From Candidatus Moraniibacteriota bacterium (lineage in GTDB: Bacteria > Patescibacteriota > Minisyncoccia > Moranbacterales > DUUL01), in contig JBFHFF010000004.1 of the NCBI GenBank assembly GCA_041583775.1, positions 2,428 through 66,427 of the forward strand: a stretch of 64,000 bases of DNA. The letters are read 5' to 3'. Positions within the stretch are counted from its first letter, which is position 1; every line of letters starts with the position of its first letter. The notes below the pieces were generated by a model, which saw nothing but the letters and a program-made list of their open reading frames with translations, was not told the origin of the DNA and ran no database searches. This document shows, one piece after another, positions 1 through 64,000 of the stretch. A program made the translations under genes and the position numbers.

Positions 1-1
1 T

Positions 2-2476
2 CAAAAAACAATTCTTCTTTCTGATATTGCAAGGATTGATTACGAGGTCGGAGAAATTAAAGAGAAGGTTAGATTTTCAACAAAAGATTTTTCAAATGAT
101 GCTGTATATCTTGGGATAGCAAAATTAAACGGTGCAAATGCAACAACGGTATCAGCCGAAGTGTTGTCTGAACTGGATGATATCAAAGATGAAATTGTTC
201 CAGCAGAGGTTAGCGTTGATGTCGTGAGGGATGATGGAAAAGTCGCCGATGAAGCAATCGGAAAGTTGACTCAAAATCTTTTTACAGCGATTGCGATTGT
301 TTCATTTGTTCTGTTTTTATTTTTAGGGTGGAAAAGTGCGCTAGTCGTTGCAATTGCAATTCCCTTGACACTTGCTGCAGTATTTGGAATAGGAAATTTG
401 TTTGGACAAACAGTAAATAGAATTACTTTATTCGCTCTGATTCTTTCTCTGGGCCTTTTAGTTGATAGCGCAACTGTTGTAGTTGAAAATGTTTATCGTT
501 TGCTTAAAGAGAAAATAGGTGCAGACAAAGAATCTGTTGTAATAGAAGCTGCGGATGAAGTCGGTAGTGGGCTTGTTATGTCTACAATAACAACCGTCCT
601 AGCTTTTATTCCGATGGCATTTATTTCAGGAATGATGGGCCCATATATGGCACCAATTCCTTTTTTCGTTCCAGCTGCATTATTAGTATCATTATTAGTC
701 GCTTTAATGATTAATCCATTTTTATTAAGTTTTTTTATTAATAAAAAAGATCTAGAAACAAAAACAAAAGAGAATCTTTTTATGATAATGATAAATAAGT
801 TGAGGGATTTTTATGAAAAAATTCTCTTAAAAATTATAGAATCTCAAAAGTTGAGAAGAAAAATGATGTTAGGTGTTTTGATTCTATTTTTTATCTCGAT
901 GAGCCTTCCGATTTTTAAGATTGTTAAATTTAGAATGTTGCCCAAGGCTGACAGGGAACAGTTTTTCGTTTATCTTGATTTACCAGCTTTTGCCAATATT
1001 GAGAAGACTGATGAAGTTGTCAAAATGGTTGAAGCTGCTTTGCTTGAAAGTAAAGACATTAAAAGCATCCAAAGTTTTGTTGGACAATCCCAAGTTGTGG
1101 ATTTTAACGGATTGTTTAAGGGAAGTGATGGGCGCGTCTCAGAAAATCAAGCAACATTAAAGATAAATTTAATTCCGACAGAAGATCGTAAAGAAACTTC
1201 TAGTCAGATAGCGATTGAGGCAAGGGAATTGCTTTTGAAAAAATTGGAGGAATTTCCAGATGCGAAATTAAAAATAATTGAAGATCCTCCGGGACCACCA
1301 GTATTGTCAACCTTCTTGGTTAAAATACAAGGAGAAAAACAAGATTCGATTGAAAAAATTGCTCTTGATATTGAGTCAGCCACCGAAAATATAGCAGGAG
1401 TTGTTGATATTGATACAAACATCACAGAACAAACAGTGGAACATTCACTTAGGATTGATAGTGAAAAAGCAAGCAGCTTTGGAATAAGTGTAAATCAAAT
1501 AACAACTGAAACAAGTGCTGTTTTGGGAGATTTGAAGGTCGGGCTTTATCATGAATCAGTTCTTGATGAATTGCCCAAAAGAGAGCAAGAGTTTATTGTT
1601 GTGAAGTTTGAAAAAGAAGATAAAGATGAAGCGATTGATTTGAAAAAGATTTTCATTTCTAATTCGATAGGAGAGAAAGTTCCACTTTCTGAGCTTGTTT
1701 CAGAAGAAGAGTTGGATGCTAAGCCAATAATTTTCTCTGATGATCAACAAAAAACAGTTTATGTTTCAGCAGAAATGGGGAACAGAAGTGTCACCTATGG
1801 AATGATTGATATGTTTAAATTTTTACTTGACTATAAACTTTCCTCAGGTGATGGGGAAATAGACAGAATGTCTTTGTTATCTTTTGATTTCACCGATAAA
1901 CAAACAGGAGAGCATTTCAAAATCGTGTTAGATGGGGAATGGAGGCTTATGCTTGAAGTATTTAGAGATTTAGCTGTTGCGATGGCAGTTGCAATTTTCT
2001 TGATCTATTTTGTGCTGGTTGCACAATTTGGTTCCGTGAGAATCCCTTTGCTTATTATGGGAACAATCCCTTTGGCAATGATAGGGGTGATGCCGGGATT
2101 TGCTTTTCTAGGAGCTTTAAATGGAATATATTTCAATGCAACTAGTATGATTGGAGTAATCGCACTAGCAGGAATTGTGGTGAATAATGCAATTATATTC
2201 TTAGAATATCTCAATGATTTAAAGAGGGAAAAAATTGAACTTAAAGAAGCGATTTTGAGGGCTGGGAAGACAAGGCTATTGCCAATTCTCTTAACTTCAA
2301 TGACAACAATATTAAGCTCTTTGACGATTGTTAGCGACCCGGTTTGGGCTGGACTCTCCTGGGCGATTATTTGGGGGCTTTCGCTTTCAATGTTCCTAAC
2401 ACTAATCATTTTTCCAGCCTTGTACTTTGAGTTTGAAAGAAAAAGTTGGGACGAGGGCATTAAAAACAACCTGTAA
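2..2476 (+). CDS. RND-family (AcrB/HAE1-like) efflux transporter, 5'-partial (reading frame is open to the window edge)
   Basis: The frame of the 161..2476 ORF stays open back to nt 2 with no stop. Translation shows a large periplasmic domain flanked by TM clusters (e.g. LFALILSLGLLVDSATVVVENV, GVIALAGIVVNNAIIFLEY), typical of RND pumps. Family call from recalled motif pattern. Confidence 0.8.
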   Translation, partial: QKTILLSDIARIDYEVGEIKEKVRFSTKDFSNDAVYLGIAKLNGANATTVSAEVLSELDDIKDEIVPAEVSVDVVRDDGKVADEAIGKLTQNLFTAIAIVSFVLFLFLGWKSALVVAIAIPLTLAAVFGIGNLFGQTVNRITLFALILSLGLLVDSATVVVENVYRLLKEKIGADKESVVIEAADEVGSGLVMSTITTVLAFIPMAFISGMMGPYMAPIPFFVPAALLVSLLVALMINPFLLSFFINKKDLETKTKENLFMIMINKLRDFYEKILLKIIESQKLRRKMMLGVLILFFISMSLPIFKIVKFRMLPKADREQFFVYLDLPAFANIEKTDEVVKMVEAALLESKDIKSIQSFVGQSQVVDFNGLFKGSDGRVSENQATLKINLIPTEDRKETSSQIAIEARELLLKKLEEFPDAKLKIIEDPPGPPVLSTFLVKIQGEKQDSIEKIALDIESATENIAGVVDIDTNITEQTVEHSLRIDSEKASSFGISVNQITTETSAVLGDLKVGLYHESVLDELPKREQEFIVVKFEKEDKDEAIDLKKIFISNSIGEKVPLSELVSEEELDAKPIIFSDDQQKTVYVSAEMGNRSVTYGMIDMFKFLLDYKLSSGDGEIDRMSLLSFDFTDKQTGEHFKIVLDGEWRLMLEVFRDLAVAMAVAIFLIYFVLVAQFGSVRIPLLIMGTIPLAMIGVMPGFAFLGALNGIYFNATSMIGVIALAGIVVNNAIIFLEYLNDLKREKIELKEAILRAGKTRLLPILLTSMTTILSSLTIVSDPVWAGLSWAIIWGLSLSMFLTLIIFPALYFEFERKSWDEGIKNNL

Positions 2477-2488
2477 TAAAAGATAAAA

Positions 2489-2716
2489 ATGAGTAAAAAA
2501 GTATATCGTCAAAAAATAGACAGTTGGTACTTAGAGAGAATTCTTTTTCTTGTCGCAGGAATCTTTGTTCTAATTTCTGCTGTGCTTGGAATGATTGGGT
2601 TTAAGGGATTTATTCTTTTTACTGCTCTTGTGGGCTTGCTTTTGATCGTTTTTGCTTTTACTGGATATTGTCCGATGGCAATTATTTTAAAGAAATTGGG
2701 GGCAGAGGAAAAATAA
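2489..2716 (+). CDS. small two-TM membrane protein, DUF2892 (YgaP-like) family
   Basis: 75 aa, two hydrophobic helices and the GYCP motif (FTGYCPMAIILKKLG) typical of DUF2892. Lies 12 nt after the RND gene. Confidence 0.5.
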   Translation: MSKKVYRQKIDSWYLERILFLVAGIFVLISAVLGMIGFKGFILFTALVGLLLIVFAFTGYCPMAIILKKLGAEEK

Positions 2717-2820
2717 TTTTTATCATCCCCTTGTTTTTGTAAAAGCAGAAATTAAAAAATTCAATCGAGGTAATAACTAAAAAAGCCACTGAATTTAATC
2801 AGTGGCTTTTTTGAATGATG

Positions 2821-3834
2821 CTATTTCTCTATCTCAGCCTTCACAATCAATCTGTTCCAAGTTGTGCGAAGTGGCCAACAGGTAACTAGCGTCAGGCTTG
2901 TTTCGTCTGTGCTAGTGAATATTGCTGGGTCATTTGGTTTAACGACATTTTTGCTTTTGATGATATATGAGTAAGAAAAAGATCTATTGTTTTGCCCGGT
3001 TGTTTTGATGATTATCTTATCTCCAATCTCTAAATCGTTTAGTTTTTCAAAGATATAATTATAATCTCCTTTTGCCCAAACATAATTACTCGAATGACCA
3101 GAAATAACAGCGTTTCCACTTTGTCCAGGAACCCCAGTTTTTGGAAGAATTGCAACGCCTTTTTCCAAATCTTTCAACAAATCTGACTCTTTTTCGCTTT
3201 TTGACCAAATCATCGGAGCTTCCACGCCAATTTTTTCAATTGATATTAAAAAATTCAATCTGGCATCACCAGCTACTGCAGGGTCATATCCATTTTTAAT
3301 TTCGTCGGTGTCATTGAAACCATCTCCGTCAGAGTCTTGTTCAAAGGGATTTGTTAGATAAGCAAATTCAATTTGATTTATAAGTCCATCGCCATCTTGA
3401 TCTTCATCCGCGCTCTTTTCTTTTGTACTTAAACCAACTTCTTTTTCCCAGAAATCTGGCAGACCATCTCCATCTTGATCAAGTTTTCCTTCGCCAATAG
3501 GACTGTAGCCATCTCGAACTTCTTTTCCGTCATCATAGCCATCACCATCAGTATCTGGATTGAGAGGGTTTGTTGAGTTTTCATATTCAGCCAAAAGATT
3601 CAGTCCATCACCATCAATATCAGCTTCAATGTCTAAATCACTTTCTATGATAATTTCATATCTATCTAACCAAGATTGAGGGATGTTGTTTTTGTCTCCA
3701 AAATTTTGAGTACAAAAAGATTCGAATATCTTGTTAAAATTTCCTTTAAAATTGAAATTCAGAAAATAGAAGATGACGCCTGATAAAGTCAAAAAAGCCA
3801 TTACTCCTAATATTTTTTTATAATTTTTTCTCAT
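2821..3834 (-). CDS. sortase (transpeptidase) with N-terminal TM anchor and thrombospondin-type-3-like Ca-binding repeats
   Basis: C-terminal sortase motifs: conserved His (NAVISGHSS), catalytic TLxTC (LTLVTCWP), conserved Arg (TTWNRLIV). Multiple DxDGDG/DTDGDGYDDGKE repeats precede the catalytic domain. N-terminal hydrophobic anchor is present. Confidence 0.75.
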   Translation of the reverse strand: MRKNYKKILGVMAFLTLSGVIFYFLNFNFKGNFNKIFESFCTQNFGDKNNIPQSWLDRYEIIIESDLDIEADIDGDGLNLLAEYENSTNPLNPDTDGDGYDDGKEVRDGYSPIGEGKLDQDGDGLPDFWEKEVGLSTKEKSADEDQDGDGLINQIEFAYLTNPFEQDSDGDGFNDTDEIKNGYDPAVAGDARLNFLISIEKIGVEAPMIWSKSEKESDLLKDLEKGVAILPKTGVPGQSGNAVISGHSSNYVWAKGDYNYIFEKLNDLEIGDKIIIKTTGQNNRSFSYSYIIKSKNVVKPNDPAIFTSTDETSLTLVTCWPLRTTWNRLIVKAEIEK

Positions 3835-3914
3835 ATTTTTTAAAAAAATCTGTAGACCACTTCACGAAAAGCAATCCACAGATTAGTTAGAGGCTATTTT
3901 TCCAATAAAACAAA

Positions 3915-4694
3915 CTAGTAGAGTTTCCTTCGCAATTGTTTGAAAGTCAAAAAAGATAATAAGGAAAGTGTACCCGCAGCAAGTATTGTCATCATAGTTC
4001 CACTTCCAGTTGCTGGTGTGCTACGGTGAGCATAACCGAAATCTGCTTTTGTGTGATCGTCTTTATCTCCATCTAAATATACCTTTGCTTTGTTGTTAGG
4101 ATCTCCATCTGGATCATAAACTTGTGTGTAGCTATCAACATCGCTATCTTTTACATATATTTTGTAGTCTCCTTCACAAAGATCATCAAACTCATATCTA
4201 CCATTTTTATTTGTGTGAGTTGTCATTTCTTCATCATCTTTGGTATCCCATTTGAAATCTCGACCAATCCATTTTAGAGTCATTTTTATATCGTCGATAC
4301 CTTTTTCTCCATTGTCCTTTAGTCCATTTCCATTTTCATCATTCCAAACAAGGTTTCCAATTGAGCCGTCGCAAGAAGAATTTTTTCGTGATTCATGCTT
4401 GAATTCAACCTCGGTTTCAACTTCAATTTCTATTTCAGTTTCAATCTCAACCTCAACCTCTACCTCTACTTCTGGCTCTGGCTCAGGTGTAGGTTCTGGT
4501 TCTGGGCATGGCTCAGGTGTAGGTTCTTCCTCGGGAATTGGTGGATGACATTTGGGGCAAATTCTGTCATTAAACTGATCTTCCCATTTTTCAAAAAGAT
4601 CGTCATAATAGGTTGAGCCAGCAGAAGCTTTTTTGATGCCGAAAATTCCACTTAAAAGGAGAATCGCAAAAAGCAAGATAATAGCCTTCTTCAT
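3915..4694 (-). CDS. secreted surface protein: signal peptide, Pro/Glu-rich low-complexity linker, SdrD-B-like domain, C-terminal sorting-signal-like tail (TPATG + hydrophobic + KQLRRK)
   Basis: N-terminal MKKAIILLFAILLLSG signal. PEPEPTPEPEPEVEVEVE repeats. GNLVWNDENGNGLKDNGEKGIDDIKMTL...NGRYEFDDLCEGDYKIYV matches the SdrD B-repeat pattern. C-terminus HRSTPATGSG-TMMTILAAGTLSLLSFLTF-KQLRRKLY has the tripartite architecture of a sortase substrate. Confidence 0.6.
   Translation of the reverse strand: MKKAIILLFAILLLSGIFGIKKASAGSTYYDDLFEKWEDQFNDRICPKCHPPIPEEEPTPEPCPEPEPTPEPEPEVEVEVEVEIETEIEIEVETEVEFKHESRKNSSCDGSIGNLVWNDENGNGLKDNGEKGIDDIKMTLKWIGRDFKWDTKDDEEMTTHTNKNGRYEFDDLCEGDYKIYVKDSDVDSYTQVYDPDGDPNNKAKVYLDGDKDDHTKADFGYAHRSTPATGSGTMMTILAAGTLSLLSFLTFKQLRRKLY
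4403..4527. repeat. tandem short (6-bp unit) and 17-bp direct repeats inside the surface-protein gene
   Basis: ctcaac/ctctac/ttcaat units run in tandem. An exact 17-bp repeat ggctcaggtgtaggttc occurs at 4481 and 4511. Confidence 0.7.
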
Positions 4695-4862
4695 ATTTTT
4701 TAGTAAAATAATTAACTAGTTGAAATATTGTCCCTGTGCTTTAAAATAAGGTTTTTTGCCTTAAATAGGGCAATGAGGTAACTTAGCACATTGTTGCTAT
4801 TTTGTCAATGACTTTGGCTTATAAATGGGATTTTTACTGTTAATGAAAAAAATAAATAAAAT

Positions 4863-4890
4863 AAAAACCCCTTTTTCAAGGGGGTTTTTT
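4863..4890. terminator. Rho-independent terminator hairpin (cccctt/aagggg + T-run), probably terminating rpmA on the - strand
   Basis: aaaaacccctttttcaagggggtttttt directly downstream of the L27 stop. Confidence 0.6.
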
Positions 4891-4909
4891 ATGTGAAGTT
4901 TTTGAAAAA

Positions 4910-5194
4910 CTATTTTTCAGATGCTGTTATTCCAACAAATTTTACTTTTCTGATTTTTCCAGTGAAAAGTTTGATTTTTTTAGTTGAGAATACAACAATT
5001 CCATCCTTTAAGGAAATGATACTATCATCATTAGTCTTTTTGGTGTTTACTCCTGCTCGGAATTTTGAACCACGCTGTCTAATGAGGATTTCTCCAGTTT
5101 TAACTTTTTGACCGCCGAATCTTTTTACACCTAGATATTGAGGATTCGAGTCACGGGTATTATCGGTAGAACCACCGGCTTTACGATGTGCCAT
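4910..5194 (-). CDS. rpmA: 50S ribosomal protein L27
   Basis: MAHRKAGGSTDNTRDSNPQYLGVKRFGGQKVKTGEILIRQRGSKF matches the L27 N-terminal consensus closely. Confidence 0.9.
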   Translation of the reverse strand: MAHRKAGGSTDNTRDSNPQYLGVKRFGGQKVKTGEILIRQRGSKFRAGVNTKKTNDDSIISLKDGIVVFSTKKIKLFTGKIRKVKFVGITASEK

Positions 5195-5316
5195 ATTTTT
5201 AAACTTTATTCAAACGCCAAGCTAGGTAGGCACGACATTTGTTTAATGTTATAATTTACTTAACCAAAAGGATATTTCTAATTAAGCATTTCCTATTATA
5301 AATACAAAAAAATATT

Positions 5317-5757
5317 ATGTCAACAATCCTAAGACATTTTTGGGAAAAATATGATAGTCTCATTTTGATTGCCATAGCAATTTTCTTAGTTTTTGTGGTT
5401 GCATTTAAAGCTGGTCAATTAGAGAAGGGGTCAGAGAATGCTGCTAAAATAAACATCTCTTTGGCAAATAAAAAAGATGCCGAGCCCATAGATCAAAGAG
5501 CAAAAATAATTGAAGAAACTTTGCAAAGAAAGGATATTGAGAACAAGGCGAGTTCTTTGATAAGTGAAAAGCCAAGCGTACAAGAGACCCAAGAAAAGAA
5601 AGAATGTGCCTTTGTTGCATCTAAGAATTCCACAAAATATCACTTGCCAAATTGCAAAAATGCCACTAGAATCAAAGATAGTAATAAAATTTGTTTTAGT
5701 TCTGAAGAGGAGGCGAAAGCCAAGGGATATGAGCGAGCAAAGTGCTGTTTTAAATAA
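5317..5757 (+). CDS. membrane-anchored protein with C-terminal Ada-type Zn-binding-like motif
   Basis: N-terminal TM (LILIAIAIFLVFVVAF). C-terminal KYHLPNC...ICFSSEEEAKAKGYERAKCC aligns with the Ada N-terminal Zn site pattern (FCRPSC...FxSxxEAxAAGFRPCKRC). Family call is inference. Confidence 0.4.
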   Translation: MSTILRHFWEKYDSLILIAIAIFLVFVVAFKAGQLEKGSENAAKINISLANKKDAEPIDQRAKIIEETLQRKDIENKASSLISEKPSVQETQEKKECAFVASKNSTKYHLPNCKNATRIKDSNKICFSSEEEAKAKGYERAKCCFK

Positions 5758-5772
5758 TTTAAAGAAATAAAA

Positions 5773-6639
5773 ATGGTTGATCCAATAAATATTGATGCTA
5801 CAAAAATTAGAAGAAGTTTTTTTCGTTTTTGGAAATTTTTCTTAGTTTTATTCCTGGTAGTTATTTTTGGACCAAAGCTTTTAGTAACAATTAACGCAGG
5901 AGAAACTGGTGTCTATTCTCTTTTCGGAAAAGTAAGTGAAAAAGAACTCTCTTCAGGATTGCACATTGTTAATCCTCTCGGGCAAGTAACAAGGATGAAT
6001 ATTCGTACTGATGAATATACAATGAGTGTGATTCAGGGAGAAGGAAAGAGAGAGGGAGTCGATTCAATTTCAGCTCTGACTAAAGAAGGTTTGAGTATCG
6101 ATTTGGATATTACGGTATTGTATCATCTAAAGGAATCTGAGGCTTCAAGGGTGTACCAAACTGTTGGTTTGGGATATGAAGAAAAAGTCATCAGGCCAGA
6201 AATTAGAAGTGCTATCAGGGAAATTATTGCTCAATATGAAGCTAAGGATGTTTATTCTGAGAAAAGAGAGGAGGCAAATATGAAATTAAAGAATACACTT
6301 AGTGCTAAACTTGAAACAAGAGGGATTGAATTGGAAGATGTTTTATTGAGAAATGTACAGCTACCAGAAAATCTTGCCAGAACAATTCAAGAGAAATTAC
6401 AAGCAGAACAAGAATCTCAAAAATATGAATTTATTCTAGAAAAAGAAACAAAAGAAAAGCAAAGAAAAATAATTGAAGCGGAGGGACAAAGAGATGCCCA
6501 AACCATTATTACTGGAAGTCTTTCGCCTAATTATTTATATTATCTTTATATTAAAGATTTAAAAGATAGAGAGGGAACAATTTATGTTCCAACAAACCCA
6601 AGTACTGGAATGCCTACATTTAAAGAATTAGGAAAATAA
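5773..6639 (+). CDS. SPFH/band-7 (prohibitin/HflC-like) membrane protein
   Basis: N-terminal TM followed by an SPFH-like core (INAGETGVYSLFGKV...LHIVNPLGQV) and a coiled-coil, Glu/Lys-rich C-terminus. Confidence 0.7.
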   Translation: MVDPINIDATKIRRSFFRFWKFFLVLFLVVIFGPKLLVTINAGETGVYSLFGKVSEKELSSGLHIVNPLGQVTRMNIRTDEYTMSVIQGEGKREGVDSISALTKEGLSIDLDITVLYHLKESEASRVYQTVGLGYEEKVIRPEIRSAIREIIAQYEAKDVYSEKREEANMKLKNTLSAKLETRGIELEDVLLRNVQLPENLARTIQEKLQAEQESQKYEFILEKETKEKQRKIIEAEGQRDAQTIITGSLSPNYLYYLYIKDLKDREGTIYVPTNPSTGMPTFKELGK

Positions 6640-6643
6640 GAGA

Positions 6644-6675
6644 AACCCCCTCCGAAAGAGAGGGGTTTTTGTTGA
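6644..6675 (+). terminator. Rho-independent terminator after the SPFH gene
   Basis: aaaccccctccgaaagagaggggttttt: stem cccctc/gagggg followed by a T-run. Confidence 0.65.
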
Positions 6676-6716
6676 GTGTTAATGATTATTAATTTATTTA
6701 TAACAAAAAAACCTTT

Positions 6717-7421
6717 ATGCAAAAAGAAATGTTCGTAGTTTCACTCGGAGGCTCATTGATTGTTCCCGGAGAGATTAATTGGGAATTTTTAAAAGAGTTC
6801 AGAGCTTTGATTATTGAGCAAATTGAAAAGGGAAATCGCTTTATTATTGTGACTGGAGGCGGAAGTGTTACGAGGAAATATCAACAAGCTGCTGAAAAAA
6901 TTACTGACTTAACAAATGATGATTTGGATTGGTTGGGAATTCACTCTACTCGCCTGAATGCTCATCTGATAAAAACCATTTTCAGGGATTATGCGCACCC
7001 AAGAATTAACAAAAATCCTCGCACAAAAGAAGATTTGATGAGTCACTTTGAGAATGGAGAGGGGATTATGGTTGCAGCGGGATGGAGGCCAGGTTGGTCG
7101 ACTGACTATGTTTCGACAATACTTGCTGAAAGACTTGGCGCAAAAACTGTAATAAACCTTTCAAATATCAAATATGTTTGCGACAAGGATCCTAACAAAT
7201 TTGATGACGCAAAGGAATACAAAAATATCGGCTGGGCTGAATTTCGAAAACTTGTTGGCGATACCTGGGATCCAGGTTTGAATATGCCTTTTGATCCAAT
7301 TGCTTCAAAGCACGCAGAAGGGCTTGGCTTGAAGGTTGTCATTGCAGAAGGAAACAAGATTGATAATCTCAGAGATATTTTTGAGGGTAGAGATTTTATA
7401 GGTACAATCATTGAAAACTAA
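6717..7421 (+). CDS. pyrH: UMP kinase, archaeal-type short form (amino-acid kinase family)
   Basis: VVSLGGSLI...IIVTGGGSVTRKY...GIHSTRLNAHL...AAGWRPGWSTD, 234 aa. Matches archaeal PyrH layout and length. Confidence 0.75.
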   Translation: MQKEMFVVSLGGSLIVPGEINWEFLKEFRALIIEQIEKGNRFIIVTGGGSVTRKYQQAAEKITDLTNDDLDWLGIHSTRLNAHLIKTIFRDYAHPRINKNPRTKEDLMSHFENGEGIMVAAGWRPGWSTDYVSTILAERLGAKTVINLSNIKYVCDKDPNKFDDAKEYKNIGWAEFRKLVGDTWDPGLNMPFDPIASKHAEGLGLKVVIAEGNKIDNLRDIFEGRDFIGTIIEN

Positions 7422-7453
7422 TTAAGACGAATAATTCTTAGGTATAAAATCTA

Positions 7454-7496
7454 AAAACATCCATCTGGTAAAAAATAGATGGATGTTTTTGTTTTT
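7454..7496 (+). terminator. Rho-independent terminator after pyrH
   Basis: aaaaacatccatctggtaaaaaatagatggatgtttttgttttt: 14-bp perfect stem plus T-run. Confidence 0.75.
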
Positions 7497-7592
7497 CTAA
7501 AATCTATTATTTTAAATAATGACAAAAAATAATCTAAAAAAAGCTTATCTAAAATGTAAAGAATACTTTAAAAATAAAGTGTAGAAATAAAT

Positions 7593-7621
7593 TTGACAAT
7601 ATTTCAAATCAAAAGTAATAT
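7593..7621 (+). promoter_or_regulatory. sigma70-like promoter (TTGACA-17-TAATAT) upstream of the TrmB-like gene
   Basis: tttgacaatatttcaaatcaaaagtaatat, about 45 nt upstream of ATG 7664. Confidence 0.45.
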
Positions 7622-7663
7622 AAAATATATTTAGATTCAAATGAAATTAAATAGAAAAAATAA

Positions 7664-8413
7664 ATGAAAGCAACTGTTTTTGAGAAAATTGGGTTGTCTG
7701 AAAAAGAAACAAGAGTATATCTAGCACTCCTAGAAAGTGGTGGAATTTCGGTGCGTGGTTTGGCAGAAATCACCAAATTAAACAGGGGGAGTGTATACGA
7801 TATTTTGAAAAAACTTCAAATAAGGGGGCTGGTTAGTTTTTATCATCATGAAACAAAGCAAAAATTTGTTGCGGAAGACCCAGAGAAGTTGGGCTTATTA
7901 ATAGAAGAAAAGGAGCAAAAACTAAAAATTGCAAAGAACGAAATCGAAAAAATAATTCCAGAACTAAAATCTATACAAGATAAGAATGGGAAAAAACCAA
8001 CAACCAAATTCTATGAAGGGCGTTTGGGAATAAGGAAGATCTTGGAAGATATTTTTGAAGTTTTAATGAAAGAGGCTCAGGATGAAAAGGAGTATTTTGT
8101 TTATTCAGCAAAAGAGGCAAGTGAAGATATTAAAGATGCTTATCCAAATTTTACAAAAGATAGGATTAAAAAAGGGATTGAGGTGAAGGCGATTTCTTTG
8201 ACTGGAGGAGGGAGGACGAGTGGTTTAGATGAAAGAAGGTGGCTTGGAACACAGCAAGATTCAGCAACTTTTATTATTATTTATGCTGGAAAATGTGCTT
8301 TTATTTCTCGTGATGCACTAGATTCTCCAATTGGTGTAATTATCGAAAATGAAATGATTTATGAAACACAAAAGATTATTTTTTTACAATTATGGAATTT
8401 ATTAAATAAATAA
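7664..8413 (+). CDS. TrmB-family HTH transcriptional regulator
   Basis: N-terminal winged-HTH pattern LSEKETRVYLALLESGGISVRGLAEITKLNRGSVYDILKKLQIRGLV is typical of TrmB regulators. Confidence 0.65.
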   Translation: MKATVFEKIGLSEKETRVYLALLESGGISVRGLAEITKLNRGSVYDILKKLQIRGLVSFYHHETKQKFVAEDPEKLGLLIEEKEQKLKIAKNEIEKIIPELKSIQDKNGKKPTTKFYEGRLGIRKILEDIFEVLMKEAQDEKEYFVYSAKEASEDIKDAYPNFTKDRIKKGIEVKAISLTGGGRTSGLDERRWLGTQQDSATFIIIYAGKCAFISRDALDSPIGVIIENEMIYETQKIIFLQLWNLLNK

Positions 8414-8680
8414 GGGTTTGTTGTTATTTCTGCCTCCTGCTAAATATATAAATACAAATTAACATCTAAGCTAGAAAATTTTCTTTGAAATGTATGAGAT
8501 TATATCAAATTGCTATATTTTAAATTTTCGGACCGTTATGTTTTGATGTGCTTAATCCGCAACTAATTATTATTACATTTCAATCTTCAGATTGTTGAAT
8601 ATAATAATAATTCGTTGACAGAACAATATATTAATTTTCAATGTTCAATTTACAATTTAAAGACAAACCTCGATACTGCT

Positions 8681-8706
8681 GTCATTCCCGCGAATGCAGG
8701 AATGAC
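8681..8706. repeat. palindromic element copy A (gtcattcc-cgcgaatgc-aggaatgac), intergenic, about 210 nt upstream of glmS
   Basis: 8-bp perfect arms. Shares CCCGCGAATGC...CAGGAATGACAAA with copy B and the GTCATTCC/GGAAT arms with copy C. Confidence 0.7.
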
Positions 8707-8917
8707 AAATAGGACATATAAATTCAAAATTAGAGACCAAGTCACTGTGTCATTTCTTGGAGAGGGTAAAAATAAAACATTATTATATTAAAAAATTTAT
8801 TCGAAATCCAAAATTAAAAATTCGAAATTACCTTGTTCTTAAAACTCGTTAATTCGTTAACTCGTTAATAAATAATAAATAATTCGCGTTACTAATATAA
8901 ACATTAAAACCAAAACT

Positions 8918-10738
8918 ATGTGTGGAATTGTAGGTTACATTGGCAAAAATAAAGCTCTACCGATTTTGTTGAATGGGCTAAAAAAACTAGAATATCGTGG
9001 TTATGATTCAGCCGGAGTTGCTGTTTTTGGAGAGAACCCGAAGGTTTTTAAATCACTCGGAAAAATAAAAGAACTTGAAAAAAAAATCGGAGGACAGAAA
9101 ATTGAAGGTACAGTTGGAATTGCTCACACTCGTTGGGCAACACATGGAAAGCCTTCAGAGGTGAATGCGCATCCACACACTGATTGCAAGGGGAAGATTC
9201 AAGTTGTACACAATGGAATCATTGAGAATTATGTTGAATTGAAAGAAAAGCTCAAAAAGAAAGGACATAAATTTCGTTCGCAAACTGACAGCGAAGTAAT
9301 CCCTCATTTGATTGAGGATTTATACAAGGGAGATTTGACTGAAACATTCAAAGAAGTTTTGCAAATCATTAAAGGAGCCTATGGAATTGTGGTTTTTTCA
9401 AAAGATGAGCCCGATAAACTTTTAGTAGCACGACATGGAAGTCCACTTGTGATTGGAATTGGGAGAAGTGAAACAGTCATTGCTTCTGATGTCTGCGCAA
9501 TTTTGCAATACACCAAAAAAGTTATCTATCTTGAAGATGGGGAAATGGCAGAAATTGGGCGTGATGATTTCAGAGTCTTTGATGCGAGTTTGAATTTGAT
9601 AAAAAAGAACATTGAAAATGTGGAATGGGAAATTGAAGAATCTTCTAAGAAGGGCTTTGAACACTATATGTTGAAAGAAATCTTTGAACAGCCAAAATCT
9701 TTACAAGATTCCTTTGGGGGAAGAATTTCTTTAGATAATGGAACTGCAAGATTAGGAGGATTGACCGAAGTTGCTGATAGAATGCGTGGAATTGAGAGAA
9801 TAATAATTGTGGCTTGTGGAACAGCTTGGCATGCTGGGCTTGTCGGTGAATATATGTTGGAGGAATATGCTGGAATTCCAGTTGAAGTCGAGTGGGCGAG
9901 TGAATTTCGCTATCGCAATCCAATTTTGGATGACAAAACCACAGTGATTGCAATCAGCCAATCTGGAGAAACAGCCGACACTCTCGCAGGGATTCGAGAA
10001 GCAAAAAATAAAGGCGCTTTGGTTCTGGGAATTGTGAATTCGGTTGGCTCGACAATTGCCAGAGAAACAGATGCCGGGATATATAATCATATTGGGCCAG
10101 AAATTTCAGTTGCATCGACAAAAGCTTTTACTTCTCAAGTTGCTATCTTAGCTCTTATAACTGTTTTTCTTGGACGACAACGGCGTATGTCTCTTGTAAT
10201 GGGAAAAAGGATCTTGGAAGAACTTTCACTATTGCCAGAGAAGATTGAGGAATTTCTGAAGGATAATGACATCGAAAGAATTGCGAAGAAATATCACAAA
10301 GCTAAAAACTTTGCATTTTTAGGGAGAAAATATTGTCAGCCACTTGCGTTTGAAGGCGCTTTGAAGTTGAAAGAAATTTCCTATATTCACGCAGAAGGAT
10401 TTGCGTCTGGTGAAATGAAACACGGATCAATTGCCCTAATTGATAAAGATTTCCCTTCCTTTTTTATCGCTCCAAAAGACAGTGTTTATGATAAAAATGT
10501 GAGTAATATAGAAGAAATTAAATCTCGAGGAGGAAGTATAATTGCTATTACCACAAAGGGCAATAAACTACTTGAAAAAACAATAGATGATGTTATTTAT
10601 ATCCCTAAAACATTGGAAATGTTGACACCAATTTTAGCGACAATACCATTGCAACTTTTTGCATATTATGTAGCAAGAATGAAGGGTTTAGATGTTGATA
10701 AGCCAAGAAATCTTGCCAAGAGTGTCACAGTAGAGTAG
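8918..10738 (+). CDS. glmS: glutamine--fructose-6-phosphate aminotransferase (GlmS)
   Basis: N-terminal MCGIVGY (Ntn Cys1), glutaminase domain, two SIS domains (SQSGETADTL, AEGFASGEMKHG), C-terminal KPRNLAKSVTVE. 606 aa. Confidence 0.92.
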   Translation: MCGIVGYIGKNKALPILLNGLKKLEYRGYDSAGVAVFGENPKVFKSLGKIKELEKKIGGQKIEGTVGIAHTRWATHGKPSEVNAHPHTDCKGKIQVVHNGIIENYVELKEKLKKKGHKFRSQTDSEVIPHLIEDLYKGDLTETFKEVLQIIKGAYGIVVFSKDEPDKLLVARHGSPLVIGIGRSETVIASDVCAILQYTKKVIYLEDGEMAEIGRDDFRVFDASLNLIKKNIENVEWEIEESSKKGFEHYMLKEIFEQPKSLQDSFGGRISLDNGTARLGGLTEVADRMRGIERIIIVACGTAWHAGLVGEYMLEEYAGIPVEVEWASEFRYRNPILDDKTTVIAISQSGETADTLAGIREAKNKGALVLGIVNSVGSTIARETDAGIYNHIGPEISVASTKAFTSQVAILALITVFLGRQRRMSLVMGKRILEELSLLPEKIEEFLKDNDIERIAKKYHKAKNFAFLGRKYCQPLAFEGALKLKEISYIHAEGFASGEMKHGSIALIDKDFPSFFIAPKDSVYDKNVSNIEEIKSRGGSIIAITTKGNKLLEKTIDDVIYIPKTLEMLTPILATIPLQLFAYYVARMKGLDVDKPRNLAKSVTVE

Positions 10739-10874
10739 CGATTTGAGTCTATTGAAAAAAAGAAGCGGTAATGTTAATATACAGTACCGTTCTTTTTATT
10801 AATAAAAGTGATGTAGAAATCTTCAAGGAAAACACTCCTTGAACAGAAGAAAAACGCTGGGAGGCGGATAAAAA

Positions 10875-11867
10875 ATGGTAGATATGAGTTTTTTGCCTGA
10901 AGAAGTTAGGGCCACAGAAGTAATTGGAAAACTTGAAGATGCTGGTTTCAAGCATATTCATACAGGAAAGACAACAGAAGTTTTTGCTCATCCTCTTGAG
11001 CTAGATTTGCTTGTTTTGTATTCGACAGACAGGTGTGTCGTTGATGGCATTGTTCTGGGAGAGTTTCTTCAGGGGAGAGGGCTTTTCAATACGGCCTTGA
11101 ATATTTATTGGCTGAAAAGGATCTTCCATGATTGGAAGAATCATTTTGTTGCTTCTGGTTCTGCGATTAGAAGAATTTTTCCTAGTTTTCCAAGCGACGA
11201 TGAAATGCTGGGAAGATGCTTGGTTGTTAGAAGAGTGGAGATGCCCAGAATTAGGGTAGTCGTTCACGGTAACTTTGTTGGAAATTCCTTTGACGCATAC
11301 AAAGATGGTTTTTGGCAAAGACTTGGATATAATCTCCCGAGTAATTTAAAGGAGGGTGCTAAGTTAAGCAGGAATATTTTTGTTCCATTAATTAAATCTT
11401 CAGAGGGGGTTTATAAAGAAGCTTCTTTTGAGGCGATGGTTATTTCTTTAGGTGGTCTTCGCACCATTGCTATGCAAATAAAAAAACTTAGCCTTGGTAT
11501 TTTCAAAAGAGCAAATGATATCACTCGAACCAGAAATGTTTTGATCGCCAATGCAAAATTCGAGTTTGGCGTTTGGTATAACGAAGAGGGGGATTATTGG
11601 GAGTTGTTTTTGACTGGTCAAGTTCTTACTCCAAGAACAGCACTGTTTTTAAGATATAACCCCAAAAAAGAAATTCCCCTAGAGGTTTGCGGAGAGCAGG
11701 CTCTGATTGATTGGGGAGGCCAAGTCAAGCTTAAAGCTGATCCGTCACATTGTCCTCCACGAAAATTTCTTGAGCAAAAAAGCGATTGGTATAGGATTCT
11801 TCTGGAAAGACTTTCTGGTGAGGAAGCAGAAAAATTTTTCCGTTTTGAAATGGGAATAGGGAAATAA
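10875..11867 (+). CDS. divergent SAICAR-synthetase (PurC)-like protein
   Basis: Aligns by eye to the canonical PurC at 38730: DRCVVDGIVLGEFLQGRGLFNTALNIYWL vs [29 protein letters not shown], and LIANAKFEFGVWYNEEGDYWELFLTGQVLTPRTALF vs [31 protein letters not shown]. It is far more diverged than an orthologue would be. Confidence 0.55.
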   Translation: MVDMSFLPEEVRATEVIGKLEDAGFKHIHTGKTTEVFAHPLELDLLVLYSTDRCVVDGIVLGEFLQGRGLFNTALNIYWLKRIFHDWKNHFVASGSAIRRIFPSFPSDDEMLGRCLVVRRVEMPRIRVVVHGNFVGNSFDAYKDGFWQRLGYNLPSNLKEGAKLSRNIFVPLIKSSEGVYKEASFEAMVISLGGLRTIAMQIKKLSLGIFKRANDITRTRNVLIANAKFEFGVWYNEEGDYWELFLTGQVLTPRTALFLRYNPKKEIPLEVCGEQALIDWGGQVKLKADPSHCPPRKFLEQKSDWYRILLERLSGEEAEKFFRFEMGIGK

Positions 11868-11880
11868 TTTTCCGAAAAAG

Positions 11881-11917
11881 TTGCCGCAATCCATTGTGAC
11901 CGTGGCAACTTTTTTAT
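11881..11917 (+). terminator. terminator hairpin after the PurC-like gene
   Basis: agttgccgcaatccattgtgaccgtggcaactttttt. Confidence 0.5.
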
Positions 11918-11918
11918 A

Positions 11919-11960
11919 AAAAAAGACCTTTATTACAAGATTTTGTGACAAAGGTCTTCG
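11919..11960 (-). terminator. terminator hairpin for the - strand gene 11999..13102
   Basis: aagacctttattacaagattttgtgacaaaggtctt: 9-bp stem. The T-run lies on the - strand. Confidence 0.5.
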
Positions 11961-11998
11961 TTGTTAATTTTTTAAGAAAAAAAGAAAATTGCCAGTTT

Positions 11999-13102
11999 TT
12001 ATAAATCAGCAAGAATCGCCGATATTTTTTCGATGGTTTCTTTCACCCCAAGCTTTCCTTGCATTTCTGTGCTCAACAACTCTTCTTTTCGAAGGTGAGA
12101 GAGTATTAAGATGTTCAAAATTTCTTTTGGCACTTCCGTTTCGTGCTCTTTTGTGCTTAACACTAAAGCACAAGGAGCTTCATCAGTTGGGTCAATTGCG
12201 ACAGCAAAAATTTCACAATCCGGAATCGGGTTTTTATTGAAATGTTTTTCAAGAAATGCAATGTGATCGAGAATTTTAGATTCCGATTTTTCAAGTTCCA
12301 TTAAGGACCACACAAGAGAGCTTTCCAGAGTTGCAACCTCATCAGAAATTCTTTTCAAATCTTGTTGCAGGCGAAGTATTATTGCGCCATCCCTTGGATC
12401 AATGAGTTTTTTTTCAACACCACTCTCGTCACCCTCGTCGCTGAAAGAAATGAAATAATTTTCATCATCTTCTTTTGTGACGAGGAGATACTCATAGGGT
12501 TCTTGTTCATCATGAACAATGAATTCTGGGCAGCTACAAAATAGATAATAGCCCAATGTTTTCTGGAGAGTTTCTTCTTTGTTGATCACCTCCTCTTGTT
12601 CTTTAGATACTGCATCAATCTCTTCTTCAAAGAATTCCTTTTTTTGTTTAAGAATAACGACTTCTTCAATGGCCTGCCCAACAGCAGAATTTTTAAATCC
12701 CTTGATTATTTGAGGAAAAGATCCTCGATATAAGGAACTCACATTTCCGTTTCCGCTGATTTTCAGGCTATGGGCAATCGCAGTGACACATAAAAGCATT
12801 GGGTCCAAAATGAATACTTTGTCGGGGGTCATAGAACTAATTGCTCTTATGTTTTTTGTAATTTCTTCCGGCAACAGCCTTTCAGAAACTGTTCTGTGAA
12901 ACCCTGGCTTTTTTTCTAACCAGTCGTCGGCACTGTTCAGAAAAAGAATTGCGCCTATATCTTTTGGCTGGTTTGAAAACTCTTTTTCTGAAAAGTCAAA
13001 AAAATCTCTCAGAATTTCTAATAAATCAACTTCTGTTTCTGGTTGATTATAAAAAAATTTTTTCATTTCCCTTTTCTCCTTTTTATAAAGAACTTCGTTC
13101 AT
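11999..13102 (-). CDS. hypothetical protein (367 aa, acidic), no recognisable domain
   Basis: Long ORF with a bidirectional terminator pair downstream. No motif recognised. Confidence 0.5.
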   Translation of the reverse strand: MNEVLYKKEKREMKKFFYNQPETEVDLLEILRDFFDFSEKEFSNQPKDIGAILFLNSADDWLEKKPGFHRTVSERLLPEEITKNIRAISSMTPDKVFILDPMLLCVTAIAHSLKISGNGNVSSLYRGSFPQIIKGFKNSAVGQAIEEVVILKQKKEFFEEEIDAVSKEQEEVINKEETLQKTLGYYLFCSCPEFIVHDEQEPYEYLLVTKEDDENYFISFSDEGDESGVEKKLIDPRDGAIILRLQQDLKRISDEVATLESSLVWSLMELEKSESKILDHIAFLEKHFNKNPIPDCEIFAVAIDPTDEAPCALVLSTKEHETEVPKEILNILILSHLRKEELLSTEMQGKLGVKETIEKISAILADL

Positions 13103-13266
13103 TGCATCATTGCAAAAGACCGAATAACAATAGCATTGTGGAATTTTTTTGTAAATATTTTAAAGTTTTTTAAAATAAAAAAACGAAAAACAGTAAAGTC
13201 AATCGTTTATAAAATTGTGGTGGGGTGGCCTTGGTTGAGCCACCCCAATGAAATGCAAGATCCAGA

Positions 13267-13374
13267 TCACCCCCTTTTAGCGTAGGTAATAAGCATTTTT
13301 TGGTGGAAAGTGAGTAAATGATTTCTCACTCTATTTTCAACATATACTCTTTTGAGCCGTTCTGTTCTTGTCAT
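13267..13374 (-). CDS. candidate small ORF (35 aa, basic: MTRTERLKRVYVENRVRNHLLTFHQKMLITYAKRG)
   Basis: Preceded by GGAGGT (short 3-4 nt spacing). Followed on the - strand by hairpin GGGGTGGCTCAACCAAGGCCACCCC and a U-rich tract. Not in the ORF track because it is under 60 aa. Confidence 0.3.
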   Translation of the reverse strand: MTRTERLKRVYVENRVRNHLLTFHQKMLITYAKRG

Positions 13375-13536
13375 AGTACCTCCGCTTTTGCTGAAGTTAA
13401 TCTTTTTTAACCCTCTTGTTTTAGGGGTCAATGCCTAACTAGAGTCTATCCTCTGATTTTAAATAAAGCAAATTAAGGAATGAATGGGAAATAGAAAGGT
13501 CGCATTCTCGAAGTTTTGAGAATGCGACCCTTGTTT

Positions 13537-13914
13537 TCATTGGAGTGTGTTGTTTGTTGGCAATTTCTTGCTTACCATCGAAATCAATTGATCAACGCCA
13601 AAAAGATATTCGATTACACACCTATGGAGGAAACAGTTTAGTAAATTTATTTTTTCATCTGATATGTTGGCTCTCTTTGTGCGACAATTGTCGCACAGGT
13701 CGTAGAGCGCAACACTTAAACAGATGTTTACTATGTCTTTTGAAATTGCCAAACGCAACTCCAGTAAAAAATTTTTTGCACCAACGAGATGCTTTATTTG
13801 ATAAGATGGGTCAAAGAAATGACTCGTGTCGCAACCTTCTTGTAAGATTGCGTTCAGTTTTTCTGTGATGAAAAAATCGAAATCCGCCAAAGATTCGCTT
13901 GGATAATTCATCAT
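13537..13914 (-). CDS. hypothetical protein (125 aa)
   Basis: ORF only. Hairpin aggtcgcattctcgaagttttgagaatgcgaccc lies at its 3' side (13497..13531). Confidence 0.4.
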   Translation of the reverse strand: MMNYPSESLADFDFFITEKLNAILQEGCDTSHFFDPSYQIKHLVGAKNFLLELRLAISKDIVNICLSVALYDLCDNCRTKRANISDEKINLLNCFLHRCVIEYLFGVDQLISMVSKKLPTNNTLQ

Positions 13915-14194
13915 AGTCTCTCCTCCTAGAAAGATTAAAATAATAAAATAATAAAGAACAGTATTATAATATTTACTATTGTATTATACAACAAAATAAT
14001 ATTTTTGTAAATAGTGACTTGTTTGTTAAATGAATTTTTAATTTATACTAAAAATAAAAAATGATCGGAGTATCCATTTGTTGAAACTTGGAAAGGCTTG
14101 ATATTAATAGTAAAATATGTCAAGATGCAGTGTTCTCAATTTCGGGAATAGTAATTGGTATTTTCAAAAAAGAAGATTAAAAAGGAGGATTGGA

Positions 14195-14635
14195 ATGTGG
14201 GAAAGAATTAAATTCATAGAAGCAACCCAATGGCTTTTATTGACAGATGAAAAGTCTAAATGGCTTTTATTGTCGAAATCGGATAAGGCCAAAGCTTCTA
14301 TGCAAGAAATAAAAATACTTGCATATGAATTGGTGAACACTTTTTTGTTGGAGGAAATCCCTCCTCCCGAAGGAGCTCTTGATAAAAAAAGAAGGAATGA
14401 GCTGGCTTTTTATGCTTTGGATCCAGAAAAACAACTGGAGATAGCTTTCCGCGTGGAAAATGACGGAGTCCATCTGTCTGAAGAGCGACAAAATCAAGTC
14501 GCATTTGAGATTTTAAAAGAAACTCTTTTAGCTGAGGCCAAGGTTTTGGCGGAAAAAATTTCCATTTCCACTGATAATGCGAAAGACTTCATCGCCAAGA
14601 AGATACTTTTATCTTTAGACGCGATGAAGTGGTGA
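14195..14635 (+). CDS. hypothetical protein 'A' (MWERIKF..., 146 aa), distant paralog of 16757..17206
   Basis: Strong RBS aaaggagg 5 nt before ATG 14195. The ORF-track start at 14117 is probably too early. Shares the MWER N-terminus and an xLxAYELxxxF segment with gene B. Confidence 0.55.
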   Translation: MWERIKFIEATQWLLLTDEKSKWLLLSKSDKAKASMQEIKILAYELVNTFLLEEIPPPEGALDKKRRNELAFYALDPEKQLEIAFRVENDGVHLSEERQNQVAFEILKETLLAEAKVLAEKISISTDNAKDFIAKKILLSLDAMKW

Positions 14636-14646
14636 AAAAATCACCA

Positions 14647-14690
14647 CAAAAACGACAAATCCAAAACATCGGATTTTGTCGTTTTTATTT
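14647..14690 (+). terminator. Rho-independent terminator T1 (identical copy at 17229..17270)
   Basis: caaaaacgacaaatccaaaacatcggattttgtcgttttt: 12-bp stem plus T-run. Confidence 0.7.
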
Positions 14691-14778
14691 TGCGGAAAAA
14701 AATGACTTTGCAGATATAAAAAAGGTTCAGTGATAAATGGTCCTTGAGCCTTTTTTATATCTTCTTTGTATTCCTACG

Positions 14779-14825
14779 ATAAAGCCTCAAATTCAAAACT
14801 AGACTTAAGATTTTAATGGTAGGGC
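14779..14825. repeat. about 47-bp direct repeat R (imperfect copy at 16319..16366) flanking gene X
   Basis: gataaagcctcaaattcaaaactagacttaagattttaatggtaggg vs aataaaacctcaaattcaaaattaagtttgagattttaatagtaggg, about 85% identity. Confidence 0.65.
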
Positions 14826-14855
14826 AGAACTCATTAGTTTTTAATGAGTTCTGCC
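14823..14855 (-). terminator. perfect 14-bp hairpin immediately 3' of gene X (bidirectional terminator)
   Basis: ggcagaactcattagtttttaatgagttctgcc. Confidence 0.6.
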
Positions 14856-14861
14856 GGATGA

Positions 14862-16235
14862 TTATTTTTTTTTGTTCCAAGGAACTCGTCCAAATCCTTG
14901 GCTAGGATCAGAACCGTTTTTCAAAAAAACGATCCCATTTTTTTCCCTCCATATCATTTGTTGCGATATGGGAAGCATTCCTTGAATGCTTCGTTTGACT
15001 TTTATTGCCAAATTATTGGCCAAAAGGATGTTGTCAGGAACATTTTCTAGTTCCTGTGTGGGCGTTCTTTCACATTCTAGACGGATGTTTTTTATCGCCC
15101 ACTCTGGTAGATGGGGAGTTTCTTTGGCTGGCGAGCCATTTCCCCTCCATGAGGAAATCTTTTCATTGGTAATTCCCCCAGAATTACCATCTTTTTCCCA
15201 GGTTTTTTCCCACCAGACACTTTGGCCTTTGGGGAGGATAATTACATCTTCATCCCCTCTTTGATTTGTGAGAAAAAAACCAAACTTTTTTTCATTTGAA
15301 ATTATACTGACGATTTCGTCAGTCAATTTCCTCCGAAGAATACTGACCGGATGATGAAACATCGCTTGGTCAAAAATCTCCGGATCAATTCCCTCCTCCA
15401 AGGTGTAGTATGGTTTTGCTGACTTGGTCAGCGTTTTTACATGTTGCGGTAGAAGCTTACCTTCTGCAGCAAGCTTCAAAAGCTCCAATCGACGATTTTT
15501 AAAATCTTCGATGGTGAGATTTTTATCCCACCAAGGATCTTTCAACTTGCCCTCATAGCCAATCATCCTCCACAAATCCATTTCAACGCTGATTTGCAGG
15601 AGGACATATTCCAAGTCTGCCCCTTCTGCAATGTATACCTGTTTAATTTGGCGTTCATTGCTCCAGTTTACGGCAAAACTTCCACCAGTTACCAATACCT
15701 CATCTGCCCTAATTGGACAGTTTTGGTGATATTGATTCGAGTGGTAACCCACCCTTGGTGACTCACTTATGATACTTTCTTGGCCGTCAGTGGTAATATA
15801 CCACCAATTTCCTCCCCTGTAAGTTGAGTGTGAGCAGTTACTCCCTCGTTGATACATCTTGTGATGTATCTCCTTCACATAGTCCACTCTTACGAGTGGA
15901 TCTATTGACATGACGAATTTTTCCAATTTGTTATTACCTGCTGACTTTGTCCAACAGTCAGCGGTTCCGGTTGTGTTCTTAAAAAACATATTCTTTCCCG
16001 CGTTTTTTTCAATATCGAAATGCCATATTTCATGTCTCCGAGCACCTGAAGTGCTGGTGACATGAAGGACGCCCTTAGATGTCCAACCATACCAGGTGTG
16101 TGATATGTTTATTTGATTATTTTTTGTTCCAGCTTTTACGCTTGAAACTACTTGCTCAAATCTTGTGTTTGAAATCATTTTAACATCCTCCACTCCGAAC
16201 CCTGGAGTTAGGGGGCGGGAAATCCGCTTTGTCAT
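14862..16235 (-). CDS. orphan Trp-rich hypothetical protein 'X' (457 aa), no recognisable domain
   Basis: Long uninterrupted ORF. No SD. Sits between repeats R/R' on the strand opposite its neighbours. Composition is rich in W, N, K, G. Confidence 0.5.
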   Translation of the reverse strand: MTKRISRPLTPGFGVEDVKMISNTRFEQVVSSVKAGTKNNQINISHTWYGWTSKGVLHVTSTSGARRHEIWHFDIEKNAGKNMFFKNTTGTADCWTKSAGNNKLEKFVMSIDPLVRVDYVKEIHHKMYQRGSNCSHSTYRGGNWWYITTDGQESIISESPRVGYHSNQYHQNCPIRADEVLVTGGSFAVNWSNERQIKQVYIAEGADLEYVLLQISVEMDLWRMIGYEGKLKDPWWDKNLTIEDFKNRRLELLKLAAEGKLLPQHVKTLTKSAKPYYTLEEGIDPEIFDQAMFHHPVSILRRKLTDEIVSIISNEKKFGFFLTNQRGDEDVIILPKGQSVWWEKTWEKDGNSGGITNEKISSWRGNGSPAKETPHLPEWAIKNIRLECERTPTQELENVPDNILLANNLAIKVKRSIQGMLPISQQMIWREKNGIVFLKNGSDPSQGFGRVPWNKKK

Positions 16236-16495
16236 TTTTCCATTACTTCACCAATTCCAGATTCTTTCTCAAAAATCCAAAAGCAGTGAAGTAAATTTTT
16301 TTAAAGTACGACTCTACAATAAAACCTCAAATTCAAAATTAAGTTTGAGATTTTAATAGTAGGGGTAAAATATTTTTTTACCTTAACCTATTATCATAAA
16401 AACTATTCTTATAATTTTTTAATATAGCATATTTTGAATTATTTGTCAAGGATTGTAACATTGCAGCGTCAAGTTTACACTTTTCAATTGGGGCT

Positions 16496-16610
16496 AGCTT
16501 TCCGCGTGGAAAATGACGGAGTCCATCTGTCTGAAGAGCGACAAAATCAAGTCGCATTTGAGATTTTAAAAGAAACTCTTTTAGCTGAGGCCAAGGCTTT
16601 GGCGGAAAAA
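16496..16610 (+). pseudogene. about 115-bp near-identical duplicate (1 mismatch) of the 3' part of gene A (14443..14558); gene fragment without start
   Basis: agctttccgcgtggaaaatgacggagtccatctgtctgaagagcgacaaaatcaagtcgcatttgagattttaaaagaaactcttttagctgaggccaagg(t/c)tttggcggaaaaa. The ORF-track entry 16434..16646 is a spurious extension. Confidence 0.7.
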
Positions 16611-16756
16611 TATTTTTTATTCCCCAACATCCTCGATTTTATCTGAACAAGAAAATAACAATAGTACTTGACGAAATGGTTGTATTGTGCCATTGTATAA
16701 AATTCTCAAAGATGGGAATTGGGGACAAAGCCTTCCCTTGGAAATAGGCAAGTTTT

Positions 16757-17206
16757 TTGAAATGGGAGAGAGATATGGATATCACAAGATTTAATGAATT
16801 GGCAGGAAAGCTTTTTTTGGCCGAAAGGGTAGATTTGCCAATGTTTTTGGCTGAAAATAGCAGCTTCTCTGAATGTGAGTATAGAAAATTTTTTGCAGAG
16901 CTCGCAAAGAATATTCAGGGATCGAGATCTGAGAAAGGTCAGATCCCCATTGAAGCAAGAAATTTGATGGCATATGAGCTTTTGTGTCATCAAGGTAATG
17001 AAACATTGCTCAACCAAAAAGTTGTTGAGCTTGATGTAAGAAAGGAAAATGAGCTTTACCAACTAGGATGGGACCTGTTGTTGACGCAAATAGAGGAGAA
17101 AAACCTTTATTTTGCTAGAAAGGTTGGCATTGCCATTTCAGAATCTCGAGCGTTTTGCGTTAGAATGCTCGAGTTTGTTTCTCAGGATACTTCCCTGGAT
17201 ATTTAA
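16757..17206 (+). CDS. hypothetical protein 'B' (MKWERDMD..., 149 aa), paralog of A
   Basis: MKWER N-terminus. Followed by terminator T1' identical to T1. Confidence 0.5.
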   Translation: MKWERDMDITRFNELAGKLFLAERVDLPMFLAENSSFSECEYRKFFAELAKNIQGSRSEKGQIPIEARNLMAYELLCHQGNETLLNQKVVELDVRKENELYQLGWDLLLTQIEEKNLYFARKVGIAISESRAFCVRMLEFVSQDTSLDI

Positions 17207-17228
17207 ATTACCCCAGGGAAGTTTTCCG

Positions 17229-17270
17229 CAAAAACGACAAATCCAAAACATCGGATTTTGTCGTTTTTTA
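17229..17270 (+). terminator. Rho-independent terminator T1' (identical to 14647..14690)
   Basis: caaaaacgacaaatccaaaacatcggattttgtcgtttttt. Confidence 0.7.
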
Positions 17271-17327
17271 TTTCAAAAGAACTTAATAACGGGATACAGA
17301 ACTTTTCTTGTTCCTATGTCAAATTGC

Positions 17328-17356
17328 TTGACAAATCACCTTTGATGTGTTATTCT
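17328..17356 (+). promoter_or_regulatory. sigma70-like promoter TTGACA-17-TATTCT
   Basis: ttgacaaatcacctttgatgtgttattct, 130 nt upstream of ATG 17487. Confidence 0.45.
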
Positions 17357-17398
17357 GCGAAGTTATTAATAGTTCTTTAACAATCCACCTAAAGCTTT

Positions 17399-17455
17399 CA
17401 CTTTCCGATTTTCATCTTTTTCTTTTCTCTAACTTGAGATGAAAATTGGAAAGTG
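17399..17455 (+). promoter_or_regulatory. 19-bp inverted repeat (1 mismatch) in the 5' leader of 17487 gene
   Basis: cactttccgattttcatct ...19 nt... agatgaaaattggaaagtg, ending 15 nt before the RBS aaaaaggagggg. Confidence 0.5.
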
Positions 17456-17486
17456 GAGGGATATCAAATAAAAAAGGAGGGGACAA

Positions 17487-17999
17487 ATGAAAAATCATAT
17501 CACAATGGAAGTAAGAGTAAAGAATATTCCTTTGTGGGGTATGTGGTTTCTTTTGACGGGGTTCATTATAATCGTCCCGTTTGAAAAAATTATGGAGGTA
17601 TATTTTCACATTGAATTCAATGTGGTTATTGCTGAAGCAATTAGGCTTTTGGCGTGGTTCGCTTCTGTTTTAATTTTACTCAAGCGCTGTGAAGTTGTGA
17701 AGTGGCATGAGCTCGCCAATGGCGTTGTTGATTGGAGGCAAGTTCCTATCAAAGGAGGATTTTGTTGTAACGCAGAGGTCCTCATCTATTTTGAGGATGG
17801 GAAAATAAGAAAAATATTAAAGAAACCTCTCTATAAGGAGTTCGGGGAAACTTCTATTGATTTCTATTGTGAAGAAGAATCAGGAGGGGAGTCTTTAAAT
17901 AATAAAGATTTCAGTGAGGAATCCCCTGCGCTTCTTAGTGACGAAGAATTCGGAGAGGAATCTCCTGCATTTATTAGCGAAAAAGAGCCCAGAAATTAG
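17487..17999 (+). CDS. hypothetical membrane protein with acidic repeated C-terminal tail
   Basis: RBS aaaaaggagggg. Two TM helices. Tail repeats SEESPALLSDEEFGEESPAFISEKE. Confidence 0.55.
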   Translation: MKNHITMEVRVKNIPLWGMWFLLTGFIIIVPFEKIMEVYFHIEFNVVIAEAIRLLAWFASVLILLKRCEVVKWHELANGVVDWRQVPIKGGFCCNAEVLIYFEDGKIRKILKKPLYKEFGETSIDFYCEEESGGESLNNKDFSEESPALLSDEEFGEESPAFISEKEPRN

Positions 18000-18024
18000 T
18001 CTTTTATAGGTCTCTTAATCTTAT

Positions 18025-18065
18025 AACGGTCCAATGCAAATTCGCATTGGACCGTTCTCTTTTTG
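18025..18065 (+). terminator. Rho-independent terminator (13-bp perfect stem)
   Basis: aacggtccaatgcaaattcgcattggaccgttctctttttg. Confidence 0.75.
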
Positions 18066-18202
18066 CAAACAGCTGGTAAATGTCGTAGAATAAAAACAAG
18101 TATTAGAATATTCACCCAATTGGATATATAATTTTAAACAAAGTACAAAGAATTATTTCAAAAAATAGGGGCAGGGGGTTTTAATCAAGAACCAAAAACA
18201 AA

Positions 18203-18868
18203 ATGGCTAAACTAAAAAATCTTCATAAAATCGAATGGCCCAGAGAAAAACTTCTGCACTATGGTGCTGGCAAACTTTCAAAATCAGAACTCCTAGCAAT
18301 TCTTTTGCGAACAGGAGCAAAAGGCGTGGATGTGGTGGAATTGTCCAAAAAAATACTAAGGAAATTTCCTCAATTCTCTTTGGCTGATGCGAATATCAAT
18401 GACTTGAAAAACACTTACGGATTAGGCGAAGCAAAAGCCTGTGAGATTGTGGCTTGCTTTGAGTTGGGAAGAAGGATGTTGAAAGGAAAAAAAGCCAATT
18501 TAATTCTTTCGCCAAAAGATGTTTGGGAAAATCTGAAAGACATCAGGAACAACAAAAAAGAACATTTTGTTGTTTTTTATTTAGATGCCAGAAATCAGGA
18601 AATTAAAAAGGAAACAATTTCAGTGGGGACTCTCAATGCCAGCTTGGTTCATCCCAGAGAAGTCTTTGAACCAGCCATCATCCACAGCGCTGCGCAAATC
18701 ATCGTCGCACATAATCATCCATCAGGATCTTCCAAGCCATCAAACGATGATTTGGAAGTGACCAAAAGACTGAAAGAAGCGGGAAGGATTTTGGGGATCG
18801 AAGTGATGGATCATGTGATTGTGACGAATGATAGTTTTTTTAGTATGAAAGAAGAGAATGTTTTTTAG
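18203..18868 (+). CDS. radC: RadC-like JAB-domain protein (UPF0758)
   Basis: HhH-like N-terminus. JAMM motif HNHPSGSSKPSNDDLEVT near the C-terminus. Confidence 0.8.
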   Translation: MAKLKNLHKIEWPREKLLHYGAGKLSKSELLAILLRTGAKGVDVVELSKKILRKFPQFSLADANINDLKNTYGLGEAKACEIVACFELGRRMLKGKKANLILSPKDVWENLKDIRNNKKEHFVVFYLDARNQEIKKETISVGTLNASLVHPREVFEPAIIHSAAQIIVAHNHPSGSSKPSNDDLEVTKRLKEAGRILGIEVMDHVIVTNDSFFSMKEENVF

Positions 18869-19031
18869 GATTTAAAATAAAGTTATAAGGAAAAAACCTG
18901 AGGAAAAAATATCCACTTTATTTATGGGTATAAATAAATTAGTAGTTCTATGTATCCTTGAGTTATCCGGGGATATTTTAAAATAGCGAATTTGAAAAAA
19001 AGGAGGTTCTTAATAATAAATATATACAAAA

Positions 19032-21920
19032 ATGAAAAAGACACTTTTGTGGATATTGATTTTTTTTGTGTTGTTTGCCCCTTTGCAATTTAGAAATTTT
19101 ACGCTTGTTAGTTCTAGTGCCGAAGACAATGAGTCTCTACCAACACCTTCCTCACCAGAATTTATGCGTGTGATTGATGAGGATGAAACTTGGACAAAAG
19201 ATGGCGGAGTGGAAATTACAAACGGAGTAATCATCGAAAACGGAGCGACTCTCACAATTGAGCCTGGAACAAAGGTCAGTTTTAAAAAAGAAGAAGGCGG
19301 ACAGGCACCATTTATATGGATAATGGATGGGAAGATAGATGCAAATGGAACCGTGGAAGAAGGAATCAATTTTACTTCTGAGCAGGATTTGAGTGGATTC
19401 TTTTTGATTTTTGATGATAGAGGAGGGCATGAGTCTTTTTTTAGATATGTCACCATAGAAAAAGGTGGTGGAAAAATTGAAACAGAGGAAATTGAAGATC
19501 CTGTAATAATGAGTTCTGTCCAAGAAATACAGAAAGGGAGAAGTTCTATTTTCAACATTGCAGTTGCTGAGGAGTTGCCAGAGAATCCTTCTGTGTTTTT
19601 AGCAGAACGCTATCCATCAGTGATTACCTATCTGAAAGGAAGGGTTCACTTTGAAAACTCAAAGTTTATCAAAAACAACGATGCAGTTTTCTATGTAGAT
19701 CACTATTTTGAAGAGAATGAGGAAACAGAAGTTCAACTGGAAATTGTAAATTCAAATTTCAATGAAAATGAAAAGGAACTTGCCGTGCTTTCAAATTTCA
19801 ATGGTGGAGAGAATATCAACCCTGAGGAGTGTGCAAGTAAACTATTGTTGAAAAACAATTGGTACGGAAAAATGTTAGGAGCTCAGGCGATATACCAATA
19901 TCCAGAGGATTACTTGGAAAAAGATGACTTATTCAGCGATTCATTTGCAGGAGAGAAAATAGTTGGTATGTTTTTCAAACAGGAAATGTTTCGCTCCAAT
20001 GAACTGATTGCTGATCCAGTCGTGATTGTCCCGGGGATCACTTGTTCTGGCAGAGTCCCAGAAGTGGGAGACTGGAAATTGGACCCAGTTTTGCACACCT
20101 ATGACGATTTGGTCGATTCATTGAAAAGAAATGGCTTTGTGGAGAATATCAATCTTTTCTACTTTCCATATCAATGGAGAGACAGCAATGTTGAAACTGC
20201 TAAATTGCTGAAAGAAAAAGTCTCTGAAGTTAAAGAAAAAACAAAAGTTTCAAAAGTTGATTTGGTGGCTCATTCGATGGGCGGACTGGTCGCAAGACAG
20301 TTCATTCAATTTGAAGACAAGGATAATTCAATTGATCAACTAATAACGCTTGGAACGCCACACAGAGGTTCACCGGAGGCATATTTGAAGTGGGAAGGTG
20401 GAACAGATGGGTTCCTGGGTTTCGATGATAGCATCGCTAAAAATATTTTTAGAGCAGAAGCTTTTCATGAACTCTATGGTTTTGATCTACATAGATATAT
20501 CCAAGAAAGAGTTCCTTCGGTGGGAGAACTTTTGCCAGACTATGATTATCTATTTGATGTGAAAACGGATAGTATGAGAGAGTATCCTGAAAATTATCCT
20601 CGCAATGAATTTTTGGAAAATTTGAACAAAGAAGAAAATATCAAAAATTTGGAGAAAGTAGATTTTGTTAATATCATGGGAGAGGTTGATCTAGAAGCAT
20701 CTACACTTTCAAAAATAAAAATAGAAAATAGCTCAAAAGAGGACAAATGGGAGCATGGTATGCCAGAAGACTTTTATGATGGTGATTCTAAGAATGGATT
20801 AGTGAATGAAAAGGGCGATGAAACAGTTCCAATTTTTAGCGCAAAAAGTGCTCCCGTAAATAAAATAATAGAAATTAATTCTAAGCACAATCAACTTCCA
20901 ACAAAAGCACAATGTGAGGTTTTTAAGGAACTAACACAGGAAAATAATTGTTCATATGACGAAGATGCTGTGATTACCAATGTTTTGACTTTTGGAGTTT
21001 TTTCTCCAATTGATGTGCAAGTTGTTGCTCCAGATGGAAAAAGAATTGGGAAAAACTTTGAAACAGGCGAGATTTTCAATGAAATTGAGAAAGCCTTCTA
21101 TTCCGGATTTGAGACTGAAAATGAATTTGTCACCATCCCAAACCCAATGGACGGGGAATACAGGATTTTGACTCAAGGCGTGGGGAACGGAGAATATCGA
21201 ATTGAAGTTGCAAAGATTCAAGAAGAGGAAGGAGAGGCTAAGGAATCAATGATTGCCTTTGAAGGAGTTTCACGGATTGGACAAGAAGAAGAGAAAACAT
21301 TTAAAATTTCAGAAAATGAAATCGTTGGCGGGGAGGAAAAAGATGAACTGCCTCCGACAATTGAAATTTCTAGCCCAGAAGAAGGAGAATCATATACAAA
21401 TAATGTTGATCTAGAGATTAGCGTGAATGTTGAAGATGACAGCACCGCTCAAGAGAAAATTGAGATTCAGATGAGGCTAGATGAAGAGCTTTTTGAAGGA
21501 AATGAATTGGAATTGCCATTGATGCCTCTTGGCGAACACAGTTTCGAGGTGCAGACGATGGATGAAGCTGGAAACAAAGCAACAAAAGAAATAAACTTTT
21601 CCACGAAAACAGACATAGATGCATTAATTTCAAATGTGAGTTATTATTATGATAAAGGTTTGATTAAAAATAAAAGAGAAGAAAAAGTTCTCACTTCTAT
21701 GCTTTTGAGCATCAAGAGTCTGATGCTACATAGAGACCATTTTTTAATATATAAGAAATTTTATCGGAGGGATGGTAGGATGGAAGAAATGTTTGAGAGA
21801 ATGATTAACTGGAGAATAGATTCTGTGGTTAGATTTATTGAGAGAAGGGGTGAGCGTTTTATTGATGACTCCGCCAAGAGTCTGCTGATCGGTAGTCTGC
21901 AGTATTTGAAAATAAATTAA
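19032..21920 (+). CDS. large secreted alpha/beta-hydrolase (lipase/esterase, LCAT/PGAP1-like) multidomain protein
   Basis: Signal peptide MKKTLLWILIFFVLFAPLQF. Nucleophile elbow VAHSMGGLV within a lipase-like segment. Long C-terminal extension (962 aa). Confidence 0.6.
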   Translation: MKKTLLWILIFFVLFAPLQFRNFTLVSSSAEDNESLPTPSSPEFMRVIDEDETWTKDGGVEITNGVIIENGATLTIEPGTKVSFKKEEGGQAPFIWIMDGKIDANGTVEEGINFTSEQDLSGFFLIFDDRGGHESFFRYVTIEKGGGKIETEEIEDPVIMSSVQEIQKGRSSIFNIAVAEELPENPSVFLAERYPSVITYLKGRVHFENSKFIKNNDAVFYVDHYFEENEETEVQLEIVNSNFNENEKELAVLSNFNGGENINPEECASKLLLKNNWYGKMLGAQAIYQYPEDYLEKDDLFSDSFAGEKIVGMFFKQEMFRSNELIADPVVIVPGITCSGRVPEVGDWKLDPVLHTYDDLVDSLKRNGFVENINLFYFPYQWRDSNVETAKLLKEKVSEVKEKTKVSKVDLVAHSMGGLVARQFIQFEDKDNSIDQLITLGTPHRGSPEAYLKWEGGTDGFLGFDDSIAKNIFRAEAFHELYGFDLHRYIQERVPSVGELLPDYDYLFDVKTDSMREYPENYPRNEFLENLNKEENIKNLEKVDFVNIMGEVDLEASTLSKIKIENSSKEDKWEHGMPEDFYDGDSKNGLVNEKGDETVPIFSAKSAPVNKIIEINSKHNQLPTKAQCEVFKELTQENNCSYDEDAVITNVLTFGVFSPIDVQVVAPDGKRIGKNFETGEIFNEIEKAFYSGFETENEFVTIPNPMDGEYRILTQGVGNGEYRIEVAKIQEEEGEAKESMIAFEGVSRIGQEEEKTFKISENEIVGGEEKDELPPTIEISSPEEGESYTNNVDLEISVNVEDDSTAQEKIEIQMRLDEELFEGNELELPLMPLGEHSFEVQTMDEAGNKATKEINFSTKTDIDALISNVSYYYDKGLIKNKREEKVLTSMLLSIKSLMLHRDHFLIYKKFYRRDGRMEEMFERMINWRIDSVVRFIERRGERFIDDSAKSLLIGSLQYLKIN

Positions 21921-21937
21921 TAAGTAAAAATAAAAAT

Positions 21938-22240
21938 ATGTTTTGGTCAAGTCCGAGTGCTGATTTAGATATTACTAAGTTTCTGATTTTTATTTCGTTC
22001 TGTGTAGCAGGCTTTCTTTTCTATAAAAGAAGAAACTTACTTCTTAGTCTGACAGTGTTCTCTGTGTTGAGTAATATAGTGGCATATTTATTAATTTACA
22101 CAAGATCAAGGATTTTTGCCGTTTATGATATGCATGGGGTGGCAGATTTTGCACAAAAACCTTGGCCATTAATCAACCTTGCGTTGTTGGCAGTTGTGGT
22201 GACATTGTATTTTAAGAACAAAAAAGTGTTGAAAAAATAA
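21938..22240 (+). CDS. small membrane protein (100 aa, 3 TM)
   Basis: Hydrophobic segments. 18 nt after the upstream gene. Confidence 0.45.
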   Translation: MFWSSPSADLDITKFLIFISFCVAGFLFYKRRNLLLSLTVFSVLSNIVAYLLIYTRSRIFAVYDMHGVADFAQKPWPLINLALLAVVVTLYFKNKKVLKK

Positions 22241-22525
22241 CAGAAAAGTCACTGGAGTGGGGAATTGGAATCTTTTAATCAACACTGTACTGGTCCAAGT
22301 TTGCCTGCCCGTACTGGTCCTTCAGGCGGGTAACTCGGACCTTTTTTTAAATTCAACAAGAATAAGCACATAAAAAGTGAACTGGGTCACAGACCCGCTC
22401 CAGCACAAATGACTAGTATAATCAGAAACAATTTTTAGTCATTACATGTGTAATGACATATGTAAGTAAATAAAATTTAAAAACATTGTTTATGTGTTTT
22501 GAAACATATAAACGGTGACAACAGG

Positions 22526-23050
22526 ATGGAAATTAGAACAGCTAATTTAGAGGATATTGAGCAGTATACAGATTTATTGCAACAAACCTATCAGCATGCC
22601 TATATAAAAGAAAGTATTGGGTTGACCGCAGATTGTTTTTCTAGGGAAATTTTTAATAGTGACGACACCCAAAAATATTTAAAAACTAGTTTGGTTGATA
22701 CGGCTAATCAAAAAACTTGGTTGGCTTTTGACGGCAACAAACTGATTGGTTCGGTAACTTGTGCTTTGGAGAATAGTCAAAAAGCTGAATTAAAAGGTTT
22801 TTATGTTCGAAAAGAATACCAAGGGCAAGGGATTGGCAAAAAGCTTTATGACTTAGCGTTAGAATTTGCTGAAAATCGGGATTTATTTTTGGATATTTAC
22901 ACTCACAATACAAAAACAATCGAGCTCTATGAAAAGTGGGGTTGGAAATTGGATTCGTCTCGGGGAGAGAAAGGCTATTTTGTACGACATTGGCCAGAGT
23001 GGCCGAAGGGGTTGGATGCAAAATGCATGTATATGAAATTAGAAAGATAA
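22526..23050 (+). CDS. GNAT-family N-acetyltransferase
   Basis: Acetyl-CoA binding motif VRKEYQGQGIGKKLYDLALEFAE (Q/RxxGxG/A). Start chosen at MEIRTANL. The ORF-track start 22499 is in-frame upstream. Confidence 0.7.
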   Translation: MEIRTANLEDIEQYTDLLQQTYQHAYIKESIGLTADCFSREIFNSDDTQKYLKTSLVDTANQKTWLAFDGNKLIGSVTCALENSQKAELKGFYVRKEYQGQGIGKKLYDLALEFAENRDLFLDIYTHNTKTIELYEKWGWKLDSSRGEKGYFVRHWPEWPKGLDAKCMYMKLER

Positions 23051-23071
23051 TTTTATAACTTATTTTAAAAA

Positions 23072-23242
23072 ATGAGAAAATTAGAAGATCAAAATGTTCG
23101 TAAATTAACCAAAGTTGGCAAACAGTCCATCGCTGTGACAATTCCGATTGAGATTGTTCGGGAGCTCAAATGGAGGGAGAAACAGAAGGTGGTTGTGACA
23201 AGAGTTAGGGGAGGTGTTATGATTAAGGACTGGAAAAAGTGA
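23072..23242 (+). CDS. small AbrB/MazE/SpoVT-type swapped-hairpin domain protein (56 aa)
   Basis: VRKLTKVGKQSIAVTIPIEIVRELKWREKQKVVV has the typical AbrB/MazE pattern. Not in the ORF track because it is under 60 aa. Confidence 0.5.
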   Translation: MRKLEDQNVRKLTKVGKQSIAVTIPIEIVRELKWREKQKVVVTRVRGGVMIKDWKK

Positions 23243-23421
23243 AAATATTTAAAAATCTTCTCAAAACATAAAATATCAAAAAGGTAGATGTCAGAGAAAT
23301 AATTGGCTGATTTTTGTGAGTTTAAAAGAGAAAAATTTGTTACAATCTTAAATGTAATGCCAATTTTTCTAGAATAAAAGGACTAAAATCGTATGACATA
23401 TAATACAGTAGGGTTGTGGTA

Positions 23422-23450
23422 TTGACAATAAAATCATAGGTTATATAATA
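23422..23450 (+). promoter_or_regulatory. sigma70-like promoter (TTGACA-15/17-TATAAT/ATAATA) ending 5 nt before the hsdS' ATG
   Basis: ttgacaataaaatcataggttatataata then tattt ATG. Predicts a near-leaderless transcript. Confidence 0.4.
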
Positions 23451-23455
23451 TATTT

Positions 23456-24022
23456 ATGAATAATAAAAGATTATATAAATTAACTAATATCGCAGAAATC
23501 TTTTCGGGATATTCCTTTAGGGGGGCTGTGCGTGAAGACAAAAATAGCCAAGTTTTTTTGATTCAAGCTAAGGACACAAGGAATTATTTGTCTGTAACGG
23601 AGGAAGATTTGAAGAAAATTACTGAAGAAAATTGTGGGGATAGATTTATAAAAAATGGCGATGTGGTGATAAGTGCGCGTGGATTTTTTTCAGCCACTGT
23701 TATTAATTCAAAAGAAAAAATAATCGGATCTTCCTCAGTTTATATTATAAAACCAGAGCAAAAAAAAATATTGTCTAAATACCTAGCAATTTATTTGAAT
23801 TCAAGAGTGGGACAAGCAGAAATAAAAAAATATGAAATTGGCTCAAGTATAAAAACAATTTTGATCGGTGATTTAAGAAATATTCAAATTGAAATTCCGA
23901 ATTTGAAAAAACAGCAAAAGATTGTTGAGTTATATGAAAATATTCAGAGGCAAAATGAACTCTTAGAAAAGAAAAAAGAAATTAATAAAAATATAATGGA
24001 AGCAATATTTATAAATAAATAA
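23456..24022 (+). CDS. hsdS: Type I R-M specificity subunit, half-size (single target-recognition domain)
   Basis: 188 aa. C-terminal conserved HsdS central/terminal motif IEIPNLKKQQKIVELYENIQ (cf. IPLPPLEEQKRIV). Confidence 0.6.
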   Translation: MNNKRLYKLTNIAEIFSGYSFRGAVREDKNSQVFLIQAKDTRNYLSVTEEDLKKITEENCGDRFIKNGDVVISARGFFSATVINSKEKIIGSSSVYIIKPEQKKILSKYLAIYLNSRVGQAEIKKYEIGSSIKTILIGDLRNIQIEIPNLKKQQKIVELYENIQRQNELLEKKKEINKNIMEAIFINK

Positions 24023-24026
24023 AATT

Positions 24027-25541
24027 ATGATACCAAAAAAATATACACAAGAAGATTTGAATAATACTCTTTGGGCAGCAGCTGATTCATCTAGAAGTAG
24101 TGTGGATGGGGGAATTTACAAGGATTATGCTTTGGCAATGTTATTTTTTAAATACATCAGTGATAAATCAAAAAAACAATTAGAAGAATACACAAAAAGA
24201 TTTGGCAAAGATAAGGAAAGAATTGCACAAAAAATGAAAAATGACCGTTTCTATTTGCCACCAAAAGCTACTTTTGATTATATTTATAGCGCTATCGAGA
24301 GCGATAAGATTGGTGAAGAAATCAATATAGCCTTACATGCTATTGAAGATAATAACAAGGAAAAATTAGGTGGTGTTTTTAGTGCGATTGATTTTAATTC
24401 TGAAGCTACACTGGGAAAGTTAGAACAACGCAACAAAATGATTCGTCATTTGATTAATGATTTTGCCAAAATAGATTTTAGTGATGTCAAAGAGGATGTG
24501 ATTGGCGATGCCTATATGTATATGATTGAACGCTTTGGAGCGGATGCTGGAAAGAAAGCAGGGGAATTTTTTACTAGACGATCAGTTGCATCTTTGGTGG
24601 CAAGATTAGCTAATCCAAAACCGGGAGACAGAATTTGCGATCCAGCGATGGGAAGCGCAGGTCTTTTGTTATTGGCTGGAGAAGAAGTGGAAAAAAAGGG
24701 TTCAAAAAATTATGCTCTATATGGGCAAGAGTCAACAGGAAGCACTTATCAATTGGCTAGGATGAATGTCTATTTGCATGGCAAAGATCATGCTCGCTTG
24801 GAATGGGGTGACACTTTGAATCAACCAGCACTAACAGAAAATGATAAATTGATGAAGTTCGATGTCTGTGTTGCTAATCCACCCTTTTCTCTGAAGAAGT
24901 GGGGGGCAGAAAGTGCTGAAAGCGATAAATACAAAAGATTTTGGCGTGGAACTCCTCCAAAAGACAAAGGAGATTTTGCTTTTATTACTCATATGGTGGA
25001 GACAGCTAAACCTAAAAAAGGTAGGGTATCGGTTATCGTCCCTCACGGTGTGCTTTTTCGTGGAGGAGCAGAAGGAAAAATTCGTGAGCAATTCATTCAA
25101 GAAAATATAATTGACGCGGTGATCGGACTGCCAGCCAATCTTTTTTCCACTACGGGTATTCCAGTGGCAATTTTAGTAATTGATAGATCAAGAGAAGTTG
25201 GCGGAACAAATGAAAACAAAAAAGACATTCTTTTTATTGAAGCTTCCAAGGAATTCCGTTCCGGAAAAGCGCAAAATCATTTAGACGAGGTGCATATTGA
25301 AAAAATTCTAGATACATATGACAAAAGAAAAGATGTGAAAAAATTTGCACATGTGGCAGATTTTAAGGAGATTGAGGAGAATGATTTTAATCTCAATATC
25401 ACTCGTTATGTGGATACTTTTGTTGAGGAAGAGCCGATTGATATCAAAGCTAATTTGAAAGAGCTGGAGAAACTTAACCCGGAGATTGAGAAATTGGAGA
25501 AAGAAATGGGGAAATATTTAAGAGAGTTAAACATTAAGTAG
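24027..25541 (+). CDS. hsdM: Type I R-M N6-adenine DNA methyltransferase subunit
   Basis: HsdM N-terminal domain. SAM motif I DPAMGSAGLL. Catalytic NPPF (ANPPFSLKKW). Confidence 0.9.
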   Translation: MIPKKYTQEDLNNTLWAAADSSRSSVDGGIYKDYALAMLFFKYISDKSKKQLEEYTKRFGKDKERIAQKMKNDRFYLPPKATFDYIYSAIESDKIGEEINIALHAIEDNNKEKLGGVFSAIDFNSEATLGKLEQRNKMIRHLINDFAKIDFSDVKEDVIGDAYMYMIERFGADAGKKAGEFFTRRSVASLVARLANPKPGDRICDPAMGSAGLLLLAGEEVEKKGSKNYALYGQESTGSTYQLARMNVYLHGKDHARLEWGDTLNQPALTENDKLMKFDVCVANPPFSLKKWGAESAESDKYKRFWRGTPPKDKGDFAFITHMVETAKPKKGRVSVIVPHGVLFRGGAEGKIREQFIQENIIDAVIGLPANLFSTTGIPVAILVIDRSREVGGTNENKKDILFIEASKEFRSGKAQNHLDEVHIEKILDTYDKRKDVKKFAHVADFKEIEENDFNLNITRYVDTFVEEEPIDIKANLKELEKLNPEIEKLEKEMGKYLRELNIK

Positions 25542-25547
25542 AGATAT

Positions 25548-25790
25548 ATGAGAAATAAAACATTAAAAACAACAAAAGAGACTTCAACTGGTCTAAATAA
25601 AAAAAGTATTGATTTGAAAAATCTTTCTGAAAAGGAAAATAAAGAGCTTATTAAAAAAGCTGATGCTGGAAATCTTCCTGGATATCATACTGTTAAAGCT
25701 GATGGTAAGAAAAAATTCTTAAGATCAAATCCTGATCGAAAGAAGAGTAACAATCTTGATCCTAAAATATCAAAAAAGGGTAAAAAATAA
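25548..25790 (+). CDS. small Lys-rich hypothetical protein embedded in the R-M operon
   Basis: 80 aa, very basic, 6 nt after hsdM. Confidence 0.4.
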   Translation: MRNKTLKTTKETSTGLNKKSIDLKNLSEKENKELIKKADAGNLPGYHTVKADGKKKFLRSNPDRKKSNNLDPKISKKGKK

Positions 25791-25804
25791 ATTAAAGGAT
25801 AACT

Positions 25805-26794
25805 ATGGCAAAAGCCCGATATAAAAATTTAGTAGATAAATCTGTACAGGCAGCAGTTTCTGCTATTGAGATTTACAATAAGCCAGATTTTAAATATCGG
25901 GAAGAGACTTTTGCTATCCTTATGATTAATGCCTGGGAGTTGTTGTTTAAAGCAAAAATCCTTTTAGATAATGATGGTAGGTTAAAAAGTATATATATTC
26001 CAGATAGGACTGAGAATTCAAAAGGAGAAAAATTAAAACGTTTTTATCCTAAAAAAAATCGCTCAGGAAATCCTCTAACTCTTGATATATTCTCATCAAT
26101 AAAACTTCTTAAGATAGATAATACTCTAAGTAAGAATATAGGTTTAATGGTTGAAATTAGGGACAATGCTATTCATTTTGTGAATGATTCAAAAGAATTT
26201 GAGAAAATAGTTCTTGAGATAGGAACAGCGACACTAAGAAGTTTTGTAACTTTGGTAAATGAATGGTTTGATTGTGATTTGGCAAATTATAATTTTTATT
26301 TAATGCCTATATCATTTTTTCATACTTTTGAAATGGAGAGCTTTTCTGTTAACAAAAAGAGTAAACAAAAAGAAAATTTTTTTGCTTTTATTTCAAATGA
26401 ATTAAATGAAAACTCTGCTGATTTAAATAAAAAACATAACATCGCATTGAGACTAGAGACAAGATTTGAAAAATCTAAATCAGTTGATGCACTGGCAGTG
26501 AGATATTCAAAAGATTCGCCAATTGTAGTAAGGCAAGAAATGGAAAATCGTATTCATGAAGGATTAAAAAACAAAAGTTTGTTTTCTCATGAAGACTTCG
26601 TTTCAAAATTAAGAGAAAAGATTCCAAATTTTAAAATAGACAAAGATTTTAATAAGCAGAAAAATGAAATGAAGAAAGATTCAAAATATTGTCTGACAGC
26701 GTATTTAAATCCCTTGGAAAAAAGCGGAACAAAAAGGCACTACTGGACAACGGAAGCAATGAAAAAAATTAAAATTCTATATGACAAAAAATAA
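25805..26794 (+). CDS. hypothetical protein embedded between hsdM and hsdS (possibly DUF3644-like)
   Basis: N-terminus AIEIYNKPDFKYREETFAILMINAWELLFKAKIL resembles what I recall of DUF3644. Its stop overlaps the hsdS start by 14 nt. Family call is low-confidence memory. Confidence 0.45.
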   Translation: MAKARYKNLVDKSVQAAVSAIEIYNKPDFKYREETFAILMINAWELLFKAKILLDNDGRLKSIYIPDRTENSKGEKLKRFYPKKNRSGNPLTLDIFSSIKLLKIDNTLSKNIGLMVEIRDNAIHFVNDSKEFEKIVLEIGTATLRSFVTLVNEWFDCDLANYNFYLMPISFFHTFEMESFSVNKKSKQKENFFAFISNELNENSADLNKKHNIALRLETRFEKSKSVDALAVRYSKDSPIVVRQEMENRIHEGLKNKSLFSHEDFVSKLREKIPNFKIDKDFNKQKNEMKKDSKYCLTAYLNPLEKSGTKRHYWTTEAMKKIKILYDKK

Positions 26795-28034
26795 ATCACA
26801 AAAAAATATACCTGATGGGTGGCAAGAAATAAAGCTCGGAGAGATATCCAGTGTGTTTGATGGTACTCATCAAACACCAAATTATACAAAAAGTGGAATC
26901 CCATTTTACAGCGTAGAGCATTTGACAGCAAATGACTTTACGGATACGAAATATGTTTCAGAGGAAGTTTTTGAGCGAGAATCCAAGAGGGTTAAAATTG
27001 AGAAAGGTGACATTTTGATGACAAGAATAGGCGATGTAGGAACAGCTAGACATATAAATTGGGATGTGAAAGCATCTTTTTATGTATCACTTGCCTTAAT
27101 TAAATGCAAAAAAGATGTGAACGCAAAATTTTTAACTTTTTTTATAAACTCAGCATATTTTCAACGAGAAGTATGGGGCAAAACTATCCATGTTGCCTTT
27201 CCAAACAAGATAAACTTAGGAGATATAAGCAAATGCGTGTCCATTCTCCCTCCTCTCCCCGAACAAAAACGCATTGTTGCGTTGCTGGAGGTTTGGGATG
27301 AGGTGGTTGAGAAATTGGGGAGGAAAATTGAGGTTAAGAAAAATATCAAAAAAGGTTTGATGCAGGAGCTTTTGAGTGGTAAAAAAAGATTGAGTGGGTT
27401 TAAAGAAGGGTGGCGAGATATAAAAATTTCCAAATTAGGAAAAAATTATTCTGGTATTACTGGAAAAAATAAAGATGATTTTGGTTCAGGAAAACCTTTT
27501 ATTTCATATATGAACATTTATTCCAATTCTAAATTGGATACTGATTTTAAAAGTTTTGTTGATATAAAAAATGGTGAAAAACAAAATGCTGCTAAATACG
27601 GTGATTTATTTTTTACAACATCATCAGAAACTCCCCATGAAGTTGGAATTAGCTCAGTATTATTGGATAAAAATGTAGGAGAATTATATTTAAACAGTTT
27701 TTGTTTTGGTTTTAGGTTGAATAATTTTAAAATATTAATTCCGGAATTTTCTCAATTTTATTTCAGAGGACAATATTTCAGGAAGCAAATGACGAGAATT
27801 GCACAAGGTGCAAGTAGGTTCAATTTATCTAAAAAATACTTTTTGGAAACAAAAATAAATATTCCGAAAGATATTAAAGAACAAAAAGCAATTGCAGATA
27901 TCTTAGTGACGGCTGATTGGGAAATTGAGAAATTGGAAGAAAAATTAAGAATCATTAAGGATCAAAAAAAATATCTTCTAAACAATCTCATCACCGGCGC
28001 AATCCGCACGCCCGAGAACTTATTAATTAATTAA
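26781..28034 (+). CDS. hsdS: Type I R-M specificity subunit, full two-TRD form
   Basis: Central conserved LPPLPEQKRIVALLE and C-terminal IPKDIKEQKAIADIL...LITGAIRTPE repeats typical of HsdS. Confidence 0.85.
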   Translation: MTKNKSQKNIPDGWQEIKLGEISSVFDGTHQTPNYTKSGIPFYSVEHLTANDFTDTKYVSEEVFERESKRVKIEKGDILMTRIGDVGTARHINWDVKASFYVSLALIKCKKDVNAKFLTFFINSAYFQREVWGKTIHVAFPNKINLGDISKCVSILPPLPEQKRIVALLEVWDEVVEKLGRKIEVKKNIKKGLMQELLSGKKRLSGFKEGWRDIKISKLGKNYSGITGKNKDDFGSGKPFISYMNIYSNSKLDTDFKSFVDIKNGEKQNAAKYGDLFFTTSSETPHEVGISSVLLDKNVGELYLNSFCFGFRLNNFKILIPEFSQFYFRGQYFRKQMTRIAQGASRFNLSKKYFLETKINIPKDIKEQKAIADILVTADWEIEKLEEKLRIIKDQKKYLLNNLITGAIRTPENLLIN

Positions 28035-28043
28035 AGTAATCCA

Positions 28044-28271
28044 ATGGAAAATTACAGAGACTGGGATAATGATTCAGGAATTGAAGCTTATGAAATTGAA
28101 AACGATGCCATAATTATTCAATTTAAAAATGGAAGAAATAAATTTTATAAATATACAAATTTTTCTTGTGGCTCAGATAATATTGCTATAATGAAACAAC
28201 TTGCTTGTGAAGGAGAGGGACTTAACGAATTTATTGTTGAAAATAAAATTGAGTACGAATCTAAATGGTAA
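28044..28271 (+). CDS. KTSC-domain small protein
   Basis: IEAYEIENDAIIIQFKNGRNKFYKYTNFSCGSDNIAIMKQLACEGEGLNEFI fits the KTSC pattern (S.i..v.Y......L.v.F..G..Y.Y..v......l..A.S.G.y.n..I). Confidence 0.5.
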   Translation: MENYRDWDNDSGIEAYEIENDAIIIQFKNGRNKFYKYTNFSCGSDNIAIMKQLACEGEGLNEFIVENKIEYESKW

Positions 28272-28287
28272 TTTTTTGAATACTATT

Positions 28288-29136
28288 ATGAAAAAGAGAC
28301 CAACAGAAAACAATATCCGCCCAACAATTTTTGAACAAAAAGAAGTGCGTCGAGTGTGGCACAATGAACAATGGTTTTTTGTTATAAATGATATTGTAAG
28401 TGCGCTCACGCAAACATCAAATGTTTCTGATTATATTAAAAAAATGAGATTGCGAGATATTGAGCTTGGAAAAGGGTGGGGACAGATTGTCACCCCCCTT
28501 TCTGTGAAGACCAAGGGTGGCTTGCAGAAATTAAATTGTGGTGATTTGAAGGGAATTTTTCGTATTATTCAATCAATTCCATCTCCCAAGGCTGAACCGT
28601 TTAAACAATGGTTGGCGAGAGTGGGACAAGAAAGAATTGAGGAGATTCAAGATCCTGAAAGGGCAATTGTGCGAGCCAAAAAAATCTATGAACAAAAGGG
28701 TTACAAAGATGACTGGATTGCTAAAAGAATGCGAGGGATTAATGTGCGGAATACTTTGACGGACGAATGGAAAGAAAGAGGTGCAAGAGGTGGCTTTGAT
28801 TTTGCTATTTTGACTAACGAAATTTATCGAGGTGCATTTGAAATGGATGCCAAGCAGATTAAGGAATTTAAATCATTAGACAATCCAGATAACCCAAGAG
28901 ATCATATGTCAGAACTTGAGCTTATTTTAACAATGCTTGGAGAGGCGACGACCACAGAAATTACTACTACTAAAAATTCAAAAGGTTTATCGGAATTATC
29001 TCAAGATGCAAAAGAAGGTGGACAAGTGGCGGGTAGAACCAGGAAAGATATTGAGAAGCAAACAGGCAAAAAAATAATTTTAGAAAATAATTTTAAAAAC
29101 CAGAAACTTTTAAGAAGTAAATTTAAGAAAAAATAA
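28288..29136 (+). CDS. Bro-N / DinD-like (DNA-damage-inducible protein D family) protein
   Basis: N-terminus IRPTIFEQKEVRRVWHNEQWFFVINDIVSAL is Bro-N-like. C-terminal FDFAILTNEIYRGAFEMDAKQIKEFK...HMSELELILTMLGEATTTEI aligns with E. coli DinD DFAIFQNHGYQGLYGGL...ILDHMGSTELAANLFRATQTEE. Start chosen at MKKRPTEN. Confidence 0.55.
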   Translation: MKKRPTENNIRPTIFEQKEVRRVWHNEQWFFVINDIVSALTQTSNVSDYIKKMRLRDIELGKGWGQIVTPLSVKTKGGLQKLNCGDLKGIFRIIQSIPSPKAEPFKQWLARVGQERIEEIQDPERAIVRAKKIYEQKGYKDDWIAKRMRGINVRNTLTDEWKERGARGGFDFAILTNEIYRGAFEMDAKQIKEFKSLDNPDNPRDHMSELELILTMLGEATTTEITTTKNSKGLSELSQDAKEGGQVAGRTRKDIEKQTGKKIILENNFKNQKLLRSKFKKK

Positions 29137-29137
29137 T

Positions 29138-32100
29138 ATGAGCATATTAAACATAGATTTCGACGAAGCCAGACAATCACAACTACCCTTTGTGGAATTG
29201 CTTTTAAATTTGGGCTACAAATACATATCTCGAGAGGAGCTGCTGCAAGAACGAAAAGGAGACACAGGAAAATTTATCTTGCGAAAAACTGCCAGTGAGG
29301 TCTTGATGAAAATCAATAGCTATGAGTATGCTGGAAAGGAATATAAATTTAGCGAAGAAAAAGTTTTTGAAGCTATTGATGAATTGGAAAACATTCCCTA
29401 TGAAGGTTTAGTAGATACTTCAGCCAAAATTTATCAAACTATCATGCCAACTAGCGGAGGGAAAACCATTCAAGTTTTTCATGATGGCAAAAAAATGAGT
29501 CAAAATTTTCGTTTTATTGATTTTGAAAATGTAGAAAATAATGTTTTTCAAGTGGCGGTGGAATTCGAGGCTACAGGGAAAGAAAACATTCGTCCAGACA
29601 TCGTGGTTTTTATAAACGGCATTCCCTTGGCCATAATCGAAAATAAAAAAGCTAGCGTTGATGTCCAAGAAGCTTTGAGACAAATGATCCGTAATCAAAG
29701 AGCAGAATATTGTCCAAGACTCTTCATATATCCGCAATTATTAGTTGCTACAAACGGCAAAGATTTGCGTTATGGCACCACAGCTACCCCGACAGAATTC
29801 TATGCTAAGTGGCGAGAGAAAGATGGAGAAAAAGAATTAGAAGAAAAAGTAGAAAATCTAATTTCTACAAAAATTGAAAAGGACCTTTATAAAAAAGTTT
29901 GTCTAGACCTCAATGGAGCAACTAAAAATCATTTACAAAAAATCAATCGTGATGTAACTGAGCAAGATCGGGGTGTGGTGGCAATTTTTGATAAACATAG
30001 AATTTTAGATTTAGCAAAGAACTTTATTCTTTATGATGCAGGTATAAAAAAAGTAATGCGCTACCAGCAATATTTTGCTATTAAGAGAATTTTAGAGAGA
30101 ATAGAACATAGAGTTCCTGGCAAAGATGGAGACAAAAGAGAAGGAGGTATTTTATGGCATACTCAAGGAAGTGGAAAGTCATTAACAATGGTAATGTTTA
30201 TCAAGGCCTTGATTGAAAGTCCCGAAATTATAAATCCTCGAGTATTGATTGTGACTGATAGAAAAGATTTGGATAGGCAAATTAAAGGAACTTTTGAAAA
30301 TGCAGGATTGAAAAAAGAAGTGGTGCAGGCTAAAAGTGGAGAGGATCTTTTGAATCTTATTGAGAAAAAAGATTTAAGCGTGGTGACAACTCTTATTCAG
30401 AAATTTCAATCGGCCAGTAGAAAGAATGTTGGTTTTGAAGATTTGGATGATAATATTTTTGTATTGATTGATGAAGCCCATCGGTCACAGGGAGGAGAAG
30501 CAAACATTGAAATGAATCGTATCATTCCCAATGCTTGCTATATTGCTTTCACTGGCACGCCTCTTCTTAAGAAAGAAAAGTCGAAAAATAAATTTGGTAG
30601 TTTTATCGATAAATATACTATTGATGATGCTCTGACTGATGAGATTATTTTGCCCTTGATCTACGAAGGACGCTATGTGGATCTTCATCAAGACAAAAAA
30701 GAAGTTGATAGACAATGGGACAGAGTGACTGATGGTTTGCCAGATGCTCATAAATATCAATTGCAACAAGATATTGAAAAGAAAATTATTGCCAATAACC
30801 CAAGTCGTATTGCAGAGATTTCTTATGACATTGAAAAACATTACATAACTAGATTCAAAGATACAGGACTAAAAGCACAAATTGTAGCACCATCAAAATA
30901 TTCAGCTGTACTTTTTGAAAAATATTTCAAAGAGAGCGGAAAAGTTCAAACTGCCTTGGTAATTTCTGATGAAAATGGTCTTATCGACATGAAAGATAGC
31001 CATAAAAGAGACGTGGATGAATATTTGAAAGATATAAAAGAGAAATATCAGAGCTTAAAGAAATATGAAGAAAGTGTTATTGATAGTTTTAAATACAACG
31101 AGGACGGTGTGGAAATTTTGATCGTGGTAGACAAATTATTAACCGGTTTTGATGCTCCACGGAACACTGTTTTGTATTTAGCCAAGGAACTCAGAGATCA
31201 CAATTTATTACAAGCCATTGCTAGAGTAAATCGGCTATTTGATAATCGAAACTTGCCAAAAACCGCTGGGTATATTATTGATTATTCAGAGAATGCTCAG
31301 AATATTAGAACCGCAATGCAACTTTTTGGAAATTATGATGGGGATGATGTGGCTGGTGCGCTTATTGATGTGAGGGAAAAAATTAATGAGTTGGATGATC
31401 ACTATGGAAAACTGCACGATATATTTAGAGGAGTCAAGGATGATGATGAAGCATATTTGAAATATTTGGAAGATGAGCAGATAAGAAAAGAATTTTATGA
31501 CGGGATAAGAAAATTTTTAACTACCTTTAATGAATGTATGAATTTACGGGATTTTGTTCATGAGTTTGAAAATATTGATATTTATCGTAAAGAGTTGAAA
31601 AAATTCATGGAGCTGCGTAAAATCGCAAGCGTTCGTTACGCGGAGAGAGTTGATTTTGCAAAATACAAACAAGCGCTGACAAAAATCATGGATGAAAATA
31701 TCCGAGCAGAAGAGGTAGAGTTTTTGACGAGAGAAATTACTATTACTGATAAGGATGCTTTTGAAAAAGTTATTGAAGAGCTAGGGTCTGATAAATCAAA
31801 AGCTGATGCAATCACCGCTCAAACGAAAAAGATTATTTCAGAAAATGCAGTGAAAGATCCAGAATTTTATAATAGATTCTCTAAGCAAATCAATGATTTA
31901 ATCGAAGAGATGCGGTTAGGAAAAATTGCTGATATTGAAGCTTTGAAAGAAGCGCGTAAAATTAATGAGGAGGTTAATGATAAAAAGGACGAAACTGTTC
32001 CATTGGAGTTAAGCGACAAAGCTGGTGCAGATATAATTTTTCGAAATATTAAAAAGGAATTCGATGATTTGAATGTGACAGAGGATCAATATGTAGAAAT

Positions 32101-32317
32101 CATTTCCAATTTACACGGAGTGATTTGTGATAATGCTGTTGTGGACTGGTGGAAAAATAGTGAACATAAAAGAAGAATGAAAGAAGTTATCGATGATTAT
32201 CTTTATGATGAAGTTAAAATAAAGATGGACATTGAGCTTACTAATGAAAAGATAGAGGAAATGATTGATATCGTTATGGATTTAGTTCAAAATAATCACG
32301 AGATCTTTAGCTTATGA
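29138..32317 (+). CDS. hsdR: Type I restriction enzyme R subunit (nuclease plus SF2 helicase)
   Basis: N-terminal PD-(D/E)xK PDIVVFINGIPLAIIENKK. Helicase motif I GSGKS. Motif II VLIDEAHRSQ. 1059 aa. Confidence 0.9.
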   Translation: MSILNIDFDEARQSQLPFVELLLNLGYKYISREELLQERKGDTGKFILRKTASEVLMKINSYEYAGKEYKFSEEKVFEAIDELENIPYEGLVDTSAKIYQTIMPTSGGKTIQVFHDGKKMSQNFRFIDFENVENNVFQVAVEFEATGKENIRPDIVVFINGIPLAIIENKKASVDVQEALRQMIRNQRAEYCPRLFIYPQLLVATNGKDLRYGTTATPTEFYAKWREKDGEKELEEKVENLISTKIEKDLYKKVCLDLNGATKNHLQKINRDVTEQDRGVVAIFDKHRILDLAKNFILYDAGIKKVMRYQQYFAIKRILERIEHRVPGKDGDKREGGILWHTQGSGKSLTMVMFIKALIESPEIINPRVLIVTDRKDLDRQIKGTFENAGLKKEVVQAKSGEDLLNLIEKKDLSVVTTLIQKFQSASRKNVGFEDLDDNIFVLIDEAHRSQGGEANIEMNRIIPNACYIAFTGTPLLKKEKSKNKFGSFIDKYTIDDALTDEIILPLIYEGRYVDLHQDKKEVDRQWDRVTDGLPDAHKYQLQQDIEKKIIANNPSRIAEISYDIEKHYITRFKDTGLKAQIVAPSKYSAVLFEKYFKESGKVQTALVISDENGLIDMKDSHKRDVDEYLKDIKEKYQSLKKYEESVIDSFKYNEDGVEILIVVDKLLTGFDAPRNTVLYLAKELRDHNLLQAIARVNRLFDNRNLPKTAGYIIDYSENAQNIRTAMQLFGNYDGDDVAGALIDVREKINELDDHYGKLHDIFRGVKDDDEAYLKYLEDEQIRKEFYDGIRKFLTTFNECMNLRDFVHEFENIDIYRKELKKFMELRKIASVRYAERVDFAKYKQALTKIMDENIRAEEVEFLTREITITDKDAFEKVIEELGSDKSKADAITAQTKKIISENAVKDPEFYNRFSKQINDLIEEMRLGKIADIEALKEARKINEEVNDKKDETVPLELSDKAGADIIFRNIKKEFDDLNVTEDQYVEIISNLHGVICDNAVVDWWKNSEHKRRMKEVIDDYLYDEVKIKMDIELTNEKIEEMIDIVMDLVQNNHEIFSL

Positions 32318-33018
32318 AAAAAATAAAATTTATTTATGGAAAATATAGTTATGAATATATTTTAATTCTAGAGAAAAGAAAGTCTTTAAGTTTGGCAATA
32401 TATCCAGATATGAAAATTGTTTTAAAATCTCCCGACAACCTTAATGCAGATGCTATTGAAAAATTTCTTAAAAAAAAGTGGTTATGGATGGAAAAGCAAC
32501 TACAATTTTTTTCTCAATTTCAAGGGAAAAAAGTTAAAAAAAGTTATGTTTCAGGTGAGAGTTTTTTGTATTTAGGTCGTCAATATAAATTGATTGTGGA
32601 GAAATCTGATCAGGATTCTATGTTACTGCAAAAAGGAAGGTTAGTACTCAGTACAACAGGAGAATTAAGAGATGGTAACAAAAATAAAAAATTAATTAAG
32701 AAGTGGTATAATGATAGAATAGAAGTTATATTTAAAGAAAGATTTGAGGAAGTAAGAAGAAATTTTGACTATGATTTTGAGTTTAAGTTGACTATCAGAA
32801 AAATGAATAAACGATGGGGGAGTTATGCTAGAAATAACACTATATCATTAAATCCACTATTAATTAATGCTTCTAAAAAATGTATTGATTATGTAATAAC
32901 TCACGAATTATGCCATGCAGAAAATAAGAAGCATGACAATAAATTTTTTCAATTATTATCTCGTAAATTTCCAAATTGGCAGAAAGTAAAGGAGGAGCTA
33001 GAGTTGAGGTTTACTTAA
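32314..33018 (+). CDS. YgjP-like DUF45 (SprT/WLM-related) metallopeptidase-fold protein
   Basis: HExxH (ITHELCHAENKKH). ATGA overlap with the hsdR stop. Confidence 0.7.
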   Translation: MKKIKFIYGKYSYEYILILEKRKSLSLAIYPDMKIVLKSPDNLNADAIEKFLKKKWLWMEKQLQFFSQFQGKKVKKSYVSGESFLYLGRQYKLIVEKSDQDSMLLQKGRLVLSTTGELRDGNKNKKLIKKWYNDRIEVIFKERFEEVRRNFDYDFEFKLTIRKMNKRWGSYARNNTISLNPLLINASKKCIDYVITHELCHAENKKHDNKFFQLLSRKFPNWQKVKEELELRFT

Positions 33019-33139
33019 ATTTATGTAATTGATTACTTACATAAATTTAAAAAAATGACAGTACGCAAAAGTGACTCGAAGATTATTATTGAGGACTGGA
33101 AGAAATAGAAAAAGAAATAATGCGACATAATGCTAGCCT

Positions 33140-33186
33140 GGATTCCTGCCGATGTTCACCCCGCGAATGCCGGGGCAGGAATGACA
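33140..33186. repeat. palindromic element copy B (nested hairpin), 27 nt upstream of the DUF2779 gene
   Basis: ggattcctgcc gatgttca ccccgcgaatgccgggg caggaatgac: outer arms attcctgcc/ggcaggaat, inner ccccg/cgggg. Confidence 0.7.
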
Positions 33187-33213
33187 AAAGACTAGAAGAA
33201 ATAACAAAACAAA

Positions 33214-34683
33214 ATGCCCCATCTCTCAAAAACAGACTTTAAAGAGTATCTAATTTGCCCAAAGTGTCTTTGGTTGAAGAGGAAGAGACCCAATGACTAT
33301 GTTCAAGGGGAATTTTCTGCGTTCCTAAAAAAGCTGATAAAGGATGGATATGAAGTTGAGGAATATTTCAAACAATTCTTTCCTTTGGGGGTGACCGTTT
33401 GGAGCAGGAAGGAAAAAGCGGTGGAGGAGACAAAGGAACTGATTGAGCAGAAAAAGACAATCTTCCAAGCCACAATCGAAACGGAAGATGGAACTTTTGC
33501 GAAGATTGATGTTTTGGAATTCAACGAGAAAGAAAACAACTGGAGTCTCTATGAAGTGAAATCTGGCTCAAGCATCAAGAACGACTTGTTTCACAACCAC
33601 ATCAAAGACATTGCGTTTCAGAAGATAGCACTTGAAAAATCAGGACTTGAAATTGGGAAAAGCTTCTTGGTGCACTTGAACAAGGAGTATCGAAGAGCCG
33701 GAGAGATTGAACTTGAAAAACTCTTCATCTTCAATGAAGTTTCAGCGAAGATTGATGAAATTCAAAAAGAAACAGAGCAAGAAATCTCACAGGCACTGGA
33801 GCTTTTGAAAAAAGATGACATTGATCTTAGCGGTTGCGAGTGTCTCTATCAAAGTAGTGGGCAAAGATGTGATTGTTTCAAATTCTTCAATCCCCAGGTT
33901 CCCGCCTATTCAACGGGACATATTTTTAAAAAAAAGAAATTGCGAGCCTTGATCGAGGATGGAATCTTTGATCCAATCGATGTTCCTGATGATTTAAAAA
34001 TGACTGATGCGCAAGCAACCAAAGTTGAATTGCAAAAGAGTGGGATTCCACAAATAGACAAGGTCGCTGTTGACGCAACGCTGTCAGAATTGGTCTATCC
34101 TTTGTATTTCTTCGATTATGAAACATTTGGAAAGCCTGTGCCTCTTTTGGACGGATACAAGACCAGTCAGCAGTTGGTGTTTCAATATTCCTTGCATGTT
34201 TTGCACAAAAACGGAAAACTTGAGCATTTTGAATATCTAGCAGACAAGTTGGAAGGTGCAACAAAAGGCTTGGTGGAATCCATGAAAGCGAACATTGGTC
34301 CAGTCGGAAGCATTTTGGTTTGGTATGAATCTTTTGAGAAAAGCAGAAACTGCGAACTGATGGAACTGCACCCCGAGGCAAAGGAGTTTTTGGAGGATAT
34401 GAACGAGAGAATTTTTGATTTGATGAAGGTTTTCAAGAAAGATTATCTGCATCCAGAATTCAACGGAAGCGCCTCAATCAAAAAAGTGTTGCCTGTTTTG
34501 GTGCCAGAACTTTCATATGCAGAGCTGGATGTGCAAAATGGAACAATGGCAATCGAAGCCTGGGGCAGAACAATCTTTGAGAAAGTTGATAAAAAGGAAA
34601 TCGAAGAGATCAGAAGAAATCTCCTGAAATATTGCGAGCTGGATACATTGGCAATGGTTAAGATATTGGAAAAAATAAGTTAG
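33214..34683 (+). CDS. DUF2779-family protein: Cas4/RecB-like PD-(D/E)xK nuclease with 4-Cys cluster fused to RNase-H-like (DnaQ-like) domain
   Basis: N-terminus LSKTDFKEYLICPKCLWL. Cys cluster CECLYQSSGQRCDC. C-terminal FFDYETF and ELDTLAMVKI exonuclease-like motifs. Confidence 0.6.
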   Translation: MPHLSKTDFKEYLICPKCLWLKRKRPNDYVQGEFSAFLKKLIKDGYEVEEYFKQFFPLGVTVWSRKEKAVEETKELIEQKKTIFQATIETEDGTFAKIDVLEFNEKENNWSLYEVKSGSSIKNDLFHNHIKDIAFQKIALEKSGLEIGKSFLVHLNKEYRRAGEIELEKLFIFNEVSAKIDEIQKETEQEISQALELLKKDDIDLSGCECLYQSSGQRCDCFKFFNPQVPAYSTGHIFKKKKLRALIEDGIFDPIDVPDDLKMTDAQATKVELQKSGIPQIDKVAVDATLSELVYPLYFFDYETFGKPVPLLDGYKTSQQLVFQYSLHVLHKNGKLEHFEYLADKLEGATKGLVESMKANIGPVGSILVWYESFEKSRNCELMELHPEAKEFLEDMNERIFDLMKVFKKDYLHPEFNGSASIKKVLPVLVPELSYAELDVQNGTMAIEAWGRTIFEKVDKKEIEEIRRNLLKYCELDTLAMVKILEKIS

Positions 34684-34728
34684 AAAAAAGAAGCTTGTTA
34701 ATTTATTGTCGAAGATTAAGAATAACAA

Positions 34729-34881
34729 ATGAAAAAGAAATATATTTTTTTTATTTATACCATAAGCATCCTAACTGTTATTTTCATTGCTATTTCAATC
34801 TGGATTTTATCTACTTGGGCGATTCAATCAGGAAGACAAAACGCGGGAAGGGATGTAAAAATTCATGGCGGAATTCAATAA
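34729..34881 (+). CDS. candidate small membrane peptide (50 aa), or remnant sharing the N-terminus with the thermonuclease at 42597
   Basis: MKKKYIFFIYTISILTVIFIAISIWILS vs MKKQYIFFTALTSLLLGIFVSVTIWIFA. Not in the ORF track. Confidence 0.3.
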   Translation: MKKKYIFFIYTISILTVIFIAISIWILSTWAIQSGRQNAGRDVKIHGGIQ

Positions 34882-35079
34882 GCTAACATTTCACTTTCCA
34901 TCTAATCTAAATCAAAAATATAATGTATTTCAAAAATAAATCTTCAAACAATTATAGAATTAGCTTGAGTTTCCCCGGTTTAATCTCTAGATAAAGGTAA
35001 AAGACATTGAGTCATATTCTGATTTCTAGCGGTCTTGGTGTGCTTGTGATAAGATATTAAGAAATAAAAAATATAACCC

Positions 35080-36228
35080 TTGAAAACTATGTTTGATCTT
35101 ATGCTTATTTTTTCAATTGTCTTTGTCTTGGCTTTGACAATTTTCGTTTTGAAGATGTTTTCATCTGAGAGTGCAGTGAAAATGAAGAGGGTCGCACTCT
35201 GGATTGTTTCCAATCTTATATTCTTATTTCCAGCCGGGTATATCTGGTTTTTTGTTTATATAAAATATTTATCTGAAATATATGACGAGAATTACATTGC
35301 CGGGGGGATTTTAGCTGGAGTCATTCTGTCTCTATTTCAAGTAGTTATATTTGCAGTTGAACGGTATTCAAAGGGCAGTTACGAAAAGAAGGTTGGGGAT
35401 GTTTCTCTGATTTCCTTAACTCTAACTATGTTTTTGATGTTTTTGTTTTATAGGGAGGCATATTTTGATTTTCAATTGATGAGTTATGTTGAAAATGGCA
35501 TCACTTGGGTACTCTTTTGCATTATTATATATATTCTCGCAAGAATAGTGTCTAGCGAGAAAACGAAGAAAATGTTTTTATGGAACAAGATATTGATTGT
35601 TGCTGGACCAATCATGGCGTTTGTTGGGTATAGTTTGTTTTTTGTCGCTCCTACTCACAGTGAACCACACTTAGACACTAAAGAGTTTTTTATTTGTACC
35701 AATAAATTTGGCAAACATGAACAATATGGTCCATGGTTCAAAAAATCGTGGAAAGGAGTTTGCATCCAACATCGATTGTGTGCTACGAATGCAGGGAAGG
35801 TGCTTGGATGTGATTCAGAATTAGCATCATTAATTAAAAACACAGGTGATTCTTGGCAAAGAACAAACGCTGATTTTTTGGACATTGTGCCTTATTCCTA
35901 TAAAGAAGATCACTTTGTGGAGAATCCAAAGGCCTTAGAAGAAAGGCATGTCGTGAGTGATGCATATTTATTTCGCACAAACAAGGGTGGTGGTTTTTAT
36001 TATACAAAAGGAGGCGAATGGATCGTTGGTGGAATTGATGCTTCTAGCTTTCAGAGTTTAGGTGGATTCTATTTCAGGGATGAGAAGAATCTTTTCTATC
36101 AAGACAAGAAGTTGCGGGTGGGGTATAATATTTATAATATCGATGATATCGAATATTTAGGCAGTAACTGCTTGAGGTATAGAGAGATTTTTTATAAAAA
36201 AGGGAAGAAAGTTGATAGTTGTGACTAA
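35080..36228 (+). CDS. polytopic membrane protein with C-terminal DKNYY-repeat domain
   Basis: 5-6 TM helices. C-terminal YLFRTNKGGGFYYTKGGEWIVGGIDASSFQSLGGFYFRDEKNLFYQDKKL matches the DKNYY repeat pattern. Confidence 0.5.
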   Translation: MKTMFDLMLIFSIVFVLALTIFVLKMFSSESAVKMKRVALWIVSNLIFLFPAGYIWFFVYIKYLSEIYDENYIAGGILAGVILSLFQVVIFAVERYSKGSYEKKVGDVSLISLTLTMFLMFLFYREAYFDFQLMSYVENGITWVLFCIIIYILARIVSSEKTKKMFLWNKILIVAGPIMAFVGYSLFFVAPTHSEPHLDTKEFFICTNKFGKHEQYGPWFKKSWKGVCIQHRLCATNAGKVLGCDSELASLIKNTGDSWQRTNADFLDIVPYSYKEDHFVENPKALEERHVVSDAYLFRTNKGGGFYYTKGGEWIVGGIDASSFQSLGGFYFRDEKNLFYQDKKLRVGYNIYNIDDIEYLGSNCLRYREIFYKKGKKVDSCD

Positions 36229-36317
36229 GATGCTTGAATTTTGGAATTCTAGAAAGAGCAAAGCAGGGCAAGGTGAGGCTGTGTTAATAAAGAAGATAAA
36301 GAAGGGTAAGAAAAAAC

Positions 36318-37214
36318 ATGAAAAAAATACTAATTTTGTTGTTGGTAGTATTCCCGATCTCTCTTTTCAGTGGATGCCAAAAAGATGATTTGAAAGAGGT
36401 AATAGGAGAATCTTCTGTGGAAATGCAGAGTGATGAGATTGAGGGAGAGAAAGTGGCAAAAGAGGAATGGGAGCCGATAACGGAGATGGGTGGAGCAACT
36501 TTAGTGGAAACACCTACTGGCTTCACAGCTAGAGATGTGAATAAAATGAAGTCTGATACTATAGTGATGTGGGATTCTTCCACAGGCTATCTGATGGAAA
36601 GAGGTCATGGAAGAAGTCCTATGCCAAGTCCTATTTTTGAGTTTCTTTCTCTATGTGTGGAAGGAGGCGGAAACCTTGTTTCACCTACTTCAGTTTTTGG
36701 TGGAGGTTCTGTTTGTAGCGATGAAAATATCGTCTCAAGGTCTTGGCCTGATCTGATGGAGGGGATTTTTGTTTATGGTGAAGTTAGCAATGAAAAAATA
36801 GAGTTTAAAGCGGGAGGTTCTGCTTTTATCTTTTGTGATACGAAGACAAAAAAATGTGAGGAATCTCAGGGTGAGATGTCAGAGCTAGAAAAGGAAAAAA
36901 GAGGTTATGCATCAGCAGTTTTGTTCTCAGCGATGCAAGATATTTTTTATTGTCATAATAAAAAAGGAATAATTCTTCAGCCAAAGGATTCTTTGATGGG
37001 AGGAGGGAATATGTGTAGTATCGAATTGAGCTTAGGAGGGGAGAAGCTAACATGGAAACCAGTAAATGACCTTCAAGTAGGAATCGTTGACGAGAAGAAA
37101 TATTCATATGGAAAAATCAATGAAGATTTGATCTCACTTAACTATCAAGGTTCACCAACTTTTTGTTGCAAAGTCAAAAAAGGTTTTTGCGGAGGACCTG
37201 AACTCTGTGAATAA
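36318..37214 (+). CDS. lipoprotein, hypothetical
   Basis: Signal peptide plus lipobox LFSGC. Gly/Cys-rich. Confidence 0.55.
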   Translation: MKKILILLLVVFPISLFSGCQKDDLKEVIGESSVEMQSDEIEGEKVAKEEWEPITEMGGATLVETPTGFTARDVNKMKSDTIVMWDSSTGYLMERGHGRSPMPSPIFEFLSLCVEGGGNLVSPTSVFGGGSVCSDENIVSRSWPDLMEGIFVYGEVSNEKIEFKAGGSAFIFCDTKTKKCEESQGEMSELEKEKRGYASAVLFSAMQDIFYCHNKKGIILQPKDSLMGGGNMCSIELSLGGEKLTWKPVNDLQVGIVDEKKYSYGKINEDLISLNYQGSPTFCCKVKKGFCGGPELCE

Positions 37215-37234
37215 TAACAAAATAAAAAAACAAA

Positions 37235-37708
37235 ATGTCAGAAAATATTACATTTGTGAGAAATCTGGTCAAAGGAAAAATAGCTGAAACAGTTTTCGCT
37301 GAGATGCTTCGTCATTCAGGTAAATTTACTGTTTTGGAATTTGGCTATGAAAAAATAATCCCAGAGCTAACTCATGTTGGTTGCAAAAGAGAGGACAATG
37401 AGATGATTGAAACCTTGAAGACTGCACCAGACTTCGCGGTGATCAATAGAGAAACTAAAGAGGTTAAACTAATTGAGGTTAAATATAGAAGACTTTTGGA
37501 TTATTCTAAGACCTTAAAAGTTGCCAAGCGAATGCATCAGTCGTGGAATCCCTCTTATTTATTTCTGATTACTCTAGACGGATTTTATTTTGATGAAATA
37601 AATAGTATTATAGAAAATAATGGCAAAATTTCACCATTAGTACACGCTTACATACCAAAAGATGTACAAGTGAAATATTTAAAAATAATTCAGGATTTTG
37701 AACAATGA
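37235..37708 (+). CDS. PD-(D/E)xK nuclease-fold protein (YraN/UPF0102-like)
   Basis: GKIAETVFAEMLRHSGKFTVLEFGYE ... APDFAVINRETKEVKLIEVKYRR gives the G..AE..A...L...G + PD...EVK arrangement. Inference. Confidence 0.4.
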   Translation: MSENITFVRNLVKGKIAETVFAEMLRHSGKFTVLEFGYEKIIPELTHVGCKREDNEMIETLKTAPDFAVINRETKEVKLIEVKYRRLLDYSKTLKVAKRMHQSWNPSYLFLITLDGFYFDEINSIIENNGKISPLVHAYIPKDVQVKYLKIIQDFEQ

Positions 37709-38480
37709 CAAGTATATGCAAAAAAATAAAATCTCAACTCCCAAAGGAAGCTTAGCGATAGTAACTCATTATCCTGAGATGGAAAGTTCCAAGTTGGCCA
37801 TTCTTTGCCCTGGTTTTTTAGATTCGAAAGATTATTTGGGGTTGGTTGGTTTGGCGGAAAATTTGTGTGAACAAGGTTTTGCAGTAGTAAGATTTGATCC
37901 AACTGGAACTTGGGAGAGCGGAGGAACAATATTGGATTATACAATGACGCAATATTTGGAAGATATCAAAAATGTGTTGGAATATATGTTGTCGCGAAAT
38001 AAATATGAAAATATTTTGATTGGTGGACATAGTCGAGGGGGACAGATAGCTATTCTCTATGGTGCACGAGACCCTCGAATTTCTGCTGTGCTAGGAATTA
38101 TGCCTTCACACAGAAAAATTATTGGAGAAGAAAGAGAAAGGTGGGAGAAATCTGGAGAGCGTTTTAGTGAGCGAGATTTACCAGCTAACGAAAATGAATT
38201 TGTGGAATTTTTCACTCCTTTCAGTTATGTTTTGGATTATGATAAATATGATACCTTAAATGATGTGGCAAGAATTACCGTTCCGATTGTTTTGATTGCA
38301 GGAGATTTGGATGATGTTATTGAGCCTAGGGATGTTGAAGAAATTTTTAAAAATGCTAATAGTCCAAAGAATTTCCTTATTATCCCAGGAATAGACCACG
38401 ACTATCGACATAATAGGGAAAATGTTGAATTTGTAAACAGAGAAATTCTCAAACAATTAAAAGCTTTGGGGATAGTTTAA
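37698..38480 (+). CDS. alpha/beta-hydrolase (dienelactone hydrolase / S9-like)
   Basis: Nucleophile elbow LIGGHSRGGQIAI. C-terminal D...H (GIDHDY). Overlaps the upstream gene by 11 nt. Confidence 0.6.
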   Translation: MNNDKYMQKNKISTPKGSLAIVTHYPEMESSKLAILCPGFLDSKDYLGLVGLAENLCEQGFAVVRFDPTGTWESGGTILDYTMTQYLEDIKNVLEYMLSRNKYENILIGGHSRGGQIAILYGARDPRISAVLGIMPSHRKIIGEERERWEKSGERFSERDLPANENEFVEFFTPFSYVLDYDKYDTLNDVARITVPIVLIAGDLDDVIEPRDVEEIFKNANSPKNFLIIPGIDHDYRHNRENVEFVNREILKQLKALGIV

Positions 38481-38729
38481 ATTATATCCCATTTTAAATG
38501 CAATCTTATGGGAATTTCTTGTTTTTTGGAAAGCATCTACAGAAAAAACAAAACCATCAAACAAATTGCAGAAGATTTGGGCTTGCAAAGGGGATGGTCT
38601 TAGAATTTAAAGGGGCTCAAAAAAGTCCTTTTTACTTTACAAAAGCACCATCGCGTGCTTTAATAGTCTAATCGCAAATGTGCGAGAAGAAGAAGTTCTT
38701 ATTATAAATTGGAAACTAGAGGAGGTTTT

Positions 38730-39662
38730 ATGGCACAGCAAGTTATCACAGAAACCAATTTTTCAAAATTGGTTTCTCTAAACAAAGGCAAGGTCCGTGA
38801 TATGTACGGAATTCCTGGTCACGATGACAAATTGCTGATAGTCGCATCGGACCGTATATCGGCATATGATGTAGTTATGTCAGAGGGTATTCCAGGAAAA
38901 GGAGAAAATTTAACACAAATGTCCCTTTTCTGGTTTGGTCTGTTGGGGGAGATCGTTGATAATCACCTAATTACAGCTGATGTCAATGAATATCCCGAGG
39001 CATGCCAACCGTATGCAGATGTTTTGCGTGGCCGGTCAATGCTGGTCAAAAAGGCCAAGCCATTGCCGATTGAATGCATCGTTCGGGGGTATATTTCCGG
39101 GTCTTTCTGGAAAGCTTATCAAAAAGCCCCAGTCAGCAACTGTCGTGAACACAGGTTCAAGAATGTGTTAGGGCACCATGGAATCCCTGCTGACATGCAA
39201 GAATCAGAAAAATTTCACAGGCCGCTGTTCACGCCATCAACCAAGGCAGAAATTGGTGGTCATGACGAAAACATCTCGCTTGAACAGACAAGTGAGATTA
39301 TTGGCGCAGAAAGAACACAAGAAATTGCCGAGATTTGCCTCAATCTATATTCAACGGCCGCTGATTATGCTCGCTCAAGGGGCATTATCATCGCTGATAC
39401 CAAATTCGAATTGGGTGAGGTCGATGGTCGATTGATTTTGATCGATGAGGTTCTGACGCCAGATTCATCTCGTTTCTGGCCCTTTACCGAATATAGGTTG
39501 GGCAAAAGTCAACCAAGTTTCGACAAGCAACCTTTAAGAGATTATCTGGCGAATTTGGAGGGCTGGGATAAAAATCCCCCACCGCCACCCTTGCCAAAGG
39601 AAATTATAATGGCAACCAGGGAAAACTACGAGGAAGCCAGGATGCGTTTAATTGTGTCTTGA
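38730..39662 (+). CDS. purC: phosphoribosylaminoimidazole-succinocarboxamide synthase (SAICAR synthetase)
   Basis: DRISAYDVVM, ADTKFELG, LIDEVLTPDSSRFW. RBS gaggagg 5 nt upstream of ATG 38730. Confidence 0.85.
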   Translation: MAQQVITETNFSKLVSLNKGKVRDMYGIPGHDDKLLIVASDRISAYDVVMSEGIPGKGENLTQMSLFWFGLLGEIVDNHLITADVNEYPEACQPYADVLRGRSMLVKKAKPLPIECIVRGYISGSFWKAYQKAPVSNCREHRFKNVLGHHGIPADMQESEKFHRPLFTPSTKAEIGGHDENISLEQTSEIIGAERTQEIAEICLNLYSTAADYARSRGIIIADTKFELGEVDGRLILIDEVLTPDSSRFWPFTEYRLGKSQPSFDKQPLRDYLANLEGWDKNPPPPPLPKEIIMATRENYEEARMRLIVS

Positions 39663-39794
39663 GCTCTAAAATAACAATCGAGACTCACCGTCGAAGCATA
39701 TTCGGCAGTGAGTCTTTTTATTACAACTAACTTTACGAAAAGCAATCCATCCCGTAAAATAAAGATAGAATTACACACTAATAGCTCAAAAAAC

Positions 39795-40064
39795 ATGAAG
39801 GAAGAACAAGTAAAAATACCCCAACCAAACAATCCTTTACATGGAGTCAAACTCAAAGATATGCTTGAAGAGTTGCGTGCTGAGCATAGCTGGGAAGAAC
39901 TATATGAAATGGTGAAAATTAATTGTTTTTTCAAAAATCCCAGCATAAAATCTAGTCTCACATTCCTGCGCAAAACTCCTTGGGCTCGTTTGAAGGTAGA
40001 AGAGCTATATCTTGACTTGTTATATTATCGGGAAAGAGAAAAAAACAATCATAAAAGTAATTAA
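39795..40064 (+). CDS. DUF2132 (VF530-like) small protein
   Basis: [59 protein letters not shown] fits the DUF2132 conserved pattern. Confidence 0.55.
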
Positions 40065-40108
40065 GTTAAAACAAAAAATAAACACCCGAATATTTATTAG
40101 TTAAAATA

Positions 40109-40888
40109 ATGAATTATACTACAAAGATTCAAAGGGCAATTAAATTTGCAATTAAAACTCATGAGGTTTACCAAAAGCAAATCAGGAAAGGGAAAGAGAT
40201 TGCCTATATAACACATCCTTTAACAGTGGGGATTATTTTGGCAAACGCTTCGGCTAACGAAGATGTGATTGTTGCTGGAATATTACACGATACAATTGAA
40301 GATAGCGTTCAAGAAAAGAAGGTGACGAAGGAAATGATATCCAAAAGGTTCGGCGAAAATGTGATGCAATTAGTCTTGAGTGTAACTGAGCAAAATAGAG
40401 AGTTTTCTTGGGAAGAAAGAAAAAAAGAGGCATTGGAGCACATCAAGGATTTCAATAACGACTCATTGCTCGTTAAATCAGCCGATGTTGTTAGTAATGT
40501 TTCAGAGCTCATTGATGATTATAAAAGAGATGGTGAACAAGTTTTTCTTCGCTTTCATGCTTCAAAAGAAAAAACCATCAAACAACAATTGAAGGTTATT
40601 AATGCTATTTTGAAACGATGGGATGAAAATCCACTGACAGGTAATTTGGTTTTTCTAGCAAAGAATTTATTGGAGATTAGAGAAACTGAAGTTGTTCCTG
40701 AGAATCGAGTGAAGGTTATGGAATATCAAGATTATGACGAGAATATAAAAATTCAATGTCCTTTATGTAATTGGAGGGGCACACCAAAAAATGGCGCTGA
40801 CATTGAAAGTCATGAAATTTTGTTTGATGTCTATTGTCCTGTTTGCGGGAAAATGCTTTTGATTGTTAATTCTCCATCAACAAAATAA
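40109..40888 (+). CDS. HD-domain hydrolase of the RelA/SpoT (p)ppGpp-hydrolase type with C-terminal Zn-ribbon
   Basis: YITHPLTVGIILANASANEDVIVAGILHDTIEDS matches the RSH hydrolase HD motif. C-terminal CPLCNWRG...CPVCGKM. Confidence 0.65.
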   Translation: MNYTTKIQRAIKFAIKTHEVYQKQIRKGKEIAYITHPLTVGIILANASANEDVIVAGILHDTIEDSVQEKKVTKEMISKRFGENVMQLVLSVTEQNREFSWEERKKEALEHIKDFNNDSLLVKSADVVSNVSELIDDYKRDGEQVFLRFHASKEKTIKQQLKVINAILKRWDENPLTGNLVFLAKNLLEIRETEVVPENRVKVMEYQDYDENIKIQCPLCNWRGTPKNGADIESHEILFDVYCPVCGKMLLIVNSPSTK

Positions 40889-41010
40889 CAAAATTTTTCT
40901 TGAGATATAAAAAATGGCTCGGGGAAAAGAGAGTGTGTTATAATGAAATTGTTTAATGCGATTAAGATTATCACGAAAATAAGAAGGGGTGATGATGGAA
41001 AAATAAAAAA

Positions 41011-41862
41011 ATGGAAAAAATAAATTATAGAAAACTGTTTGCCGAAGCGGTGAGAGATGGAGCAGAAGAATTTAAACCAGGTGAAAGAAAACCACAAGAA
41101 TTGTTAAAAGAGGAGATTTTCAAGGGAAGTATAGTGGAGGGGAGATATAAGAAGGTTGTGGCAGGAACAAAGTTGCTAATGGAGATTCTTCCAAGAGTGA
41201 TTTCAGATAAAATCAAAAATAACCTTGATCATAGAGATTATGACAAGTTGCCTTTTTCTTTTGATCAATACGAGCTTCAAGAAAAAATTGGGAAAGGAGT
41301 GGCTTCAAAAGTTCATTTGTTACAAGCTAAGGAGTCATCAGAGCCTAGTTATGTTGTGAAAATTAATTATGCTCAAGGTGGCAGTGTCGATGAATTACAA
41401 AGAAAGGCACAGGCACAGCACGAAGAATATGAAAATGTTAGCAATATATATAAAGACATAGAAGGTTTCATTTTGCCGGAGCAATCGATAATTACAACAG
41501 ACAAAAAGAACGGTGAGCCAGTAATTGCGACGATTCAAGAATATGCAGGACAAAATATGCGTGATTTTTTTTCTGAAATTGAAAAAAAGGAACTTGAAAG
41601 AATGCTTGAGAAAAATGAAAATTTTAGAACAGAGTTTATTAAATTTGCAGACATTACCTTAAAGTTGTTTCAAGAAAAAGGTGAGGTAGTTGATTTGTTG
41701 GGTGATAAAAATCTTTCTGTAGTAGAAGTAAAAGGGGAGCCACATTTAAAATTTATTGATCCTCATGATATCTCCGTAACATCTTGTGATGATGCGGAAA
41801 GGGTGCGGAATCTTCAAAAAAAACTCGATTATATTAGGAAAATCAGAGAAGAAATTAAATAA
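41011..41862 (+). CDS. atypical protein-kinase-fold protein (RIO/Bud32-like)
   Basis: G-loop-like IGKGVASKV. Lys strand YVVKI. Catalytic-loop-like DLLGDKNLSV. Metal-binding-like IDPHD. Inference. Confidence 0.4.
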   Translation: MEKINYRKLFAEAVRDGAEEFKPGERKPQELLKEEIFKGSIVEGRYKKVVAGTKLLMEILPRVISDKIKNNLDHRDYDKLPFSFDQYELQEKIGKGVASKVHLLQAKESSEPSYVVKINYAQGGSVDELQRKAQAQHEEYENVSNIYKDIEGFILPEQSIITTDKKNGEPVIATIQEYAGQNMRDFFSEIEKKELERMLEKNENFRTEFIKFADITLKLFQEKGEVVDLLGDKNLSVVEVKGEPHLKFIDPHDISVTSCDDAERVRNLQKKLDYIRKIREEIK

Positions 41863-41914
41863 ATAAAAAATGTTTTAGAGTCACTTTTATGTTTGATTTT
41901 AGCTAAATAAAACT

Positions 41915-42577
41915 ATGGCGAATTTTAGAACTCATATCAGTTTCGGAGCTCTGCTTGGCACAGCACTTGTTATTGCTGGGTTAATTTATTCATTTTTTTC
42001 ATCTACGGAGGTGATGATTTGGATTTTTCTTGCAGTTTTGATTGGATCTTTCTTGCCAGATCTTGATATGGACGAAGGAATTCCTTTTCAGATTTTATTT
42101 GGTCTTTTCGGGGTGGGAATAGGAGGTTTGGCCTTTTTTATTTTATATGAAAATGAAGTTAGGGATTCAGTGATTCTTATTTTGACACCAGTAGTTGCTT
42201 TTATGGGGATGCGTTTTGGAATTGGTTATATTTTCGAGAAACTTACGGATCATCGTGGGATATTCCATTCAATTCCAGCAGCAATTCTTTTCGGATTGCT
42301 CACGGTTTGGCTCTTGAATTTTTTCTCAATTTTCATTTCTCAAAAATTAATTCTGGGTCTGGCCATAACAGTTGGCTACTTAGGGCACTTAGTTCTGGAT
42401 GAAATCTATTCTTCTGTAAACTTAAATGGTCGTTCACTCCTGCCAAAGCAATCATTGGGTAGTGCTCTTAAGCTTTATTCTTCTTCAAAAATAGCTACTT
42501 TTATATTTTATGCTTTGATTTTTATCTTTGCGATGAAAATTCCGGAAATAAAAGACTTCTTAGAAGGGCTCTACTAA
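41915..42577 (+). CDS. DUF457 (YdjM-like) membrane-bound metal-dependent hydrolase
   Basis: MANFRTHISFGALLGTAL N-terminus. Multiple TM helices. Conserved His/Asp positions. Confidence 0.55.
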   Translation: MANFRTHISFGALLGTALVIAGLIYSFFSSTEVMIWIFLAVLIGSFLPDLDMDEGIPFQILFGLFGVGIGGLAFFILYENEVRDSVILILTPVVAFMGMRFGIGYIFEKLTDHRGIFHSIPAAILFGLLTVWLLNFFSIFISQKLILGLAITVGYLGHLVLDEIYSSVNLNGRSLLPKQSLGSALKLYSSSKIATFIFYALIFIFAMKIPEIKDFLEGLY

Positions 42578-42596
42578 CACAATAAATAAAACAAAA

Positions 42597-43253
42597 ATGA
42601 AGAAACAATATATATTTTTCACTGCACTGACAAGTCTTCTTTTGGGCATTTTTGTTTCTGTTACGATTTGGATTTTTGCAATGACAGCTGGTGCACAACA
42701 AAAAGGCGTGAGTTCTTTTTGTCGAAGTAGAGTTCAAACGCAAGAAAGTGCCAAAGAAATGGAGTCGGGAGAGATTTCGGCGATAGAAAATTCTGAGATG
42801 GAAGACTCAAAAAATTCAAAGGAGTCAGAGAATTTATATCCCGTGGTGCATGTTTTCGATGGAGACACCTTCTCAATTGATATTGATGGAGAAATAAAAA
42901 GGGTCCGCTTGATTGGAATAAATACCCCAGAGACCAGTGAGAAATATCGCTCAGTTGAATGTTTTGGTAAGGAGGCGACAGAAAGAGCAGTTGAACTTTT
43001 AGGAGGTAAACAAGTTAGGTTAGAAGAAGATTCAACACAAGCCAATATCGATGCACATGGTCGAATTTTGAGATATGTTTTTTTGGAGGACGGGAGGTTG
43101 TTAAACCAATTAATGATTGAAGAAGGTTTTGGAAAAGAGTATACTTTTAAAGGATCTGAGTATAAATATCAAAAAGAATTTCGCCAAGCAGAAAATAAAG
43201 CAAAGGAAGAGTCTAAAGGTTTATGGGATAAATGCAGTGTAGCTAAAAAATAA
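42597..43253 (+). CDS. membrane-anchored thermonuclease (staphylococcal nuclease homolog)
   Basis: VFDGDTFSIDIDGEIKRVRLIGINTPE...ECFGKEATE...DAHGRILRYVF: SNase catalytic residues in place. Confidence 0.8.
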   Translation: MKKQYIFFTALTSLLLGIFVSVTIWIFAMTAGAQQKGVSSFCRSRVQTQESAKEMESGEISAIENSEMEDSKNSKESENLYPVVHVFDGDTFSIDIDGEIKRVRLIGINTPETSEKYRSVECFGKEATERAVELLGGKQVRLEEDSTQANIDAHGRILRYVFLEDGRLLNQLMIEEGFGKEYTFKGSEYKYQKEFRQAENKAKEESKGLWDKCSVAKK

Positions 43254-43262
43254 AAAAAGAAG

Positions 43263-43625
43263 ATGCAAACAAAAATAAAAAAGAAAATCTATCTTGCCCT
43301 CACAATAACGCTTATTTTTCTTTTGGGGTTCATTCTGTATGCGATGATTGAAGCTGCTTATATTAAAGAAGTTGTTTCGATAGGGGGTTCAACGGTCACT
43401 GTTTGTTATTTTGGATTTTTATGGAAAGAACTTCCATTTTGGTTGAGATTATTTTGGATTTTTGTTGCAATTGTTGATGGTTATTTTCTTGGTCAATATT
43501 GGTGGCGAATTGTTTATGTGGAAAAACGACATTGGAGTTTTCATAAAAATAAAGTCACCACAAAAAAGAAGAGGGTTGTTAAATCAAAACAAAAGAAGCA
43601 CAAAGATGCTAAGTTGGTGAAATAG
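43263..43625 (+). CDS. small membrane protein, paralog of 50000..50293
   Basis: WWRIVYVEKRHWSFHK vs WWHTIYVEKKVWRFGF. Confidence 0.45.
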   Translation: MQTKIKKKIYLALTITLIFLLGFILYAMIEAAYIKEVVSIGGSTVTVCYFGFLWKELPFWLRLFWIFVAIVDGYFLGQYWWRIVYVEKRHWSFHKNKVTTKKKRVVKSKQKKHKDAKLVK

Positions 43626-43988
43626 TTTAATGATAAAAAGACCTATATAAAAAACTACCAAGAAATGGTAGTTTTTTATATTTGACATTCAATAAAGGTG
43701 ATTTAGAATAAAAATAGATAAGATGCCTACCGGGTAGGTAGGATTGCCTAAATAAGCTTAATGAGCAAAAAATGACGGTGTAGAAAAAACAACCATTGCA
43801 CTGAAGAAGGCATCGACTCTTTCGCTCAGGGTTATAAAGATGGTTGAGGACAAAACATTTAAAAAATTGTTTTGTCAATGCAACGAAAGACACAAATGAA
43901 AAAGTGAAAAGAAGAATGATTGAAGAATTTTTACGAATTGAAAAGCTAATAAAAAAGTCTTCTATATAAGGTTAGCTAAACCAAAAAG

Positions 43989-46169
43989 ATGACGAGAAAA
44001 ACTGTTACAATTAAAATTTCAGGGATGACTTGTGCTAGTTGTGCAATCAATAATGAAAAAGCTCTTTTGGAAACAACAGGTATTTTTAGGGCGAATGTTA
44101 ACTTTGCAAACAAAAAAGCAACCGTAGAATTCGATAGTGATATTCTGAGTGAAAGTGATTTACATAAAGTTATTGTTGAAAACGGCTATAAAGTTGAGGA
44201 AAAGGAGGAGGTGCACAATTACGAGCATCACCACGAAACGGGAGATGCAGAAAAAAGCAAAAGAGATTTTATTAGTGCTTTAGTTATTAGTATTCCATTA
44301 CTTTTGGAGATGTTCCTGAAATTACGCACGGGTATTTTGATATTTGGAATTGATTTGGTAATGTGGCTACACCTTTTATTGTCAGCGGTTGTAGTTTTCC
44401 ATTTTGGTGCTCGTTTTCATCATATGGCTTTTTTGCAGGCAAAAAAATTTCAGACCAATATGGATACTTTGATTTCAATGGGAACTTTGGTGGCATTTTT
44501 CTATAGTGTTTGGGCTGTTTTTAACGGAAAGCCAGTGTATTTTGAGACCTCTGCCATTATTATAGTCTTAATTATTCTGGGAAAATATTTTGAAGAAAAA
44601 AGTTTGGGAAGGGCGAGTGAAGCAATGCAGAAATTGATGGAGTTGAGTGTGAAAAAAGCTCATATTTTTGTGGATGGAAAAGAGAAAGAGGTGGAAATTG
44701 AAAGAGTCGCCAAGGGCGATGTGCTTGTGGTGCGTCCTGGTGAAAAAATTCCCTTGGACGGAGTTGTGATTGAAGGAAGCTCAAGTGTGAATGAATCTAT
44801 GTTAACAGGAGAGTCATTGCCAGTAGAAAAAAACATTGGAATAAAAGTCTTTGGGGCAACTTTGAATGAAGATGGCGTTTTGAAAATCAAAGTGACAGAA
44901 ATTGGTGAAGGAACAGTTCTCTCTCAAATTATCAAAACAGTAGCAGAGGCACAGGGTTCAAAGGCGGAAATTCAAAAACTTGCAGATAAAGTTTCAGGGA
45001 TTTTTGTGCCTTTGGTGTTGGCAATTTTTGTATTAACATTTTTGGGATGGTTACTAATATCACAAAATTTTTCTTTGGCAATTATTAATGCTGTTGCGGT
45101 TTTGGTGATTGCTTGTCCTTGTGCACTTGGACTTGCAACCCCAACGGCAATTATGGTAGGAACAGACAAAGGCGCAAAACGAGGAATTCTATTCAAAAAT
45201 TCTGAAAGTTTTGAACGAGCAAAGGACATCTCAATGGTGGTGTTTGATAAGACCGGAACTTTAACTAAAGGCACTCCAAAGATGGAGAGAATTTTAATTG
45301 AACCAACAGTTGGTTTTGACGAAGAAAATGTTTTGAAAATAGCAGCTTCGATTGCGGCCAATTCAAAACATCCCCTTTCAAGTGCTGTAAGTGCTTTTGC
45401 CAAAGAAAAGAAAATTGATTTGCAAAAGTTGAAAAAGATTAAAGAAGAAAAAGGAAAGGGTATTGTTGGTTATTGCTCCACACACCAAAAGAAAGTGATG
45501 TTGGGAAATTTCAAGTTGCTCAAGGAAAATGGACTTGCCACAAAATGGGCCGAGGAAATTTTGTCTGATGATAGAATCCAAGAAGGCACAAGACTATTTG
45601 TTGCCTATGACGATTTGGTAATTGGTGTGCTTATCGTTGCCGATGAAGTTCGAATAGAATCTAAAGAGGTTGTTTCGAAATTACTTGCTATGGGACTTAA
45701 AGTTGTGATGATATCGGGTGACAATATTAAGACCGCAAAAGCTGTTGCAAATCGTTTGGGAATTGAAAATGTGTTGGGCGATGTCTTGCCAAAAAGCAAA
45801 GCGGATGAAGTTGCAAGATTTCAAGCAAATGGCGAGAAGGTTGTCTTTGTGGGTGATGGGATTAATGACGCTCCAAGTTTAATCCAAGCAGATCTTGGAA
45901 TCGCAATGGGGGGTGCATCCGACATCGCAAAAGAGGCCGGGCAGATTGTATTGATACAGAGCAACTTGAACCTCGTTGTTGAGGCAATTTTGATTTCAAA
46001 AACAACTTTCAAGACCATCAAACAAAATCTTTTCTGGGCTTTTGCTTATAATGTTATTGCTATTCCACTTGCGATGGCAGGATTCTTGAGTCCAATGATT
46101 GCAGCAGCTGCAATGTCATTTAGTTCGGTTTCAGTGGTGACGAACAGTCTCCGGATTTATCGAAAATAG
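43989..46169 (+). CDS. copA: Cu+-exporting P1B-type ATPase
   Basis: [30 protein letters not shown]. Confidence 0.9.
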
Positions 46170-46193
46170 AAAAAGATTCTTAATTTTCTTTGT

Positions 46194-46220
46194 TGTCATT
46201 CCTGTGAAAACAGGAATCCA
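46194..46220. repeat. palindromic element copy C (gtcattcctg-tgaaaa-caggaatccag), 25 nt after the copA stop
   Basis: Shares the GTCATTCC / CAGGAAT arms with copies A and B. Confidence 0.65.
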
Positions 46221-46375
46221 GATTTGCATTGCTTCTTGTGATTTAAATTTGTACTAGTGCGGTTTTTTAATCTGGTTCAAAGTTTGTGGTTTAGATTTCC
46301 TCCTTCTCCTCTTCCTTAAAAAACAATTACATGCTTTAATTTATATGTTTAGTCAATTATTTTTATATTCTATTT

Positions 46376-47404
46376 ATGGATGTCAGAAAGTTGGAAGATT
46401 TTTTAAAGAAAGAGGGCGAACCGGCGTTTCGTTTCAAACAAATTTGCAAGGGAATCTTCAGTGATGTGAAATTTTCATTTTCAGATATTTCAACAATCTC
46501 AAAGATTTTGCGGGAAAAATTAGACAATGAAATTCCCATACTTCCTTTTTCACCAAGTGAAATTTTGGTTTCTAGAGATAGAAATACAATAAAGGCACTT
46601 TTAAAATTAGAGGACGGGAATCTAATTGAAACAGTTTTGCTTTCTCCTAGGGAAGGGAATTGGTCAGCATGCATTTCCTCACAAGTTGGTTGTGCACTGA
46701 ACTGCGCTTTTTGTGCTACGGGTAGGGCTGGTTTCAAGAGGGATCTTTCTAGTGATGAAATTACCAGCCAAGTTTTGTTTTGGAGACAATATCTTTCGAA
46801 AAATAATATCAATGGTCAGTTTTCAAATATAGTTTATATGGGAATGGGGGAGCCGTTTTTGAATTGGAAAAGCGTGAAAGAAAGTTTGGAAATTCTGATT
46901 GATGAAAAATTTTTCAACTTTGCAAGCAGGAATATTGCAGTTTCAACGGTTGGGGTTGTTGAGGGAATGGAAAAATTTGCAAAAGATTTCCCACAAGTTA
47001 ATTTGGCAATTTCTTTGCATTTTGCTGAAGATAAGAAGAGGGAACAGTATATGCCAATTAATAAAAGATATGGACTAAGTGATTTGCGCGACTTTTTGCG
47101 AAAATATTTTCAAGAAAACAGTCGAAAAGTTTTTATCGAATATATTCTTTTAGATGGTATAAATGACAAAAAAGAAGATGCTTTGAAATTGGCTGTGTTT
47201 TTGAAATCAATTGGTAAGATGCAAATGTTGCATGTAAATTTGATTAGATATAACTCAATTGGAGAGAAGTTGACATCTTCTTCAAAAGAAACAGCAAGGA
47301 AATTCAAGGAAACTTTGGAGGCCGAGAGGGTTCACGCTACGATTAGAAAAAGTATGGGGGAAGATATCCAGGGTGCTTGTGGGCAATTGGCCGGGAAACA
47401 TTAA
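46376..47404 (+). CDS. rlmN: radical-SAM 23S rRNA/tRNA adenine C2-methyltransferase
   Basis: CALNCAFCATG radical-SAM cluster. RlmN/Cfr architecture. Confidence 0.85.
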   Translation: MDVRKLEDFLKKEGEPAFRFKQICKGIFSDVKFSFSDISTISKILREKLDNEIPILPFSPSEILVSRDRNTIKALLKLEDGNLIETVLLSPREGNWSACISSQVGCALNCAFCATGRAGFKRDLSSDEITSQVLFWRQYLSKNNINGQFSNIVYMGMGEPFLNWKSVKESLEILIDEKFFNFASRNIAVSTVGVVEGMEKFAKDFPQVNLAISLHFAEDKKREQYMPINKRYGLSDLRDFLRKYFQENSRKVFIEYILLDGINDKKEDALKLAVFLKSIGKMQMLHVNLIRYNSIGEKLTSSSKETARKFKETLEAERVHATIRKSMGEDIQGACGQLAGKH

Positions 47405-47416
47405 AATAACAAAAAT

Positions 47417-48457
47417 ATGCAAAAAATTCTAGTAACAGGTGGGACTGGTTATATTGGTTCACACACCACTGTTGAGCTTATTAATGCAGGATTCGATGTG
47501 ATTATTATCGATAACCTCTCAAACTCAAATAAAGATATGCTTTGGGGCATCAAAGAGATTACGGGAAAAGAGGTGGGATTCGAAGAGTTTGATCTTTGTG
47601 ATAGGGGAAAATTGCAAGATTTCTTTTCTCGGCACCAAGACATTTCCGCAATGATTCATTTTGCTGCTTTTAAGGCAGTAGGTGAGTCAATTAAAAAGCC
47701 CTTGAAATATTATCGCAATAATCTAAATTCACTTTTAAATTTGATGGAGTTGGCAAAAGAAAACAAAATTAGTAATTTAGTTTTTTCATCTTCAGCAACT
47801 GTATATGGCGATGCCGACGAACTTCCATTAACAGAAAATTCCCCACTAAAAAAAGCGAATTGCCCCTATGGTGAAACAAAACAAATTTGTGAAGATATGA
47901 TTAGAGCTTTGTCGAAAAGTGATGAAGATTTTTGCGCAATTGTGTTGCGATATTTCAATCCAGTTGGAGCTCATAAATCAGCACTTATTGGTGAGTTACC
48001 TCTTGGTGTTCCAGCAAATCTAATTCCTTTCGTGACTCAAACTGGAATTGGCTTGCGAGAAGAATTAAAAGTTTTTGGTGGTGATTATAACACACCAGAT
48101 AGAACCTGTGTCCGTGACTATATTCATATTGTTGATTTGGCGAAAGCTCATGTCAAATCTATTCAAAGAATGCTAGAAAACAAAAAGAGTGGAGTTGAAG
48201 TTTTCAATTTAGGGACTGGGAAGGGAAATTCGGTTCTAGAGGTAATTAAATCTTTTGAGCGCGTAAGTGGTCAAAAGTTGCCATATCAAATCGTAGAGCG
48301 CAGAAATGGAGATGTGGAAACCTCCTTTGCGGGCACAGAACTTGCCAATAAAGTTTTGGGATGGAAGGCGGAAAGAAATTTAGATGACGCAATCAGAGAT
48401 GCTTGGGAGTGGGAAAAGGCACTTAAAGAAAAAAGAGAGAAGCTTGGTATGCTATAA
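47417..48457 (+). CDS. galE: UDP-glucose 4-epimerase
   Basis: ILVTGGTGYIGSH Rossmann. YGETK catalytic. SDR-extended. Confidence 0.85.
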   Translation: MQKILVTGGTGYIGSHTTVELINAGFDVIIIDNLSNSNKDMLWGIKEITGKEVGFEEFDLCDRGKLQDFFSRHQDISAMIHFAAFKAVGESIKKPLKYYRNNLNSLLNLMELAKENKISNLVFSSSATVYGDADELPLTENSPLKKANCPYGETKQICEDMIRALSKSDEDFCAIVLRYFNPVGAHKSALIGELPLGVPANLIPFVTQTGIGLREELKVFGGDYNTPDRTCVRDYIHIVDLAKAHVKSIQRMLENKKSGVEVFNLGTGKGNSVLEVIKSFERVSGQKLPYQIVERRNGDVETSFAGTELANKVLGWKAERNLDDAIRDAWEWEKALKEKREKLGML

Positions 48458-48522
48458 TTATTCAATGAGTTGTGAGTGAAAGAAAAGCAAACAAAAAATA
48501 ATGCCAAATTAAAAAATAAAAA

Positions 48523-49830
48523 GTGGAAACAATAATAGAAAAAGCGGCAAAGATATTCAAGAGAGATGGGATTGAAATGACGGACGAATTTGAAGATACT
48601 CTCTGTTTGATGGAAGAAACTGATAGGAATATTTTCATTACAGGGAAAGCTGGGACGGGAAAATCGACCTTATTGAAATATTTTTGCAAAGCAACCTCAA
48701 AGAAAATTGTTATTTTAGCACCGACCGGAATTGCGGCTGTTAATATTCAAGGAAACACGATTCATTCTTTTTTCCTATTTCCCTTTGGGGTTGTTAGGCG
48801 TGATGATGTTGAAAATCTGCACCACAAGGCAGAGATTTTTGAGAATCTAGACACAATCGTAATCGATGAAATTTCAATGGTAAGAGCTGACATTATGGAT
48901 GCGATTGACCACTCTTTGCGAATGAATACTAGAAAAAATGTTCCTTTTGGAGGCATTCAGATCATTGCTTTTGGTGACTTATTTCAATTGCCACCGGTTG
49001 TGATGGGACGAGAACGAGAATATTTCACTGACCAATACAACGGAGTTTATTTTTTTAATGCTAATTGTTTTGAGGAGGCTGATTTCGAAATTATTCAATT
49101 GACTAAAATTTTTCGTCAAAAAGATACAAATTTTCAGAGACTCCTAAATAGAACTAGGGAGAGACTTTTAACAAATGAAGATTTCTCTCTTTTTAATACA
49201 CGGCATTGTGCTTATGAGGATAAAAATGATCCGGTAATCACGCTTGCCAGCACTAATGCAACTGTAGATAGAATAAATTCGGCAAAATTAGCAGAAGTTA
49301 ACGGTGAAGAAATGTCTTTTCGGGCAATGGTGAGGGGTGATTTTCAAAAAAAGGATTGTCCCGTTGATCCTGAGTTGAAGCTTAAGGTCGGAGCACAAGT
49401 TATGTTTGTAAAAAATGATACGGAAACTCCTAAGCGTTGGGTAAACGGAACTATCGGAATAGTAAAGAAACTAAGCGAGCACTATGCCTTAGTAAAGGTT
49501 GGCAAAAAAGAACATAGAGTGTTAAAGGCTGTGTGGGAAGTTTATGACTATAAATATAATTCCTCTACCAAAGAAATAGATAGATTTGAAAAAGGATCTT
49601 TTGCACAACTTCCCTTGAAATTGGCATGGGCTGTTACTATTCATAAAAGTCAGGGGAAAACCTTTGAAAAAGCGATTATTGATCTTGGGAATGGCGCTTT
49701 TACACATGGACAAACATATGTTGCTCTTAGTCGCTGCACAAAACTTGAAGGGATATATCTCAAAAACCCACTTCGTCCACGAGATATTATTATAGATAAA
49801 AAAGTACTAGATTTTCATAGCAAAAAATAA
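48523..49830 (+). CDS. Pif1/RecD-family SF1 DNA helicase
   Basis: Walker A GKAGTGKST. IDEISMV. C-terminal AVTIHKSQGKTF. Confidence 0.75.
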   Translation: METIIEKAAKIFKRDGIEMTDEFEDTLCLMEETDRNIFITGKAGTGKSTLLKYFCKATSKKIVILAPTGIAAVNIQGNTIHSFFLFPFGVVRRDDVENLHHKAEIFENLDTIVIDEISMVRADIMDAIDHSLRMNTRKNVPFGGIQIIAFGDLFQLPPVVMGREREYFTDQYNGVYFFNANCFEEADFEIIQLTKIFRQKDTNFQRLLNRTRERLLTNEDFSLFNTRHCAYEDKNDPVITLASTNATVDRINSAKLAEVNGEEMSFRAMVRGDFQKKDCPVDPELKLKVGAQVMFVKNDTETPKRWVNGTIGIVKKLSEHYALVKVGKKEHRVLKAVWEVYDYKYNSSTKEIDRFEKGSFAQLPLKLAWAVTIHKSQGKTFEKAIIDLGNGAFTHGQTYVALSRCTKLEGIYLKNPLRPRDIIIDKKVLDFHSKK

Positions 49831-49999
49831 TCATTCACAATATAAAAACATCGAAAGTGCTTAATAAAAGGTCTTTAAGGCGCACTGAGAAAAGAAGTCT
49901 TCACATATTTTTTATTCCTTGTTATATTAAATGTGATAAAATGATTTTTAAATCTTTGTTTTTTGTTAATATTTTTTATAATTTAAATAATAAAAAACT

Positions 50000-50293
50000 A
50001 TGAAGAAAATCTATCTTCTAGTTTCAATGACAACCGTTGGACTTATTAATCTTGCACTTTTAAAAGCCCTGGAGCTTTATTTAGTAACCCAAATTGCTTT
50101 TGGAACTCTAAATACAAGTGATGTTTGGTTTTTGCAAGAAGCCAAAATTTCTTTTCCACTTTGGTTTCAAGTTTTCTTCGTCATTCTTGGTTTAATTCTT
50201 GGTTTTCCGGTTGGACACAGGTGGTGGCACACTATTTATGTAGAGAAAAAAGTTTGGCGGTTTGGTTTTTTGCCAATAAAACAAATTAAATAA
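50000..50293 (+). CDS. small membrane protein, paralog of 43263..43625
   Basis: See 43263. Followed by a bidirectional terminator at 50301..50341 (agtcctcttgg...ccaagaggactttttt). Confidence 0.45.
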   Translation: MKKIYLLVSMTTVGLINLALLKALELYLVTQIAFGTLNTSDVWFLQEAKISFPLWFQVFFVILGLILGFPVGHRWWHTIYVEKKVWRFGFLPIKQIK

Positions 50294-50345
50294 AAAACAG
50301 AAGTCCTCTTGGAAATAATTTTCCCAAGAGGACTTTTTTTGGTGC

Positions 50346-51017
50346 TTAACTTTCTTGCCAGAAAGAAAACTGAAACAATAGAGGATCGACCTTAAAGCTC
50401 TTCTTTAAAAGAGCTTTTCGCTCCTGCATTATCCAGGTAGTTATTGACACTATCGAGAAAATTAAAGCAAGAGCCAAGTGGATGGGTATTTCCTGAATCG
50501 AAAAATACATCAGACTCAGAAAACACATCGTCAAAATTGCGAAACCACCCTTTTTTGAAATAAAATTGATTCTTAAAACAAAAAAGATGGCCGCCCACAA
50601 AAGCAGCACTCGAAAAACAACTGTTGTTGTGATCAATAGTATTGCCGCATCAGCACCTTTGATGAAAAAACAAGTCAGACACTGAGAAACCGTGCTTATT
50701 AGCAGGATTTCTAAAAGAAGGCGAATGGTTTGGCGAGGGATATTTCTGGCATTGTTCGAAGCAGTGCACCTTCCCAAGCTGTAAAACTTAATAAGAAACA
50801 CTCCCGCTATAAAGGGAAGGCACCCGTTGCTGATAACGGGAACTTCAGCGTTTACAAAAACAGCGAAAACTACTACTATTGTAGTCAAGACATATCCCGT
50901 TATTAAAAAATCTAGTGCAACTAAAGAAAAAATCCATGCAATCGATTTTGCAATGGTTGTTTCTTTTGCTGTTTGTTGTTTTAAAACGGCTGGTTTATTA
51001 ATAACAAATCTCATCAC
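50346..51017 (-). CDS. polytopic membrane protein, hypothetical
   Basis: 6+ hydrophobic helices. Confidence 0.45.
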   Translation of the reverse strand: MMRFVINKPAVLKQQTAKETTIAKSIAWIFSLVALDFLITGYVLTTIVVVFAVFVNAEVPVISNGCLPFIAGVFLIKFYSLGRCTASNNARNIPRQTIRLLLEILLISTVSQCLTCFFIKGADAAILLITTTVVFRVLLLWAAIFFVLRINFISKKGGFAILTMCFLSLMYFSIQEIPIHLALALIFSIVSITTWIMQERKALLKKSFKVDPLLFQFSFWQES

Positions 51018-51218
51018 GACACCTCTCTTTTCTTTTTTGTTGATGTTGATATAGATTAATGTATAAAGGACTGTTTATATCTTTAACATATTTTATTATT
51101 TATGTCAATAGCAAAGTGTAATGTGTACAGACATATGGAGGTTTTTTTAGGATAAAATAGTTTATTAGATTTATCGCCTTAGTGTATATGTATAAATATG
51201 AAAAGTTTTTTCAGGCTT

Positions 51219-52352
51219 CTATTCTTCTCCTTTTTTTACACTCAAACTAAAGCTCTCTTTTTTTAATTCTTTTGTTTGGTCAATCTCTTTCTTGATAGAA
51301 GAGGGGAGCGCCTCAACGACTTTTTTTAGCTGAGTTTGATTTAATTTAACAACTTCACTCCAAAGTTTCTCCCGTTCCAGAATTTCTTTCAATTGTTTTT
51401 CGTTATATCCAAAGGTTTTTCTGCAAACTTTTGAAATGATTTTTCCTTCACTAAAAAGTCTTTCCGCCTTTTCAGCATCCATTATTTCCAAAATTCTTTC
51501 TTGCAATTCAGTAGCTTTTTTTCTCTCACTTTTAGCAATTTCCTGTGCTGATATATATTGTTCGATAATTTCTTTTTTCTCCTGATCAGTCGCAAGTACA
51601 GCTTTTTTAAATTTATGCTTCCACATTGGACAAATTTTTTGATAACCACACCAAGAACACAATGGTGTGAGGGTGGCAGGGAAGTCAGATTCTTCTATTT
51701 GATGAATGACTTCCACTAATTCATCTTTAACGGTTTGTAACTGTTCTTTTGTTTTGGTGGTCGTGAGTTTTTCCCCGTGATGAACGAAAAATAAAGAAAG
51801 TTTAACCTTTTCAATTTCTTTAAAGTTTGGATAACGCTTTAAAAAAGCAATCAAATAGATGGAAAGTTGAAGGTTATTATCAATCATCTCTTGAGGGGGA
51901 AGTTTTTTGGATGTTTTATAATCGATAATTTCATAGCCATCTTCTGTTTTATCAATACGATCTATAAAACCAGATACAAAATGCTTTTCATCTCGCTCCT
52001 TGTCATCTATTTCAATTGAAAAGCGAGACTCCAGATCAACAATCTGAATTTTAGCAGGATCATTTTTGCGAAAATATTGCTGGATGATTCTGACTCCTTG
52101 AGCAAAAGCAGTTCGTTCTTGTAATTCTTGTTCAAAAACATCAGGATTCCATTTTGTTGCAAAAAACTGCAAAGCTTCTTGCTCTGTTGGTGGTAAAAAA
52201 CCTCCTGAATGAATGAATTGTAGTGTTGAATGGATTAGCGTACCAAACACAGCCTCGGGTGACTTAGGGGTGCTAATTTTGTCTATAACTTGAAATTTAT
52301 ACTTCAAGGGACAGCTTTGGAAAGTATTTAGAGCAGAAAATGATGTTTTCAT
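51219..52352 (-). CDS. PD-(D/E)xK RecB/Cas4-family nuclease
   Basis: N-terminus FSALNTFQSCPLKYKF. Motifs GFIDRIDKT...IIDYKTSKK. C-terminal Cys cluster CSWCGYQKICPMW. Confidence 0.65.
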   Translation of the reverse strand: MKTSFSALNTFQSCPLKYKFQVIDKISTPKSPEAVFGTLIHSTLQFIHSGGFLPPTEQEALQFFATKWNPDVFEQELQERTAFAQGVRIIQQYFRKNDPAKIQIVDLESRFSIEIDDKERDEKHFVSGFIDRIDKTEDGYEIIDYKTSKKLPPQEMIDNNLQLSIYLIAFLKRYPNFKEIEKVKLSLFFVHHGEKLTTTKTKEQLQTVKDELVEVIHQIEESDFPATLTPLCSWCGYQKICPMWKHKFKKAVLATDQEKKEIIEQYISAQEIAKSERKKATELQERILEIMDAEKAERLFSEGKIISKVCRKTFGYNEKQLKEILEREKLWSEVVKLNQTQLKKVVEALPSSIKKEIDQTKELKKESFSLSVKKGEE

Positions 52353-52396
52353 TGATTTTTTATTTACTTTAAGAAGTGGTTATAGGGAAGTGGTGT

Positions 52397-52801
52397 TTAT
52401 TTTCCTTTATTCACAATATCAACGACAACCCCATATAATTCCAGATCCTCCTTGCACAGGCTCCCAAAAGATCTTGAGTCATAAGATACCTCCCTATTAT
52501 CACCAAGTACCCAATAACAGCCATTTCTATCTATTGAATCAATTCTTTTTGTCATAACCTCTCCAGGGAAATCTTTACATTTTTCATTGCATTTAAAAAC
52601 GATAATTTCTCCAACTTGAGGTGTTCTGCTAGAACTGACAATGATTTCTGCACCGTCCAAGAGGGTTGGCTCCATAGATGATCCCTGTCCAACAAAAATA
52701 CTTTTCGTTTTGTCTGGTAAAATTGTAAAGACGAGATATAAAAAAATAAAAGAAATAATCAAAATTAAAATGTAAAAAACTTTTGAAAAACCTTCTTGCA
52801 T
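52397..52801 (-). CDS. lepB: signal peptidase I (S26)
   Basis: GSSMEPTLLDGAEIIV. N-terminal TM anchor. Confidence 0.75.
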   Translation of the reverse strand: MQEGFSKVFYILILIISFIFLYLVFTILPDKTKSIFVGQGSSMEPTLLDGAEIIVSSSRTPQVGEIIVFKCNEKCKDFPGEVMTKRIDSIDRNGCYWVLGDNREVSYDSRSFGSLCKEDLELYGVVVDIVNKGK

Positions 52802-53448
52802 TGAAAGTGCTTTATTTTTTTAATTACTATCTTAATAATTTTAACACAAAAGCTAAAAGATAACTATTTGAATTTTATTTCTATTTTTTAATTATCAGAA
52901 AATAAAAATCCTATATCTAAGGCTTTTTTAGTGCAGGTAAAAGGCGTTTTTCATAATAAAGACACCTCACGAAAATGCTTTATTTAAGGTAAAAAACGAG
53001 GCTCAAAATTGCGTTCTAAGCGCTTTTAAATTAAAAGCCGACCAACCATACCTTTAAAATCTTTCAAATGCCTATTTATAAGCCATTCTCGTGCCCAAAA
53101 AAGTTGTTTGGAAAAATTCTTTTATTGAAAATGTATTATCGGAATAAAAACACTAGAAGTTTGAAATATTAGAAAAGGATTCAAACTATTTAAAGACGAT
53201 TAGTTTTATATAAATGATGATATTGAAAACAACTTAGGAAAATAAAAAATAGATATCTACTTGGAAAGAGGGGGGAGTTTCTTTCTGTTAAAGATATCTA
53301 GATACATTAAAAAACTTGTTTATTTGAAATATATACAATGTCGCACAATGTATATTATGCGACATTAAACCTTTTTTAAAAAACACGCCTGTGTTTTACT
53401 AGAAGAAAATGTTGGGGGCTTTTATACTCTGCCCCCCGAGAGTATCAT

Positions 53449-53610
53449 TTTTTCTGACTTACAACACACACGGGTCTGCCAAATTCTTTTTCTGCATCAG
53501 CGACATCAAACCCTTCTCTTTCTATCCATGTTTTCCCGTCGTCCAATGAAAACTCGTTCGTCGTGTAGCATATAAAAACGACTTCATATGATCCTTGCTG
53601 TTCTTTCATA
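53449..53610 (-). CDS. candidate small ORF (53 aa) overlapping the 3' end of the Cys-rich ORF out of frame
   Basis: MKEQQGSYEVVFICYTTNEFSLDDGKTWIEREGFDVADAEKEFGRPVCVVSQKK. Followed by two hairpins on the - strand. Confidence 0.3.
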
Positions 53611-53793
53611 TTTTATCTCTCTTTCAAAGTGATTGAGATACTCTCTGCAAGTCGTGTAGGATGTATTGCACAGTAACTGTTCATTCTTAGGAGAACAGCG
53701 GTTATTACAGTCCATCTGACAGTTTCTTGCTTGACCATTGATGATGCACCCTAAAATAAATCCACAAAGGGGGCAAACTTCTAGTTTTTTCAT
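53584..53793 (-). CDS. Cys-rich small protein (69 aa, 9 Cys)
   Basis: CPLCGF...C...CQMDCNNRC...C...C. SD-like ggagg about 13 nt upstream. Confidence 0.4.
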   Translation of the reverse strand: MKKLEVCPLCGFILGCIINGQARNCQMDCNNRCSPKNEQLLCNTSYTTCREYLNHFEREIKYERTARII

Positions 53794-53987
53794 TTCTTTT
53801 CTTATTCCTCCTTTTTACTAAAAATAAATAAAAATAAATATTGTGTGTTTAAGGTTTCAATCAGAAAAAACTTGGCTTTAGATAAATGTACTGCAGGCTC
53901 TTAGTAGCTCAACGCCTATATATTTTTACACAACAATATAATAAACCATTTTTAAATTTAAATAAAGGGCTTTTAGGTCATTAATGC

Positions 53988-54245
53988 CTACTTTATCCAT
54001 CCAGCGTCTCTTAAGCAATCTGAATAAAACATTTCGTAAACATCATTTTCTGGCTCAAAACCTGTCCCCTGGTAAAGATTTTTTATTTCATCCGAAGCTT
54101 TTTCGGCACATTTTTTTTCTCGATATGTTTGGTCATAAAAAATTCGATAAAAAACAAAAAGGAAAAAGAAAACAATCATTGCGATTAATAAGATTAATGA
54201 TGCTGCCCTTTCTTTGTTTGAATTTATCATTTTTAAATATTCCAT
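53988..54245 (-). CDS. small membrane-anchored hypothetical protein
   Basis: N-terminal TM LILLIAMIVFFFLFVF. Preferred over the overlapping + strand ORF, which is basic, low-complexity and less protein-like. Confidence 0.35.
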   Translation of the reverse strand: MEYLKMINSNKERAASLILLIAMIVFFFLFVFYRIFYDQTYREKKCAEKASDEIKNLYQGTGFEPENDVYEMFYSDCLRDAGWIK

Positions 54246-54456
54246 AGTTTTTTATAATTTTATTATTTACCCTACCCTGCCTGAACATTGCCAACGAATA
54301 TCTAAAAAATTCTTGACAAAAATCTATAATTTTATTATAAATAAGCTAACAAAATTTCTTTAATCTTCTTGCTTTTTAAAATATTGAAATATTGAAAGGC
54401 AAGATGGCTAAGGCAAGATAGTTCTTTCTTATTACAAAAACAAAAAAGGAGAAGTT

Positions 54457-54699
54457 ATGGCAAAGAAAAAATGGTTTATTTTAACCGCCGCAGTCGTGTT
54501 TTTGTTCTTTTTTTCAAGTTCAAGTAATTTATTTGCGGCTGCAGAAGCTGCAGAAAAAGAAGAACAAAGGAGTCCTTCCAGCACAAACAATAAAGAAGTG
54601 GGGGGAGGAACCCTTGCACCTCCAAAAGGAGCAGAAGCGAAGGCACCCCCTCCAAATCTCACAAACATCATTGTGAAGAAACCAGTGGTAAAAAACTGA
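54457..54699 (+). CDS. small secreted Ala/Pro-rich protein
   Basis: Strong RBS aaaaggag. Signal peptide. Followed by terminator 54702..54745 (ttttttggcaagcgaa...tcgcttgccaaaaaa). Confidence 0.5.
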   Translation: MAKKKWFILTAAVVFLFFFSSSSNLFAAAEAAEKEEQRSPSSTNNKEVGGGTLAPPKGAEAKAPPPNLTNIIVKKPVVKN

Positions 54700-54841
54700 A
54701 AGTGATTTTTTGGCAAGCGAAGAACCTTTTCGCTTGCCAAAAAATTTTAAGAATATCTTTAATATAATACATATCAAAGACAGATTCAAAATTTTCTGCA
54801 ACAGCTGTATTGTTAACAATTAGCTGTTTTTTGTTTTTAAA

Positions 54842-56140
54842 TTACTTATAAATAATCATTTGATCAACCGTTGTTGAACTATTGTAAATTCTTCCTACTA
54901 ACTTCCTTGAAGTGTCTAGATATATATTGCTTCCAAAAAGTGGGTCATGAACAACATATTTCCCCTTTTTATCCTTTCCGTGGATAACAACATAATGACC
55001 AGCACCAGAACTGGAGCGGATAAAAACAATAACTGGATTGTCCTTATCTATTGATTTATCAATTTCTTTCCAATCTATATTCCCATGCCAAGTTGTTGAA
55101 TCAAGTTCTACACCATTCCAAGAATCTGGCCAAACAATAAGGTCTCTTGCAAAAATTGGTTTACTAGAAAGACTTCCTGGCGTTATTTTTTCCCCATGCT
55201 GAGTGAGGACCATAGCAACTGTCGTAACAGCGCATCCGTAATCTTTCATAAGAGTACTGGAAAGCCCGATTCTTTTATAGCCCCATTTTTTATCATCTTG
55301 AGCGTAATACCATTTAGTTGAAGCCAAGCCTGATGTTGGTTTTGAAGAAGAACTTTTAATTTGATCCAAATCATCTCTGGTATCAGAAGAAAGTGCATTA
55401 AGATCTCCGATCAACTCCTTCATTTGTTCTTCAACTCTTGATAAAAGTTTTTTATACTCAGCTTCTTGACCCATAGTCTCCTTCAACAATGTTTGTTTGT
55501 TTTTTTCTTCACTTTCTAGGTATTCAACTTTTTCTTCAAAGGTCTCTTTATTATCTGTTAGTTCCTGATTTTTTTGTTCAACTTCTTTCTTTTTTTCTTC
55601 AAGGGAATCACTTTCCTGTTTAGTTGTTAAAATAACCTTATTGATTTTTGCTGAAGCCTGATCAATATACTGTGATTGACTTAGCACCTCTGAAACATCT
55701 GAGTTTTGTGCCAAAAAAGCAAGTGAAATATTTTTTTCTGTTTGATAGAACAATCTAAGCATTGCAGCAAGCTCTTTTTTCTTTTGATCTACTTCTTTTT
55801 TATATTTATCAACCTCTTGATCTAAAATCTCAAGAGCAAGTTCATTTTCTGCAATTTTCTCCTTTGTTATCTGCAAATCATTCCCAAAACTATCGATTTG
55901 CAGGTTCATCAATTTTAATTGATTACTCAAGGTGCTTTGCTTGCTCTTTGTTACATCAATCATAACCTTTAATCGTTGTTTTTTCTCCTCTAACGACTCT
56001 TGTTCTTTCAATATATCCTCTTTTTCATCAGAAACTGAAGCAAATGATTGTCTTCCAAGAAAGAGTAATCCAAAACAAAAAACCAAAAGTATAAGCTTCT
56101 TGTTGATATAAAAACTTTTTTGATTTTTTATTTTGTGCAT
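54842..56140 (-). CDS. PcsB-like secreted peptidoglycan hydrolase: long coiled-coil plus C-terminal papain-like (C39/CHAP-type) cysteine peptidase domain
   Basis: Signal/TM N-terminus. Heptad-rich 250 aa. C-terminal DYGCAVTTVAMVL...GAGHYVVIHG...HDP (Cys-His-Asp). Confidence 0.55.
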   Translation of the reverse strand: MHKIKNQKSFYINKKLILLVFCFGLLFLGRQSFASVSDEKEDILKEQESLEEKKQRLKVMIDVTKSKQSTLSNQLKLMNLQIDSFGNDLQITKEKIAENELALEILDQEVDKYKKEVDQKKKELAAMLRLFYQTEKNISLAFLAQNSDVSEVLSQSQYIDQASAKINKVILTTKQESDSLEEKKKEVEQKNQELTDNKETFEEKVEYLESEEKNKQTLLKETMGQEAEYKKLLSRVEEQMKELIGDLNALSSDTRDDLDQIKSSSSKPTSGLASTKWYYAQDDKKWGYKRIGLSSTLMKDYGCAVTTVAMVLTQHGEKITPGSLSSKPIFARDLIVWPDSWNGVELDSTTWHGNIDWKEIDKSIDKDNPVIVFIRSSSGAGHYVVIHGKDKKGKYVVHDPLFGSNIYLDTSRKLVGRIYNSSTTVDQMIIYK

Positions 56141-56215
56141 TTATTTTATTCAAACTGACATTAGACTTCTGGAATCAACTTGATTCTTTTTTATATCACA
56201 AATTATACCACAAAA

Positions 56216-57688
56216 CTATTTTTTAAGCAGTAGAATAGCTTTATCAACTCTAGAAACTGCTTCTTTTTTCCCCAACGCCCAAGAAAGTTCAAAGGGACTT
56301 GGGCTGAATTTTTCTCCACTAAGTGCAACACGAAGTGGCCAAAGTAAATCGCCTCTATTATCTCCAGCTTTTTCCAAAAGAGAATCAGTAATTTCTTGCA
56401 ACTTAAATTCTTCAGATAAATCCCCTAGTACTTTTTTTGACTTTTCAAGAGCTTCAATCGTTTGTTCAATAGTATTTTTCTTCCAAACTAAAAGCTCTTT
56501 TTCATAATTTCCAATTTCAAAATAGAAATCAATATTTTCTGTGACATCTGAAAGTTTTTTCATCCGCTCTTGTTCTATTTGAACAATTTTTTCAACAAGA
56601 ATATCATTTTCTTTTAGCCCTTTTTCTTGGAAATATTCTTTAAAATATTTCTCAGTAAGTACCTTTAGTTCCGCTATGCTTCTTTTTTTGATATAATATG
56701 AGTTCATCCAGTCGAGTTTTTTATAATCAAAAACTGCTCCGGCTTTATGCAAACCTGAAATATCAAAAATTTTAACAAGCTCTTCAAGCGAAAAATGTTC
56801 CTGTTCTGTTTTCGGATTCCACCCCAAGAGCGCAAGGAAATTAACTAGTGTTTCCGGCAAATATCCTTTGCTTTGAAAGTCTTCGACTGTGACATCACCT
56901 TGTCTTTTAGAGAGCTTCTTTCTGTTTTCATTTAAGACATTTGGTACATGCACCAATACGGGCATCTTCCAGCCAAGAAATTTATACAATAAAGCGTGTT
57001 TTGGAGCGCTTGGAAGCCAATCCTCGCCACGGACAATATGAGAAATTTTCATTAGATGATCATCAATAACAACGGCAAAGTGATATGTTGGAAAACCATC
57101 TGATTTAATAAGAACTTGATCATCAATATCATCACTTTTGAAAACTATTTTTCCATAAACTTCATCGTGGAAAAACACACATTCACCTCGAGGCACATTC
57201 ATTCTAATGACATATTTTTCACCTGCCGCGATTCTTTTTTCGACTTCTTCTTTTGATAAAGTTGCACAATATTTATCATATTTTGGAGCCTGTTTATTTT
57301 CCTGTTGTGTTTTTCTGAGACCATCCAGCCTTTCAGCAGTACAAAAACAAGGGTAAGCATACCCCGAATCTAAAAGCTGTTTGATATATTGTTGATAAAT
57401 ATTCAAACGCTTCGATTGAAAATAAGGACCACATTCCCCCTCCTCAACAATCTTATTTTTTTGGTTATACTTAACACCTTCTTCTATTTCAATTCCTGTC
57501 CAATTTAAAGCATCTAAAATTTTCTCCAAAGAACCATCAACGAATCTTTTCTGATCAGTGTCTTCAACTCTAAGTAAAAATTTCCCCCCATTCTTTTTTG
57601 CAAGAAGATAGGCATAAAGTGCCGTTCTTAAATTACCCACATGCACTGACCCTGTTGGTGATGGTGCAAATCTTGTTCTGACTTCCAT
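56216..57688 (-). CDS. gltX: glutamyl-tRNA synthetase
   Basis: RFAPSPTGSVHVGNLRTAL (HIGH). KLSKR (KMSKS). Confidence 0.9.
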   Translation of the reverse strand: MEVRTRFAPSPTGSVHVGNLRTALYAYLLAKKNGGKFLLRVEDTDQKRFVDGSLEKILDALNWTGIEIEEGVKYNQKNKIVEEGECGPYFQSKRLNIYQQYIKQLLDSGYAYPCFCTAERLDGLRKTQQENKQAPKYDKYCATLSKEEVEKRIAAGEKYVIRMNVPRGECVFFHDEVYGKIVFKSDDIDDQVLIKSDGFPTYHFAVVIDDHLMKISHIVRGEDWLPSAPKHALLYKFLGWKMPVLVHVPNVLNENRKKLSKRQGDVTVEDFQSKGYLPETLVNFLALLGWNPKTEQEHFSLEELVKIFDISGLHKAGAVFDYKKLDWMNSYYIKKRSIAELKVLTEKYFKEYFQEKGLKENDILVEKIVQIEQERMKKLSDVTENIDFYFEIGNYEKELLVWKKNTIEQTIEALEKSKKVLGDLSEEFKLQEITDSLLEKAGDNRGDLLWPLRVALSGEKFSPSPFELSWALGKKEAVSRVDKAILLLKK

Positions 57689-57746
57689 TTGTCTTTTTTA
57701 ATATTATCCGATAACTTAATTTAAAATAAAAATCGCTTAGTGTCAA

Positions 57747-58268
57747 TTATAAAAGTAGCTCCTTTTCGATTAGATGTTCGATTGCCTTTCTAGAAATTCT
57801 TTGTTTATTAAACTGGTAAATCTGATCTATTAATTTGTCAGACTCTTTGGCTGTCATTAAACGATATTCACTAAACTCTGAATCTTTCATATCAAATTTC
57901 TCCAAATCTATTTCTACTGCAATATAGAAAAAATGCTTTCCTTTCATAAACATTTTCATTCCATCATCAAGTTTCAACTCACGAGAACCCCACAATTTTT
58001 CAGGGAAAGATATCTTATCCTCAAATAAAAACTCCGGCTTTCCAACAATGTGTTTAGAAATGTCGTTCCCCAACTCTTCCTCAAGCTCCCTTTGCATTGC
58101 TGACAATAAGGTTTCACGATTGTCAATTCCTCCTTGAGGAAATTGCCAAAGTTTGTACTTATCGTCAAAGAACATAAAAACTTTCTTTTTATGCAATAAA
58201 CAAATTGCTATTTGAGGCCTAAAACTACCTTTTCTGATTTTATTGATTTTTTCCTGTGAAATTTCCAT
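57747..58268 (-). CDS. NUDIX hydrolase
   Basis: Nudix box GGIDNRETLLSAMQRELEEELG. Confidence 0.75.
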   Translation of the reverse strand: MEISQEKINKIRKGSFRPQIAICLLHKKKVFMFFDDKYKLWQFPQGGIDNRETLLSAMQRELEEELGNDISKHIVGKPEFLFEDKISFPEKLWGSRELKLDDGMKMFMKGKHFFYIAVEIDLEKFDMKDSEFSEYRLMTAKESDKLIDQIYQFNKQRISRKAIEHLIEKELLL

Positions 58269-58276
58269 TCTTTTTA

Positions 58277-59035
58277 TTATCTCGTAGTATCAAAAATATA
58301 TTTTAGCGGAAAAATAAAAACTGCTCCAAAAATTCTTTTCACCCTGTTTTTCTTTTTTGAATATCCTCTCAAAGTTAATAATCTCCAAAGCCACTCCATT
58401 CCTAGTATTCTAATAACTCGAGGAGCTCTTTTAATTGAGTTTGTCCAATAATCAAATGTCCCTCCAATGCCAATTGCGACCCTTAATTTTGGTAATTTGT
58501 CTTTTATTTCCTGAATTAAAACTTCCTGTTCTGGTGCTCCAAGGCCCACAAAGAGGATTTGCGTGTCTTTTTTTATCTTAGCACTACCCCGCTCCTTTTT
58601 TTTAGATGAAAATATTTCACAATTTCTCAATTTATTTTTACCAAATTTATTTTTCAAGAAAGACAGGAGATCTTTTTTGGAACTAAGTCCATTTTCATTT
58701 AAAACAAAAGAAATTTTCAAATCATTGTGAATTGCCTCTGCTAAAATGATTTCTGCTAAATCAACTCCAGTAAATCTGTGTTTAACTCCCCTACCTAAAA
58801 GAAAAGAACAGAGGACTATTCCAAATCCATCAATAATACGCAAGTTAAAGTTGTTTAGAATTTTCCTATAACTAGAATCTCTCTTTGCTTTTAAAAGAAT
58901 TTCTGGGTTTATTGTTGCAATGCAAACTGGTAATTTTGAAAATTTTTCTCCATTTGCAACAGTTTTTTTAATAACCTTTTCTAACTGTCTTTGTTCATAA
59001 TTGTCTATAATAACTTTGAAGATTATGTTTTTCAT
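58277..59035 (-). CDS. WecG/TagA/CpsF-family (GT26) glycosyltransferase
   Basis: GIGGTFDYWTNSIKRAPRVIRILGMEWLWRLL matches the GT26 C-terminal motif. Confidence 0.7.
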   Translation of the reverse strand: MKNIIFKVIIDNYEQRQLEKVIKKTVANGEKFSKLPVCIATINPEILLKAKRDSSYRKILNNFNLRIIDGFGIVLCSFLLGRGVKHRFTGVDLAEIILAEAIHNDLKISFVLNENGLSSKKDLLSFLKNKFGKNKLRNCEIFSSKKKERGSAKIKKDTQILFVGLGAPEQEVLIQEIKDKLPKLRVAIGIGGTFDYWTNSIKRAPRVIRILGMEWLWRLLTLRGYSKKKNRVKRIFGAVFIFPLKYIFDTTR

Positions 59036-59044
59036 ATAACTAAA

Positions 59045-59587
59045 TTAAGAAAGAAATGGAATATTTTCCAAAACCCTAGAAGAACGATTTTTTTTCTCTT
59101 GAAAATCCTCAACTATATCAATACTGTCAACTGAAATCACAACATTCATTTGTATTTTTTCTAAATCAATCTCTTTTGAAAAACTTTTTCTAGGAACTTT
59201 CGCGAGAGTAATGTGTGGTGAAAAGCTTTTAATTTCCTGAGTATCTTCATTTATAGTTTCTTCAACAAAATTTCTCAATTCAATTAAATCTTCATTTTGC
59301 GGTCCTTTTAGCCAAAACATCTTTGGATTCTCATTATTTGGACCCCAAACTATTGCATCAAATTTCAAATCAAAAACTTCCATTTCTCTTAATGATTCTT
59401 TTAACGCTTCACAAACCTCAAACAAATTTTCATCCCCAACAACGCCAATGGTTGCTAATTGTAAACAAAAATTTTCTGGCTTAACCCACATAGCATCAAT
59501 GGTATCAGTTAAATTTCTGATTTTTGATGCAATATGACTTTGTGTTGCTTTATCTAAAGATATTATAGCACGAACCTTTTTTTGCAT
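59045..59587 (-). CDS. 2H-phosphoesterase (LigT-like) family protein, first HxT/S motif degenerate
   Basis: Second motif SPHITLAKV is present. The first appears replaced (CLQLATIG). Confidence 0.4.
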   Translation of the reverse strand: MQKKVRAIISLDKATQSHIASKIRNLTDTIDAMWVKPENFCLQLATIGVVGDENLFEVCEALKESLREMEVFDLKFDAIVWGPNNENPKMFWLKGPQNEDLIELRNFVEETINEDTQEIKSFSPHITLAKVPRKSFSKEIDLEKIQMNVVISVDSIDIVEDFQEKKNRSSRVLENIPFLS

Positions 59588-59592
59588 AATTT

Positions 59593-60624
59593 CTATGTTG
59601 TTTCTTTCTTATTTAAAAAATCTTCTATTACAATCTTAATTGCCGTAACAAATGGCACTGCCAAAACAATTCCCAGCACTCCAGCTAATTTTGCGCCGAC
59701 CAACAAGGACAGGATAATAACAACAGGATTCAATCCCACAGCTTTTTTCATAACAAGTGGAACAATTATGTGATTTTCCATTTGTTGAATAGCGATATAT
59801 AAAATTGCGACAAAAAGTCCCGTCCAAGGAGATATTGTTGCAGCAATTAACACAGCAGGAATAAATGCTATTAGGGGACCAATATATGGAACAATCTCAA
59901 GCACTCCACCAAGCAAGGCCAAGACTAACGCAAACGGTATTCGTAAAAATGAAAGAGCGATAAATTCCAATCCAAAAATCAAAAACATCAACAAGAATTG
60001 TCCAATCAACCAATGTCCCATTTTTATCTGAATCTTATCCAATAACAAAATTACCCTCTCTCTATGTTCTTTTTTTGGCACAATCGCAGAAACGAAAGAA
60101 CGAGAACCATTTTTTTTGATTAGCATATAAAAAGCCAATGAAAAAACGACCAGAGCTTTAAAAATACTAGAAAGAAAATCGAGGGTATTTGAGAAAATAT
60201 TAGAGAATGAATTTGCAAGAGCATTCGAAGAATTTGAGAAAATCTGATCAATATTCTCTTCAAAATGATAAGTAGCAGCAAGATTGGTAATGTTTTCAAT
60301 AAAAATATTTATACCTGCTAAATACTCAGGAATCACTTTCCCAATTAATTGTATTTCCTCATTTAATACTGGAACAACTAAACTTACAATGAAAACGAAA
60401 AATGAAAGAAAGAAAGCATACAACAAAACAACCGCCAAAACCCTGTTTATTCTTTTCTCCTCCATTTTATCAATAATCGGTCCAGCAGCACTAATAAGAA
60501 TCAAGGATAAAAACAACAACAAAAGGATGTCTTTTATAAAATACACAAACCAAAGAGCTAACAATATCAAAATTGTTTTCCAAACAATGCTTGGAGATAT
60601 TTCAATTTTTTGTGCTTTATGCAT
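59593..60624 (-). CDS. AI-2E family (UPF0118/PerM) transporter
   Basis: 8 TM helices. Topology and conserved C-terminal region are typical. Confidence 0.65.
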   Translation of the reverse strand: MHKAQKIEISPSIVWKTILILLALWFVYFIKDILLLLFLSLILISAAGPIIDKMEEKRINRVLAVVLLYAFFLSFFVFIVSLVVPVLNEEIQLIGKVIPEYLAGINIFIENITNLAATYHFEENIDQIFSNSSNALANSFSNIFSNTLDFLSSIFKALVVFSLAFYMLIKKNGSRSFVSAIVPKKEHRERVILLLDKIQIKMGHWLIGQFLLMFLIFGLEFIALSFLRIPFALVLALLGGVLEIVPYIGPLIAFIPAVLIAATISPWTGLFVAILYIAIQQMENHIIVPLVMKKAVGLNPVVIILSLLVGAKLAGVLGIVLAVPFVTAIKIVIEDFLNKKETT

Positions 60625-60628
60625 AACT

Positions 60629-61900
60629 TTAGAATGTTAGAATTTTAGCAATCCCTTCTTTGTTTTTGTGTGGACCAATCACTGCAAGGTTAAGTCCTTT
60701 ATTTTGAATCATTTCCTCTGCAACCTTTTGAATTTCTTTTGCCGTGACTTTTTCAATTTTTGCTAATAGATAATCTGCTGAATGAAGCTCCTTCCGAAAA
60801 AGTTCTTGATCTCCAAAAAAAGATGCGACTGAGTTTGTCGATTCCAACGACATAACAGTTTTTCCTTTTAGATATTCTTTTGCTTTTCTCAATTCTTTTT
60901 CAGGAACCAATTCTTCTTTTATTTTTTTCAGTTCTTCCAAGATCAATTTCACAGCCTCTTCTAATTTTTTAGGTTCAACACCAGCATTAATACATAAACA
61001 ACCAGTATCAGTGTTTGTGCCCATCCCAGCAGAGATATAATAAGTAAGCCCGTGTTTTTCTCTGATATTCAAAAAAGTTCGAGAACTCATTCCACCTCCC
61101 AGGATAATTCCCAATAAACTTGCTGCAAATCTCTTTTCGCTAAACATATCTGGACCTCTCACTCCAACGACTAAGTGGGATTGTTCCGTTTCTTTATAAT
61201 GTAAATCGAACTTTGGTTCGCTTTGGGCCACAACAACTTTTAGCTTTTCCTGTTTTATCTTTTTACTTTTTGCTACTTTAAAATACTTCTCAACTAATTT
61301 CAGTGCCTTCTTTTCATTAACATTTCCCGCAATTGAGATTACTGTTGATTCAGGTAAATACATTTTTTCAATATAGTCCTTAAAAACTTCTCTATTAAAA
61401 GACTTTATATTTTTTTCTGTTCCAACGATTTCCCAACCTGCTGGTTGATCACCATACAGAAGGGTCTCAAAAACATCCCAAACATAACGATTTGGAAGAT
61501 CGTGATACATTGAAGCTTCCTGCAAAATCACTCCCCTTTCTTTGTCGATTTCCTTTTGTTCGATCTTTGAATTTAAATATAAATCGCTCACGACATCAAG
61601 TGCCATTTCAAAATGTTGCACTGGAACTTTCACCCAATAACCAGTTTGTTCTTCTCCTGTGAAAGCGTTATATTCTCCGCCAACACTGTCCATCTCTTCA
61701 GCAATTGCTTTTGTGTTTGGTCGTTTTTTGGTCCCCTTAAACATCATATGTTCAAGGAAATGTGAGATTCCATTATTTTGTTTGGTTTCATATTTTGAAC
61801 CAGCTTCTACTAGAATCTGAACTGAGACTGTTTGCACACTGTCCATTGGTGCAATCACGACCCTTGTACCGTTTTCTAGGGTGTATTTTGTATATTTCAT
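60629..61900 (-). CDS. M16-family (pitrilysin-like) zinc peptidase
   Basis: Inverted zinc motif HFLEHMMF. Confidence 0.8.
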   Translation of the reverse strand: MKYTKYTLENGTRVVIAPMDSVQTVSVQILVEAGSKYETKQNNGISHFLEHMMFKGTKKRPNTKAIAEEMDSVGGEYNAFTGEEQTGYWVKVPVQHFEMALDVVSDLYLNSKIEQKEIDKERGVILQEASMYHDLPNRYVWDVFETLLYGDQPAGWEIVGTEKNIKSFNREVFKDYIEKMYLPESTVISIAGNVNEKKALKLVEKYFKVAKSKKIKQEKLKVVVAQSEPKFDLHYKETEQSHLVVGVRGPDMFSEKRFAASLLGIILGGGMSSRTFLNIREKHGLTYYISAGMGTNTDTGCLCINAGVEPKKLEEAVKLILEELKKIKEELVPEKELRKAKEYLKGKTVMSLESTNSVASFFGDQELFRKELHSADYLLAKIEKVTAKEIQKVAEEMIQNKGLNLAVIGPHKNKEGIAKILTF

Positions 61901-61911
61901 TTAGTTAACTT

Positions 61912-62901
61912 CTATTTTTTAATTCTTGAAATTCTCGTCAATCCTGCAAATGGAATTATTTCAATCCCATTTTTCTCTAATTCATCTAAAACAATATTCA
62001 TTCCTATTGAGTCTGATGAAATATGCCCCGCAATTACAACATTAATATGAGCTTTTTCAGCTTCTTTACGATGAGCTTCTGTTTGATGCATTCCAATAAT
62101 AGTTCCTATTCCAGCATTCGCCATTGCTGAATATATCTCTTTAGCGCCCTCTGTTCCACCTGTTATTTCCGATGGAACAACTTTTCCGCAGCGATTATTT
62201 GGATTTCCCACAAACAGCGTTGGCCCAACACCCTGTTTTCTTGCTTCTTGATATTCTTCAATTGAATTTAATACTTTTAAAATATCTTTAACATATCTTG
62301 GCTTTGCTTCTTCTATTTTTTTATAAATAAACTGAGCAACACAATTATCTGCTGGTGTGTGGATATTAATAAAATTTATATCTAACAATTTTGCAGCATC
62401 AACTGTCACATTGTGATTAGAAGGATTTATTCCTCTTGCAACCTCGGAGATTCTTTTGTGAATCAATTTTTCTGCAATAGTAACTGGTACGCCAAATTTC
62501 TCCATAACATCAATTTGTAAGTTCATTACATCATCAAGATTTGCAAGTGCACTTCCAATTGGATGATGATTAATAACTAAATCGACTCCTAATTCTTTTG
62601 CTAACATCATTCCACCCATAGTAATATCAATTCCAACTAATACTTTTTTAATTTCTTTTTTCCCATTATCAAAATGGATTCTTGAATCAGAATATGGATT
62701 TGTCAGCTTTTCTTTATCAAAATATATTTTTTCTTCTTCTGATAAAGCCTCAAAGCTTTCCTTTGTTCTTGTTAGGTATTCTTTTATTTCAGCTTTTGTT
62801 CTAAAGTCATTTTCCATTCCAATTTTCACAGCAAGATCATAGATTTGTTTTACATTCATTCTTGTATGTTTTATATTTATAAAAACGGCGTCTAATTCCA
62901 A
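61912..62901 (-). CDS. Nif3-family dinuclear-metal protein
   Basis: DLVINHHP. GIGTIIGMHQTEAH. Nif3 length. Confidence 0.7.
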   Translation of the reverse strand: MELDAVFINIKHTRMNVKQIYDLAVKIGMENDFRTKAEIKEYLTRTKESFEALSEEEKIYFDKEKLTNPYSDSRIHFDNGKKEIKKVLVGIDITMGGMMLAKELGVDLVINHHPIGSALANLDDVMNLQIDVMEKFGVPVTIAEKLIHKRISEVARGINPSNHNVTVDAAKLLDINFINIHTPADNCVAQFIYKKIEEAKPRYVKDILKVLNSIEEYQEARKQGVGPTLFVGNPNNRCGKVVPSEITGGTEGAKEIYSAMANAGIGTIIGMHQTEAHRKEAEKAHINVVIAGHISSDSIGMNIVLDELEKNGIEIIPFAGLTRISRIKK

Positions 62902-63034
62902 AAAACCACTTTTTATGTCTAGATTCTAACACTTAAAGTGCAAATACTCAAGTGTTCTTGAATTTTTATTCAACAAAAAATCAAATATAAAAGCCTACGG
63001 TCCACAATGTGAACTTTCGGCTTTAGTGTGATCA

Positions 63035-63982
63035 TTAGTTGTAAACCTTTAAACATTTCCTTGCCAGGGCTGGATCCCTTAGGGCTAAGGTACAAAAACT
63101 TACTGCATTCGCTCCTCGCGAAAAAAATGTATCGATATTACAGAAATTCGTCACCCCACACCCCATAATAAGAGGCAATGAGGTTTTTTCTCTCAATCGC
63201 CAAAGATATTCAATTGCCTTTGGAAACGCAACTTCCCCAGAAAGATCACCGCCCCCTTTAACATCAGCCAGAGGAGATGTTTCTGTGTCATAAACTAACC
63301 CATATGGAATCGTATTAACTCCATGAATCACATCTGCTCCAGCGTCTTCCAGCTGTTGATAGAAACTGAAAGGATGCAAAATACTAGTTTTTGCAATTAC
63401 GATCAGATTCGAAAATTCTTCTTTAACAGTTTTTACGCAATTTCTTGCCATAGTTATATTTTTGGAGATTTCTTCCTTGGAATTTGGGCAAGAAAAATTA
63501 ATTTCGACTGCCCAAAGAGGCACTCCTGCAAATTTTAATCTCCAAATCGAAGACGAGATTTCATATATAGCCAACCTCTCTCCTTTCGCGAATTCTGGAT
63601 AAAGATTTGGGATTATGTTTAGTTTTCGTCTTTCGATTACACTTGCTATCCCAATGGCCGCCGACTCAACCCCTGGATTCGTGAGACCATAAGCATTCAG
63701 CATACTACAAGTTTCAATTTTCTGAATAAACCTCCAAGTTCGGGGGTTCCATAAATTAAAGTTCCCCTTTCTGGGGTCACATGTCAGTGACTTCCCCAAT
63801 ATAGTCGTTCCTGTTTTCCTCGCTGTACTAAGAAGATTCAAGTAACACGGTGACAATGTGTGTGGGAAAATTCCGCTCCCATTTGTCCCAAACGCTGTGG
63901 AAATAACCAGTGGTGAAATACTTCCTTTGCCTGGAAATACAATTCCTTTTGCTTCCATTATACACCCCTTTTCTTTTTCCAT
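63035..63982 (-). CDS. dihydroorotate dehydrogenase-family (PyrD-like) TIM-barrel protein
   Basis: LNAYGLTNPG. VEINFSCPN. GGGDLSGE. Start may be the internal MEAKG. Confidence 0.6.
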   Translation of the reverse strand: MEKEKGCIMEAKGIVFPGKGSISPLVISTAFGTNGSGIFPHTLSPCYLNLLSTARKTGTTILGKSLTCDPRKGNFNLWNPRTWRFIQKIETCSMLNAYGLTNPGVESAAIGIASVIERRKLNIIPNLYPEFAKGERLAIYEISSSIWRLKFAGVPLWAVEINFSCPNSKEEISKNITMARNCVKTVKEEFSNLIVIAKTSILHPFSFYQQLEDAGADVIHGVNTIPYGLVYDTETSPLADVKGGGDLSGEVAFPKAIEYLWRLREKTSLPLIMGCGVTNFCNIDTFFSRGANAVSFCTLALRDPALARKCLKVYN

Positions 63983-64000
63983 TTTTTCGCATCCTCTGTT

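Follow-up and report, generated by a model that had tools for sequence, protein, structure and literature searches.

Three dispersed hairpins in a 64-kb stretch of Patescibacteria DNA (the whole stretch analysed, hereafter the window) are probably relics of the NTS or Ssn-related-motif (dRS3-type) family of hairpin repeats. The NTS, CGTCATTCCCGCGMAVGCGGGAATCYRG, contains the dRS3 sequence, and small GIY-YIG nucleases known as Ssn bind and nick it as single-stranded DNA (ssDNA) (PMC11893778). Binding of the folded hairpin by the Neisseria enzyme is confined to ssDNA, and the nick falls just 5' of the stem; the bases critical for cleavage and binding by SsnA are the GTC that precedes the palindrome and the C that follows it (PMC11893778). 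Ssn-related motifs (SRMs) have been described in Wolbachia, Rhizorhabdus, Rickettsia and others (PMC11893778, Nat Commun 2025). A literature search returned no paper tying GIY-YIG hairpin repeats to Patescibacteria (CPR), and their occurrence there is a modest extension of a repeat type already known from Neisseria and many other bacteria. The features in the window are:

8681..8706, no strand assigned: copy A, GTCATTCCCGCGAATGCAGGAATGAC
33138..33185, minus strand: copy B, minus-strand reading GTCATTCCTGCC-(25 nt)-GGCAGGAATCCAG
46195..46221, plus strand: copy C, the canonical forward hairpin GTCATTCCTGTGAAAACAGGAATCCAG
46222..46250, plus strand: probable remnant of a doublet spacer after copy C, from local alignment to the L328 spacer

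Hairpins of the window and their oriented consensus

The hairpins lie where the initial annotation had placed them, with the exact bounds listed above; all three are, as it stated, intergenic and fold into hairpins, and the 11-mer CCCGCGAATGC that it had noticed is indeed common to copies A and B, CGCGAATGC being found at those two places only. A loose hairpin pattern matches three loci in the 64-kb window against a mean of 0.014 expected by chance (1000 first-order Markov simulations, maximum one locus in any), so that the hairpins are over-represented relative to simulated sequence at the scale of this window, and each of the four occurrences of the octamer GTCATTCC falls inside copy A, B or C. 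A covariance model (CM) built from 72 independent hairpins, with which the window was scanned with filters off, scores copy C at 47.7 bits (E 3e-11), copy A at 29.7 bits on the plus strand (E 4e-6; 17.2 bits on the minus strand) and copy B at 16 bits (E 0.03), its long loop being counted as an insertion, and finds no other credible match in the whole window. This density of three copies per 64 kb contrasts with the hundreds in each Neisseria genome. Spurious ORFs arise from the hairpin, one example being 8615-8791, with the translation ...VIPANAGMT...

The family consensus is oriented and asymmetric, GTCATTCC(Y)G(Y)-GNRN-(R)C(R)GGAATCCAG. The symmetric consensus GTCATTCC...GGAATGAC proposed earlier was right in its first arm and incomplete in its second, as the true form ends in GGAATCCAG, the GGAATGAC end belongs to an inverted partner, and symmetry is confined to copy A. 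The basic unit of 27 nt comprises a 5' GTC, an 8-bp stem (ATTCCYGY/RCRGGAAT), a tetraloop beginning with G, and a 3' CCAG. Among 132 unbiased hairpins, stem position 13/22 is C-G in 121, T-A in nine and mismatched in two (Fisher 4e-12), and 99.3% of stem cells are paired; judged by sequence comparison, compensatory change keeps the stem paired and its structure is under constraint. The motif occurs in at least 120 stretches each of the IMG/VR and JGI metagenomes, on contigs of 28-72% GC. At unrelated loci, neighbouring hairpins are arranged forward-then-reverse in 40 of 69 pairs, and most lie either 13-71 nt or 267-385 nt apart.

Copy C has the layout GTC-ATTCCTGT-GAAA-ACAGGAAT-CCAG, with an 8-bp stem and a GAAA loop, and keeps both oriented flanks, the 5' GTC and the C directly after the palindrome. 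It begins 26 nt past the copA stop, with rlmN 154 nt further on. Four of its five mismatches to the 28-nt NTS consensus form two compensatory pairs; copy C is a canonical T-for-C variant in which the stem changes compensate each other. At least nine unrelated metagenome contigs have the identical 25-mer core, next to unrelated genes and in organisms whose GC content spans 28-68%.

The other two copies are aberrant. On the minus strand, copy B is GTC-ATTCCTGCC...GGCAGGAAT-CCAG and retains both oriented flanks; its 25-nt loop holds a nested GC-rich mini-hairpin, CCCCGCGAATGCCGGGG (plus-strand letters), and it reads as the same hairpin as copy C with a 25-nt insert in the loop. A nested CCCCGC..GCGGGG core is also present in long-loop variants from the unrelated contigs L003, L023, L032, L041 and L086. 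Copy B lies between the DUF2779 gene and a YgjP-like gene that closes a type I restriction-modification (R-M) cluster, and is missing upstream of DUF2779 in the relatives L333-L336. Copy A, in the 504-nt spacer from a TrmB-like gene to glmS, is a symmetric chimera, GTCATTCCCGC-GAAT-GCAGGAATGAC, with one C/A stem mismatch, whose 5' half and loop are of forward type and whose 3' end is of reverse type. It has the GTC flank, while G replaces C 3' of the palindrome on both strands, so that it lacks the base on which SsnA binding reportedly depends most (PMC11893778). The symmetry of copy A looks secondary. Its orthologue in L202, GTCATTCCTGCGAAGGCAGGAATGAC, is perfect, with identical flanks, L203 has three hairpins at this place, two of them forming an inverted doublet, and in L204-207 the TrmB-glmS spacer measures 27 nt and has no hairpin.

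With Neisseria NTS/dRS3 the window hairpins share the GTC, the ATTCC-G- and -C-GGAAT arms, the G-first tetraloop, the CCAG and a dispersed, intergenic distribution, and they differ in stem positions that are T-A in place of C-G and in a host that is not Neisseria but a member of the Patescibacteria with 35% GC. The oriented flanks (5' GTC, 3' C) are present in copies C(+) and B(-). The exact 20-bp dRS3 palindrome ATTCCC-N8-GGGAAT is absent from the copies, copy C having ATTCCT-N8-AGGAAT, copy A ATTCCC-N8-AGGAAT and copy B a 25-nt loop, and none comes within one mismatch of the NTS 28-mer (five in copy C, seven to nine in copy A). Neither strand of the window matches the published SRM expression, HGTCWYN(0-2)YYVSBRHN(0-5)WNVSBRGN(0-2)RNCYNB; this expression recovers 27 of 44 C-variants and none of 28 T-variants, among them hairpins that flank intact ssn genes, and as formally written the motif therefore does not cover the window copies.

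Association with ssn genes and gain and loss among relatives

An Ssn-like ORF lies at 13 of 240 hairpin-centred loci (counted over the unrelated contigs listed), in every case no more than 130 nt from a hairpin. Of these 13 ssn loci, at least ten have a hairpin upstream in the orientation of the gene and at least eight have another downstream in the opposite orientation, the usual layout being hairpin-ssn-inverted hairpin. As in the Neisseria NTS/SsnA arrangement, the same variant brackets a gene for a single-domain GIY-YIG protein of ~95 aa in unrelated contigs, where T-variant hairpins like those of the window directly flank intact ssn genes; the general architecture, a hairpin repeat of 20-50 nt near ssn homologues across phyla, is also that of the SRMs. 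In a Pfam scan of the 150 nearest-neighbour ORFs GIY-YIG came top with six members, the other listed families having at most two each, and a 1.28-Mb control, made up of 80 loci from a search with a SAICAR synthetase paralogue, contained no ssn gene. A PDB sequence search with an Ssn-like protein gave no match. The SAICAR synthetase paralogue is at 38709-39662 in the window, and its best relatives, at 68%, are in Desulfobulbaceae.

No ssn gene, intact or broken, is present in the 64-kb window or in the 1083 nt further left, so that a working Ssn system in the source genome is at most putative. Motif, tblastn and HMM searches for ssn in the window, L001 and the relatives' loci, which relied on tblastn with cleaned seeds as the HMM seeds included two antisense ORFs, recovered a single fragment, in L328. 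In this genome (GCA_041596615.1), which is close to the source (RlmN 88% and GlmS 92% identical), a GIY-YIG gene reduced to its N-terminal half follows a hairpin at a distance of 35-39 nt; the fragment reaches 30.3 bits in Pfam (cut-off 22.6) over positions 3-37 of the 78-position profile and E 2e-7 in tblastn.

Complete inverted doublets of ~108 nt are held by the relatives L203 and L328, as against relics only in the window. The 48-nt spacers of the L203 and L328 doublets, at non-orthologous loci, are identical at 35 of 48 positions, a value reached in none of 5000 shuffles. In L328 the orthologue of copy C forms the left arm of a complete doublet, and positions 46222..46250 of the window, with 20 of 25 identities to the L328 spacer, are probably what is left of such a spacer; the match is weak, 1% of shuffles being as good, and is not independent because the sites are orthologous. 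Similarity of the L203 spacer to the sequence after copy C is not significant, nor did spacer tests find any significant similarity in the sequence before copy B. Hairpins have been gained or lost at five intergenic sites among the relatives, L330 and L331 having none after copA; four relatives each have a cargo of their own between copA and rlmN, among them an HpaII-type R-M system, and the TrmB-glmS spacer ranges from 27 to 718 nt. At the SNase junction, filled and empty sites had diverged too far for their alignment to fix the ends of an insertion. Few copies, stems broken by point mutations and a truncated ssn gene in a relative give the family an old and decaying look in this lineage.

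In other genomes two inverted hairpins bracket a gene of ~290 nt for the ~95-aa GIY-YIG nuclease Ssn, and in the model proposed here gene-less inverted doublets (hairpin, spacer of 13-71 nt, inverted hairpin) would be MITE/REPIN-like derivatives spreading into intergenic DNA. Copy C would be an intact left-hand hairpin whose inverted right-hand partner has decayed beyond recognition, and copy B a right-hand one whose loop contains a nested insert. The chimeric copy A is best explained as a collapsed inverted doublet, which deletion between the directly repeated GCAGGAAT arms may have produced. We infer that an Ssn enzyme made or recognises the window copies, and it may be active at present.

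Alternative origins of the hairpins

The REP- or MITE-like nature entertained in the initial annotation holds in part, for these are dispersed non-coding hairpin repeats that form ~108-nt doublets and come and go at particular sites, but they are not REPs of the classical RAYT type. It is very unlikely that they are classical REPs/REPINs moved by a RAYT (Y1, IS200-like) encoded elsewhere in the genome, with Ssn a bystander, even though a preprint describes the same Neisseria 21-mer, ATTCCCGCGCAGGCGGGAATC, as a REP forming REPINs with a Group 2 RAYT (bioRxiv 10.1101/2021.07.10.451892) and short-spacer inverted doublets, present in the relatives and in many unrelated contigs, are a REPIN hallmark. 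The resemblance to REP/REPIN-RAYT systems (E. coli REP/BIME, Pseudomonas, Neisseria) extends to short extragenic palindromes in inverted doublets and clusters, long vertical inheritance, and decay once the cognate enzyme is lost. The partner gene, however, encodes a GIY-YIG nuclease and not a Y1 transposase: gene tables of the window and of ~200 kb of the relatives' loci contain no Y1 transposase or RAYT, and among the 150 nearest-neighbour ORFs GIY-YIG is the sole recurrent family. RAYT-type REPs typically carry a 5' GTAG, which is absent here, the flank being GTCA. The enzyme shown experimentally to bind and cut this hairpin is SsnA (PMC11893778). MITEs such as the Neisseria Correia and Rickettsia palindromic elements resemble the doublets in being non-coding and ~100 nt long, in their inverted ends, in positions that vary between related genomes and in a plausible origin by internal deletion within a parent element that carried a gene; they differ in that the inverted ends here are complete hairpins themselves, with no known transposase. 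No direct repeat indicative of target-site duplication flanks copy A or the L203 and L328 doublets.

A primary role as an RNA stability element or a regulator's binding site, also raised initially, found no support. That the copies are all intergenic, that copy C stands on the sense strand shortly past a stop with its 8-bp stem and GAAA loop, and that copy A has a TrmB-family regulator gene on one side and glmS on the other would suit host cis-regulatory signals (a 3' stabiliser or terminator at copy C, or an operator, e.g. of the TrmB-like protein at copy A), yet we consider this very unlikely. Terminator and promoter scans of the three spacers gave no terminator or T-tract and promoter-like sites at chance level only, Rfam at gathering thresholds matched nothing in the whole window, the copies differ in strand and in position relative to genes, an identical 25-mer beside unrelated genes at such different GC contents is explained by neither a local operator nor a terminator, and close relatives manage without the hairpin at the same junctions (L204-207, L330, L331). 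Highly improbable, too, is that the hairpins are recombination or attachment sites at island borders for a site-specific recombinase or phage integrase. The dRS3 is reported as a phage recombinase target of Neisseria filamentous prophages (PMC11893778), copy B abuts the type I R-M cluster, the copA-rlmN and TrmB-glmS spacers vary in cargo and length, and the placement of copies B and C at island borders is suggestive; against this, the islands are not bracketed by a hairpin pair, the R-M insertion of L330 has no adjoining hairpin, no recombinase gene is beside any window copy, and intergenic spacers are variable anyway. The window has no tRNA or tmRNA gene in a scan for them, and therefore no tRNA-linked integration site.

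Significance of the repeats in Patescibacteria

Assignment to the NTS/Ssn-related-motif family gives an origin to an otherwise orphan-looking repeat, warns annotators of spurious hairpin ORFs, and adds to the Ssn/NTS system a Patescibacteria lineage and a T-A stem variant overlooked by the published motif, so that motif-based surveys under-count the family in AT-rich genomes; understanding of the Ssn mechanism is unchanged. The relatives supply a natural history, from full doublet through collapsed doublet and solo hairpin to a truncated nuclease gene, which fits repeats that depend on the nuclease and decay without it. More tentatively, the hairpin-ssn-inverted hairpin of Patescibacteria could be a selfish, IS-like unit that crosses phyla, spawns doublets, makes hot spots and possibly acts on incoming strands. 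If so, selfish mobility would explain the same hairpin of 25-27 nt across genomes of 28-72% GC, and the unit would spawn gene-less doublets of ~100 nt; ssDNA nick sites would leave the surrounding spacers especially prone to deletions and to gaining defence cargo, R-M systems for example; and in CPR that scavenge DNA and are naturally competent, the unit could also work on single strands entering the cell, as in Neisseria.

Three hairpins and the oriented family they belong to

Homologues of GlmS, RlmN and the DUF2779 protein place the window in the Patescibacteria, with Candidatus Falkowbacteria as the closest named match (GlmS, 73%), and a contig identical to the window is present in Logan. 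The three palindromes described in the initial annotation are borne out at the places noted for them by inspection of the sequences, by pattern counts set against simulations and by a covariance model. They and the restriction-modification (R-M) cluster next to copy B are as follows.

Copy A, 8681-8706: GTCATTCCCGCGAATGCAGGAATGAC, in the 504 nt that separate a TrmB-family regulator gene (7664-8413) from glmS (8918-10738)
Copy B, 33138-33185: CTGGATTCCTGCC-GATGTTCACCCCGCGAATGCCGGG-GCAGGAATGAC as read on the plus strand, between the DUF2779 gene and the last gene, YgjP-like, of a type I R-M cluster
Copy C, 46195-46221: GTCATTCCTGTGAAAACAGGAATCCAG, starting 26 nt past the copA stop and ending 154 nt before an rlmN-like gene
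Type I R-M cluster, 23456-33018: partial hsdS, hsdM, DUF3644, hsdS, Bro-N protein, hsdR and YgjP-like metallopeptidase

All four occurrences of the octamer GTCATTCC in the window fall within copies A-C, and a loose hairpin pattern recovers 3 loci, where 1000 Markov simulations average 0.014 and never exceed 1. Run with filters off, a covariance model derived from hairpins in other organisms scores copies C, A and B at 47.7, 29.7 and 16 bits, respectively; its other matches across the window are noise within genes, leaving only these three credible. That the copies form hairpins also stands, as each folds with both RNA and DNA parameters.

The proposed symmetric consensus does not hold, the GGAATGAC end being GTCATTCC on the opposite strand and present at both ends in copy A only. 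On the minus strand copy B reads GTCATTCCTGCC...GGCAGGAATCCAG, and both its ends are as in copy C, so the family is oriented, its unit being GTC, an 8-bp stem (ATTCCYGY/RCRGGAAT), a four-base loop and CCAG. Among 132 hairpins, gathered with a search pattern that left both tested positions free, stem pair 13/22 is C-G in 121, T-A in 9 and mismatched in 2 (Fisher 4e-12), and pair 15/20 covaries likewise; the hairpin stem is under constraint. The first loop base, in the forward orientation, is G in 126/132.

The family was described in 2025 (PMC11893778) and, as dRS3, two decades before. The Neisseria Transformation Sequence (NTS), CGTCATTCCCGCGMAVGCGGGAATCYRG, includes the older dRS3 repeat ATTCCC-N8-GGGAAT (Nat Commun 2025, PMC11893778), and its hairpin is bound and cleaved, solely as ssDNA, by SsnA, a GIY-YIG protein of 94 aa with a single domain; cleavage is sensitive to the three bases 5' of the palindrome and binding above all to the C directly 3' of it, and ssn homologues flanked by Ssn-related motifs (SRMs) occur in multiple phyla (PMC11893778). 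A preprint reads the same Neisseria 21-mer as a RAYT-moved REP/REPIN (bioRxiv 10.1101/2021.07.10.451892).

Against the NTS 28-mer copy C has 5 mismatches, 4 of which make up two compensated stem pairs, and its exact core recurs in at least 9 unrelated JGI metagenome contigs. A degenerate pattern has at least 120 matches in IMG/VR, on contigs of 32-72% GC, nearly all of those listed being the 25-mer GTCATTCCCGCG-NN-GGCGGGAATCC followed by A. The T-variant, with T-A in place of a C-G stem pair, has at least 120 matches in JGI metagenomes (contig GC 28-68%). Copies A-C all fall outside the formal definitions of dRS3, NTS and SRM. As the SRM expression also misses 28/28 T-variant hairpins in our set, some of them flanking intact ssn genes, its failure points to a shortcoming of the expression more than of the copies.

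Association with ssn genes

In data outside those of PMC11893778, tblastn with Ssn-like ORF queries over 240 hairpin-centred loci (1.73 Mb) finds ssn genes at 13 loci, every one of them no more than 130 nt from a hairpin. In the gene's orientation, a hairpin precedes at least 10 of the 13 by 10-61 nt; at least 8 are also followed, after 5-119 nt, by a hairpin in the opposite orientation. The control, 1.28 Mb of unrelated bacterial DNA, contains two hairpins but lacks ssn genes. Among the 150 ORFs closest to T-variant hairpins, an unbiased Pfam scan finds GIY-YIG most often (6 members), against at most 2 for each of the other families listed. Neighbouring hairpins run forward-then-reverse in 40/69 pairs, and their spacings form two main classes, 13-71 nt (doublets without a gene: hairpin, spacer, inverted hairpin) and 267-385 nt (hairpin-ssn-hairpin). 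Such a layout is the pattern of a gene-carrying element with an internally deleted, MITE-like derivative, and the earlier guess of REP/MITE-like elements was right in kind: this is a dispersed hairpin family with MITE-like doublets. No ssn, RAYT or IS110-type gene is found in the window. On two unrelated metagenome contigs (L311 4480-5360, L326 2900-3760) a second conserved ORF of ~125 aa lies immediately upstream of hairpin-ssn-hairpin, as a separate cassette bounded by hairpins.

Surroundings of the copies

Scans at the copies were negative for terminators, tRNAs and Rfam families and showed no enrichment of promoters. A spurious 58-codon ORF (8615-8791) runs through copy A, which it translates as ...AVIPANAGMT..., the tell-tale peptide by which hairpins of this kind show up in automatic annotation. 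Also upstream of glmS, a ~60-nt AT-rich palindrome (8559-8618, GCAACTAATTATTATTAC ... AATAATAATTCGTTG), unique in the window, is kept at the same place in the relatives L202 and L203, twice in the latter; it could be a candidate operator for the adjoining TrmB-like regulator, or part of an inserted spacer.

Copies B and C adjoin variable, defence-rich segments, which is suggestive for the idea that copies may mark island borders. The DUF2779 gene downstream of the R-M cluster has a differing R-M/defence neighbourhood in L333, L335 and L336. The copA-rlmN spacer is an insertion hot spot: it carries the hairpin alone in the window (46170-46375), a 200-aa ORF in L328 (8670-10000), an HpaII-type methylase/endonuclease/Vsr set in L330 (6829-10000) and an M23 peptidase in L331 (8510-10000).

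Elsewhere in the window, cumulative GC skew peaks at ~49800-51200, where gene orientation passes from plus to minus, as at a replication terminus; this region includes an imperfect inverted repeat of 36 nt (50280-50356). The ~2 kb at 52802-54841 hold short ORFs only, with several perfect or near-perfect inverted repeats (53320-53383, 54705-54745), and tRNA and Rfam scans give no match there. SAICAR synthetase has two paralogues (10875-11867 and 38709-39662), and the best reference-genome relatives of the second, in Desulfobulbaceae (68%) and not Patescibacteria, suggest horizontal acquisition.

Gain, loss and decay among relatives

Syntenic loci were compared in relatives with 75-92% protein identity. 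Copy C is a forward hairpin that is intact and keeps the two critical flanks. Its orthologue past copA in L328 (88%) carries two mutations in the arms, and beyond a spacer of 48 nt the inverted partner is intact; past copA in L330 and L331 there is no hairpin. The 29 nt past copy C resemble the L328 spacer (20/25 identities, as high in 1% of shuffles), and the inverted partner of copy C is lost. Copy B, found upstream of DUF2779 in none of the relatives compared, is a reverse-orientation hairpin with both flanks kept and a 25-nt loop, in which a nested GC-rich mini-hairpin core (CCCCGC..GCGGGG, noted at 33150-33175) lies forward on the plus strand; long-loop variants with such a core have arisen independently in five unrelated contigs (L003, L023, L032, L041, L086).

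In the TrmB-glmS spacer, copy A is perfect in L202 (92%), where it reads GTCATTCCTGCGAAGGCAGGAATGAC and is flanked as in the window. L203 (86%) carries three hairpins at this place, two of them forming the inverted doublet GTCATCCTCGCGAAGGCGGGGATCCAG-48 nt-CTGGATTCCTGCCTTCGCAGGAATGAC, and in L204-207 (85%) the spacer is 27 nt long, without a hairpin. Copy A joins a forward-type 5' flank and loop (GAAT in the window, GAAG in L202) to a reverse-type 3' end. The octamer GCAGGAAT is a direct repeat in a doublet, lying in the 3' arms of both hairpins, and deletion between these repeats would give exactly the L202 sequence, an origin inferred from the sequences and backed by the L203 doublet, which occupies this site. 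Copy A has lost the C that follows the palindrome, and its stem has a C/A mismatch in the window, so that Ssn would be expected to act on it poorly if the rules found in Neisseria hold here.

The doublet spacers of L203 and L328 are identical at 35/48 positions, ungapped (0/5000 shuffles), at non-orthologous loci of different genomes, so the ~108-nt doublet, folding into a long hairpin in each, is itself a repeated unit. Further hairpins lie after the SNase gene in L328 and upstream of a SAICAR synthetase gene in L335, places where the window has none. A hairpin sub-variant, GTCATCCTCGCGAAGGCGGGGATCC, at two separate loci in JGI relatives (L203 9762-9794, L335 17565-17597) points to a second sub-family in this lineage.

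In L328 an ORF fragment, KALFFYIMTNKMYSTLYVGFTNDLLRRASEHKDRKIKR, follows the SNase-side hairpin by 35-39 nt in the same orientation. It aligns with residues 1-38 of Ssn-like proteins (tblastn E 2e-7) and matches Pfam GIY-YIG at 30.3 bits (gathering threshold 22.6) over profile positions 3-37 of 78, where it ends, and is the upstream half of a truncated hairpin-ssn-hairpin unit; the orthologous spacer in the window is only 9 nt. This truncated ORF beside a hairpin indicates that the lineage has carried ssn and that at least the L328 copy has decayed.

What is new here is modest: a Patescibacteria host for the hairpin family, a T-A stem variant beyond the published search motif, and a decay series in relatives that comprises solo hairpins, collapsed doublets, full doublets and a truncated nuclease gene.

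Follow-up and report, generated by a model that had tools for sequence, protein, structure and literature searches.

Scars of homology-assisted insertion, whether of the Campbell type or produced by homology-facilitated illegitimate recombination, consist of near-identical, sharp-bordered direct repeats flanking inserted material; a partial gene copy is left as a fragment, and the insert can subsequently be removed when the repeats recombine. These traits are shared by the locus described here, a 3-kb segment of the 64-kb stretch of DNA that was analysed (the window), in which two small genes, A and B, and an opposite-strand gene between them, X, are accompanied by two pairs of near-identical repeats, D1 and T. 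Unlike the described scars, neither a donor nor an empty site was observed here and, since the two repeat pairs have different fillings, the insertion-scar model requires two alleles of the locus. CDI/Rhs orphan toxin-tip/immunity modules and silent pilS cassettes are comparable in that a promoterless copy of a gene stretch carries an alternative C-terminal end and is followed by a small downstream gene; however, the present locus has one copy with one mismatch, a 12-codon tail and a small host gene, with no recognisable toxin or surface protein. The large polymorphic toxin, pre-tip motif, tip toxin domain and cognate immunity gene that characterise CDI/Rhs systems were not found at the A/B locus.

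Diversity-generating retroelements are common in CPR genomes, and their template/variable pairs resemble the D1 pair, a repeat of ~120 nt with one copy near a gene 3' end and a non-coding copy nearby. In contrast to these elements, no reverse transcriptase domain was found in the ORF scans and no YxDD in any ORF of at least 150 aa, the single core difference is T/C and thus not adenine-specific, and the repeats show no trace of mutagenesis. In integron attC cassettes and integrase-less attC clusters a gene is bounded by direct imperfect-palindrome repeats, as X is by the elements R and R', and an array-like series is present at another locus of the X family (L004). Unlike integron cassettes, X has its own promoter and leader and is not promoterless, the repeats differ completely between genomes, R occurs in only two copies rather than in a multi-site cluster, no integrase accompanies it, and a regular-expression search of both R regions retrieved no attC core site (RYYYAAC / GTTRRRY) on either strand. 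REP/BIME-type palindromes and intercistronic stem-loops are, like R and the elements at L004 and at a further X-family locus (L003), short repeats with secondary structure that directly follow stop codons; by analogy, these elements could act on mRNA as 3'-end protection or processing sites, although R differs in having only two copies in 64 kb, one of them in a 5' UTR. The transposase, terminal inverted repeats and short target duplication expected of an insertion sequence, MITE or transposon were not found at the locus.

Gene A (14195..14635, forward strand) is listed among the ORFs and encodes an orphan protein of 146 aa; it has an AAGGAGG ribosome-binding site and, in the promoter scan, a weak promoter-like site at 14088-14116. 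Its sole database match is gene A itself; in a set of 5.8 billion protein clusters, A and B each form a singleton. The segment D1a (14442..14557, forward strand) recurs as D1b (16495..16610, forward strand), a promoterless copy, with 99.1 % identity over 116 nt (blastn, E 2e-59). The sole mismatch (14544 T / 16597 C) changes Val117 of gene A to Ala, and a leftward extension (from 14432 / 16485) adds 10 nt with 3 mismatches. D1b keeps the frame of gene A, continues into a distinct 12-codon tail (KYFLFPNILDFI) and stops at 16644-16646. The earlier note had described it as a copy of the gene A 3' end; the near-identity and single mismatch stand, whereas the position is amended, since D1 covers residues 83-121 and is therefore an internal, 3'-proximal piece that leaves the final 26 codons uncopied. 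No third copy of D1 was found in the 64-kb window by blastn.

The second repeat, T, lies behind each of the two small genes (Ta, 14647..14686, behind A; Tb, 17229..17268, behind B; both forward strand). The copies are identical at 40/40 positions (blastn, E 2e-16), within a wider stretch of 48 nt at 94 %, so that the previously claimed identity of the two terminators was confirmed with an exact match of 40 nt rather than 42. Each consists of a GC-containing hairpin (ACGACAAATCC/GGATTTTGTCGT) and a T-run (TTTTT) at a gene 3' end, as in intrinsic (rho-independent) terminators, 11 nt past the stop of gene A and 22 nt past that of gene B; a bulged stem with few GC pairs accounts for its absence from a simple terminator scan. 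There is no third copy in the 64-kb window, and a scan of IMG/VR for T was also empty. The sequences flanking D1 and T score no better than shuffles, which indicates sharp borders and not a decayed old duplication.

Gene B (16775..17206, forward strand) is an orphan of 143 aa starting from ATG 16775. The ORF that begins at TTG 16757, on which a shared 'MKWER' start had been proposed, has no ribosome-binding site at that codon, and the database start is the ATG, which weakens the proposal. No consensus promoter was detected between D1b and gene B in the promoter scan, which is compatible with a former operon of an A-like gene (A') and B ending at T. The proposed distant paralogy of A and B survives only as marginal: BLASTP gives 29 % identity over 83 aa (E 0.002), a Smith-Waterman score of 58 was equalled by 1 of 2000 shuffles and the global alignment has a z of 3.3, a similarity that is weak but non-random, and gene B has no DNA similarity to gene A. 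This marginal paralogy and the identical terminators could instead mean gene conversion between old tandem paralogues.

Gene X occupies an ORF of 457 aa (14862-16235, reverse strand). Its true start is very probably Met20 (16178), since the alignment of all family members begins at this residue and a GGAGGA is situated 7 nt before it, which would give a gene at 14862..16178 encoding 438 aa. X is a self-contained transcription unit comprising a promoter, a structured 5' UTR of ~235 nt, the 438-aa gene and hairpins. The promoter (16421..16449, reverse strand) has TTGACA, a 17-nt spacer and TATATT preceded by TG, matches the consensus at 11 of 12 positions and ends 242 nt before the start codon. 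Similar promoters end 186-235 nt upstream of the X homologues in L002, L007 and L017; altogether, half of the eight X-family loci (4/8) have a near-consensus promoter, with a 5' UTR of ~180-235 nt. The leader shared by the family (16183..16216, reverse strand) contains GC(A/C)CCCUAAC, a hairpin ACUCC/GGAGU (16192-16208) and GGAGGA just before the start codon. The hairpin ahead of the ribosome-binding site is kept in all eight loci (alignments of 5, 6 and 8 loci) and its stem carries compensatory changes in L004, L010 and L018, while an extra base in the leader of L002 shifts the frame, evidence that this stretch is non-coding. Rfam, searched in gathering and E-value modes, returned only chance miRNA-like hairpin matches. 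At the other end of the gene, the 14-bp hairpin reported previously was found as described, with a perfect stem (14823-14836 / 14842-14855, reverse strand) 7 nt past the X stop; on the X strand the hairpin is not followed by a U-run. A bidirectional-terminator-like 18-bp hairpin at 14712..14762, 94 % complementary and with an A-run and a T-run at its sides, probably forms the 3' end of the X transcript.

The description of X as a large, opposite-strand, Trp-rich ORF with no recognisable domain was borne out, with 17 Trp in 438 aa (3.9 %) and no database family match. The protein has a strongly conserved N-terminal beta domain, followed by variable modules, and belongs to a rare, modular family with 49 representatives in 1.84 billion proteins; family alignments and a profile search recovered the N-terminal motif HTWxGW..K.VLH..S.SGA....WHF......FKNTTG.A.C. 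The family has no match in Pfam, PHROGs, PADLOC, NCBIfam or, by sequence profile search, the PDB. For X, the structure search that had been proposed was run with an AlphaFold model of high confidence, and neither the PDB nor BFVD yielded a protein of related fold. X-family genes stand in unrelated contexts in every locus examined, with no neighbours common to the homologues, and the same holds for the sole relative among species-representative genomes. Relatives are chromosomal elsewhere, for instance on a 623-kb contig, while tblastn against 50,697 phage and 72,556 plasmid records returned none, and none was found in IMG/VR. The candidate roles of plasmid replication protein and transposase were dropped for X, as no motif, fold or context supported them.

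The direct repeats said to bracket X are real, and amount to 51 nt at 84 % identity. R (14774..14824, reverse strand) is an imperfect hairpin element located directly after the stop-proximal hairpin of X, with a fold z of -6.2 for R and the neighbouring hairpin together; R' (16314..16364, reverse strand) is its second copy, inside the X 5' UTR, and is preceded on the X strand by a hairpin GGTAAAA/TTTTACC (16363-16381). A degenerate 40-nt R pattern has exactly two sites in 64 kb vs none expected, and no further copy of R was detected in the window, at the other X-family loci or in IMG/VR. D1, T and R all lie at the coordinates given in the earlier note or a few bases from them, and each greatly exceeds chance similarity. 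The difference in identity (84 % for R vs 99-100 % for D1 and T) indicates that R does not stem from the same event as D1 and T; R is a structured intergenic element, older than and different in kind from them. For the same reason, and because bracketing was seen in two of six loci checked, R is not supported as marking where a recently moved unit begins or ends. Bracketing was likewise rejected as a trait of the X family: among the other loci checked for flanking repeats it was seen in L004 alone, a locus of another genome where three genes in a row, unrelated to each other and including an X homologue, each have a conserved structured element of ~75 nt behind them. Bracketing was not seen in L002, L007, L010, L017 or L018, and in L003 a comparable repeat flanks a neighbouring gene and not the X homologue.

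The block that contains the locus (o125-A-X-B-o170-RadC) has a GC3 of 0.37-0.40 vs 0.25-0.33 in core genes, and Type I restriction-modification genes, a weak MazE_antitoxin-family match and RadC are present within 15 kb. In the 37 ORFs of the window that were scanned against Pfam, no integrase or transposase domain was found. A tRNA scan of the window was negative, hence no tRNA-linked island border was found in it. Defence matches in PADLOC were not significant, the best reaching E-values of 0.02-0.05 over short stretches; A, B and X have no match in PADLOC, PHROGs, Pfam or NCBIfam, and three neighbouring orphans gave nothing significant in the same databases.

Taking these observations together, a single recent recombination may well have left this locus as its scar, in a patch of horizontally acquired DNA that varies among strains, within a small genome of low GC content, probably Paceibacterota/CPR; we hold this reading with about even confidence. 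It agrees with the suggestion of a recent duplication or insertion, which the near-identical repeats and sharp borders inside 3 kb uphold, with X as a bounded, cassette-like unit. According to this reconstruction, one small-gene locus would have its end represented in two versions, standing in tandem with the autonomous X cassette between them: the first would comprise A up to D1, a 26-codon tail and T, the second D1, a 12-codon tail, B and T, and D1 and T would be the sequences common to both. A piece of DNA originating in an allele or a paralogue of the locus, beginning inside the A homologue and ending at T, would have been placed, as a block of A fragment, short tail, B and terminator, beside one made of A, its terminator and the X cassette. 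One end would have been anchored by homology, through T and the sequence downstream of it, and the other formed by an illegitimate junction at ~16483; the same arrangement would result if an excised circle had integrated by a Campbell-type event. R and R' would represent the older structured element, ending up in both UTRs of the X mRNA. Both the event and its direction are reconstructions from a single sequence, the search for relatives having yielded no genome in the 'before' state.

Among the alternatives, the one that survives best, although we judge it unlikely, is an assembly ambiguity or artefact, in which a single path of the metagenome-assembled contig would run through two strain alleles (long A with T, and short A with B and T) as well as the X segment. 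The actual arrangement would then be a one-allele chromosome accompanied by a small circle of 2053 or 2582 bp (X segment, D1, one filling and T), or else the fillings would follow each other in the opposite order. With k=31, the X segment indeed closes a graph cycle that leads from T through X and D1, by either filling, back to T, and public unitigs break at every repeat. With ends predicted at the repeat border +/- 30 nt, unitigs from three samples break exactly where the repeats predict at three of four ends, which indicates that the repeats are present in the reads of several samples. Unitig L013 ends at 14471 (14441+30), as predicted for a repeat starting at 14442, L001 ends at 14657 (14687-30), as predicted for Ta, and 17239 (17269-30), the start predicted for Tb, is where L014 and L016 begin. 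At its other end L001 stops at 16482, 42 nt short of the repeat-only prediction and 2 nt from the onset of similarity to A, so that the public unitig covers neither the stretch at which the X cassette meets the A-derived block (16483..16494) nor, consequently, the passage from X to D1b. Such a stop, a single contig end seen in three samples, would fit a junction that is polymorphic in the population. In addition, the unitigs do not phase the two D1-to-T fillings, genes A and B are absent from the contig index, their full-length proteins occur in the NCBI record only and not in the Logan assemblies, and look-ups with A, B and two small ORFs put no independent contig across the junctions on record. 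Against an artefact, L001 extends 30 nt into T, so that the X segment adjoins a T copy in the reads themselves; the exact stretch of D1 is at most 102 nt, with the diagnostic mismatch 13 nt from its right end, and can be phased by 150-nt reads and large-k assemblers; and the chromosomal setting of X relatives, together with their absence from plasmid and phage records, speaks against a circle.

Somewhat less probable is the possibility that A and B are old tandem paralogues whose T flanks and A-derived pseudogene piece are held identical by ongoing gene conversion, X having been inserted earlier. The non-random protein similarity and the identical terminators after both genes would be expected in that case. 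However, D1b lies upstream of B and not within it, the two genes share no DNA similarity, and conversion would need a homologous recipient tract, none of which is visible around D1b; the sharp borders, and an identical T in unrelated flanks, favour a single copy event.

A role in programmed variation appears more doubtful again. D1b, its tail and B would constitute a promoterless 'orphan module', and recombination at D1 would swap the C-terminus of A, put B behind the A promoter and discard X. This is the nearest concrete form of the idea of immunity or variable cassettes, comparable to the displacement of orphan toxin-tip/immunity modules and to silent-cassette antigenic variation. The geometry is suitable (an expressed gene, a homology tract, an alternative tail and a second small gene lacking a promoter in the scan), and so is the neighbourhood of defence and mobile genes. 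Nevertheless, the orphan copy is single, with one mismatch, and its tail of 12 codons holds no domain; A shows no toxin, secretion or surface signature, and neither A nor B has relatives; the predicted recombinant, A' with the short tail, is absent among database matches to A; and the switch, as a deletion, would be irreversible. The immunity or variable-cassette array suggested in the earlier note was therefore not sustained, as one orphan fragment forms no series, the scanned ORFs hold no recombinase domain and the genes match no family in the four databases named above. Compared with an organised immunity or cassette system, which is disfavoured, the recombination scar is the most likely explanation.

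Very improbable is that X-family genes and the unrelated L004 neighbours are cassettes of an undescribed, integrase-independent system in CPR bacteria, in which the 50-75-nt elements after each gene (R and the three-copy L004 element) would serve as recombination or mobilisation sites and one cassette would just have been shuffled into the A/B locus. Least probable is that X with R and R' is the mobile cassette of an integron-like or other novel site-specific system using R as recombination site: the hairpin-forming direct repeats around X, the three-gene series of L004 and the unrelated contexts of the family would suit it, but the missing cores and integrase, the strong promoter and long leader of X, the divergence and rarity of R, and the loci without bracketing, including L003 with its repeat around a neighbour, all argue against it.

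The locus and the X family bear on no long-standing open question, and the description of the family is a more durable product of this analysis than the reconstruction of the recombination. The leader hairpin of X is a candidate new cis-regulatory RNA element and may offer a handle for finding the function of the family. The direct repeats predict specific deletion variants that can be searched for in reads: an exchange between the two copies of D1 would remove 2053 bp, with loss of X and fusion of A to the short tail, B following behind, and one between the two copies of T would remove 2582 bp, with loss of X and B. If the recombination scar has been reconstructed correctly, the locus would represent a small, clean example of strain-specific shuffling of orphan genes in the reduced genomes of the candidate phyla radiation.

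Every repeat reported in the earlier note proved to be real on direct reading of the region sequence, listing of the ORFs and computation of the repeats in the window. The copied piece of gene A, D1 (14442-14557 vs 16495-16610), spans 116 nt at 99.1 % identity (E 2e-59) and corresponds to residues 83-121 of A; its sole mismatch, 14544 T / 16597 C, means Val117 to Ala in A, and the last 26 codons of A (tail1) are absent from the copy. The terminators T that follow A and B (14647-14686 vs 17229-17268) are identical at 40/40 positions and fold as a terminator hairpin followed by a T-run. The direct repeats R and R' (14774-14824 vs 16314-16364, 51 nt), which bracket the opposite-strand ORF X, are only 84 % identical and thus clearly older than D1 and T, and R was rejected as the border of a recent event for this reason. 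A degenerate R pattern hits exactly two sites in the 64 kb, where none is expected, and no third copy of D1, T or R was found in the window. Immediately beyond D1 and T similarity does not rise above that of shuffled sequence, and their borders are therefore sharp.

The order of the locus is A5'-D1-tail1-T-[X cassette]-D1-tail2-B-T, tail2 being a 12-codon tail after the second D1. Either A5'-D1-tail1-T or A5'-D1-tail2-B-T would be a coherent gene arrangement, with B co-transcribed with a shortened A in the latter. As both are coherent and a promoter scan found none ahead of B, the locus can be read as two versions of one locus in tandem, and a single recent recombination that placed them so is the explanation to which we give about half of our confidence. 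One end of the event would have been held in place by sequence common to both versions (T with the DNA beyond it), and the other would be an illegitimate junction at about 16483, beside an X cassette already positioned 3' of A; the same product would also arise if an excised circle had integrated.

Contigs from three Logan runs were 100 % identical to the window, and the three contig ends predicted from the repeats in a k=31 graph (14471, 14657, 17239) were all observed exactly, indicating that the repeats are present in the reads and were not made by the MAG assembler. The graph holds a cycle T -> X -> D1 -> filling -> T, and the contigs are compatible with either order of the two D1-to-T fillings, as well as with a circle; an ambiguity of the assembly is unlikely, even if it is the best placed of the alternatives. 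The X contig ended in all three samples at 16482 and not at the predicted 16524, that is, 42 nt short and 2 nt off the start of the similarity to A. The simplest reading suggests a second path, i.e., a polymorphic junction at the edge of the A-fragment/B block.

Slightly less probable is gene conversion between old paralogues, for which the relationship of A (14195-14635) and B is relevant. Each is the sole member of its own cluster among 5.8 billion protein clusters. The distant paralogy proposed previously holds as a weak similarity (BLASTP E 0.002; Smith-Waterman score equalled by 1 of 2000 shuffles; global alignment z 3.3), and paralogy itself appears possible yet marginal. Protein A shows an apparent internal repeat, (I/V)xxA(Y/F)E(L/I)(V/L)xxT(F/L)LxE, at residues ~40-54 and ~101-115, which makes the local A/B alignment slip out of register. 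The 'MKWER' start assigned to B is a TTG without ribosome-binding site; the database start is the ATG at 16775.

The window is chromosomal (34.7 % GC) and encodes GlmS, SAICAR synthetase, GluRS, a P-type ATPase, a sortase and a complete type I restriction-modification system. From o125 through A, X, B and o170 to RadC (13537-18868) GC3 is 0.37-0.40 vs 0.25-0.33 in core genes, which suggests that 13.5-18.9 kb is an acquired island of ~5 kb made nearly entirely of orphans. No integrase or transposase domain was detected in the window ORFs scanned, no reverse-transcriptase motif in any long ORF and no tRNA gene in the window, and A, B, X and the neighbouring orphans matched nothing in Pfam, PHROGs, PADLOC or NCBIfam. 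A programmed switch of orphan modules is regarded as improbable, and the resemblance to an immunity or variable-cassette array is supported by neither family match nor copy number.

Other features were observed nearby. The 5' region of the 170-aa membrane-protein gene o170 contains a hairpin (17399-17455; 19-nt arms, 95 % complementary), the source of chance miRNA-like Rfam matches, with a promoter-like TTGACA-17-TATTCT upstream (17328-17356); the C-terminal end of the protein (17880-17999) is an acidic tandem repeat (…EESPALLSDEEFGEESPAFISEKE…), matched by a DNA repeat at 17908-17923 and 17947-17962. The type I locus (23456-33018) comprises two specificity-subunit genes, HsdM, DUF3892, DUF3644, HsdR (29138-32317) and a YgjP-like metallopeptidase; its paired HsdS genes could allow specificity shuffling, and in front of it lies a small gene (about 23.07-23.24 kb) that weakly matches the MazE_antitoxin family. 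Two SAICAR-synthetase-like genes are present, one matching strongly (38709-39662, E 1e-71) and one weakly (10875-11867, E 5e-21).

Both copies of R form an imperfect hairpin, lack attC core motifs and have no counterpart in other X-family loci or IMG/VR. In our reading R is a structured intergenic element specific to this genome, comparable to REP or intercistronic stem-loops, and mobilisation of cassettes through R is very improbable. The X homologue in locus L004 is also bracketed by a direct repeat (80 %); this element, of ~75 nt, occurs there in three copies (4597-4670, 5754-5827, 7322-7395), each shortly 3' of the stop codon of one of three adjoining but unrelated genes, which encode 276 aa, 351 aa and the 435-aa X homologue. 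It forms a hairpin with compensatory stem variation and a TTGGT-containing loop, followed by a 45-nt conserved tail. Just past this array, on the minus strand, is a tRNA gene (7955-8027). L003, on a 623-kb Paceibacterota contig, carries a different 64-nt element with GCTCGAG...GCTCGAG (7600-7663 and 9107-9170, 80 % identical), 3' of an AAA-ATPase and a vWA gene and just upstream of a truncated X homologue (210-230 aa). No flanking direct repeat was seen in L002, L007, L010, L017 or L018.

The best promoter match of the region (11/12) belongs to X: TTGACA, a 17-nt spacer and TATATT with TG at 16449-16421 (minus strand), ending 242 nt before the start codon. Near-perfect promoters at the equivalent position in L002, L007 and L017 end 186-235 nt upstream, indicating that at least part of the X family is characterised by a long 5' UTR. 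R' sits within this UTR. R lies directly past a 14-bp hairpin near the X stop. Read on the X strand, that hairpin lacks a U-run; the one at 14712-14762, with an A-run on one side and a T-run on the other, is a better terminator candidate, and as R is upstream of it both copies would be on the X mRNA. Directly 5' of the ribosome-binding site, all eight loci examined share a block, GCACCCUAAC-ACUCC-loop-GGAGU-GGAGG, found in the window at 16183-16216 (minus strand, before the X start) and at ~520-552 in L002, ~10022-10052 in L003, ~5962-5996 in L004, ~470-505 in L007, ~396-430 in L010, ~4962-4996 in L017 and ~303-345 in L018. Base changes in the ACUCC/GGAGU hairpin (5-6 bp) are compensatory: L004 has U-A in place of C-G, and L010 and L018 have G-C in place of A-U. 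The CCU of the block could pair alternatively with part of the ribosome-binding site. Nothing in Rfam resembles this leader, a candidate new cis-regulatory RNA element.

Within the 457-aa ORF, X almost certainly starts at Met20 (16178), since all relatives align from this residue, a GGAGGA stands in front of it, and conservation of the in-frame stretch upstream is at the nucleotide and not the protein level; in L002 the frame of that stretch is shifted by one additional base. The resulting protein has 438 aa (3.9 % Trp), and the earlier description of X as devoid of recognisable domains was borne out. The family is rare: an indexed search returned 5 relatives, 49 representatives were found among 1.84 billion (E <= 0.001), and the species-representative genomes gave 1 match in 185,579, a Candidatus Paceibacterota MAG; IMG/VR, phage and plasmid records held none. 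It is modular, with a strongly conserved N-terminal domain of ~85 residues (HTWxGW..K.VLH..S.SGA....WHF...FKNTTG.A.C) followed by at least two alternative middle/C-terminal architectures. No credible Pfam domain was identified in any of its 51 members, the family profile found no match in the PDB, and homologues elsewhere have no neighbours in common.

Altogether, the repeat architecture is of an ordinary kind, a candidate recombination scar in a variable island, whose repeats predict two deletions, of 2053 bp via D1 and 2582 bp via T. What is newly described is the X family, together with its conserved leader.

Follow-up and report, generated by a model that had tools for sequence, protein, structure and literature searches.

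Gene content and organization

The window, i.e., the whole 64,000-nucleotide stretch of Candidatus Moraniibacteriota DNA that was analyzed, encoded nine closely spaced ORFs on the + strand between positions 23456 and 33018. Their order was short hsdS, hsdM, a DUF3892 gene (80 aa), a DUF3644 gene (329 aa), full hsdS, a 75-aa ORF, a Bro-N/DinD-like gene, hsdR and ygjP. Protein families were assigned by Pfam, NCBIfam and PADLOC profile searches, and an independent public contig displayed identical calls for the nine ORFs, confirming the original prediction of an hsd operon with embedded genes at this place. A sigma-70-type promoter (TTGACA-16-TATAAT, 23422..23449, + strand), read directly from the sequence, preceded the first gene and was the only 12/12 consensus match between 22400 and 35200. 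This single promoter, the lack of any + strand terminator-like site before 33018 and the close or overlapping junctions (-14 to +16 nt) supported the predicted co-transcription of the nine genes. Since the -10 box ended 6 nt ahead of the first ATG, the operon mRNA probably has no leader or almost none.

All Hsd subunits harbored intact catalytic motifs. HsdM, the m6A methyltransferase subunit (24027..25541, + strand), matched HsdM_N plus N6_Mtase (1.5e-97) and TIGR00497 (278.8 bits for a cut-off of 242.75), with both motifs NPPF284 and DPAMGS205. The full HsdS (417 aa, 26781..28034, + strand) comprised two target recognition domains (TRDs) and two conserved helices (Methylase_S twice; PADLOC Specificity_I, 1.9e-76). 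HsdR, the translocase-nuclease subunit (29138..32317, + strand), displayed HSDR_N, SWI2_SNF2 and T1R_D3-like domains (TIGR00348, 496.6 bits) and the motifs GSGKS344, DEAH445 and E168-x-K with QxxxY187. The last gene encoded a YgjP/SprT-like zinc metallopeptidase (32314..33018, + strand; YgjP-like, 8.1e-49; motif HELCH197), and its 4-nt overlap with hsdR suggests that it is translationally coupled to hsdR. YgjP may be a protease whose target is the restriction complex or stalled HsdR, which is the weakest step of the mechanism proposed here.

Scaffold and slots in related loci

The operon was compared to 80 related metagenomic loci, with HsdM 56-93% identical, which shared a common scaffold of short hsdS, hsdM, a first slot, hsdS, a second slot, hsdR and ygjP. 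As this scaffold was seen again in 68 HsdM-distinct groups of loci, the gene arrangement is far beyond chance. The short hsdS was found upstream of hsdM in 71 of the 71 related loci in which it could be assessed (60/60 groups after dereplication of loci at 99% HsdM identity), and ygjP directly followed hsdR in 39 of 41 (30/31 dereplicated groups). Both genes are thus invariant members of the scaffold. Slot 1 was occupied in 51 of 52 assessable loci (36/37 dereplicated groups) and slot 2 in 20 of 46 (12/30). The slots of the related loci contained 145 cargo ORFs falling into 74 clusters, and slot 1 alone displayed 34 distinct configurations among the dereplicated groups.

The original prediction had called Type I loci hot spots in which defence or Abi modules are embedded. 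The two slots of the relatives bore this out, as they held Thoeris (ThsA/ThsB), CBASS (SMODS/SLATT), Shedu (SduA), Abi_2, RhuM (PDC-S05), Fic, AAA_21 and AriA-like genes. The slots are also hot spots of gene turnover, which was recent in one case: the scaffold proteins of loci L113/L115 and L117 (short HsdS, HsdM, HsdS, HsdR and YgjP) were 100% identical, yet slot 1 held different genes, the breakpoints coinciding exactly with the stop of hsdM and the start of hsdS. Cargo could be swapped by homologous recombination between related operons, the conserved hsd genes serving as arms.

Each of the cargo genes of the window was found in a minority of loci (of the 52 to 80 considered, 3 carried DUF3644, 5 DUF3892, 6 the 75-aa ORF and 14 Bro-N). 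The proposed refuting observation, that embedded ORFs be missing from most orthologous hsd operons, therefore held for each specific ORF but not for the slots as such, slot 1 being almost never empty. No conserved pairing among the four genes was found in homologue neighbourhoods or related loci; they are independent cargo rather than conserved pairs.

The short-hsdS/hsdM/hsdS/hsdR/SprT scaffold was also present, as in the window, on plasmids of Proteus sp. ZN5, Acinetobacter pittii, Methylocystis rosea and K. pneumoniae, with ygjP again after hsdR and HsdM 49-59% identical to that of the window. Cargo of these operons included NucS and Abi in slot 2 of A. pittii, and RhuM in slot 1 and Shedu with HAD in slot 2 of M. 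rosea. Unlike the window operon, they are plasmid-borne and belong to other phyla; slot 1 was empty in Proteus and Acinetobacter, and in Klebsiella an IS1 stood where the short hsdS would be expected. No published study of these plasmid operons was found, their annotation being generic only.

The short specificity subunit

The first gene, outside both slots, encoded a short HsdS of 188 aa (23456..24022, + strand; Methylase_S, 2.7e-14) with one TRD-like domain and one C-terminal helix. [quoted passage not shown] The original prediction had offered the short hsdS as a source of alternative specificity, either by recombination with the full hsdS or as a homodimeric half-S, and neither route was upheld.

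Switching of specificity by recombination is known from many Type I loci in which hsdS is duplicated (PMC7394358); here it would shuffle TRDs between the short and the full hsdS. The two genes have the same orientation, however, and display no common direct or inverted repeat above chance; their products share 30% identity over 122 aa only, and no recombinase gene was found within or beside the operon. Phase-variable shuffling of TRDs is thus highly improbable and effectively refuted by the sequence.

Alternatively, a dimer of the short HsdS could join two HsdM to read a second, palindromic bipartite site beside that of the full HsdS. [quoted passage not shown] It also outpaced HsdM in evolution, as a recognition protein might: between loci with 95-99% HsdM identity, the short HsdS was 58-91% identical. 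Diversifying selection on DNA recognition is another possible cause of this fast evolution. The full HsdS was already down to about 39% identity between loci at the same HsdM identity, and showed across related loci the classic profile of variable TRDs and conserved other regions, helix included. The profile of the short HsdS was instead flat, its C-terminal helix being the least conserved part, and its identity fell steadily with that of HsdM (medians of 83, 63, 44, 34 and 25% across HsdM identity bins), with no wholesale swap. Single-TRD S genes beside a gamma-class M gene are likewise known from "Type I 1/2" methyltransferases and from enzymes with an engineered half-HsdS, but these systems have only the single-TRD S, whose dimer reads a symmetric site, whereas the lineage of the window always adds a full two-TRD HsdS.

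The sole S-M-S system studied by experiment, that of S. xylosus, also argues against a second specificity. In the staphylococcal hsdRSMS operons (S. xylosus TMW 2.1023 and 2.1324; PMC10030836), a 191-aa single-domain HsdS lies directly upstream of hsdM, as in the window, and directly downstream, in the same operon, is a second HsdS with two TRDs (about 390-400 aa), which matches the window apart from the slot. S. xylosus hsdSMS methylated one asymmetric motif, at 0.93-0.98 of its sites, and needed both S genes; hsdMS without the short S gave degraded motifs, and a truncated long S by itself did not support methylation (PMC10030836). As for the short HsdS of the window, the staphylococcal short S shows no recombination with the long S and does not combine a variable TRD with a conserved helix. 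The staphylococcal system differs by its upstream hsdR, its lack of ygjP and of cargo slots (hsdM runs into hsdS with an 8-nt overlap), and a highly conserved short S, whereas the short HsdS of the window lineage diverges quickly. Homology between the two was weak (50 bits for hsdS_short with the family HMM, a BLASTP alignment of 38 aa, HsdM 37% identical), and transfer of function is accordingly an inference. Taken together, a half-S specificity appears unlikely. The short HsdS would rather be an accessory subunit that the M2S methylase needs for proper assembly or specificity, as reported for S. xylosus hsdS_short, and probably not a second specificity determinant.

Embedded genes of the operon

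Slot 1 of the window held two genes. The first encoded a basic DUF3892 protein (80 aa, pI 10.2; 25548..25790, + strand; 3.8e-6, above gathering), a family with 37 representative clusters among 1.84 billion proteins, which adjoined hsd genes in 5 related loci, each without DUF3644. The second encoded a predicted RNase of 329 aa (25805..26794, + strand) with a DUF3644 HEPN domain and a C-terminal helix/strand domain. "DUF3644-like", as first labelled, named the right family but understated a full DUF3644 match (1.1e-45), and DUF3644 is classed as a HEPN domain in a published classification. R119, D120 and H124 of its Rx4H motif (RDNAIH119-124) were invariant across 30 homologues. The top Foldseek matches were HEPN toxins but not significant (best E=0.59), so that the HEPN assignment is based on the Pfam match, the published classification and the motif.

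Slot 2 held an acidic 75-aa protein (pI 4.4; 28044..28271, + strand) that is at best distantly KTSC-like. The predicted KTSC label was weakly supported, as the protein had no Pfam match even at E<=10 while one of its 8 homologues matched KTSC (E=0.0044). Five other related loci carried the ORF in a slot, none of them together with Bro-N, and in 4 it came directly after hsdS; its domain also occurs inside large phage proteins. The second slot-2 gene (28288..29136, + strand) encoded a 282-aa protein with a Bro-N domain (2.8e-11) and a DinD-like C-terminus. It was present as predicted, but its start is most likely the ATG at 28288, as called on the public contig, not the TTG at 28201. Like E. coli DinD, it combines an N-terminal Bro-N with a DinD-like C-terminus, but the latter match was weak (3.5e-5) and far below the DinD equivalog cut-off of NCBIfam (23.3 bits vs 242).

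The cargo is in part already catalogued, judging by profile matches: PADLOC assigned the DUF3644 protein to PDC-S19 (1.3e-102) and the Bro-N protein to PDC-S13 (1.3e-103), both over the full length. The two families were defined as phage-defence candidates by the same embedding logic, PDC-S19 on the basis of genes located inside BREX, DISARM or Type I R-M loci, and both remain candidates only. Among DUF3644 HEPN proteins with an Rx4-6H motif, as in the window, HEC-08 showed anti-phage activity by experiment, which was lost upon mutation of the motif histidine. The Ishtar HEPN proteins, one with DUF3644 and the other with DUF4145, act against plasmid RP4, although Ishtar differs from the window protein in its C-terminal domain, which is beta-rich. 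The statement that no embedded protein had an established defence role was thus only partly right: it stood for the two small uncharacterized ORFs, whereas the DUF3644 and Bro-N proteins are already listed as defence candidates.

Some or all of the cargo, especially the Bro-N/DinD-like, DUF3892 and 75-aa proteins, might nevertheless have no defence role and gather here as in a genomic sink, the locus being permissive and co-transferred, with Bro-N as a DNA-binding regulator from mobile elements. The Bro-N protein had more than 8000 homologues, the top matches being 69-94% identical and many being named as Patescibacteria lineages. The close homologues looked up all lay outside R-M loci, one alone among unrelated genes, one near a KilA-N gene and two beside serine recombinases, in neighbourhoods with excisionase-like HTH genes that look like integrative elements. 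Phages and integrative elements commonly carry the PDC-S13/DinD-like family; the phage members include full-length homologues (phrog_15286, 8e-79), and the N-terminal domain matches anti-repressors. Since close homologues lie outside R-M loci and the family occurs in phages, a defence role of the Bro-N protein is doubtful. The two small proteins had no PADLOC match, and the 75-aa family lies elsewhere within arrays of small unknown genes. Known defence genes nevertheless dominate the same slots in relatives, and the Bro-N protein, a full-length PDC-S13 match, was found in 14 related loci, in either slot. Hitchhiking of this kind is a tentative possibility for the cargo.

For the HEPN protein, the preferred reading is that of a ribonuclease, which would be co-expressed and co-inherited with the restriction enzyme and would act as a second-line abortive-infection or growth-arrest effector. 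Such a back-up role is plausible because EcoprrI-PrrC provides the example of a HEPN-type nuclease gene inside a Type I (IC) hsd operon, in the same orientation as in the window. Closer to PrrC, the HEPN protein, and possibly the small proteins, could be held inactive on the Hsd complex and freed upon inhibition of the enzyme by a phage anti-restriction protein, in the way that PrrC is triggered by Stp. In favour of such wiring, slot 1 is nearly always filled in this lineage, and the DUF3892 and 75-aa ORFs usually directly adjoin an hsd gene. However, control by the Hsd complex and T4 Stp was demonstrated for PrrC, which bears an N-terminal ABC-ATPase sensor, whereas the DUF3644 protein has no ATPase domain. 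Most DUF3644 homologues were not beside hsd genes (at least 26 of 80 from species genomes directly adjoined an hsd-like gene), the systems in the slots of relatives (Thoeris, CBASS, Shedu) are self-contained and respond to unrelated triggers, and cargo was exchanged between otherwise identical operons. Direct control by the Hsd complex is therefore improbable.

Overall, we favour with moderate confidence the reading of this region as one operon for a complete Type I R-M enzyme of a distinct and widespread lineage, with a second-line HEPN effector, exchangeable cargo and an accessory short HsdS. The operon is a clear case of a known phenomenon rather than a new kind of system.

Operon layout and Type I enzyme genes

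Nine ORFs ran head to tail on the + strand at 23456-33018 (short hsdS, hsdM, DUF3892, DUF3644, full hsdS, a 75-aa ORF, a Bro-N/DinD-like gene, hsdR and ygjP), with intergenic gaps of -14 to +16 nt. The locus recurred unchanged on an independent public contig with matching gene calls, the Bro-N gene being called there from the ATG that corresponds to window position 28288. The sole perfect sigma-70 consensus within 22400-35200 (TTGACA-16-TATAAT, + strand) was located at 23422-23449, and the end of its -10 box lay 6 nt from the first ATG (23456). As this leaves no space for a Shine-Dalgarno sequence, the 9.6-kb operon mRNA is suggested to be leaderless or near-leaderless. No + strand terminator-like site was found in the operon upstream of 33018. 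The original observation of a co-oriented nine-gene operon was thus borne out by the ORF layout, the domain searches, the lone perfect consensus promoter and the lack of internal + strand terminator-like sites, and one transcript for the whole operon would be the simplest reading of the same features. The window had a G+C content of 34%, and near-identical HsdM and Bro-N proteins carried the names Moranbacteria, Parcubacteria and 'uncultured bacterium ACD'; both features point to a member of the Patescibacteria (candidate phyla) as the likely host. Scans of the window for tRNAs and Rfam families returned no matches, hence no signature of a tRNA-anchored island.

The domain and motif content showed that the operon encodes a complete Type I restriction-modification enzyme, which would restrict unmethylated DNA. 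HsdM matched PF12161 and PF02384 (1.5e-97) as well as TIGR00497 (278.8 bits, cut-off 242.75), with motifs NPPF284 and DPAMGS205 intact, as in a gamma-class N6-adenine methyltransferase carrying the HsdM N-terminal domain. The full HsdS (417 aa) displayed two Methylase_S matches and hence two target recognition domains (TRDs); across 41 homologues, column conservation was 0.18-0.30 in the TRDs and 0.57-0.72 in the two conserved helices. HsdR combined HSDR_N, SWI2_SNF2, ResIII and T1R_D3-like domains (TIGR00348, 496.6 bits, cut-off 284.55) and kept motifs GSGKS344, DEAH445, E168-x-K and QxxxY187, corresponding to a PD-(D/E)xK nuclease and an SF2 motor.

The last gene, ygjP, overlapped hsdR by 4 nt and encoded a YgjP/SprT-like metallopeptidase with an intact HELCH motif. 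Presumably coupled to hsdR in translation through this overlap, YgjP may act on the restriction complex. Among the papers searched, none linked YgjP/DUF45 to hsdR; defence-island surveys have reportedly recorded COG1451 adjacent to Type I genes.

A conserved scaffold with two cargo slots

Scanning metagenomes with HsdM yielded 80 loci of 56-93% HsdM identity, which are the best matches to one HsdM rather than an unbiased census. ORFs in these loci were called naively (longest ORF, >=60 aa) and labelled by profiles seeded from the window proteins, which may overlook distant hsd families. Gene order was constant: a short hsdS (~186-216 aa), hsdM, a first slot, the full hsdS, a second slot, hsdR and ygjP. 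Dereplication at 99% HsdM identity left 68 groups. The short hsdS preceded hsdM in all 71 loci with at least 700 nt of upstream sequence (60/60 assessable dereplicated groups), and ygjP followed hsdR in 39 of 41 loci (30/31 groups), showing that short HsdS and YgjP are invariant partners in the lineage. Slot 1, between hsdM and hsdS, was occupied in 51 of 52 loci (582-6541 nt), that is in 36 of 37 dereplicated groups with 34 distinct configurations, and slot 2, between hsdS and hsdR, in 20 of 46 loci (12/30 groups).

The slots held 145 cargo ORFs falling into 74 sequence clusters, 58 of which were covered, through their representatives, by a scan for defence families. Matches comprised Thoeris (ThsB TIR and ThsA Macro), CBASS-type cyclases with SLATT and SLOG partners, Shedu, Abi_2, RhuM (PADLOC phage defence candidate PDC-S05), Fic/Doc, ATPases of the AAA_21, AriA-like and HEC-01A-like types, DUF3800, DUF4238, KilA-N and others. 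The two slots are thereby shown to undergo rapid cargo turnover and to be rich in defence genes.

One exchange was recent and gene-precise. Two related loci (L113 and L115) shared with a third (L117) 100% identical short HsdS, HsdM, HsdS, HsdR and YgjP proteins, the genes for which differed at no more than scattered nucleotides. Slot 1 held a RhuM-family gene and a UvrD-like helicase on one side of this comparison and a 604-aa ABC-type ATPase on the other. Identity was lost at the hsdM stop codon and regained at the hsdS start codon. This pattern fits cargo exchange via homologous recombination in the conserved hsd genes of related operons, and the near-identity of the flanks conceals the true crossover points.

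The scaffold lineage spans phyla, from candidate-phyla bacteria and Bacteroidota to proteobacterial plasmids. Annotated scaffolds were found on plasmids of Proteus sp. ZN5 (no cargo in either slot), Acinetobacter pittii (slot 2 with NucS and Abi) and Methylocystis rosea (RhuM in slot 1, Shedu and HAD in slot 2). On Klebsiella pneumoniae plasmid pFII-191773 (locus L186), slot 2 contained YecA together with a cold-shock-domain protein, and IS1-like coding sequence (6805-7992) occupied the position of the short hsdS. If active, this system would be a natural test of short HsdS dispensability.

The DUF3644 HEPN protein in slot 1

The 329-aa protein encoded between hsdM and hsdS matched Pfam DUF3644 over residues 8-198 (1.1e-45, 155.9 bits, gathering threshold 27.6) and the PADLOC candidate PDC-S19 (PDLC04954) over nearly its whole length (1.3e-102, residues 1-328 against profile positions 1-327 of 330). 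Both the full-length match and the embedding correspond to PDC-S19, defined by location within Type I, BREX or DISARM loci. DUF3644 has been classed as HEPN, with its EC042_2821 family described as occurring in R-M operons (PMC3710099). The Rx4H motif was present as RDNAIH at residues 119-124, with R119, D120 and H124 invariant in 30 homologues of 46-73% identity. In HEC-08, which joins a DUF3644 HEPN to zinc-finger-like domains, mutation of the motif histidine abolished defence, and the Ishtar proteins of A. baumannii (HEPN of the DUF4145 or DUF3644 type) clear plasmid RP4.

The AF2 model (pLDDT 76) displayed a helical N-terminal half and a C-terminal domain of helix-helix-helix-strand-strand-helix order. 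Its best Foldseek matches were the HEPN toxins SO_3166 and HpeT together with winged-helix proteins, none of them significant, and profile searches of the DUF3644, Bro-N and 75-aa families against PDB sequences gave nothing meaningful.

The family was widespread, with 2537 matches in a word-indexed protein search and 473 loci in one-per-species genomes (Patescibacteria, Bacteroidota, Pseudomonadota, Bacillota and an archaeon). Among 80 loci from one-per-species genomes, at least 26 had DUF3644 directly adjoining an hsd-like gene. Five homologue-bearing loci from several Bacteroidota and Limnohabitans (L007, L011, L022, L023 and L029; ~6000-9980) showed a ~1320-aa gene directly 5' of DUF3644; it matched an iterated HsdR profile, and its product may be a different helicase-nuclease partner for this HEPN family.

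Co-transcribed with the hsd genes, the HEPN protein would provide an RNase-based back-up leading to abortive infection or growth arrest. Being regulated and transferred together with the hsd genes would benefit the cargo at large, an advantage that has been considered for embedded systems generally. A tighter connection, in which cargo guards the restriction enzyme in the manner of PrrC, is possible. PrrC and RloC join an N-terminal ABC-ATPase sensor to a HEPN anticodon nuclease, whereas the window protein has no ATPase domain and is not of this type, and the same slot is occupied elsewhere by varied self-contained systems; both observations argue against such wiring. A broader proposal makes the lineage a dedicated carrier of defence cargo, with the hsdM-hsdS slot filled in almost all members because its content is tied in function to the restriction complex, and with DUF3892, the 75-aa ORF, short HsdS and YgjP as adaptors or regulators linking cargo to enzyme state. 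We consider this proposal quite improbable.

Bro-N protein and small cargo ORFs

The four embedded genes are independent cargo, with no conserved pairs. The Bro-N protein (282 aa), encoded between hsdS and hsdR, had a weakly DinD-like C-terminal region and matched PADLOC PDC-S13 (PDLC04920) over its full length (1.3e-103), position and match both being those of that candidate. PDC-S19 and PDC-S13 are, per their authors, candidate systems only. More than 8000 Bro-N homologues were found; the best 120 were 69-94% identical, and the named ones belonged to Patescibacteria lineages. The genomic settings of four close homologues were inspected: one stood alone amid unrelated genes, one lay near a KilA-N gene, and two had an HTH_17 gene and a large serine recombinase as neighbours, settings that look like small integrative elements. 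The protein also matched a phage family over its full length (phrog_15286, 8e-79). Owing to these homologue settings and the phage family, its defence role is the least secure among the four cargo genes. Its AF2 model (pLDDT 45) was unusable.

The 75-aa ORF had 8 matches in the indexed search, elsewhere lying within arrays of small uncharacterised genes, and was absent from PADLOC. As for its earlier label as a KTSC protein, KTSC (PF13619) was detected in one of 8 family members (E=0.0044), and the window protein itself had no Pfam match even at E<=10. The domain also occurred within large phage proteins (phrog_17428 and phrog_24656, one annotated as a virion structural protein), which hints at a phage origin or phage mimicry. 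Five further related loci carried the ORF in a slot, immediately 3' of hsdS in four of them, and without Bro-N. A module of the 75-aa ORF and Bro-N was rejected, as no adjacent ORF of the 75-aa type was called beside the looked-up Bro-N homologues, homologues of the 75-aa protein had no Bro-N neighbour, and the two occurred separately within the scaffold family.

The DUF3892 protein (80 aa, basic, pI 10.2) was absent from PADLOC, and its family comprised 37 representative clusters among 1.84 billion proteins. In related loci its gene was placed 3' of hsdM, 5' of hsdS or at the short hsdS-hsdM junction, never adjoining DUF3644. A two-gene module of DUF3892 and DUF3644 was likewise discarded, with no DUF3892 in 80 DUF3644 loci.

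Evolution and putative role of the short HsdS

The short HsdS ORF (188 aa, a single TRD) ended 4 nt 5' of hsdM, and the two-TRD hsdS lay further along the operon. When 73 members were made into an HMM, the plasmid-borne short HsdS of Proteus, Acinetobacter and Methylocystis scored 121-128 bits, as against 33-34 bits for either TRD of the window full HsdS. By sequence, the short HsdS thus forms a separate family, being neither a fragment of the long S nor shuffled with it. Repeats common to short hsdS and hsdS did not rise above the AT-rich background, and the scanned operon neighbours included no recombinase genes. Recombinational shuffling or a phase-variable hsdS was rejected on these grounds, and with it, given the separate family, the original suggestion that the half-size gene supplies an alternative specificity by recombining with hsdS.

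Divergence was compared across bins of HsdM identity. Median identity of the short HsdS fell monotonically with that of HsdM, from 83% (HsdM 95-99.5%) to 63% (90-95%), 44% (80-90%), 34% (70-80%) and 25% (50-70%). The full HsdS was replaced even at the highest HsdM identity, with medians of 39%, 38%, 32%, 30% and 24% in the same bins, thus 24-39% throughout. Column conservation of the short HsdS was flat (0.34-0.60) and lowest in the C-terminal tail (0.24). As read from these alignments, evolution of the short HsdS differs from that of a specificity subunit.

These findings match the reported behaviour of hsdS_short in the hsdRSMS operons of S. xylosus, a staphylococcal Type I variant. There, the 191-aa product is expressed, and it neither occurs within a long HsdS nor recombines with one (PMC10030836). 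For genes expressed in E. coli, the short S was required: with hsdSMS, one asymmetric motif was methylated at a fraction of 0.93-0.98 of its sites, leaving out the short gene (hsdMS) gave degraded, low-fraction motifs, and a truncated long HsdS alone gave no methylation (PMC10030836). The family HMM recognised the staphylococcal hsdS_short with weak similarity (50 bits, E 7e-17, residues 47-186); BLASTP aligned only 38 aa (E 3e-4), and the HsdM proteins were 37% identical.

That a homodimer of the short HsdS confers a second, palindromic specificity, as also proposed originally, is conceivable in that engineered half-S dimers are active. The flat conservation profile, the divergence tracking HsdM and the single asymmetric motif of S. 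xylosus speak against it and against a second specificity in general, and we regard the homodimer as unlikely. By analogy with S. xylosus, the short HsdS would rather aid correct assembly or specificity of the methylase, a tentative transfer of function, given the weak homology of the two short proteins.

Surroundings of the operon

Upstream of the operon, a RadC-like JAB protein (18203-18868) and a 962-aa secreted LCAT/lipase-like protein with Ig-like domains (19032-21920) were encoded; RadC was also found near a Bro-N homologue on another Patescibacteria contig (L082). An orphan 56-aa MazE/AbrB-like (SpoVT) ORF (23072-23242; PF04014, 6.3e-7) lay 213 nt 5' of the operon without a toxin partner. 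Such an ORF stood beside the scaffold in one of 84 loci scanned (L139) and was rejected as part of the system. Directly 3' of ygjP, a 489-aa protein (33214-34683) combined a Cas4-like PD-(D/E)XK N-terminal region with DUF2779 and an RNase-H-like C-terminal region, and showed weak similarity to NCBIfam UU173, well under the cut-off. The DUF2779 gene was rejected on the same basis, having been found beside the scaffold in two of the 84 loci (L119 and the window's own contig).

A perfect 12-bp AT-rich hairpin (33021-33052) immediately followed the ygjP stop, and a single-copy GC-rich 9-bp stem (33142-33182) lay in the same intergenic region, its stability not being significant against shuffled sequence (z -1.26). 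Further along, cumulative GC skew reached its maximum at ~49800-51200, where gene orientation switched from almost all + to all -; this may be the replication terminus, or at least a point of replichore convergence.

Significance

No new category is opened here, since the embedding of genes within Type I loci has been described before, as have HEPN effectors, the S-M-S layout and the PDC-S19 and PDC-S13 candidates. What appear under-described are the cross-phylum scaffold, the filling of slot 1 almost without exception in the clade and the two small recurring cargo proteins. Because nearly every group sampled has cargo at the hsdM-hsdS junction (36/37) and otherwise identical operons differ only in that cargo, the lineage offers a clean setting in nature for studying why R-M operons come to harbour defence genes, and how. 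Its slots also nominate DUF3892, the 75-aa protein, PDC-S19 and PDC-S13 as candidates, all four coming from very small genomes, where retained defence genes likely matter.

Follow-up and report, generated by a model that had tools for sequence, protein, structure and literature searches.

Between the hsdS and hsdR genes of a Type I restriction-modification (R-M) operon, the window (the whole 64,000-nucleotide stretch of DNA that was analysed, to which all positions refer) carries a gene for a 282-aa DinD-family protein (28288..29136, + strand) that combines an N-terminal Bro-N DNA-binding domain with a helical C-terminal domain. The gene lies in a slot of the operon whose contents vary, and DinD-family genes recur as cargo in this lineage of operons. 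The preferred reading, which we put at a probability of about 0.45 as a whole, is that the gene is a stand-alone, horizontally mobile unit that has become cargo of the R-M operon, and that its product, with a Bro-N and a DinD/DdrC-type domain, would be a binder of DNA lesions or recombination intermediates.

Domain architecture and apparent relationship to DdrC

Two + strand open reading frames (ORFs) lie between hsdS (26781-28034) and hsdR (29138-32317), exactly as the original prediction had described. The larger is real, at 28288-29136, and encodes 282 aa from its ATG, not the 283 aa first given; translation from this ATG and not from an upstream TTG at 28201 is favoured because the homologues span 270-285 aa. 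Pfam, NCBIfam, PADLOC, BLASTP and hhalign were used to assign the protein. The proposed Bro-N-like N-terminus was recovered at residues 19-110 (28342..28617, + strand; PF02498, E = 2.8e-11, 44.3 bits against a cut-off of 25.6, profile positions 1-91 of 96), and the same domain is present in E. coli DinD (E = 1.5e-7). The AF2 model of the whole protein is confident (pLDDT 90.5, pTM 0.74) and builds the Bro-N part from a beta-hairpin, helices, a second beta-hairpin and a helix. The C-terminal helical module covers residues ~141-259 (28708..29064, + strand), and profile, hhalign and Foldseek comparisons relate it to DinD and DdrC.

Comparison of the C-terminal half to E. coli DinD confirmed a remote but significant homology at the sequence level (BLASTP, E = 9e-8 with 29% identity across 120 aa; hhalign between the family profile and canonical DinDs, probability 94.7%, E = 6e-8, 171 columns). 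The DinD-like C-terminus claimed for the protein thus stands as homology but not as orthology: because the NCBIfam DinD equivalog PRK11525 gave 23.6 bits against a cut-off of 242 (residues 152-257 only), the protein is not an orthologue of E. coli DinD. PADLOC assigned both proteins to PDC-S13, the 282-aa protein through PDLC04920 (E = 9.5e-104, residues 11-278, profile positions 6-275 of 286) and E. coli DinD through PDLC04919 (E = 2.4e-121). Besides this membership, both consist of two parts, Bro-N and then a helical C-terminal domain, whereas they differ in sub-model, are only ~21-29% identical, and are set apart by a conserved QSIPSPKAEPFKxWLA motif at the junction between the domains of the 282-aa protein. 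Judged by its domain order and the significant homology of its C-terminal module, the 282-aa protein fits the DinD family in the wide sense, a Bro-N family that forms thousands of clusters at 50% identity across bacteria and archaea. E. coli DinD is described as inhibiting post-synaptic RecA filaments (Uranga et al. 2011, as cited in PMC10602874).

DdrC of D. radiodurans is a sensor of nicks and double-strand breaks that forms an asymmetric, domain-swapped homodimer; its C-terminal domain binds duplex DNA, its N-terminal domain recognises nicks and double-strand breaks and traps them in pairs, and the protein has been described as Deinococcus-specific and without homologues (PMC11347143, PMC9303277). 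When the profile of the 282-aa protein's family was searched with hmmsearch against all PDB sequences, DdrC was the only match (E = 4e-4 and E = 4e-3 in two runs), and hhalign of the family against DdrC gave E = 1.6e-4. Foldseek with the AF2 model returned six DdrC chains (E = 1e-6 to 4e-5, probability 1.00, 211-252 columns) as the sole significant match, the next having E = 0.78, at TM-scores of 0.31-0.50, a large rmsd and ~10-12% identity; DdrC is represented in the PDB by 7UDI, 7QVB and 8U0G. The top 10 of 4591 ORFs in the reverse search with a DdrC HMM were all DinD-like, without individually significant E-values because the DdrC profile is thin (7 mostly truncated homologues, retrieved with a DdrC fragment as query). 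A PDB search with a profile of 4 canonical DinD sequences missed DdrC.

The two folds share the order of beta-hairpin, helices, wing, linker helices and four-helix bundle; in each, bundle helices 2 and 3 are separated by a short helix and a helical turn. Also common to both are the invariant W, R, R, RD and EL, with the family-invariant W143, R147, R154, R204, D205 and E211 aligning with identical DdrC residues, and only about two of the four C-terminal DNA-binding residues of DdrC align with basic residues in the 282-aa protein. The N-terminal domains, by contrast, do not match significantly when taken alone: the isolated DdrC domain (8u1j) gave E = 3.6 in Foldseek, the Pfam Bro-N HMM did not match the DdrC homologue P0281, and the DdrC domain has been described as a negatively charged wHTH resembling a Dachshund homology domain. 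Profile and fold matches together make homology to DdrC well supported for the C-terminal domain, while for the N-terminal domain it is tentative.

DdrC and E. coli DinD are both damage-inducible, and a literature search for DdrC in connection with Bro-N or DinD returned nothing relevant. By eye, F..VR in DdrC, which includes the nick-sensing Arg-14 (R14), resembles F15....VR21 in the 282-aa protein.

The DdrC relationship was absent from the original prediction and gives a better mechanistic lead. By homology with DdrC, the 282-aa protein, which is basic (pI 9.8), would bind DNA lesions or recombination intermediates; placed in a restriction operon, it would act on breaks made by HsdR, and we infer this coupling to restriction. 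It could hold or cap the cut ends of invader DNA and so hinder recombinational rescue, or, alternatively, it could limit the damage of self-restriction. Embedding in the hsd operon could also be a genomic-sink effect without functional coupling. The relationship provides the PDC-S13 family with a solved structure and an assay (paired nick/end binding preference, DNA compaction), suggests what E. coli DinD may recognise, and challenges the uniqueness of DdrC to Deinococcus. A wider and rather doubtful proposal is that DdrC is a divergent branch of the DinD / Bro-N family and that the whole family, DinD and PDC-S13 included, would consist of break or nick sensors, taken up time and again by immune operons whose products generate or process DNA ends: Type I R-M, with siting among hsd genes or fusion to them, and CRISPR adaptation, with siting between cas4 and cas1. 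There they would, for instance, trap ends, block RecA-mediated rescue or handle spacer precursors. With recurrent siting by HsdR and between cas4 and cas1, cooperation of break sensors with break-making immunity becomes testable.

The hsd operon and its cargo slots

All genes of the operon are on the + strand. Upstream of the first hsd gene lies a sigma-70-type site (23422..23449, + strand; TTGACA-16-TATAAT, 12/12 consensus positions), which on this consensus match is likely the operon promoter, although sites across the full promoter scan did not exceed chance (58 found, 51 expected from shuffles); no + strand terminator-like site follows it before 35232. The first gene encodes a half-size HsdS of 188 aa with one target-recognition domain (23456..24022; Pfam Methylase_S, E = 2.7e-14), which keeps its position across related operons, and the second encodes the methyltransferase HsdM (24027..25541; N6_Mtase, E = 1.5e-97, and HsdM_N). 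Cargo slot 1, between hsdM and hsdS (25548..26794), holds genes for an 80-aa DUF3892 protein (25548-25790; Pfam) and a 329-aa DUF3644 protein (25805-26794), the latter matching the PADLOC candidate PDC-S19 (PDLC04954, E = 1.3e-102). It is followed by the full-length hsdS (26781..28034; 417 aa, two Methylase_S stretches, E = 3.8e-23), by slot 2 with the two ORFs described above, and by hsdR for the restriction/translocase subunit (29138..32317; HSDR_N, SWI2_SNF2, ResIII and a T1R_D3-like domain). A gene for a YgjP-like metallopeptidase overlaps the end of hsdR (32314..33018; PF01863, E = 8e-49) and follows hsdR in every related locus of sufficient length, a constant companion in this lineage; downstream of the operon, Pfam, NCBIfam and PADLOC searches identified a DUF2779 / Cas4-like PD-(D/E)XK protein (33214..34683, + strand). 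No shufflon-type repeats linking the two hsdS genes were found, and an Rfam search of the window gave no match. hsdS, the smaller ORF, the DinD-like gene and hsdR follow one another at intervals of 9, 16 and 1 nt, and the ATG of hsdR starts 1 nt past the DinD-like gene's stop codon; from this arrangement the DinD-like gene is probably co-transcribed with hsdMSR.

In a comparison of 11 related operons, half-hsdS / hsdM / slot 1 / hsdS / slot 2 / hsdR / ygjP form a backbone conserved at 61-93% identity, whereas slot contents vary. Both slots are used by DinD-family genes: slot 2 of a sister operon (L132) holds the window gene at 94% identity, and canonical DinD genes, which share 54-59% identity with E. 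coli DinD, occupy slot 1 of two others (L115 and L118), with a fragment in a third (L117). The canonical genes were missed by tblastn with the window protein and were found by comparing slot ORFs with E. coli DinD. The 282-aa gene is thus swappable cargo, not an R-M subunit, and the claim that a DinD-like protein is no standard R-M component was borne out: Pfam detected no HsdR, HsdM or HsdS domain in it, and 6 of the 11 operons lack a DinD-family gene.

Two kinds of known system invite comparison. RhuM and AntA/Ant-type proteins occupy the same slots in sister operons (L114, L117 and L119), and a dinD+RhuM fusion CDS within an hsd locus has been reported (PMC9881135); their C-terminal modules, RhuM core/Fic or AntA, were however not detected in the 282-aa protein. 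PrrC/RloC-type genes are also extra, co-oriented genes nested among hsd genes, PrrC being the classic case of functional coupling of an embedded gene to its R-M host (Payne et al., bioRxiv 10.1101/2024.01.29.577857), but the 282-aa protein has neither their ABC ATPase nor their anticodon-nuclease domain, and PrrC is almost exclusively hsd-embedded whereas the family of the 282-aa protein occurs mostly outside hsd loci.

Genomic contexts and alternative roles

Among 80 species-level homologues of the 282-aa protein, only 1 has an HsdM-type neighbour (with the window HsdM as query) and none has an HsdR or HsdS neighbour; Pfam N6_Mtase matches 2 immediate neighbours. Setting the sister operon aside, the nearest relatives (78-85% identical) are found in four unrelated contexts, so that occurrence at random sites in relatives, which the original prediction had named as evidence against itself, largely applies to the window's subfamily. 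Given these diverse contexts and the single HsdM-type neighbour, the link to hsd is facultative, that of cargo, and not obligate; the protein probably works without R-M proteins, since most of its family occurs where they are missing. About 6% of homologues adjoin cas4, several of them between cas4 and cas1, and copies embedded in hsd or cas loci are scattered across the family tree.

The gene might instead be an independent, single-gene anti-phage system that shares the operon, with Bro-N sensing phage DNA or proteins and the protein blocking infection alone, possibly as a back-up to restriction. New defence systems are currently being found among genes nested in restriction operons, and PDC-S13, DinD included, is among the most abundant families of such genes, with a defence role so far candidate only. 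Selection of the PDC families started from genes lying inside BREX, DISARM or Type I R-M operons, a guilt-by-embedding approach whose 145 PDC systems are explicitly candidates, and seven sister candidates were positive on testing (Payne et al., bioRxiv 10.1101/2024.01.29.577857). The window gene is embedded in Type I R-M in the same way and matches PDC-S13 over its full length; the slots of its relatives hold defence-type genes (SMODS/AGS_C, NYN, RhuM-Fic and DUF3644/PDC-S19), its homologues are spread widely but patchily over bacteria and archaea at about 50% identity, and in other genomes the genes directly beside them are enriched for Cas4, Cas1, DNA methylases and integrases. PDC-S13 is, however, a bioinformatic candidate label, and its name was not found in the literature searched. 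Further points against defence are that no catalytic, toxic or membrane domain was found in the protein, which consists of helices and a DNA-binding domain, that several close relatives are flanked by housekeeping genes, and that E. coli DinD, a conserved SOS gene, has a fixed place in the chromosome outside defence islands. We consider an autonomous anti-phage role unlikely. The abortive-infection effector suggested in the original prediction is a candidate role at most, the protein showing neither a catalytic nor a toxic domain.

A dedicated accessory of the Type I enzyme, working physically with HsdS, HsdM or HsdR, for example in restriction alleviation and self-protection once DNA is damaged, or in bringing the complex to lesions, is a shade less probable still. 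Seen from the hsd side, recurrence with Type I genes is evident: DinD-family cargo is found in 5 of the 11 related operons, PADLOC's families were themselves defined by embedding, and fusions of DinD to HsdS exist, as in PDLC03083 (matched by E. coli DinD with E = 3e-114 over its first 267 positions) and in Btr190I, whose S subunit is fused to dinD and yet active (PMC4996451). The gene and hsdR were co-inherited in the sister lineage, with 94% conservation of the gene vs. 84% of hsdR, and the tight spacing noted above would fit translational coupling. Seen from the homologues, recurrence fails, since the great majority lack an hsd neighbour; moreover, the operons without a DinD-family gene work without it, the same slots accept unrelated cargo (AntA and SMODS, as well as NYN, RhuM-Fic and DUF3644), and the same gene is also inserted between cas4 and cas1. 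These contexts are in keeping with the preferred reading of the gene as mobile cargo.

A mobile-element gene, left by an integrative element or still moving with one, for an antirepressor- or Bro-type regulator of transcription or DNA replication with no defence role, is improbable. Homologues are annotated as 'phage antirepressor', PHROG matches to Ant antirepressors arise through the Bro-N part, some viral proteins share its overall fold, one relative of 80% identity is flanked by an excisionase-like HTH_17 gene and a serine recombinase gene, and integrases are among the commonest neighbours. Sequenced phages nevertheless hold homologues in just 4 of 50,697 records, each a short contig without annotation, the window's hsd operon has no recombinase or phage genes within or beside it, and the sequence is strongly conserved within cellular operons.

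Ocr and ArdA are acidic DNA mimics. The anti-restriction role raised in the original prediction, as a DNA mimic or an inhibitor of HsdR, has only the position beside hsdR in its favour, but is exceedingly unlikely and was rejected because the protein is strongly basic (pI 9.8, calculated 9.77; 55 K+R vs. 39 D+E), is encoded on the same strand in the host's own hsd operon, and is nearly absent from phages.

The adjacent 75-aa ORF

The first gene of slot 2 (28044..28271, + strand) encodes an acidic protein of 75 aa (pI 4.4). It has 8 homologues, mostly 75 aa long and 64-71% identical, and an AF2 model with pLDDT 85.7. Pfam gave no match to the window's protein even at E <= 10, and NCBIfam and PADLOC gave nothing; 1 of the 8 homologues reached KTSC (PF13619, E = 0.0044). 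Foldseek of the model against the PDB returned nothing significant, and a PDB profile search with the family gave ribosomal S6 matches only, at chance level. On these comparisons the ORF is a real but rare small gene, KTSC-like weakly at best. It had been predicted to form a KTSC plus DinD-like pair with its neighbour; the ORF itself is real and conserved, but the KTSC label is weak and the pairing is not conserved. Its homologues are found without DinD-like or hsd genes nearby, and the 75-aa ORF is not a conserved partner of the DinD-like gene: upstream of the 94%-identical DinD-like gene of the sister operon, its place is taken by a 290-nt non-coding spacer.

A Bro-N/DinD-family gene in a Type I operon

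We identified in the window a compact Type I restriction-modification (R-M) operon with all genes on the + strand, in which a half-size hsdS encoding one target-recognition domain (23456-24022) is followed by hsdM (24027-25541), genes for an 80-aa DUF3892 protein (25548-25790) and a DUF3644 protein (25805-26794; PADLOC candidate PDC-S19, E = 1.3 × 10−102) in the slot between hsdM and hsdS (slot 1), full-length hsdS (26781-28034), a 75-aa ORF (28044-28271), a 282-aa ORF (28288-29136), hsdR (29138-32317), and a gene for a YgjP-like (SprT/WLM-type) metallopeptidase (32314-33018) that overlaps the end of hsdR. Given the short gaps around the 75-aa ORF and the 282-aa gene (9, 16 and 1 nt), a perfect consensus match (TTGACA-16-TATAAT) at 23422-23449, and no + strand terminator-like site before 35232 in a scan of the window, the operon is likely to be co-transcribed.

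The Bro-N N-terminus originally predicted for the 282-aa protein was borne out (PF02498, 44.3 bits vs. a cut-off of 25.6), and the DinD-like C-terminus proved to be a real but remote resemblance: E. coli DinD is 29% identical over 120 aa (BLASTP, E = 9 × 10−8), a 35-sequence family alignment matches four canonical DinDs over 171 columns (hhalign, probability 94.7%, E = 6 × 10−8), and the NCBIfam DinD model scores 23.6 bits (cut-off 242). Because E. coli DinD itself contains a Bro-N domain, the whole architecture is common to the two proteins, and both are taken in by the PADLOC family PDC-S13 (model PDLC04920, E = 9.5 × 10−104 for the window protein; PDLC04919, E = 2.4 × 10−121 for E. coli DinD). 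The PDC are 145 candidate systems picked for their embedding in BREX, DISARM or Type I R-M operons (Payne et al., bioRxiv 10.1101/2024.01.29.577857), so the embedding noticed here had already been catalogued; the finding is real, and the gene is a further member of the PDC-S13 candidate family.

The 75-aa ORF is conserved but rare (8 homologues), and its product is acidic (pI 4.4) and predicted to fold (pLDDT 85.7). A KTSC assignment found no support for the protein in the window, with a hint from one homologue (E = 0.0044). The proposed pairing with the DinD-like gene did not hold either: homologues of the 75-aa ORF occur elsewhere without DinD-like or hsd genes, and the sister operon (L132) lacks it, so that this ORF is an independent piece of cargo and not half of a pair. 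At loci L002-L005 (~3600-6200), its homologues form part of a conserved series of small genes without annotation, which adjoins TfoX_N, MazG-like and faint HEPN matches and has a DNA polymerase III gamma/tau-like gene upstream of it.

Family spread and apparent relationship to DdrC

A family search returned >8000 matches, of which the 120 best have identities of 69% or more and come mostly from Patescibacteria; 6299 clusters at 50% identity were obtained at E ≤ 1 × 10−3, and relatives that are ~50% identical occur across many bacterial phyla and archaea. The family is nearly missing from sequenced phages (4 of 50,697 records), and some members are found on plasmids. Proteins annotated as KilA-N domain-containing (H22, H26 and H27; plasmids of Bacteroides, Hymenobacter and Planktothrix) also contain the DinD-type module of the C-terminus (query residues ~107-250), which thus pairs with two kinds of DNA-binding N-terminal domain.

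When the family profile was compared to all PDB sequences, D. radiodurans DdrC was the sole match (E = 4 × 10−4 with DinD in the alignment, and E = 4 × 10−3 without it), residues 142-259 of the window protein aligning to DdrC 114-224; comparison with a small DdrC alignment gave E = 1.6 × 10−4 (hhalign). A Foldseek search of the PDB with the AlphaFold model of the 282-aa protein (pLDDT 90.5, pTM 0.74) recovered six DdrC chains (E = 1 × 10−6 to 4 × 10−5, probability 1.00, 211-252 aligned columns) and, besides DdrC, nothing under E = 0.78. The TM-scores are modest (0.31-0.50), in keeping with the 7.4 Å rmsd between the two chains of DdrC itself. In the reverse search of 4591 ORFs, 84 of them DinD-like, with a thin DdrC HMM, no single E-value was significant, and the top 10 of the 4591 were all DinD-like. 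The order of secondary-structure elements in the window protein is that published for DdrC (beta-hairpin, helices, wing, helix, two linker helices, and a four-helix bundle whose helices 2 and 3 are separated by a short helix and a turn), and the near-invariant family residues W143, R147, R154, R204-D205 and E211 align with identical residues in DdrC. Equivalence of the N-terminal domains is tentative. PDB structures 7UDI, 7QVB and 8U0G were compared with family alignments A1 and A2. In the published view, homologues of DdrC are restricted to Deinococcus and no family matches its C-terminal domain; our literature search yielded no paper that connects DdrC with DinD or Bro-N. DdrC itself seems to belong, as a divergent member, to the DinD/Bro-N family, and would in that case be its first solved structure.

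Genomic associations and possible function

Recurrent co-occurrence with Type I hsd genes, originally proposed as a check, was observed from the side of the operon but mostly not from that of the gene. Among 80 species-representative homologues with flanks of up to 10 kb, searched with the Hsd proteins of the window, a single one adjoins an HsdM-type gene (L093) and none lies near HsdR or HsdS; Pfam N6_Mtase matches two immediate neighbours. Immediate neighbours are mixed, Cas4 being the single commonest (5 of 80 genomes), along with integrase (4), N6_N4 methylase (4) and Cas1. The closest relatives besides the sister operon (78-85% identical) occupy four unrelated contexts: a site flanked by MatE and DapB, a small element that also encodes an HTH_17 protein and a serine recombinase, the interval from a Band_7 gene to rplT, and the vicinity of KilA-N and SNase genes.

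Conversely, 19 metagenomic loci selected by HsdR similarity alone share the same backbone (61-93% identity) with two variable slots (hsdM/hsdS and hsdS/hsdR), whose cargo varies by locus (RhuM, RhuM-Fic, AntA, NYN, SMODS+AGS_C, DUF3644). DinD-family cargo is present in 5 of 11 related operons, window included, representing two subfamilies and both slots: slot 1 holds true DinD genes (54-59% identity to the E. coli protein) in L115 (2798-3607) and L118 (4488-5312) and an 86-aa DinD fragment in L117 (1792-2052), and in L132-L135 a counterpart of the 282-aa gene (94% identity) lies directly ahead of an 84%-identical hsdR. HsdR of L115, L117 and L118 is 61-85% identical to that of the window, a high value given the distance between the hosts, and one that suggests horizontal transfer. 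DinD-HsdS fusions are represented by PADLOC model PDLC03083 and by Btr190I (PMC4996451), and a dinD+RhuM CDS within an hsd locus has been reported (PMC9881135).

Homologues were also identified within CRISPR adaptation modules (L108, L046, L048, L057 and L078); on Arcobacter cloacae plasmid pACLO (L108; homologue at 5986-6882), the gene order is cas7-cas5-cas3-ATPase-cas4-[Bro-N/DinD-like]-cas1b-cas2. The hsd-embedded and cas-embedded copies are scattered over the family tree and therefore represent independent insertions. Being frequent from the operon side and rare from the gene side, the hsd link is recurrent but facultative, a pattern to be expected of cargo where a defence operon tolerates insertions, whether or not there is functional synergy.

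In the DdrC homodimer, general duplex binding is provided by the C-terminal domain, and the N-terminal domain recognises nicks and double-strand breaks, trapping lesions in pairs and circularising or compacting DNA (PMC11347143). For DinD, inhibition of post-synaptic RecA filaments has been reported (Uranga et al. 2011, as cited in PMC10602874). Given these functions and the basic character of the window protein (pI 9.8), it may be a binder of lesions or recombination intermediates co-expressed with a break-making enzyme, its putative targets being HsdR-made ends or accidental self-cuts. Rival explanations would make the gene an accessory dedicated to the R-M system, a defence gene acting autonomously or a mobile-element regulator; an anti-restriction protein is the sole rival that can be set aside with any confidence. 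The interest of the finding lies chiefly in the DdrC connection and in the repeated embedding in hsd and cas4-cas1 operons.

Other features of the operon lineage

The half-size hsdS ahead of hsdM, in addition to the full-length hsdS, is kept across the lineage (L115-L121), and no inverted or direct repeats pointing to hsdS shuffling were found. Every related locus that extends far enough beyond hsdR has the YgjP-like metallopeptidase gene there (L113-L129), which gives this gene the look of a constant fifth member of the Type I system. Immediately downstream of the operon lies a DUF2779/Cas4-like gene (33214-34683, + strand), whose product gives weak matches of the Cas4/RecB-like and RNase H-like kinds; the gene was not found at that position in the related loci checked by tblastn. 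DUF3644 also occupies slot 1 of L116. In two sister operons (L115, 3865-5656; L119, 4947-6708), slot 1 contains a two-gene cassette encoding a 160-aa membrane-like protein and a SMODS/AGS_C nucleotidyltransferase of ~435 aa, possibly a CBASS-like module or another form of defence based on nucleotide signalling.
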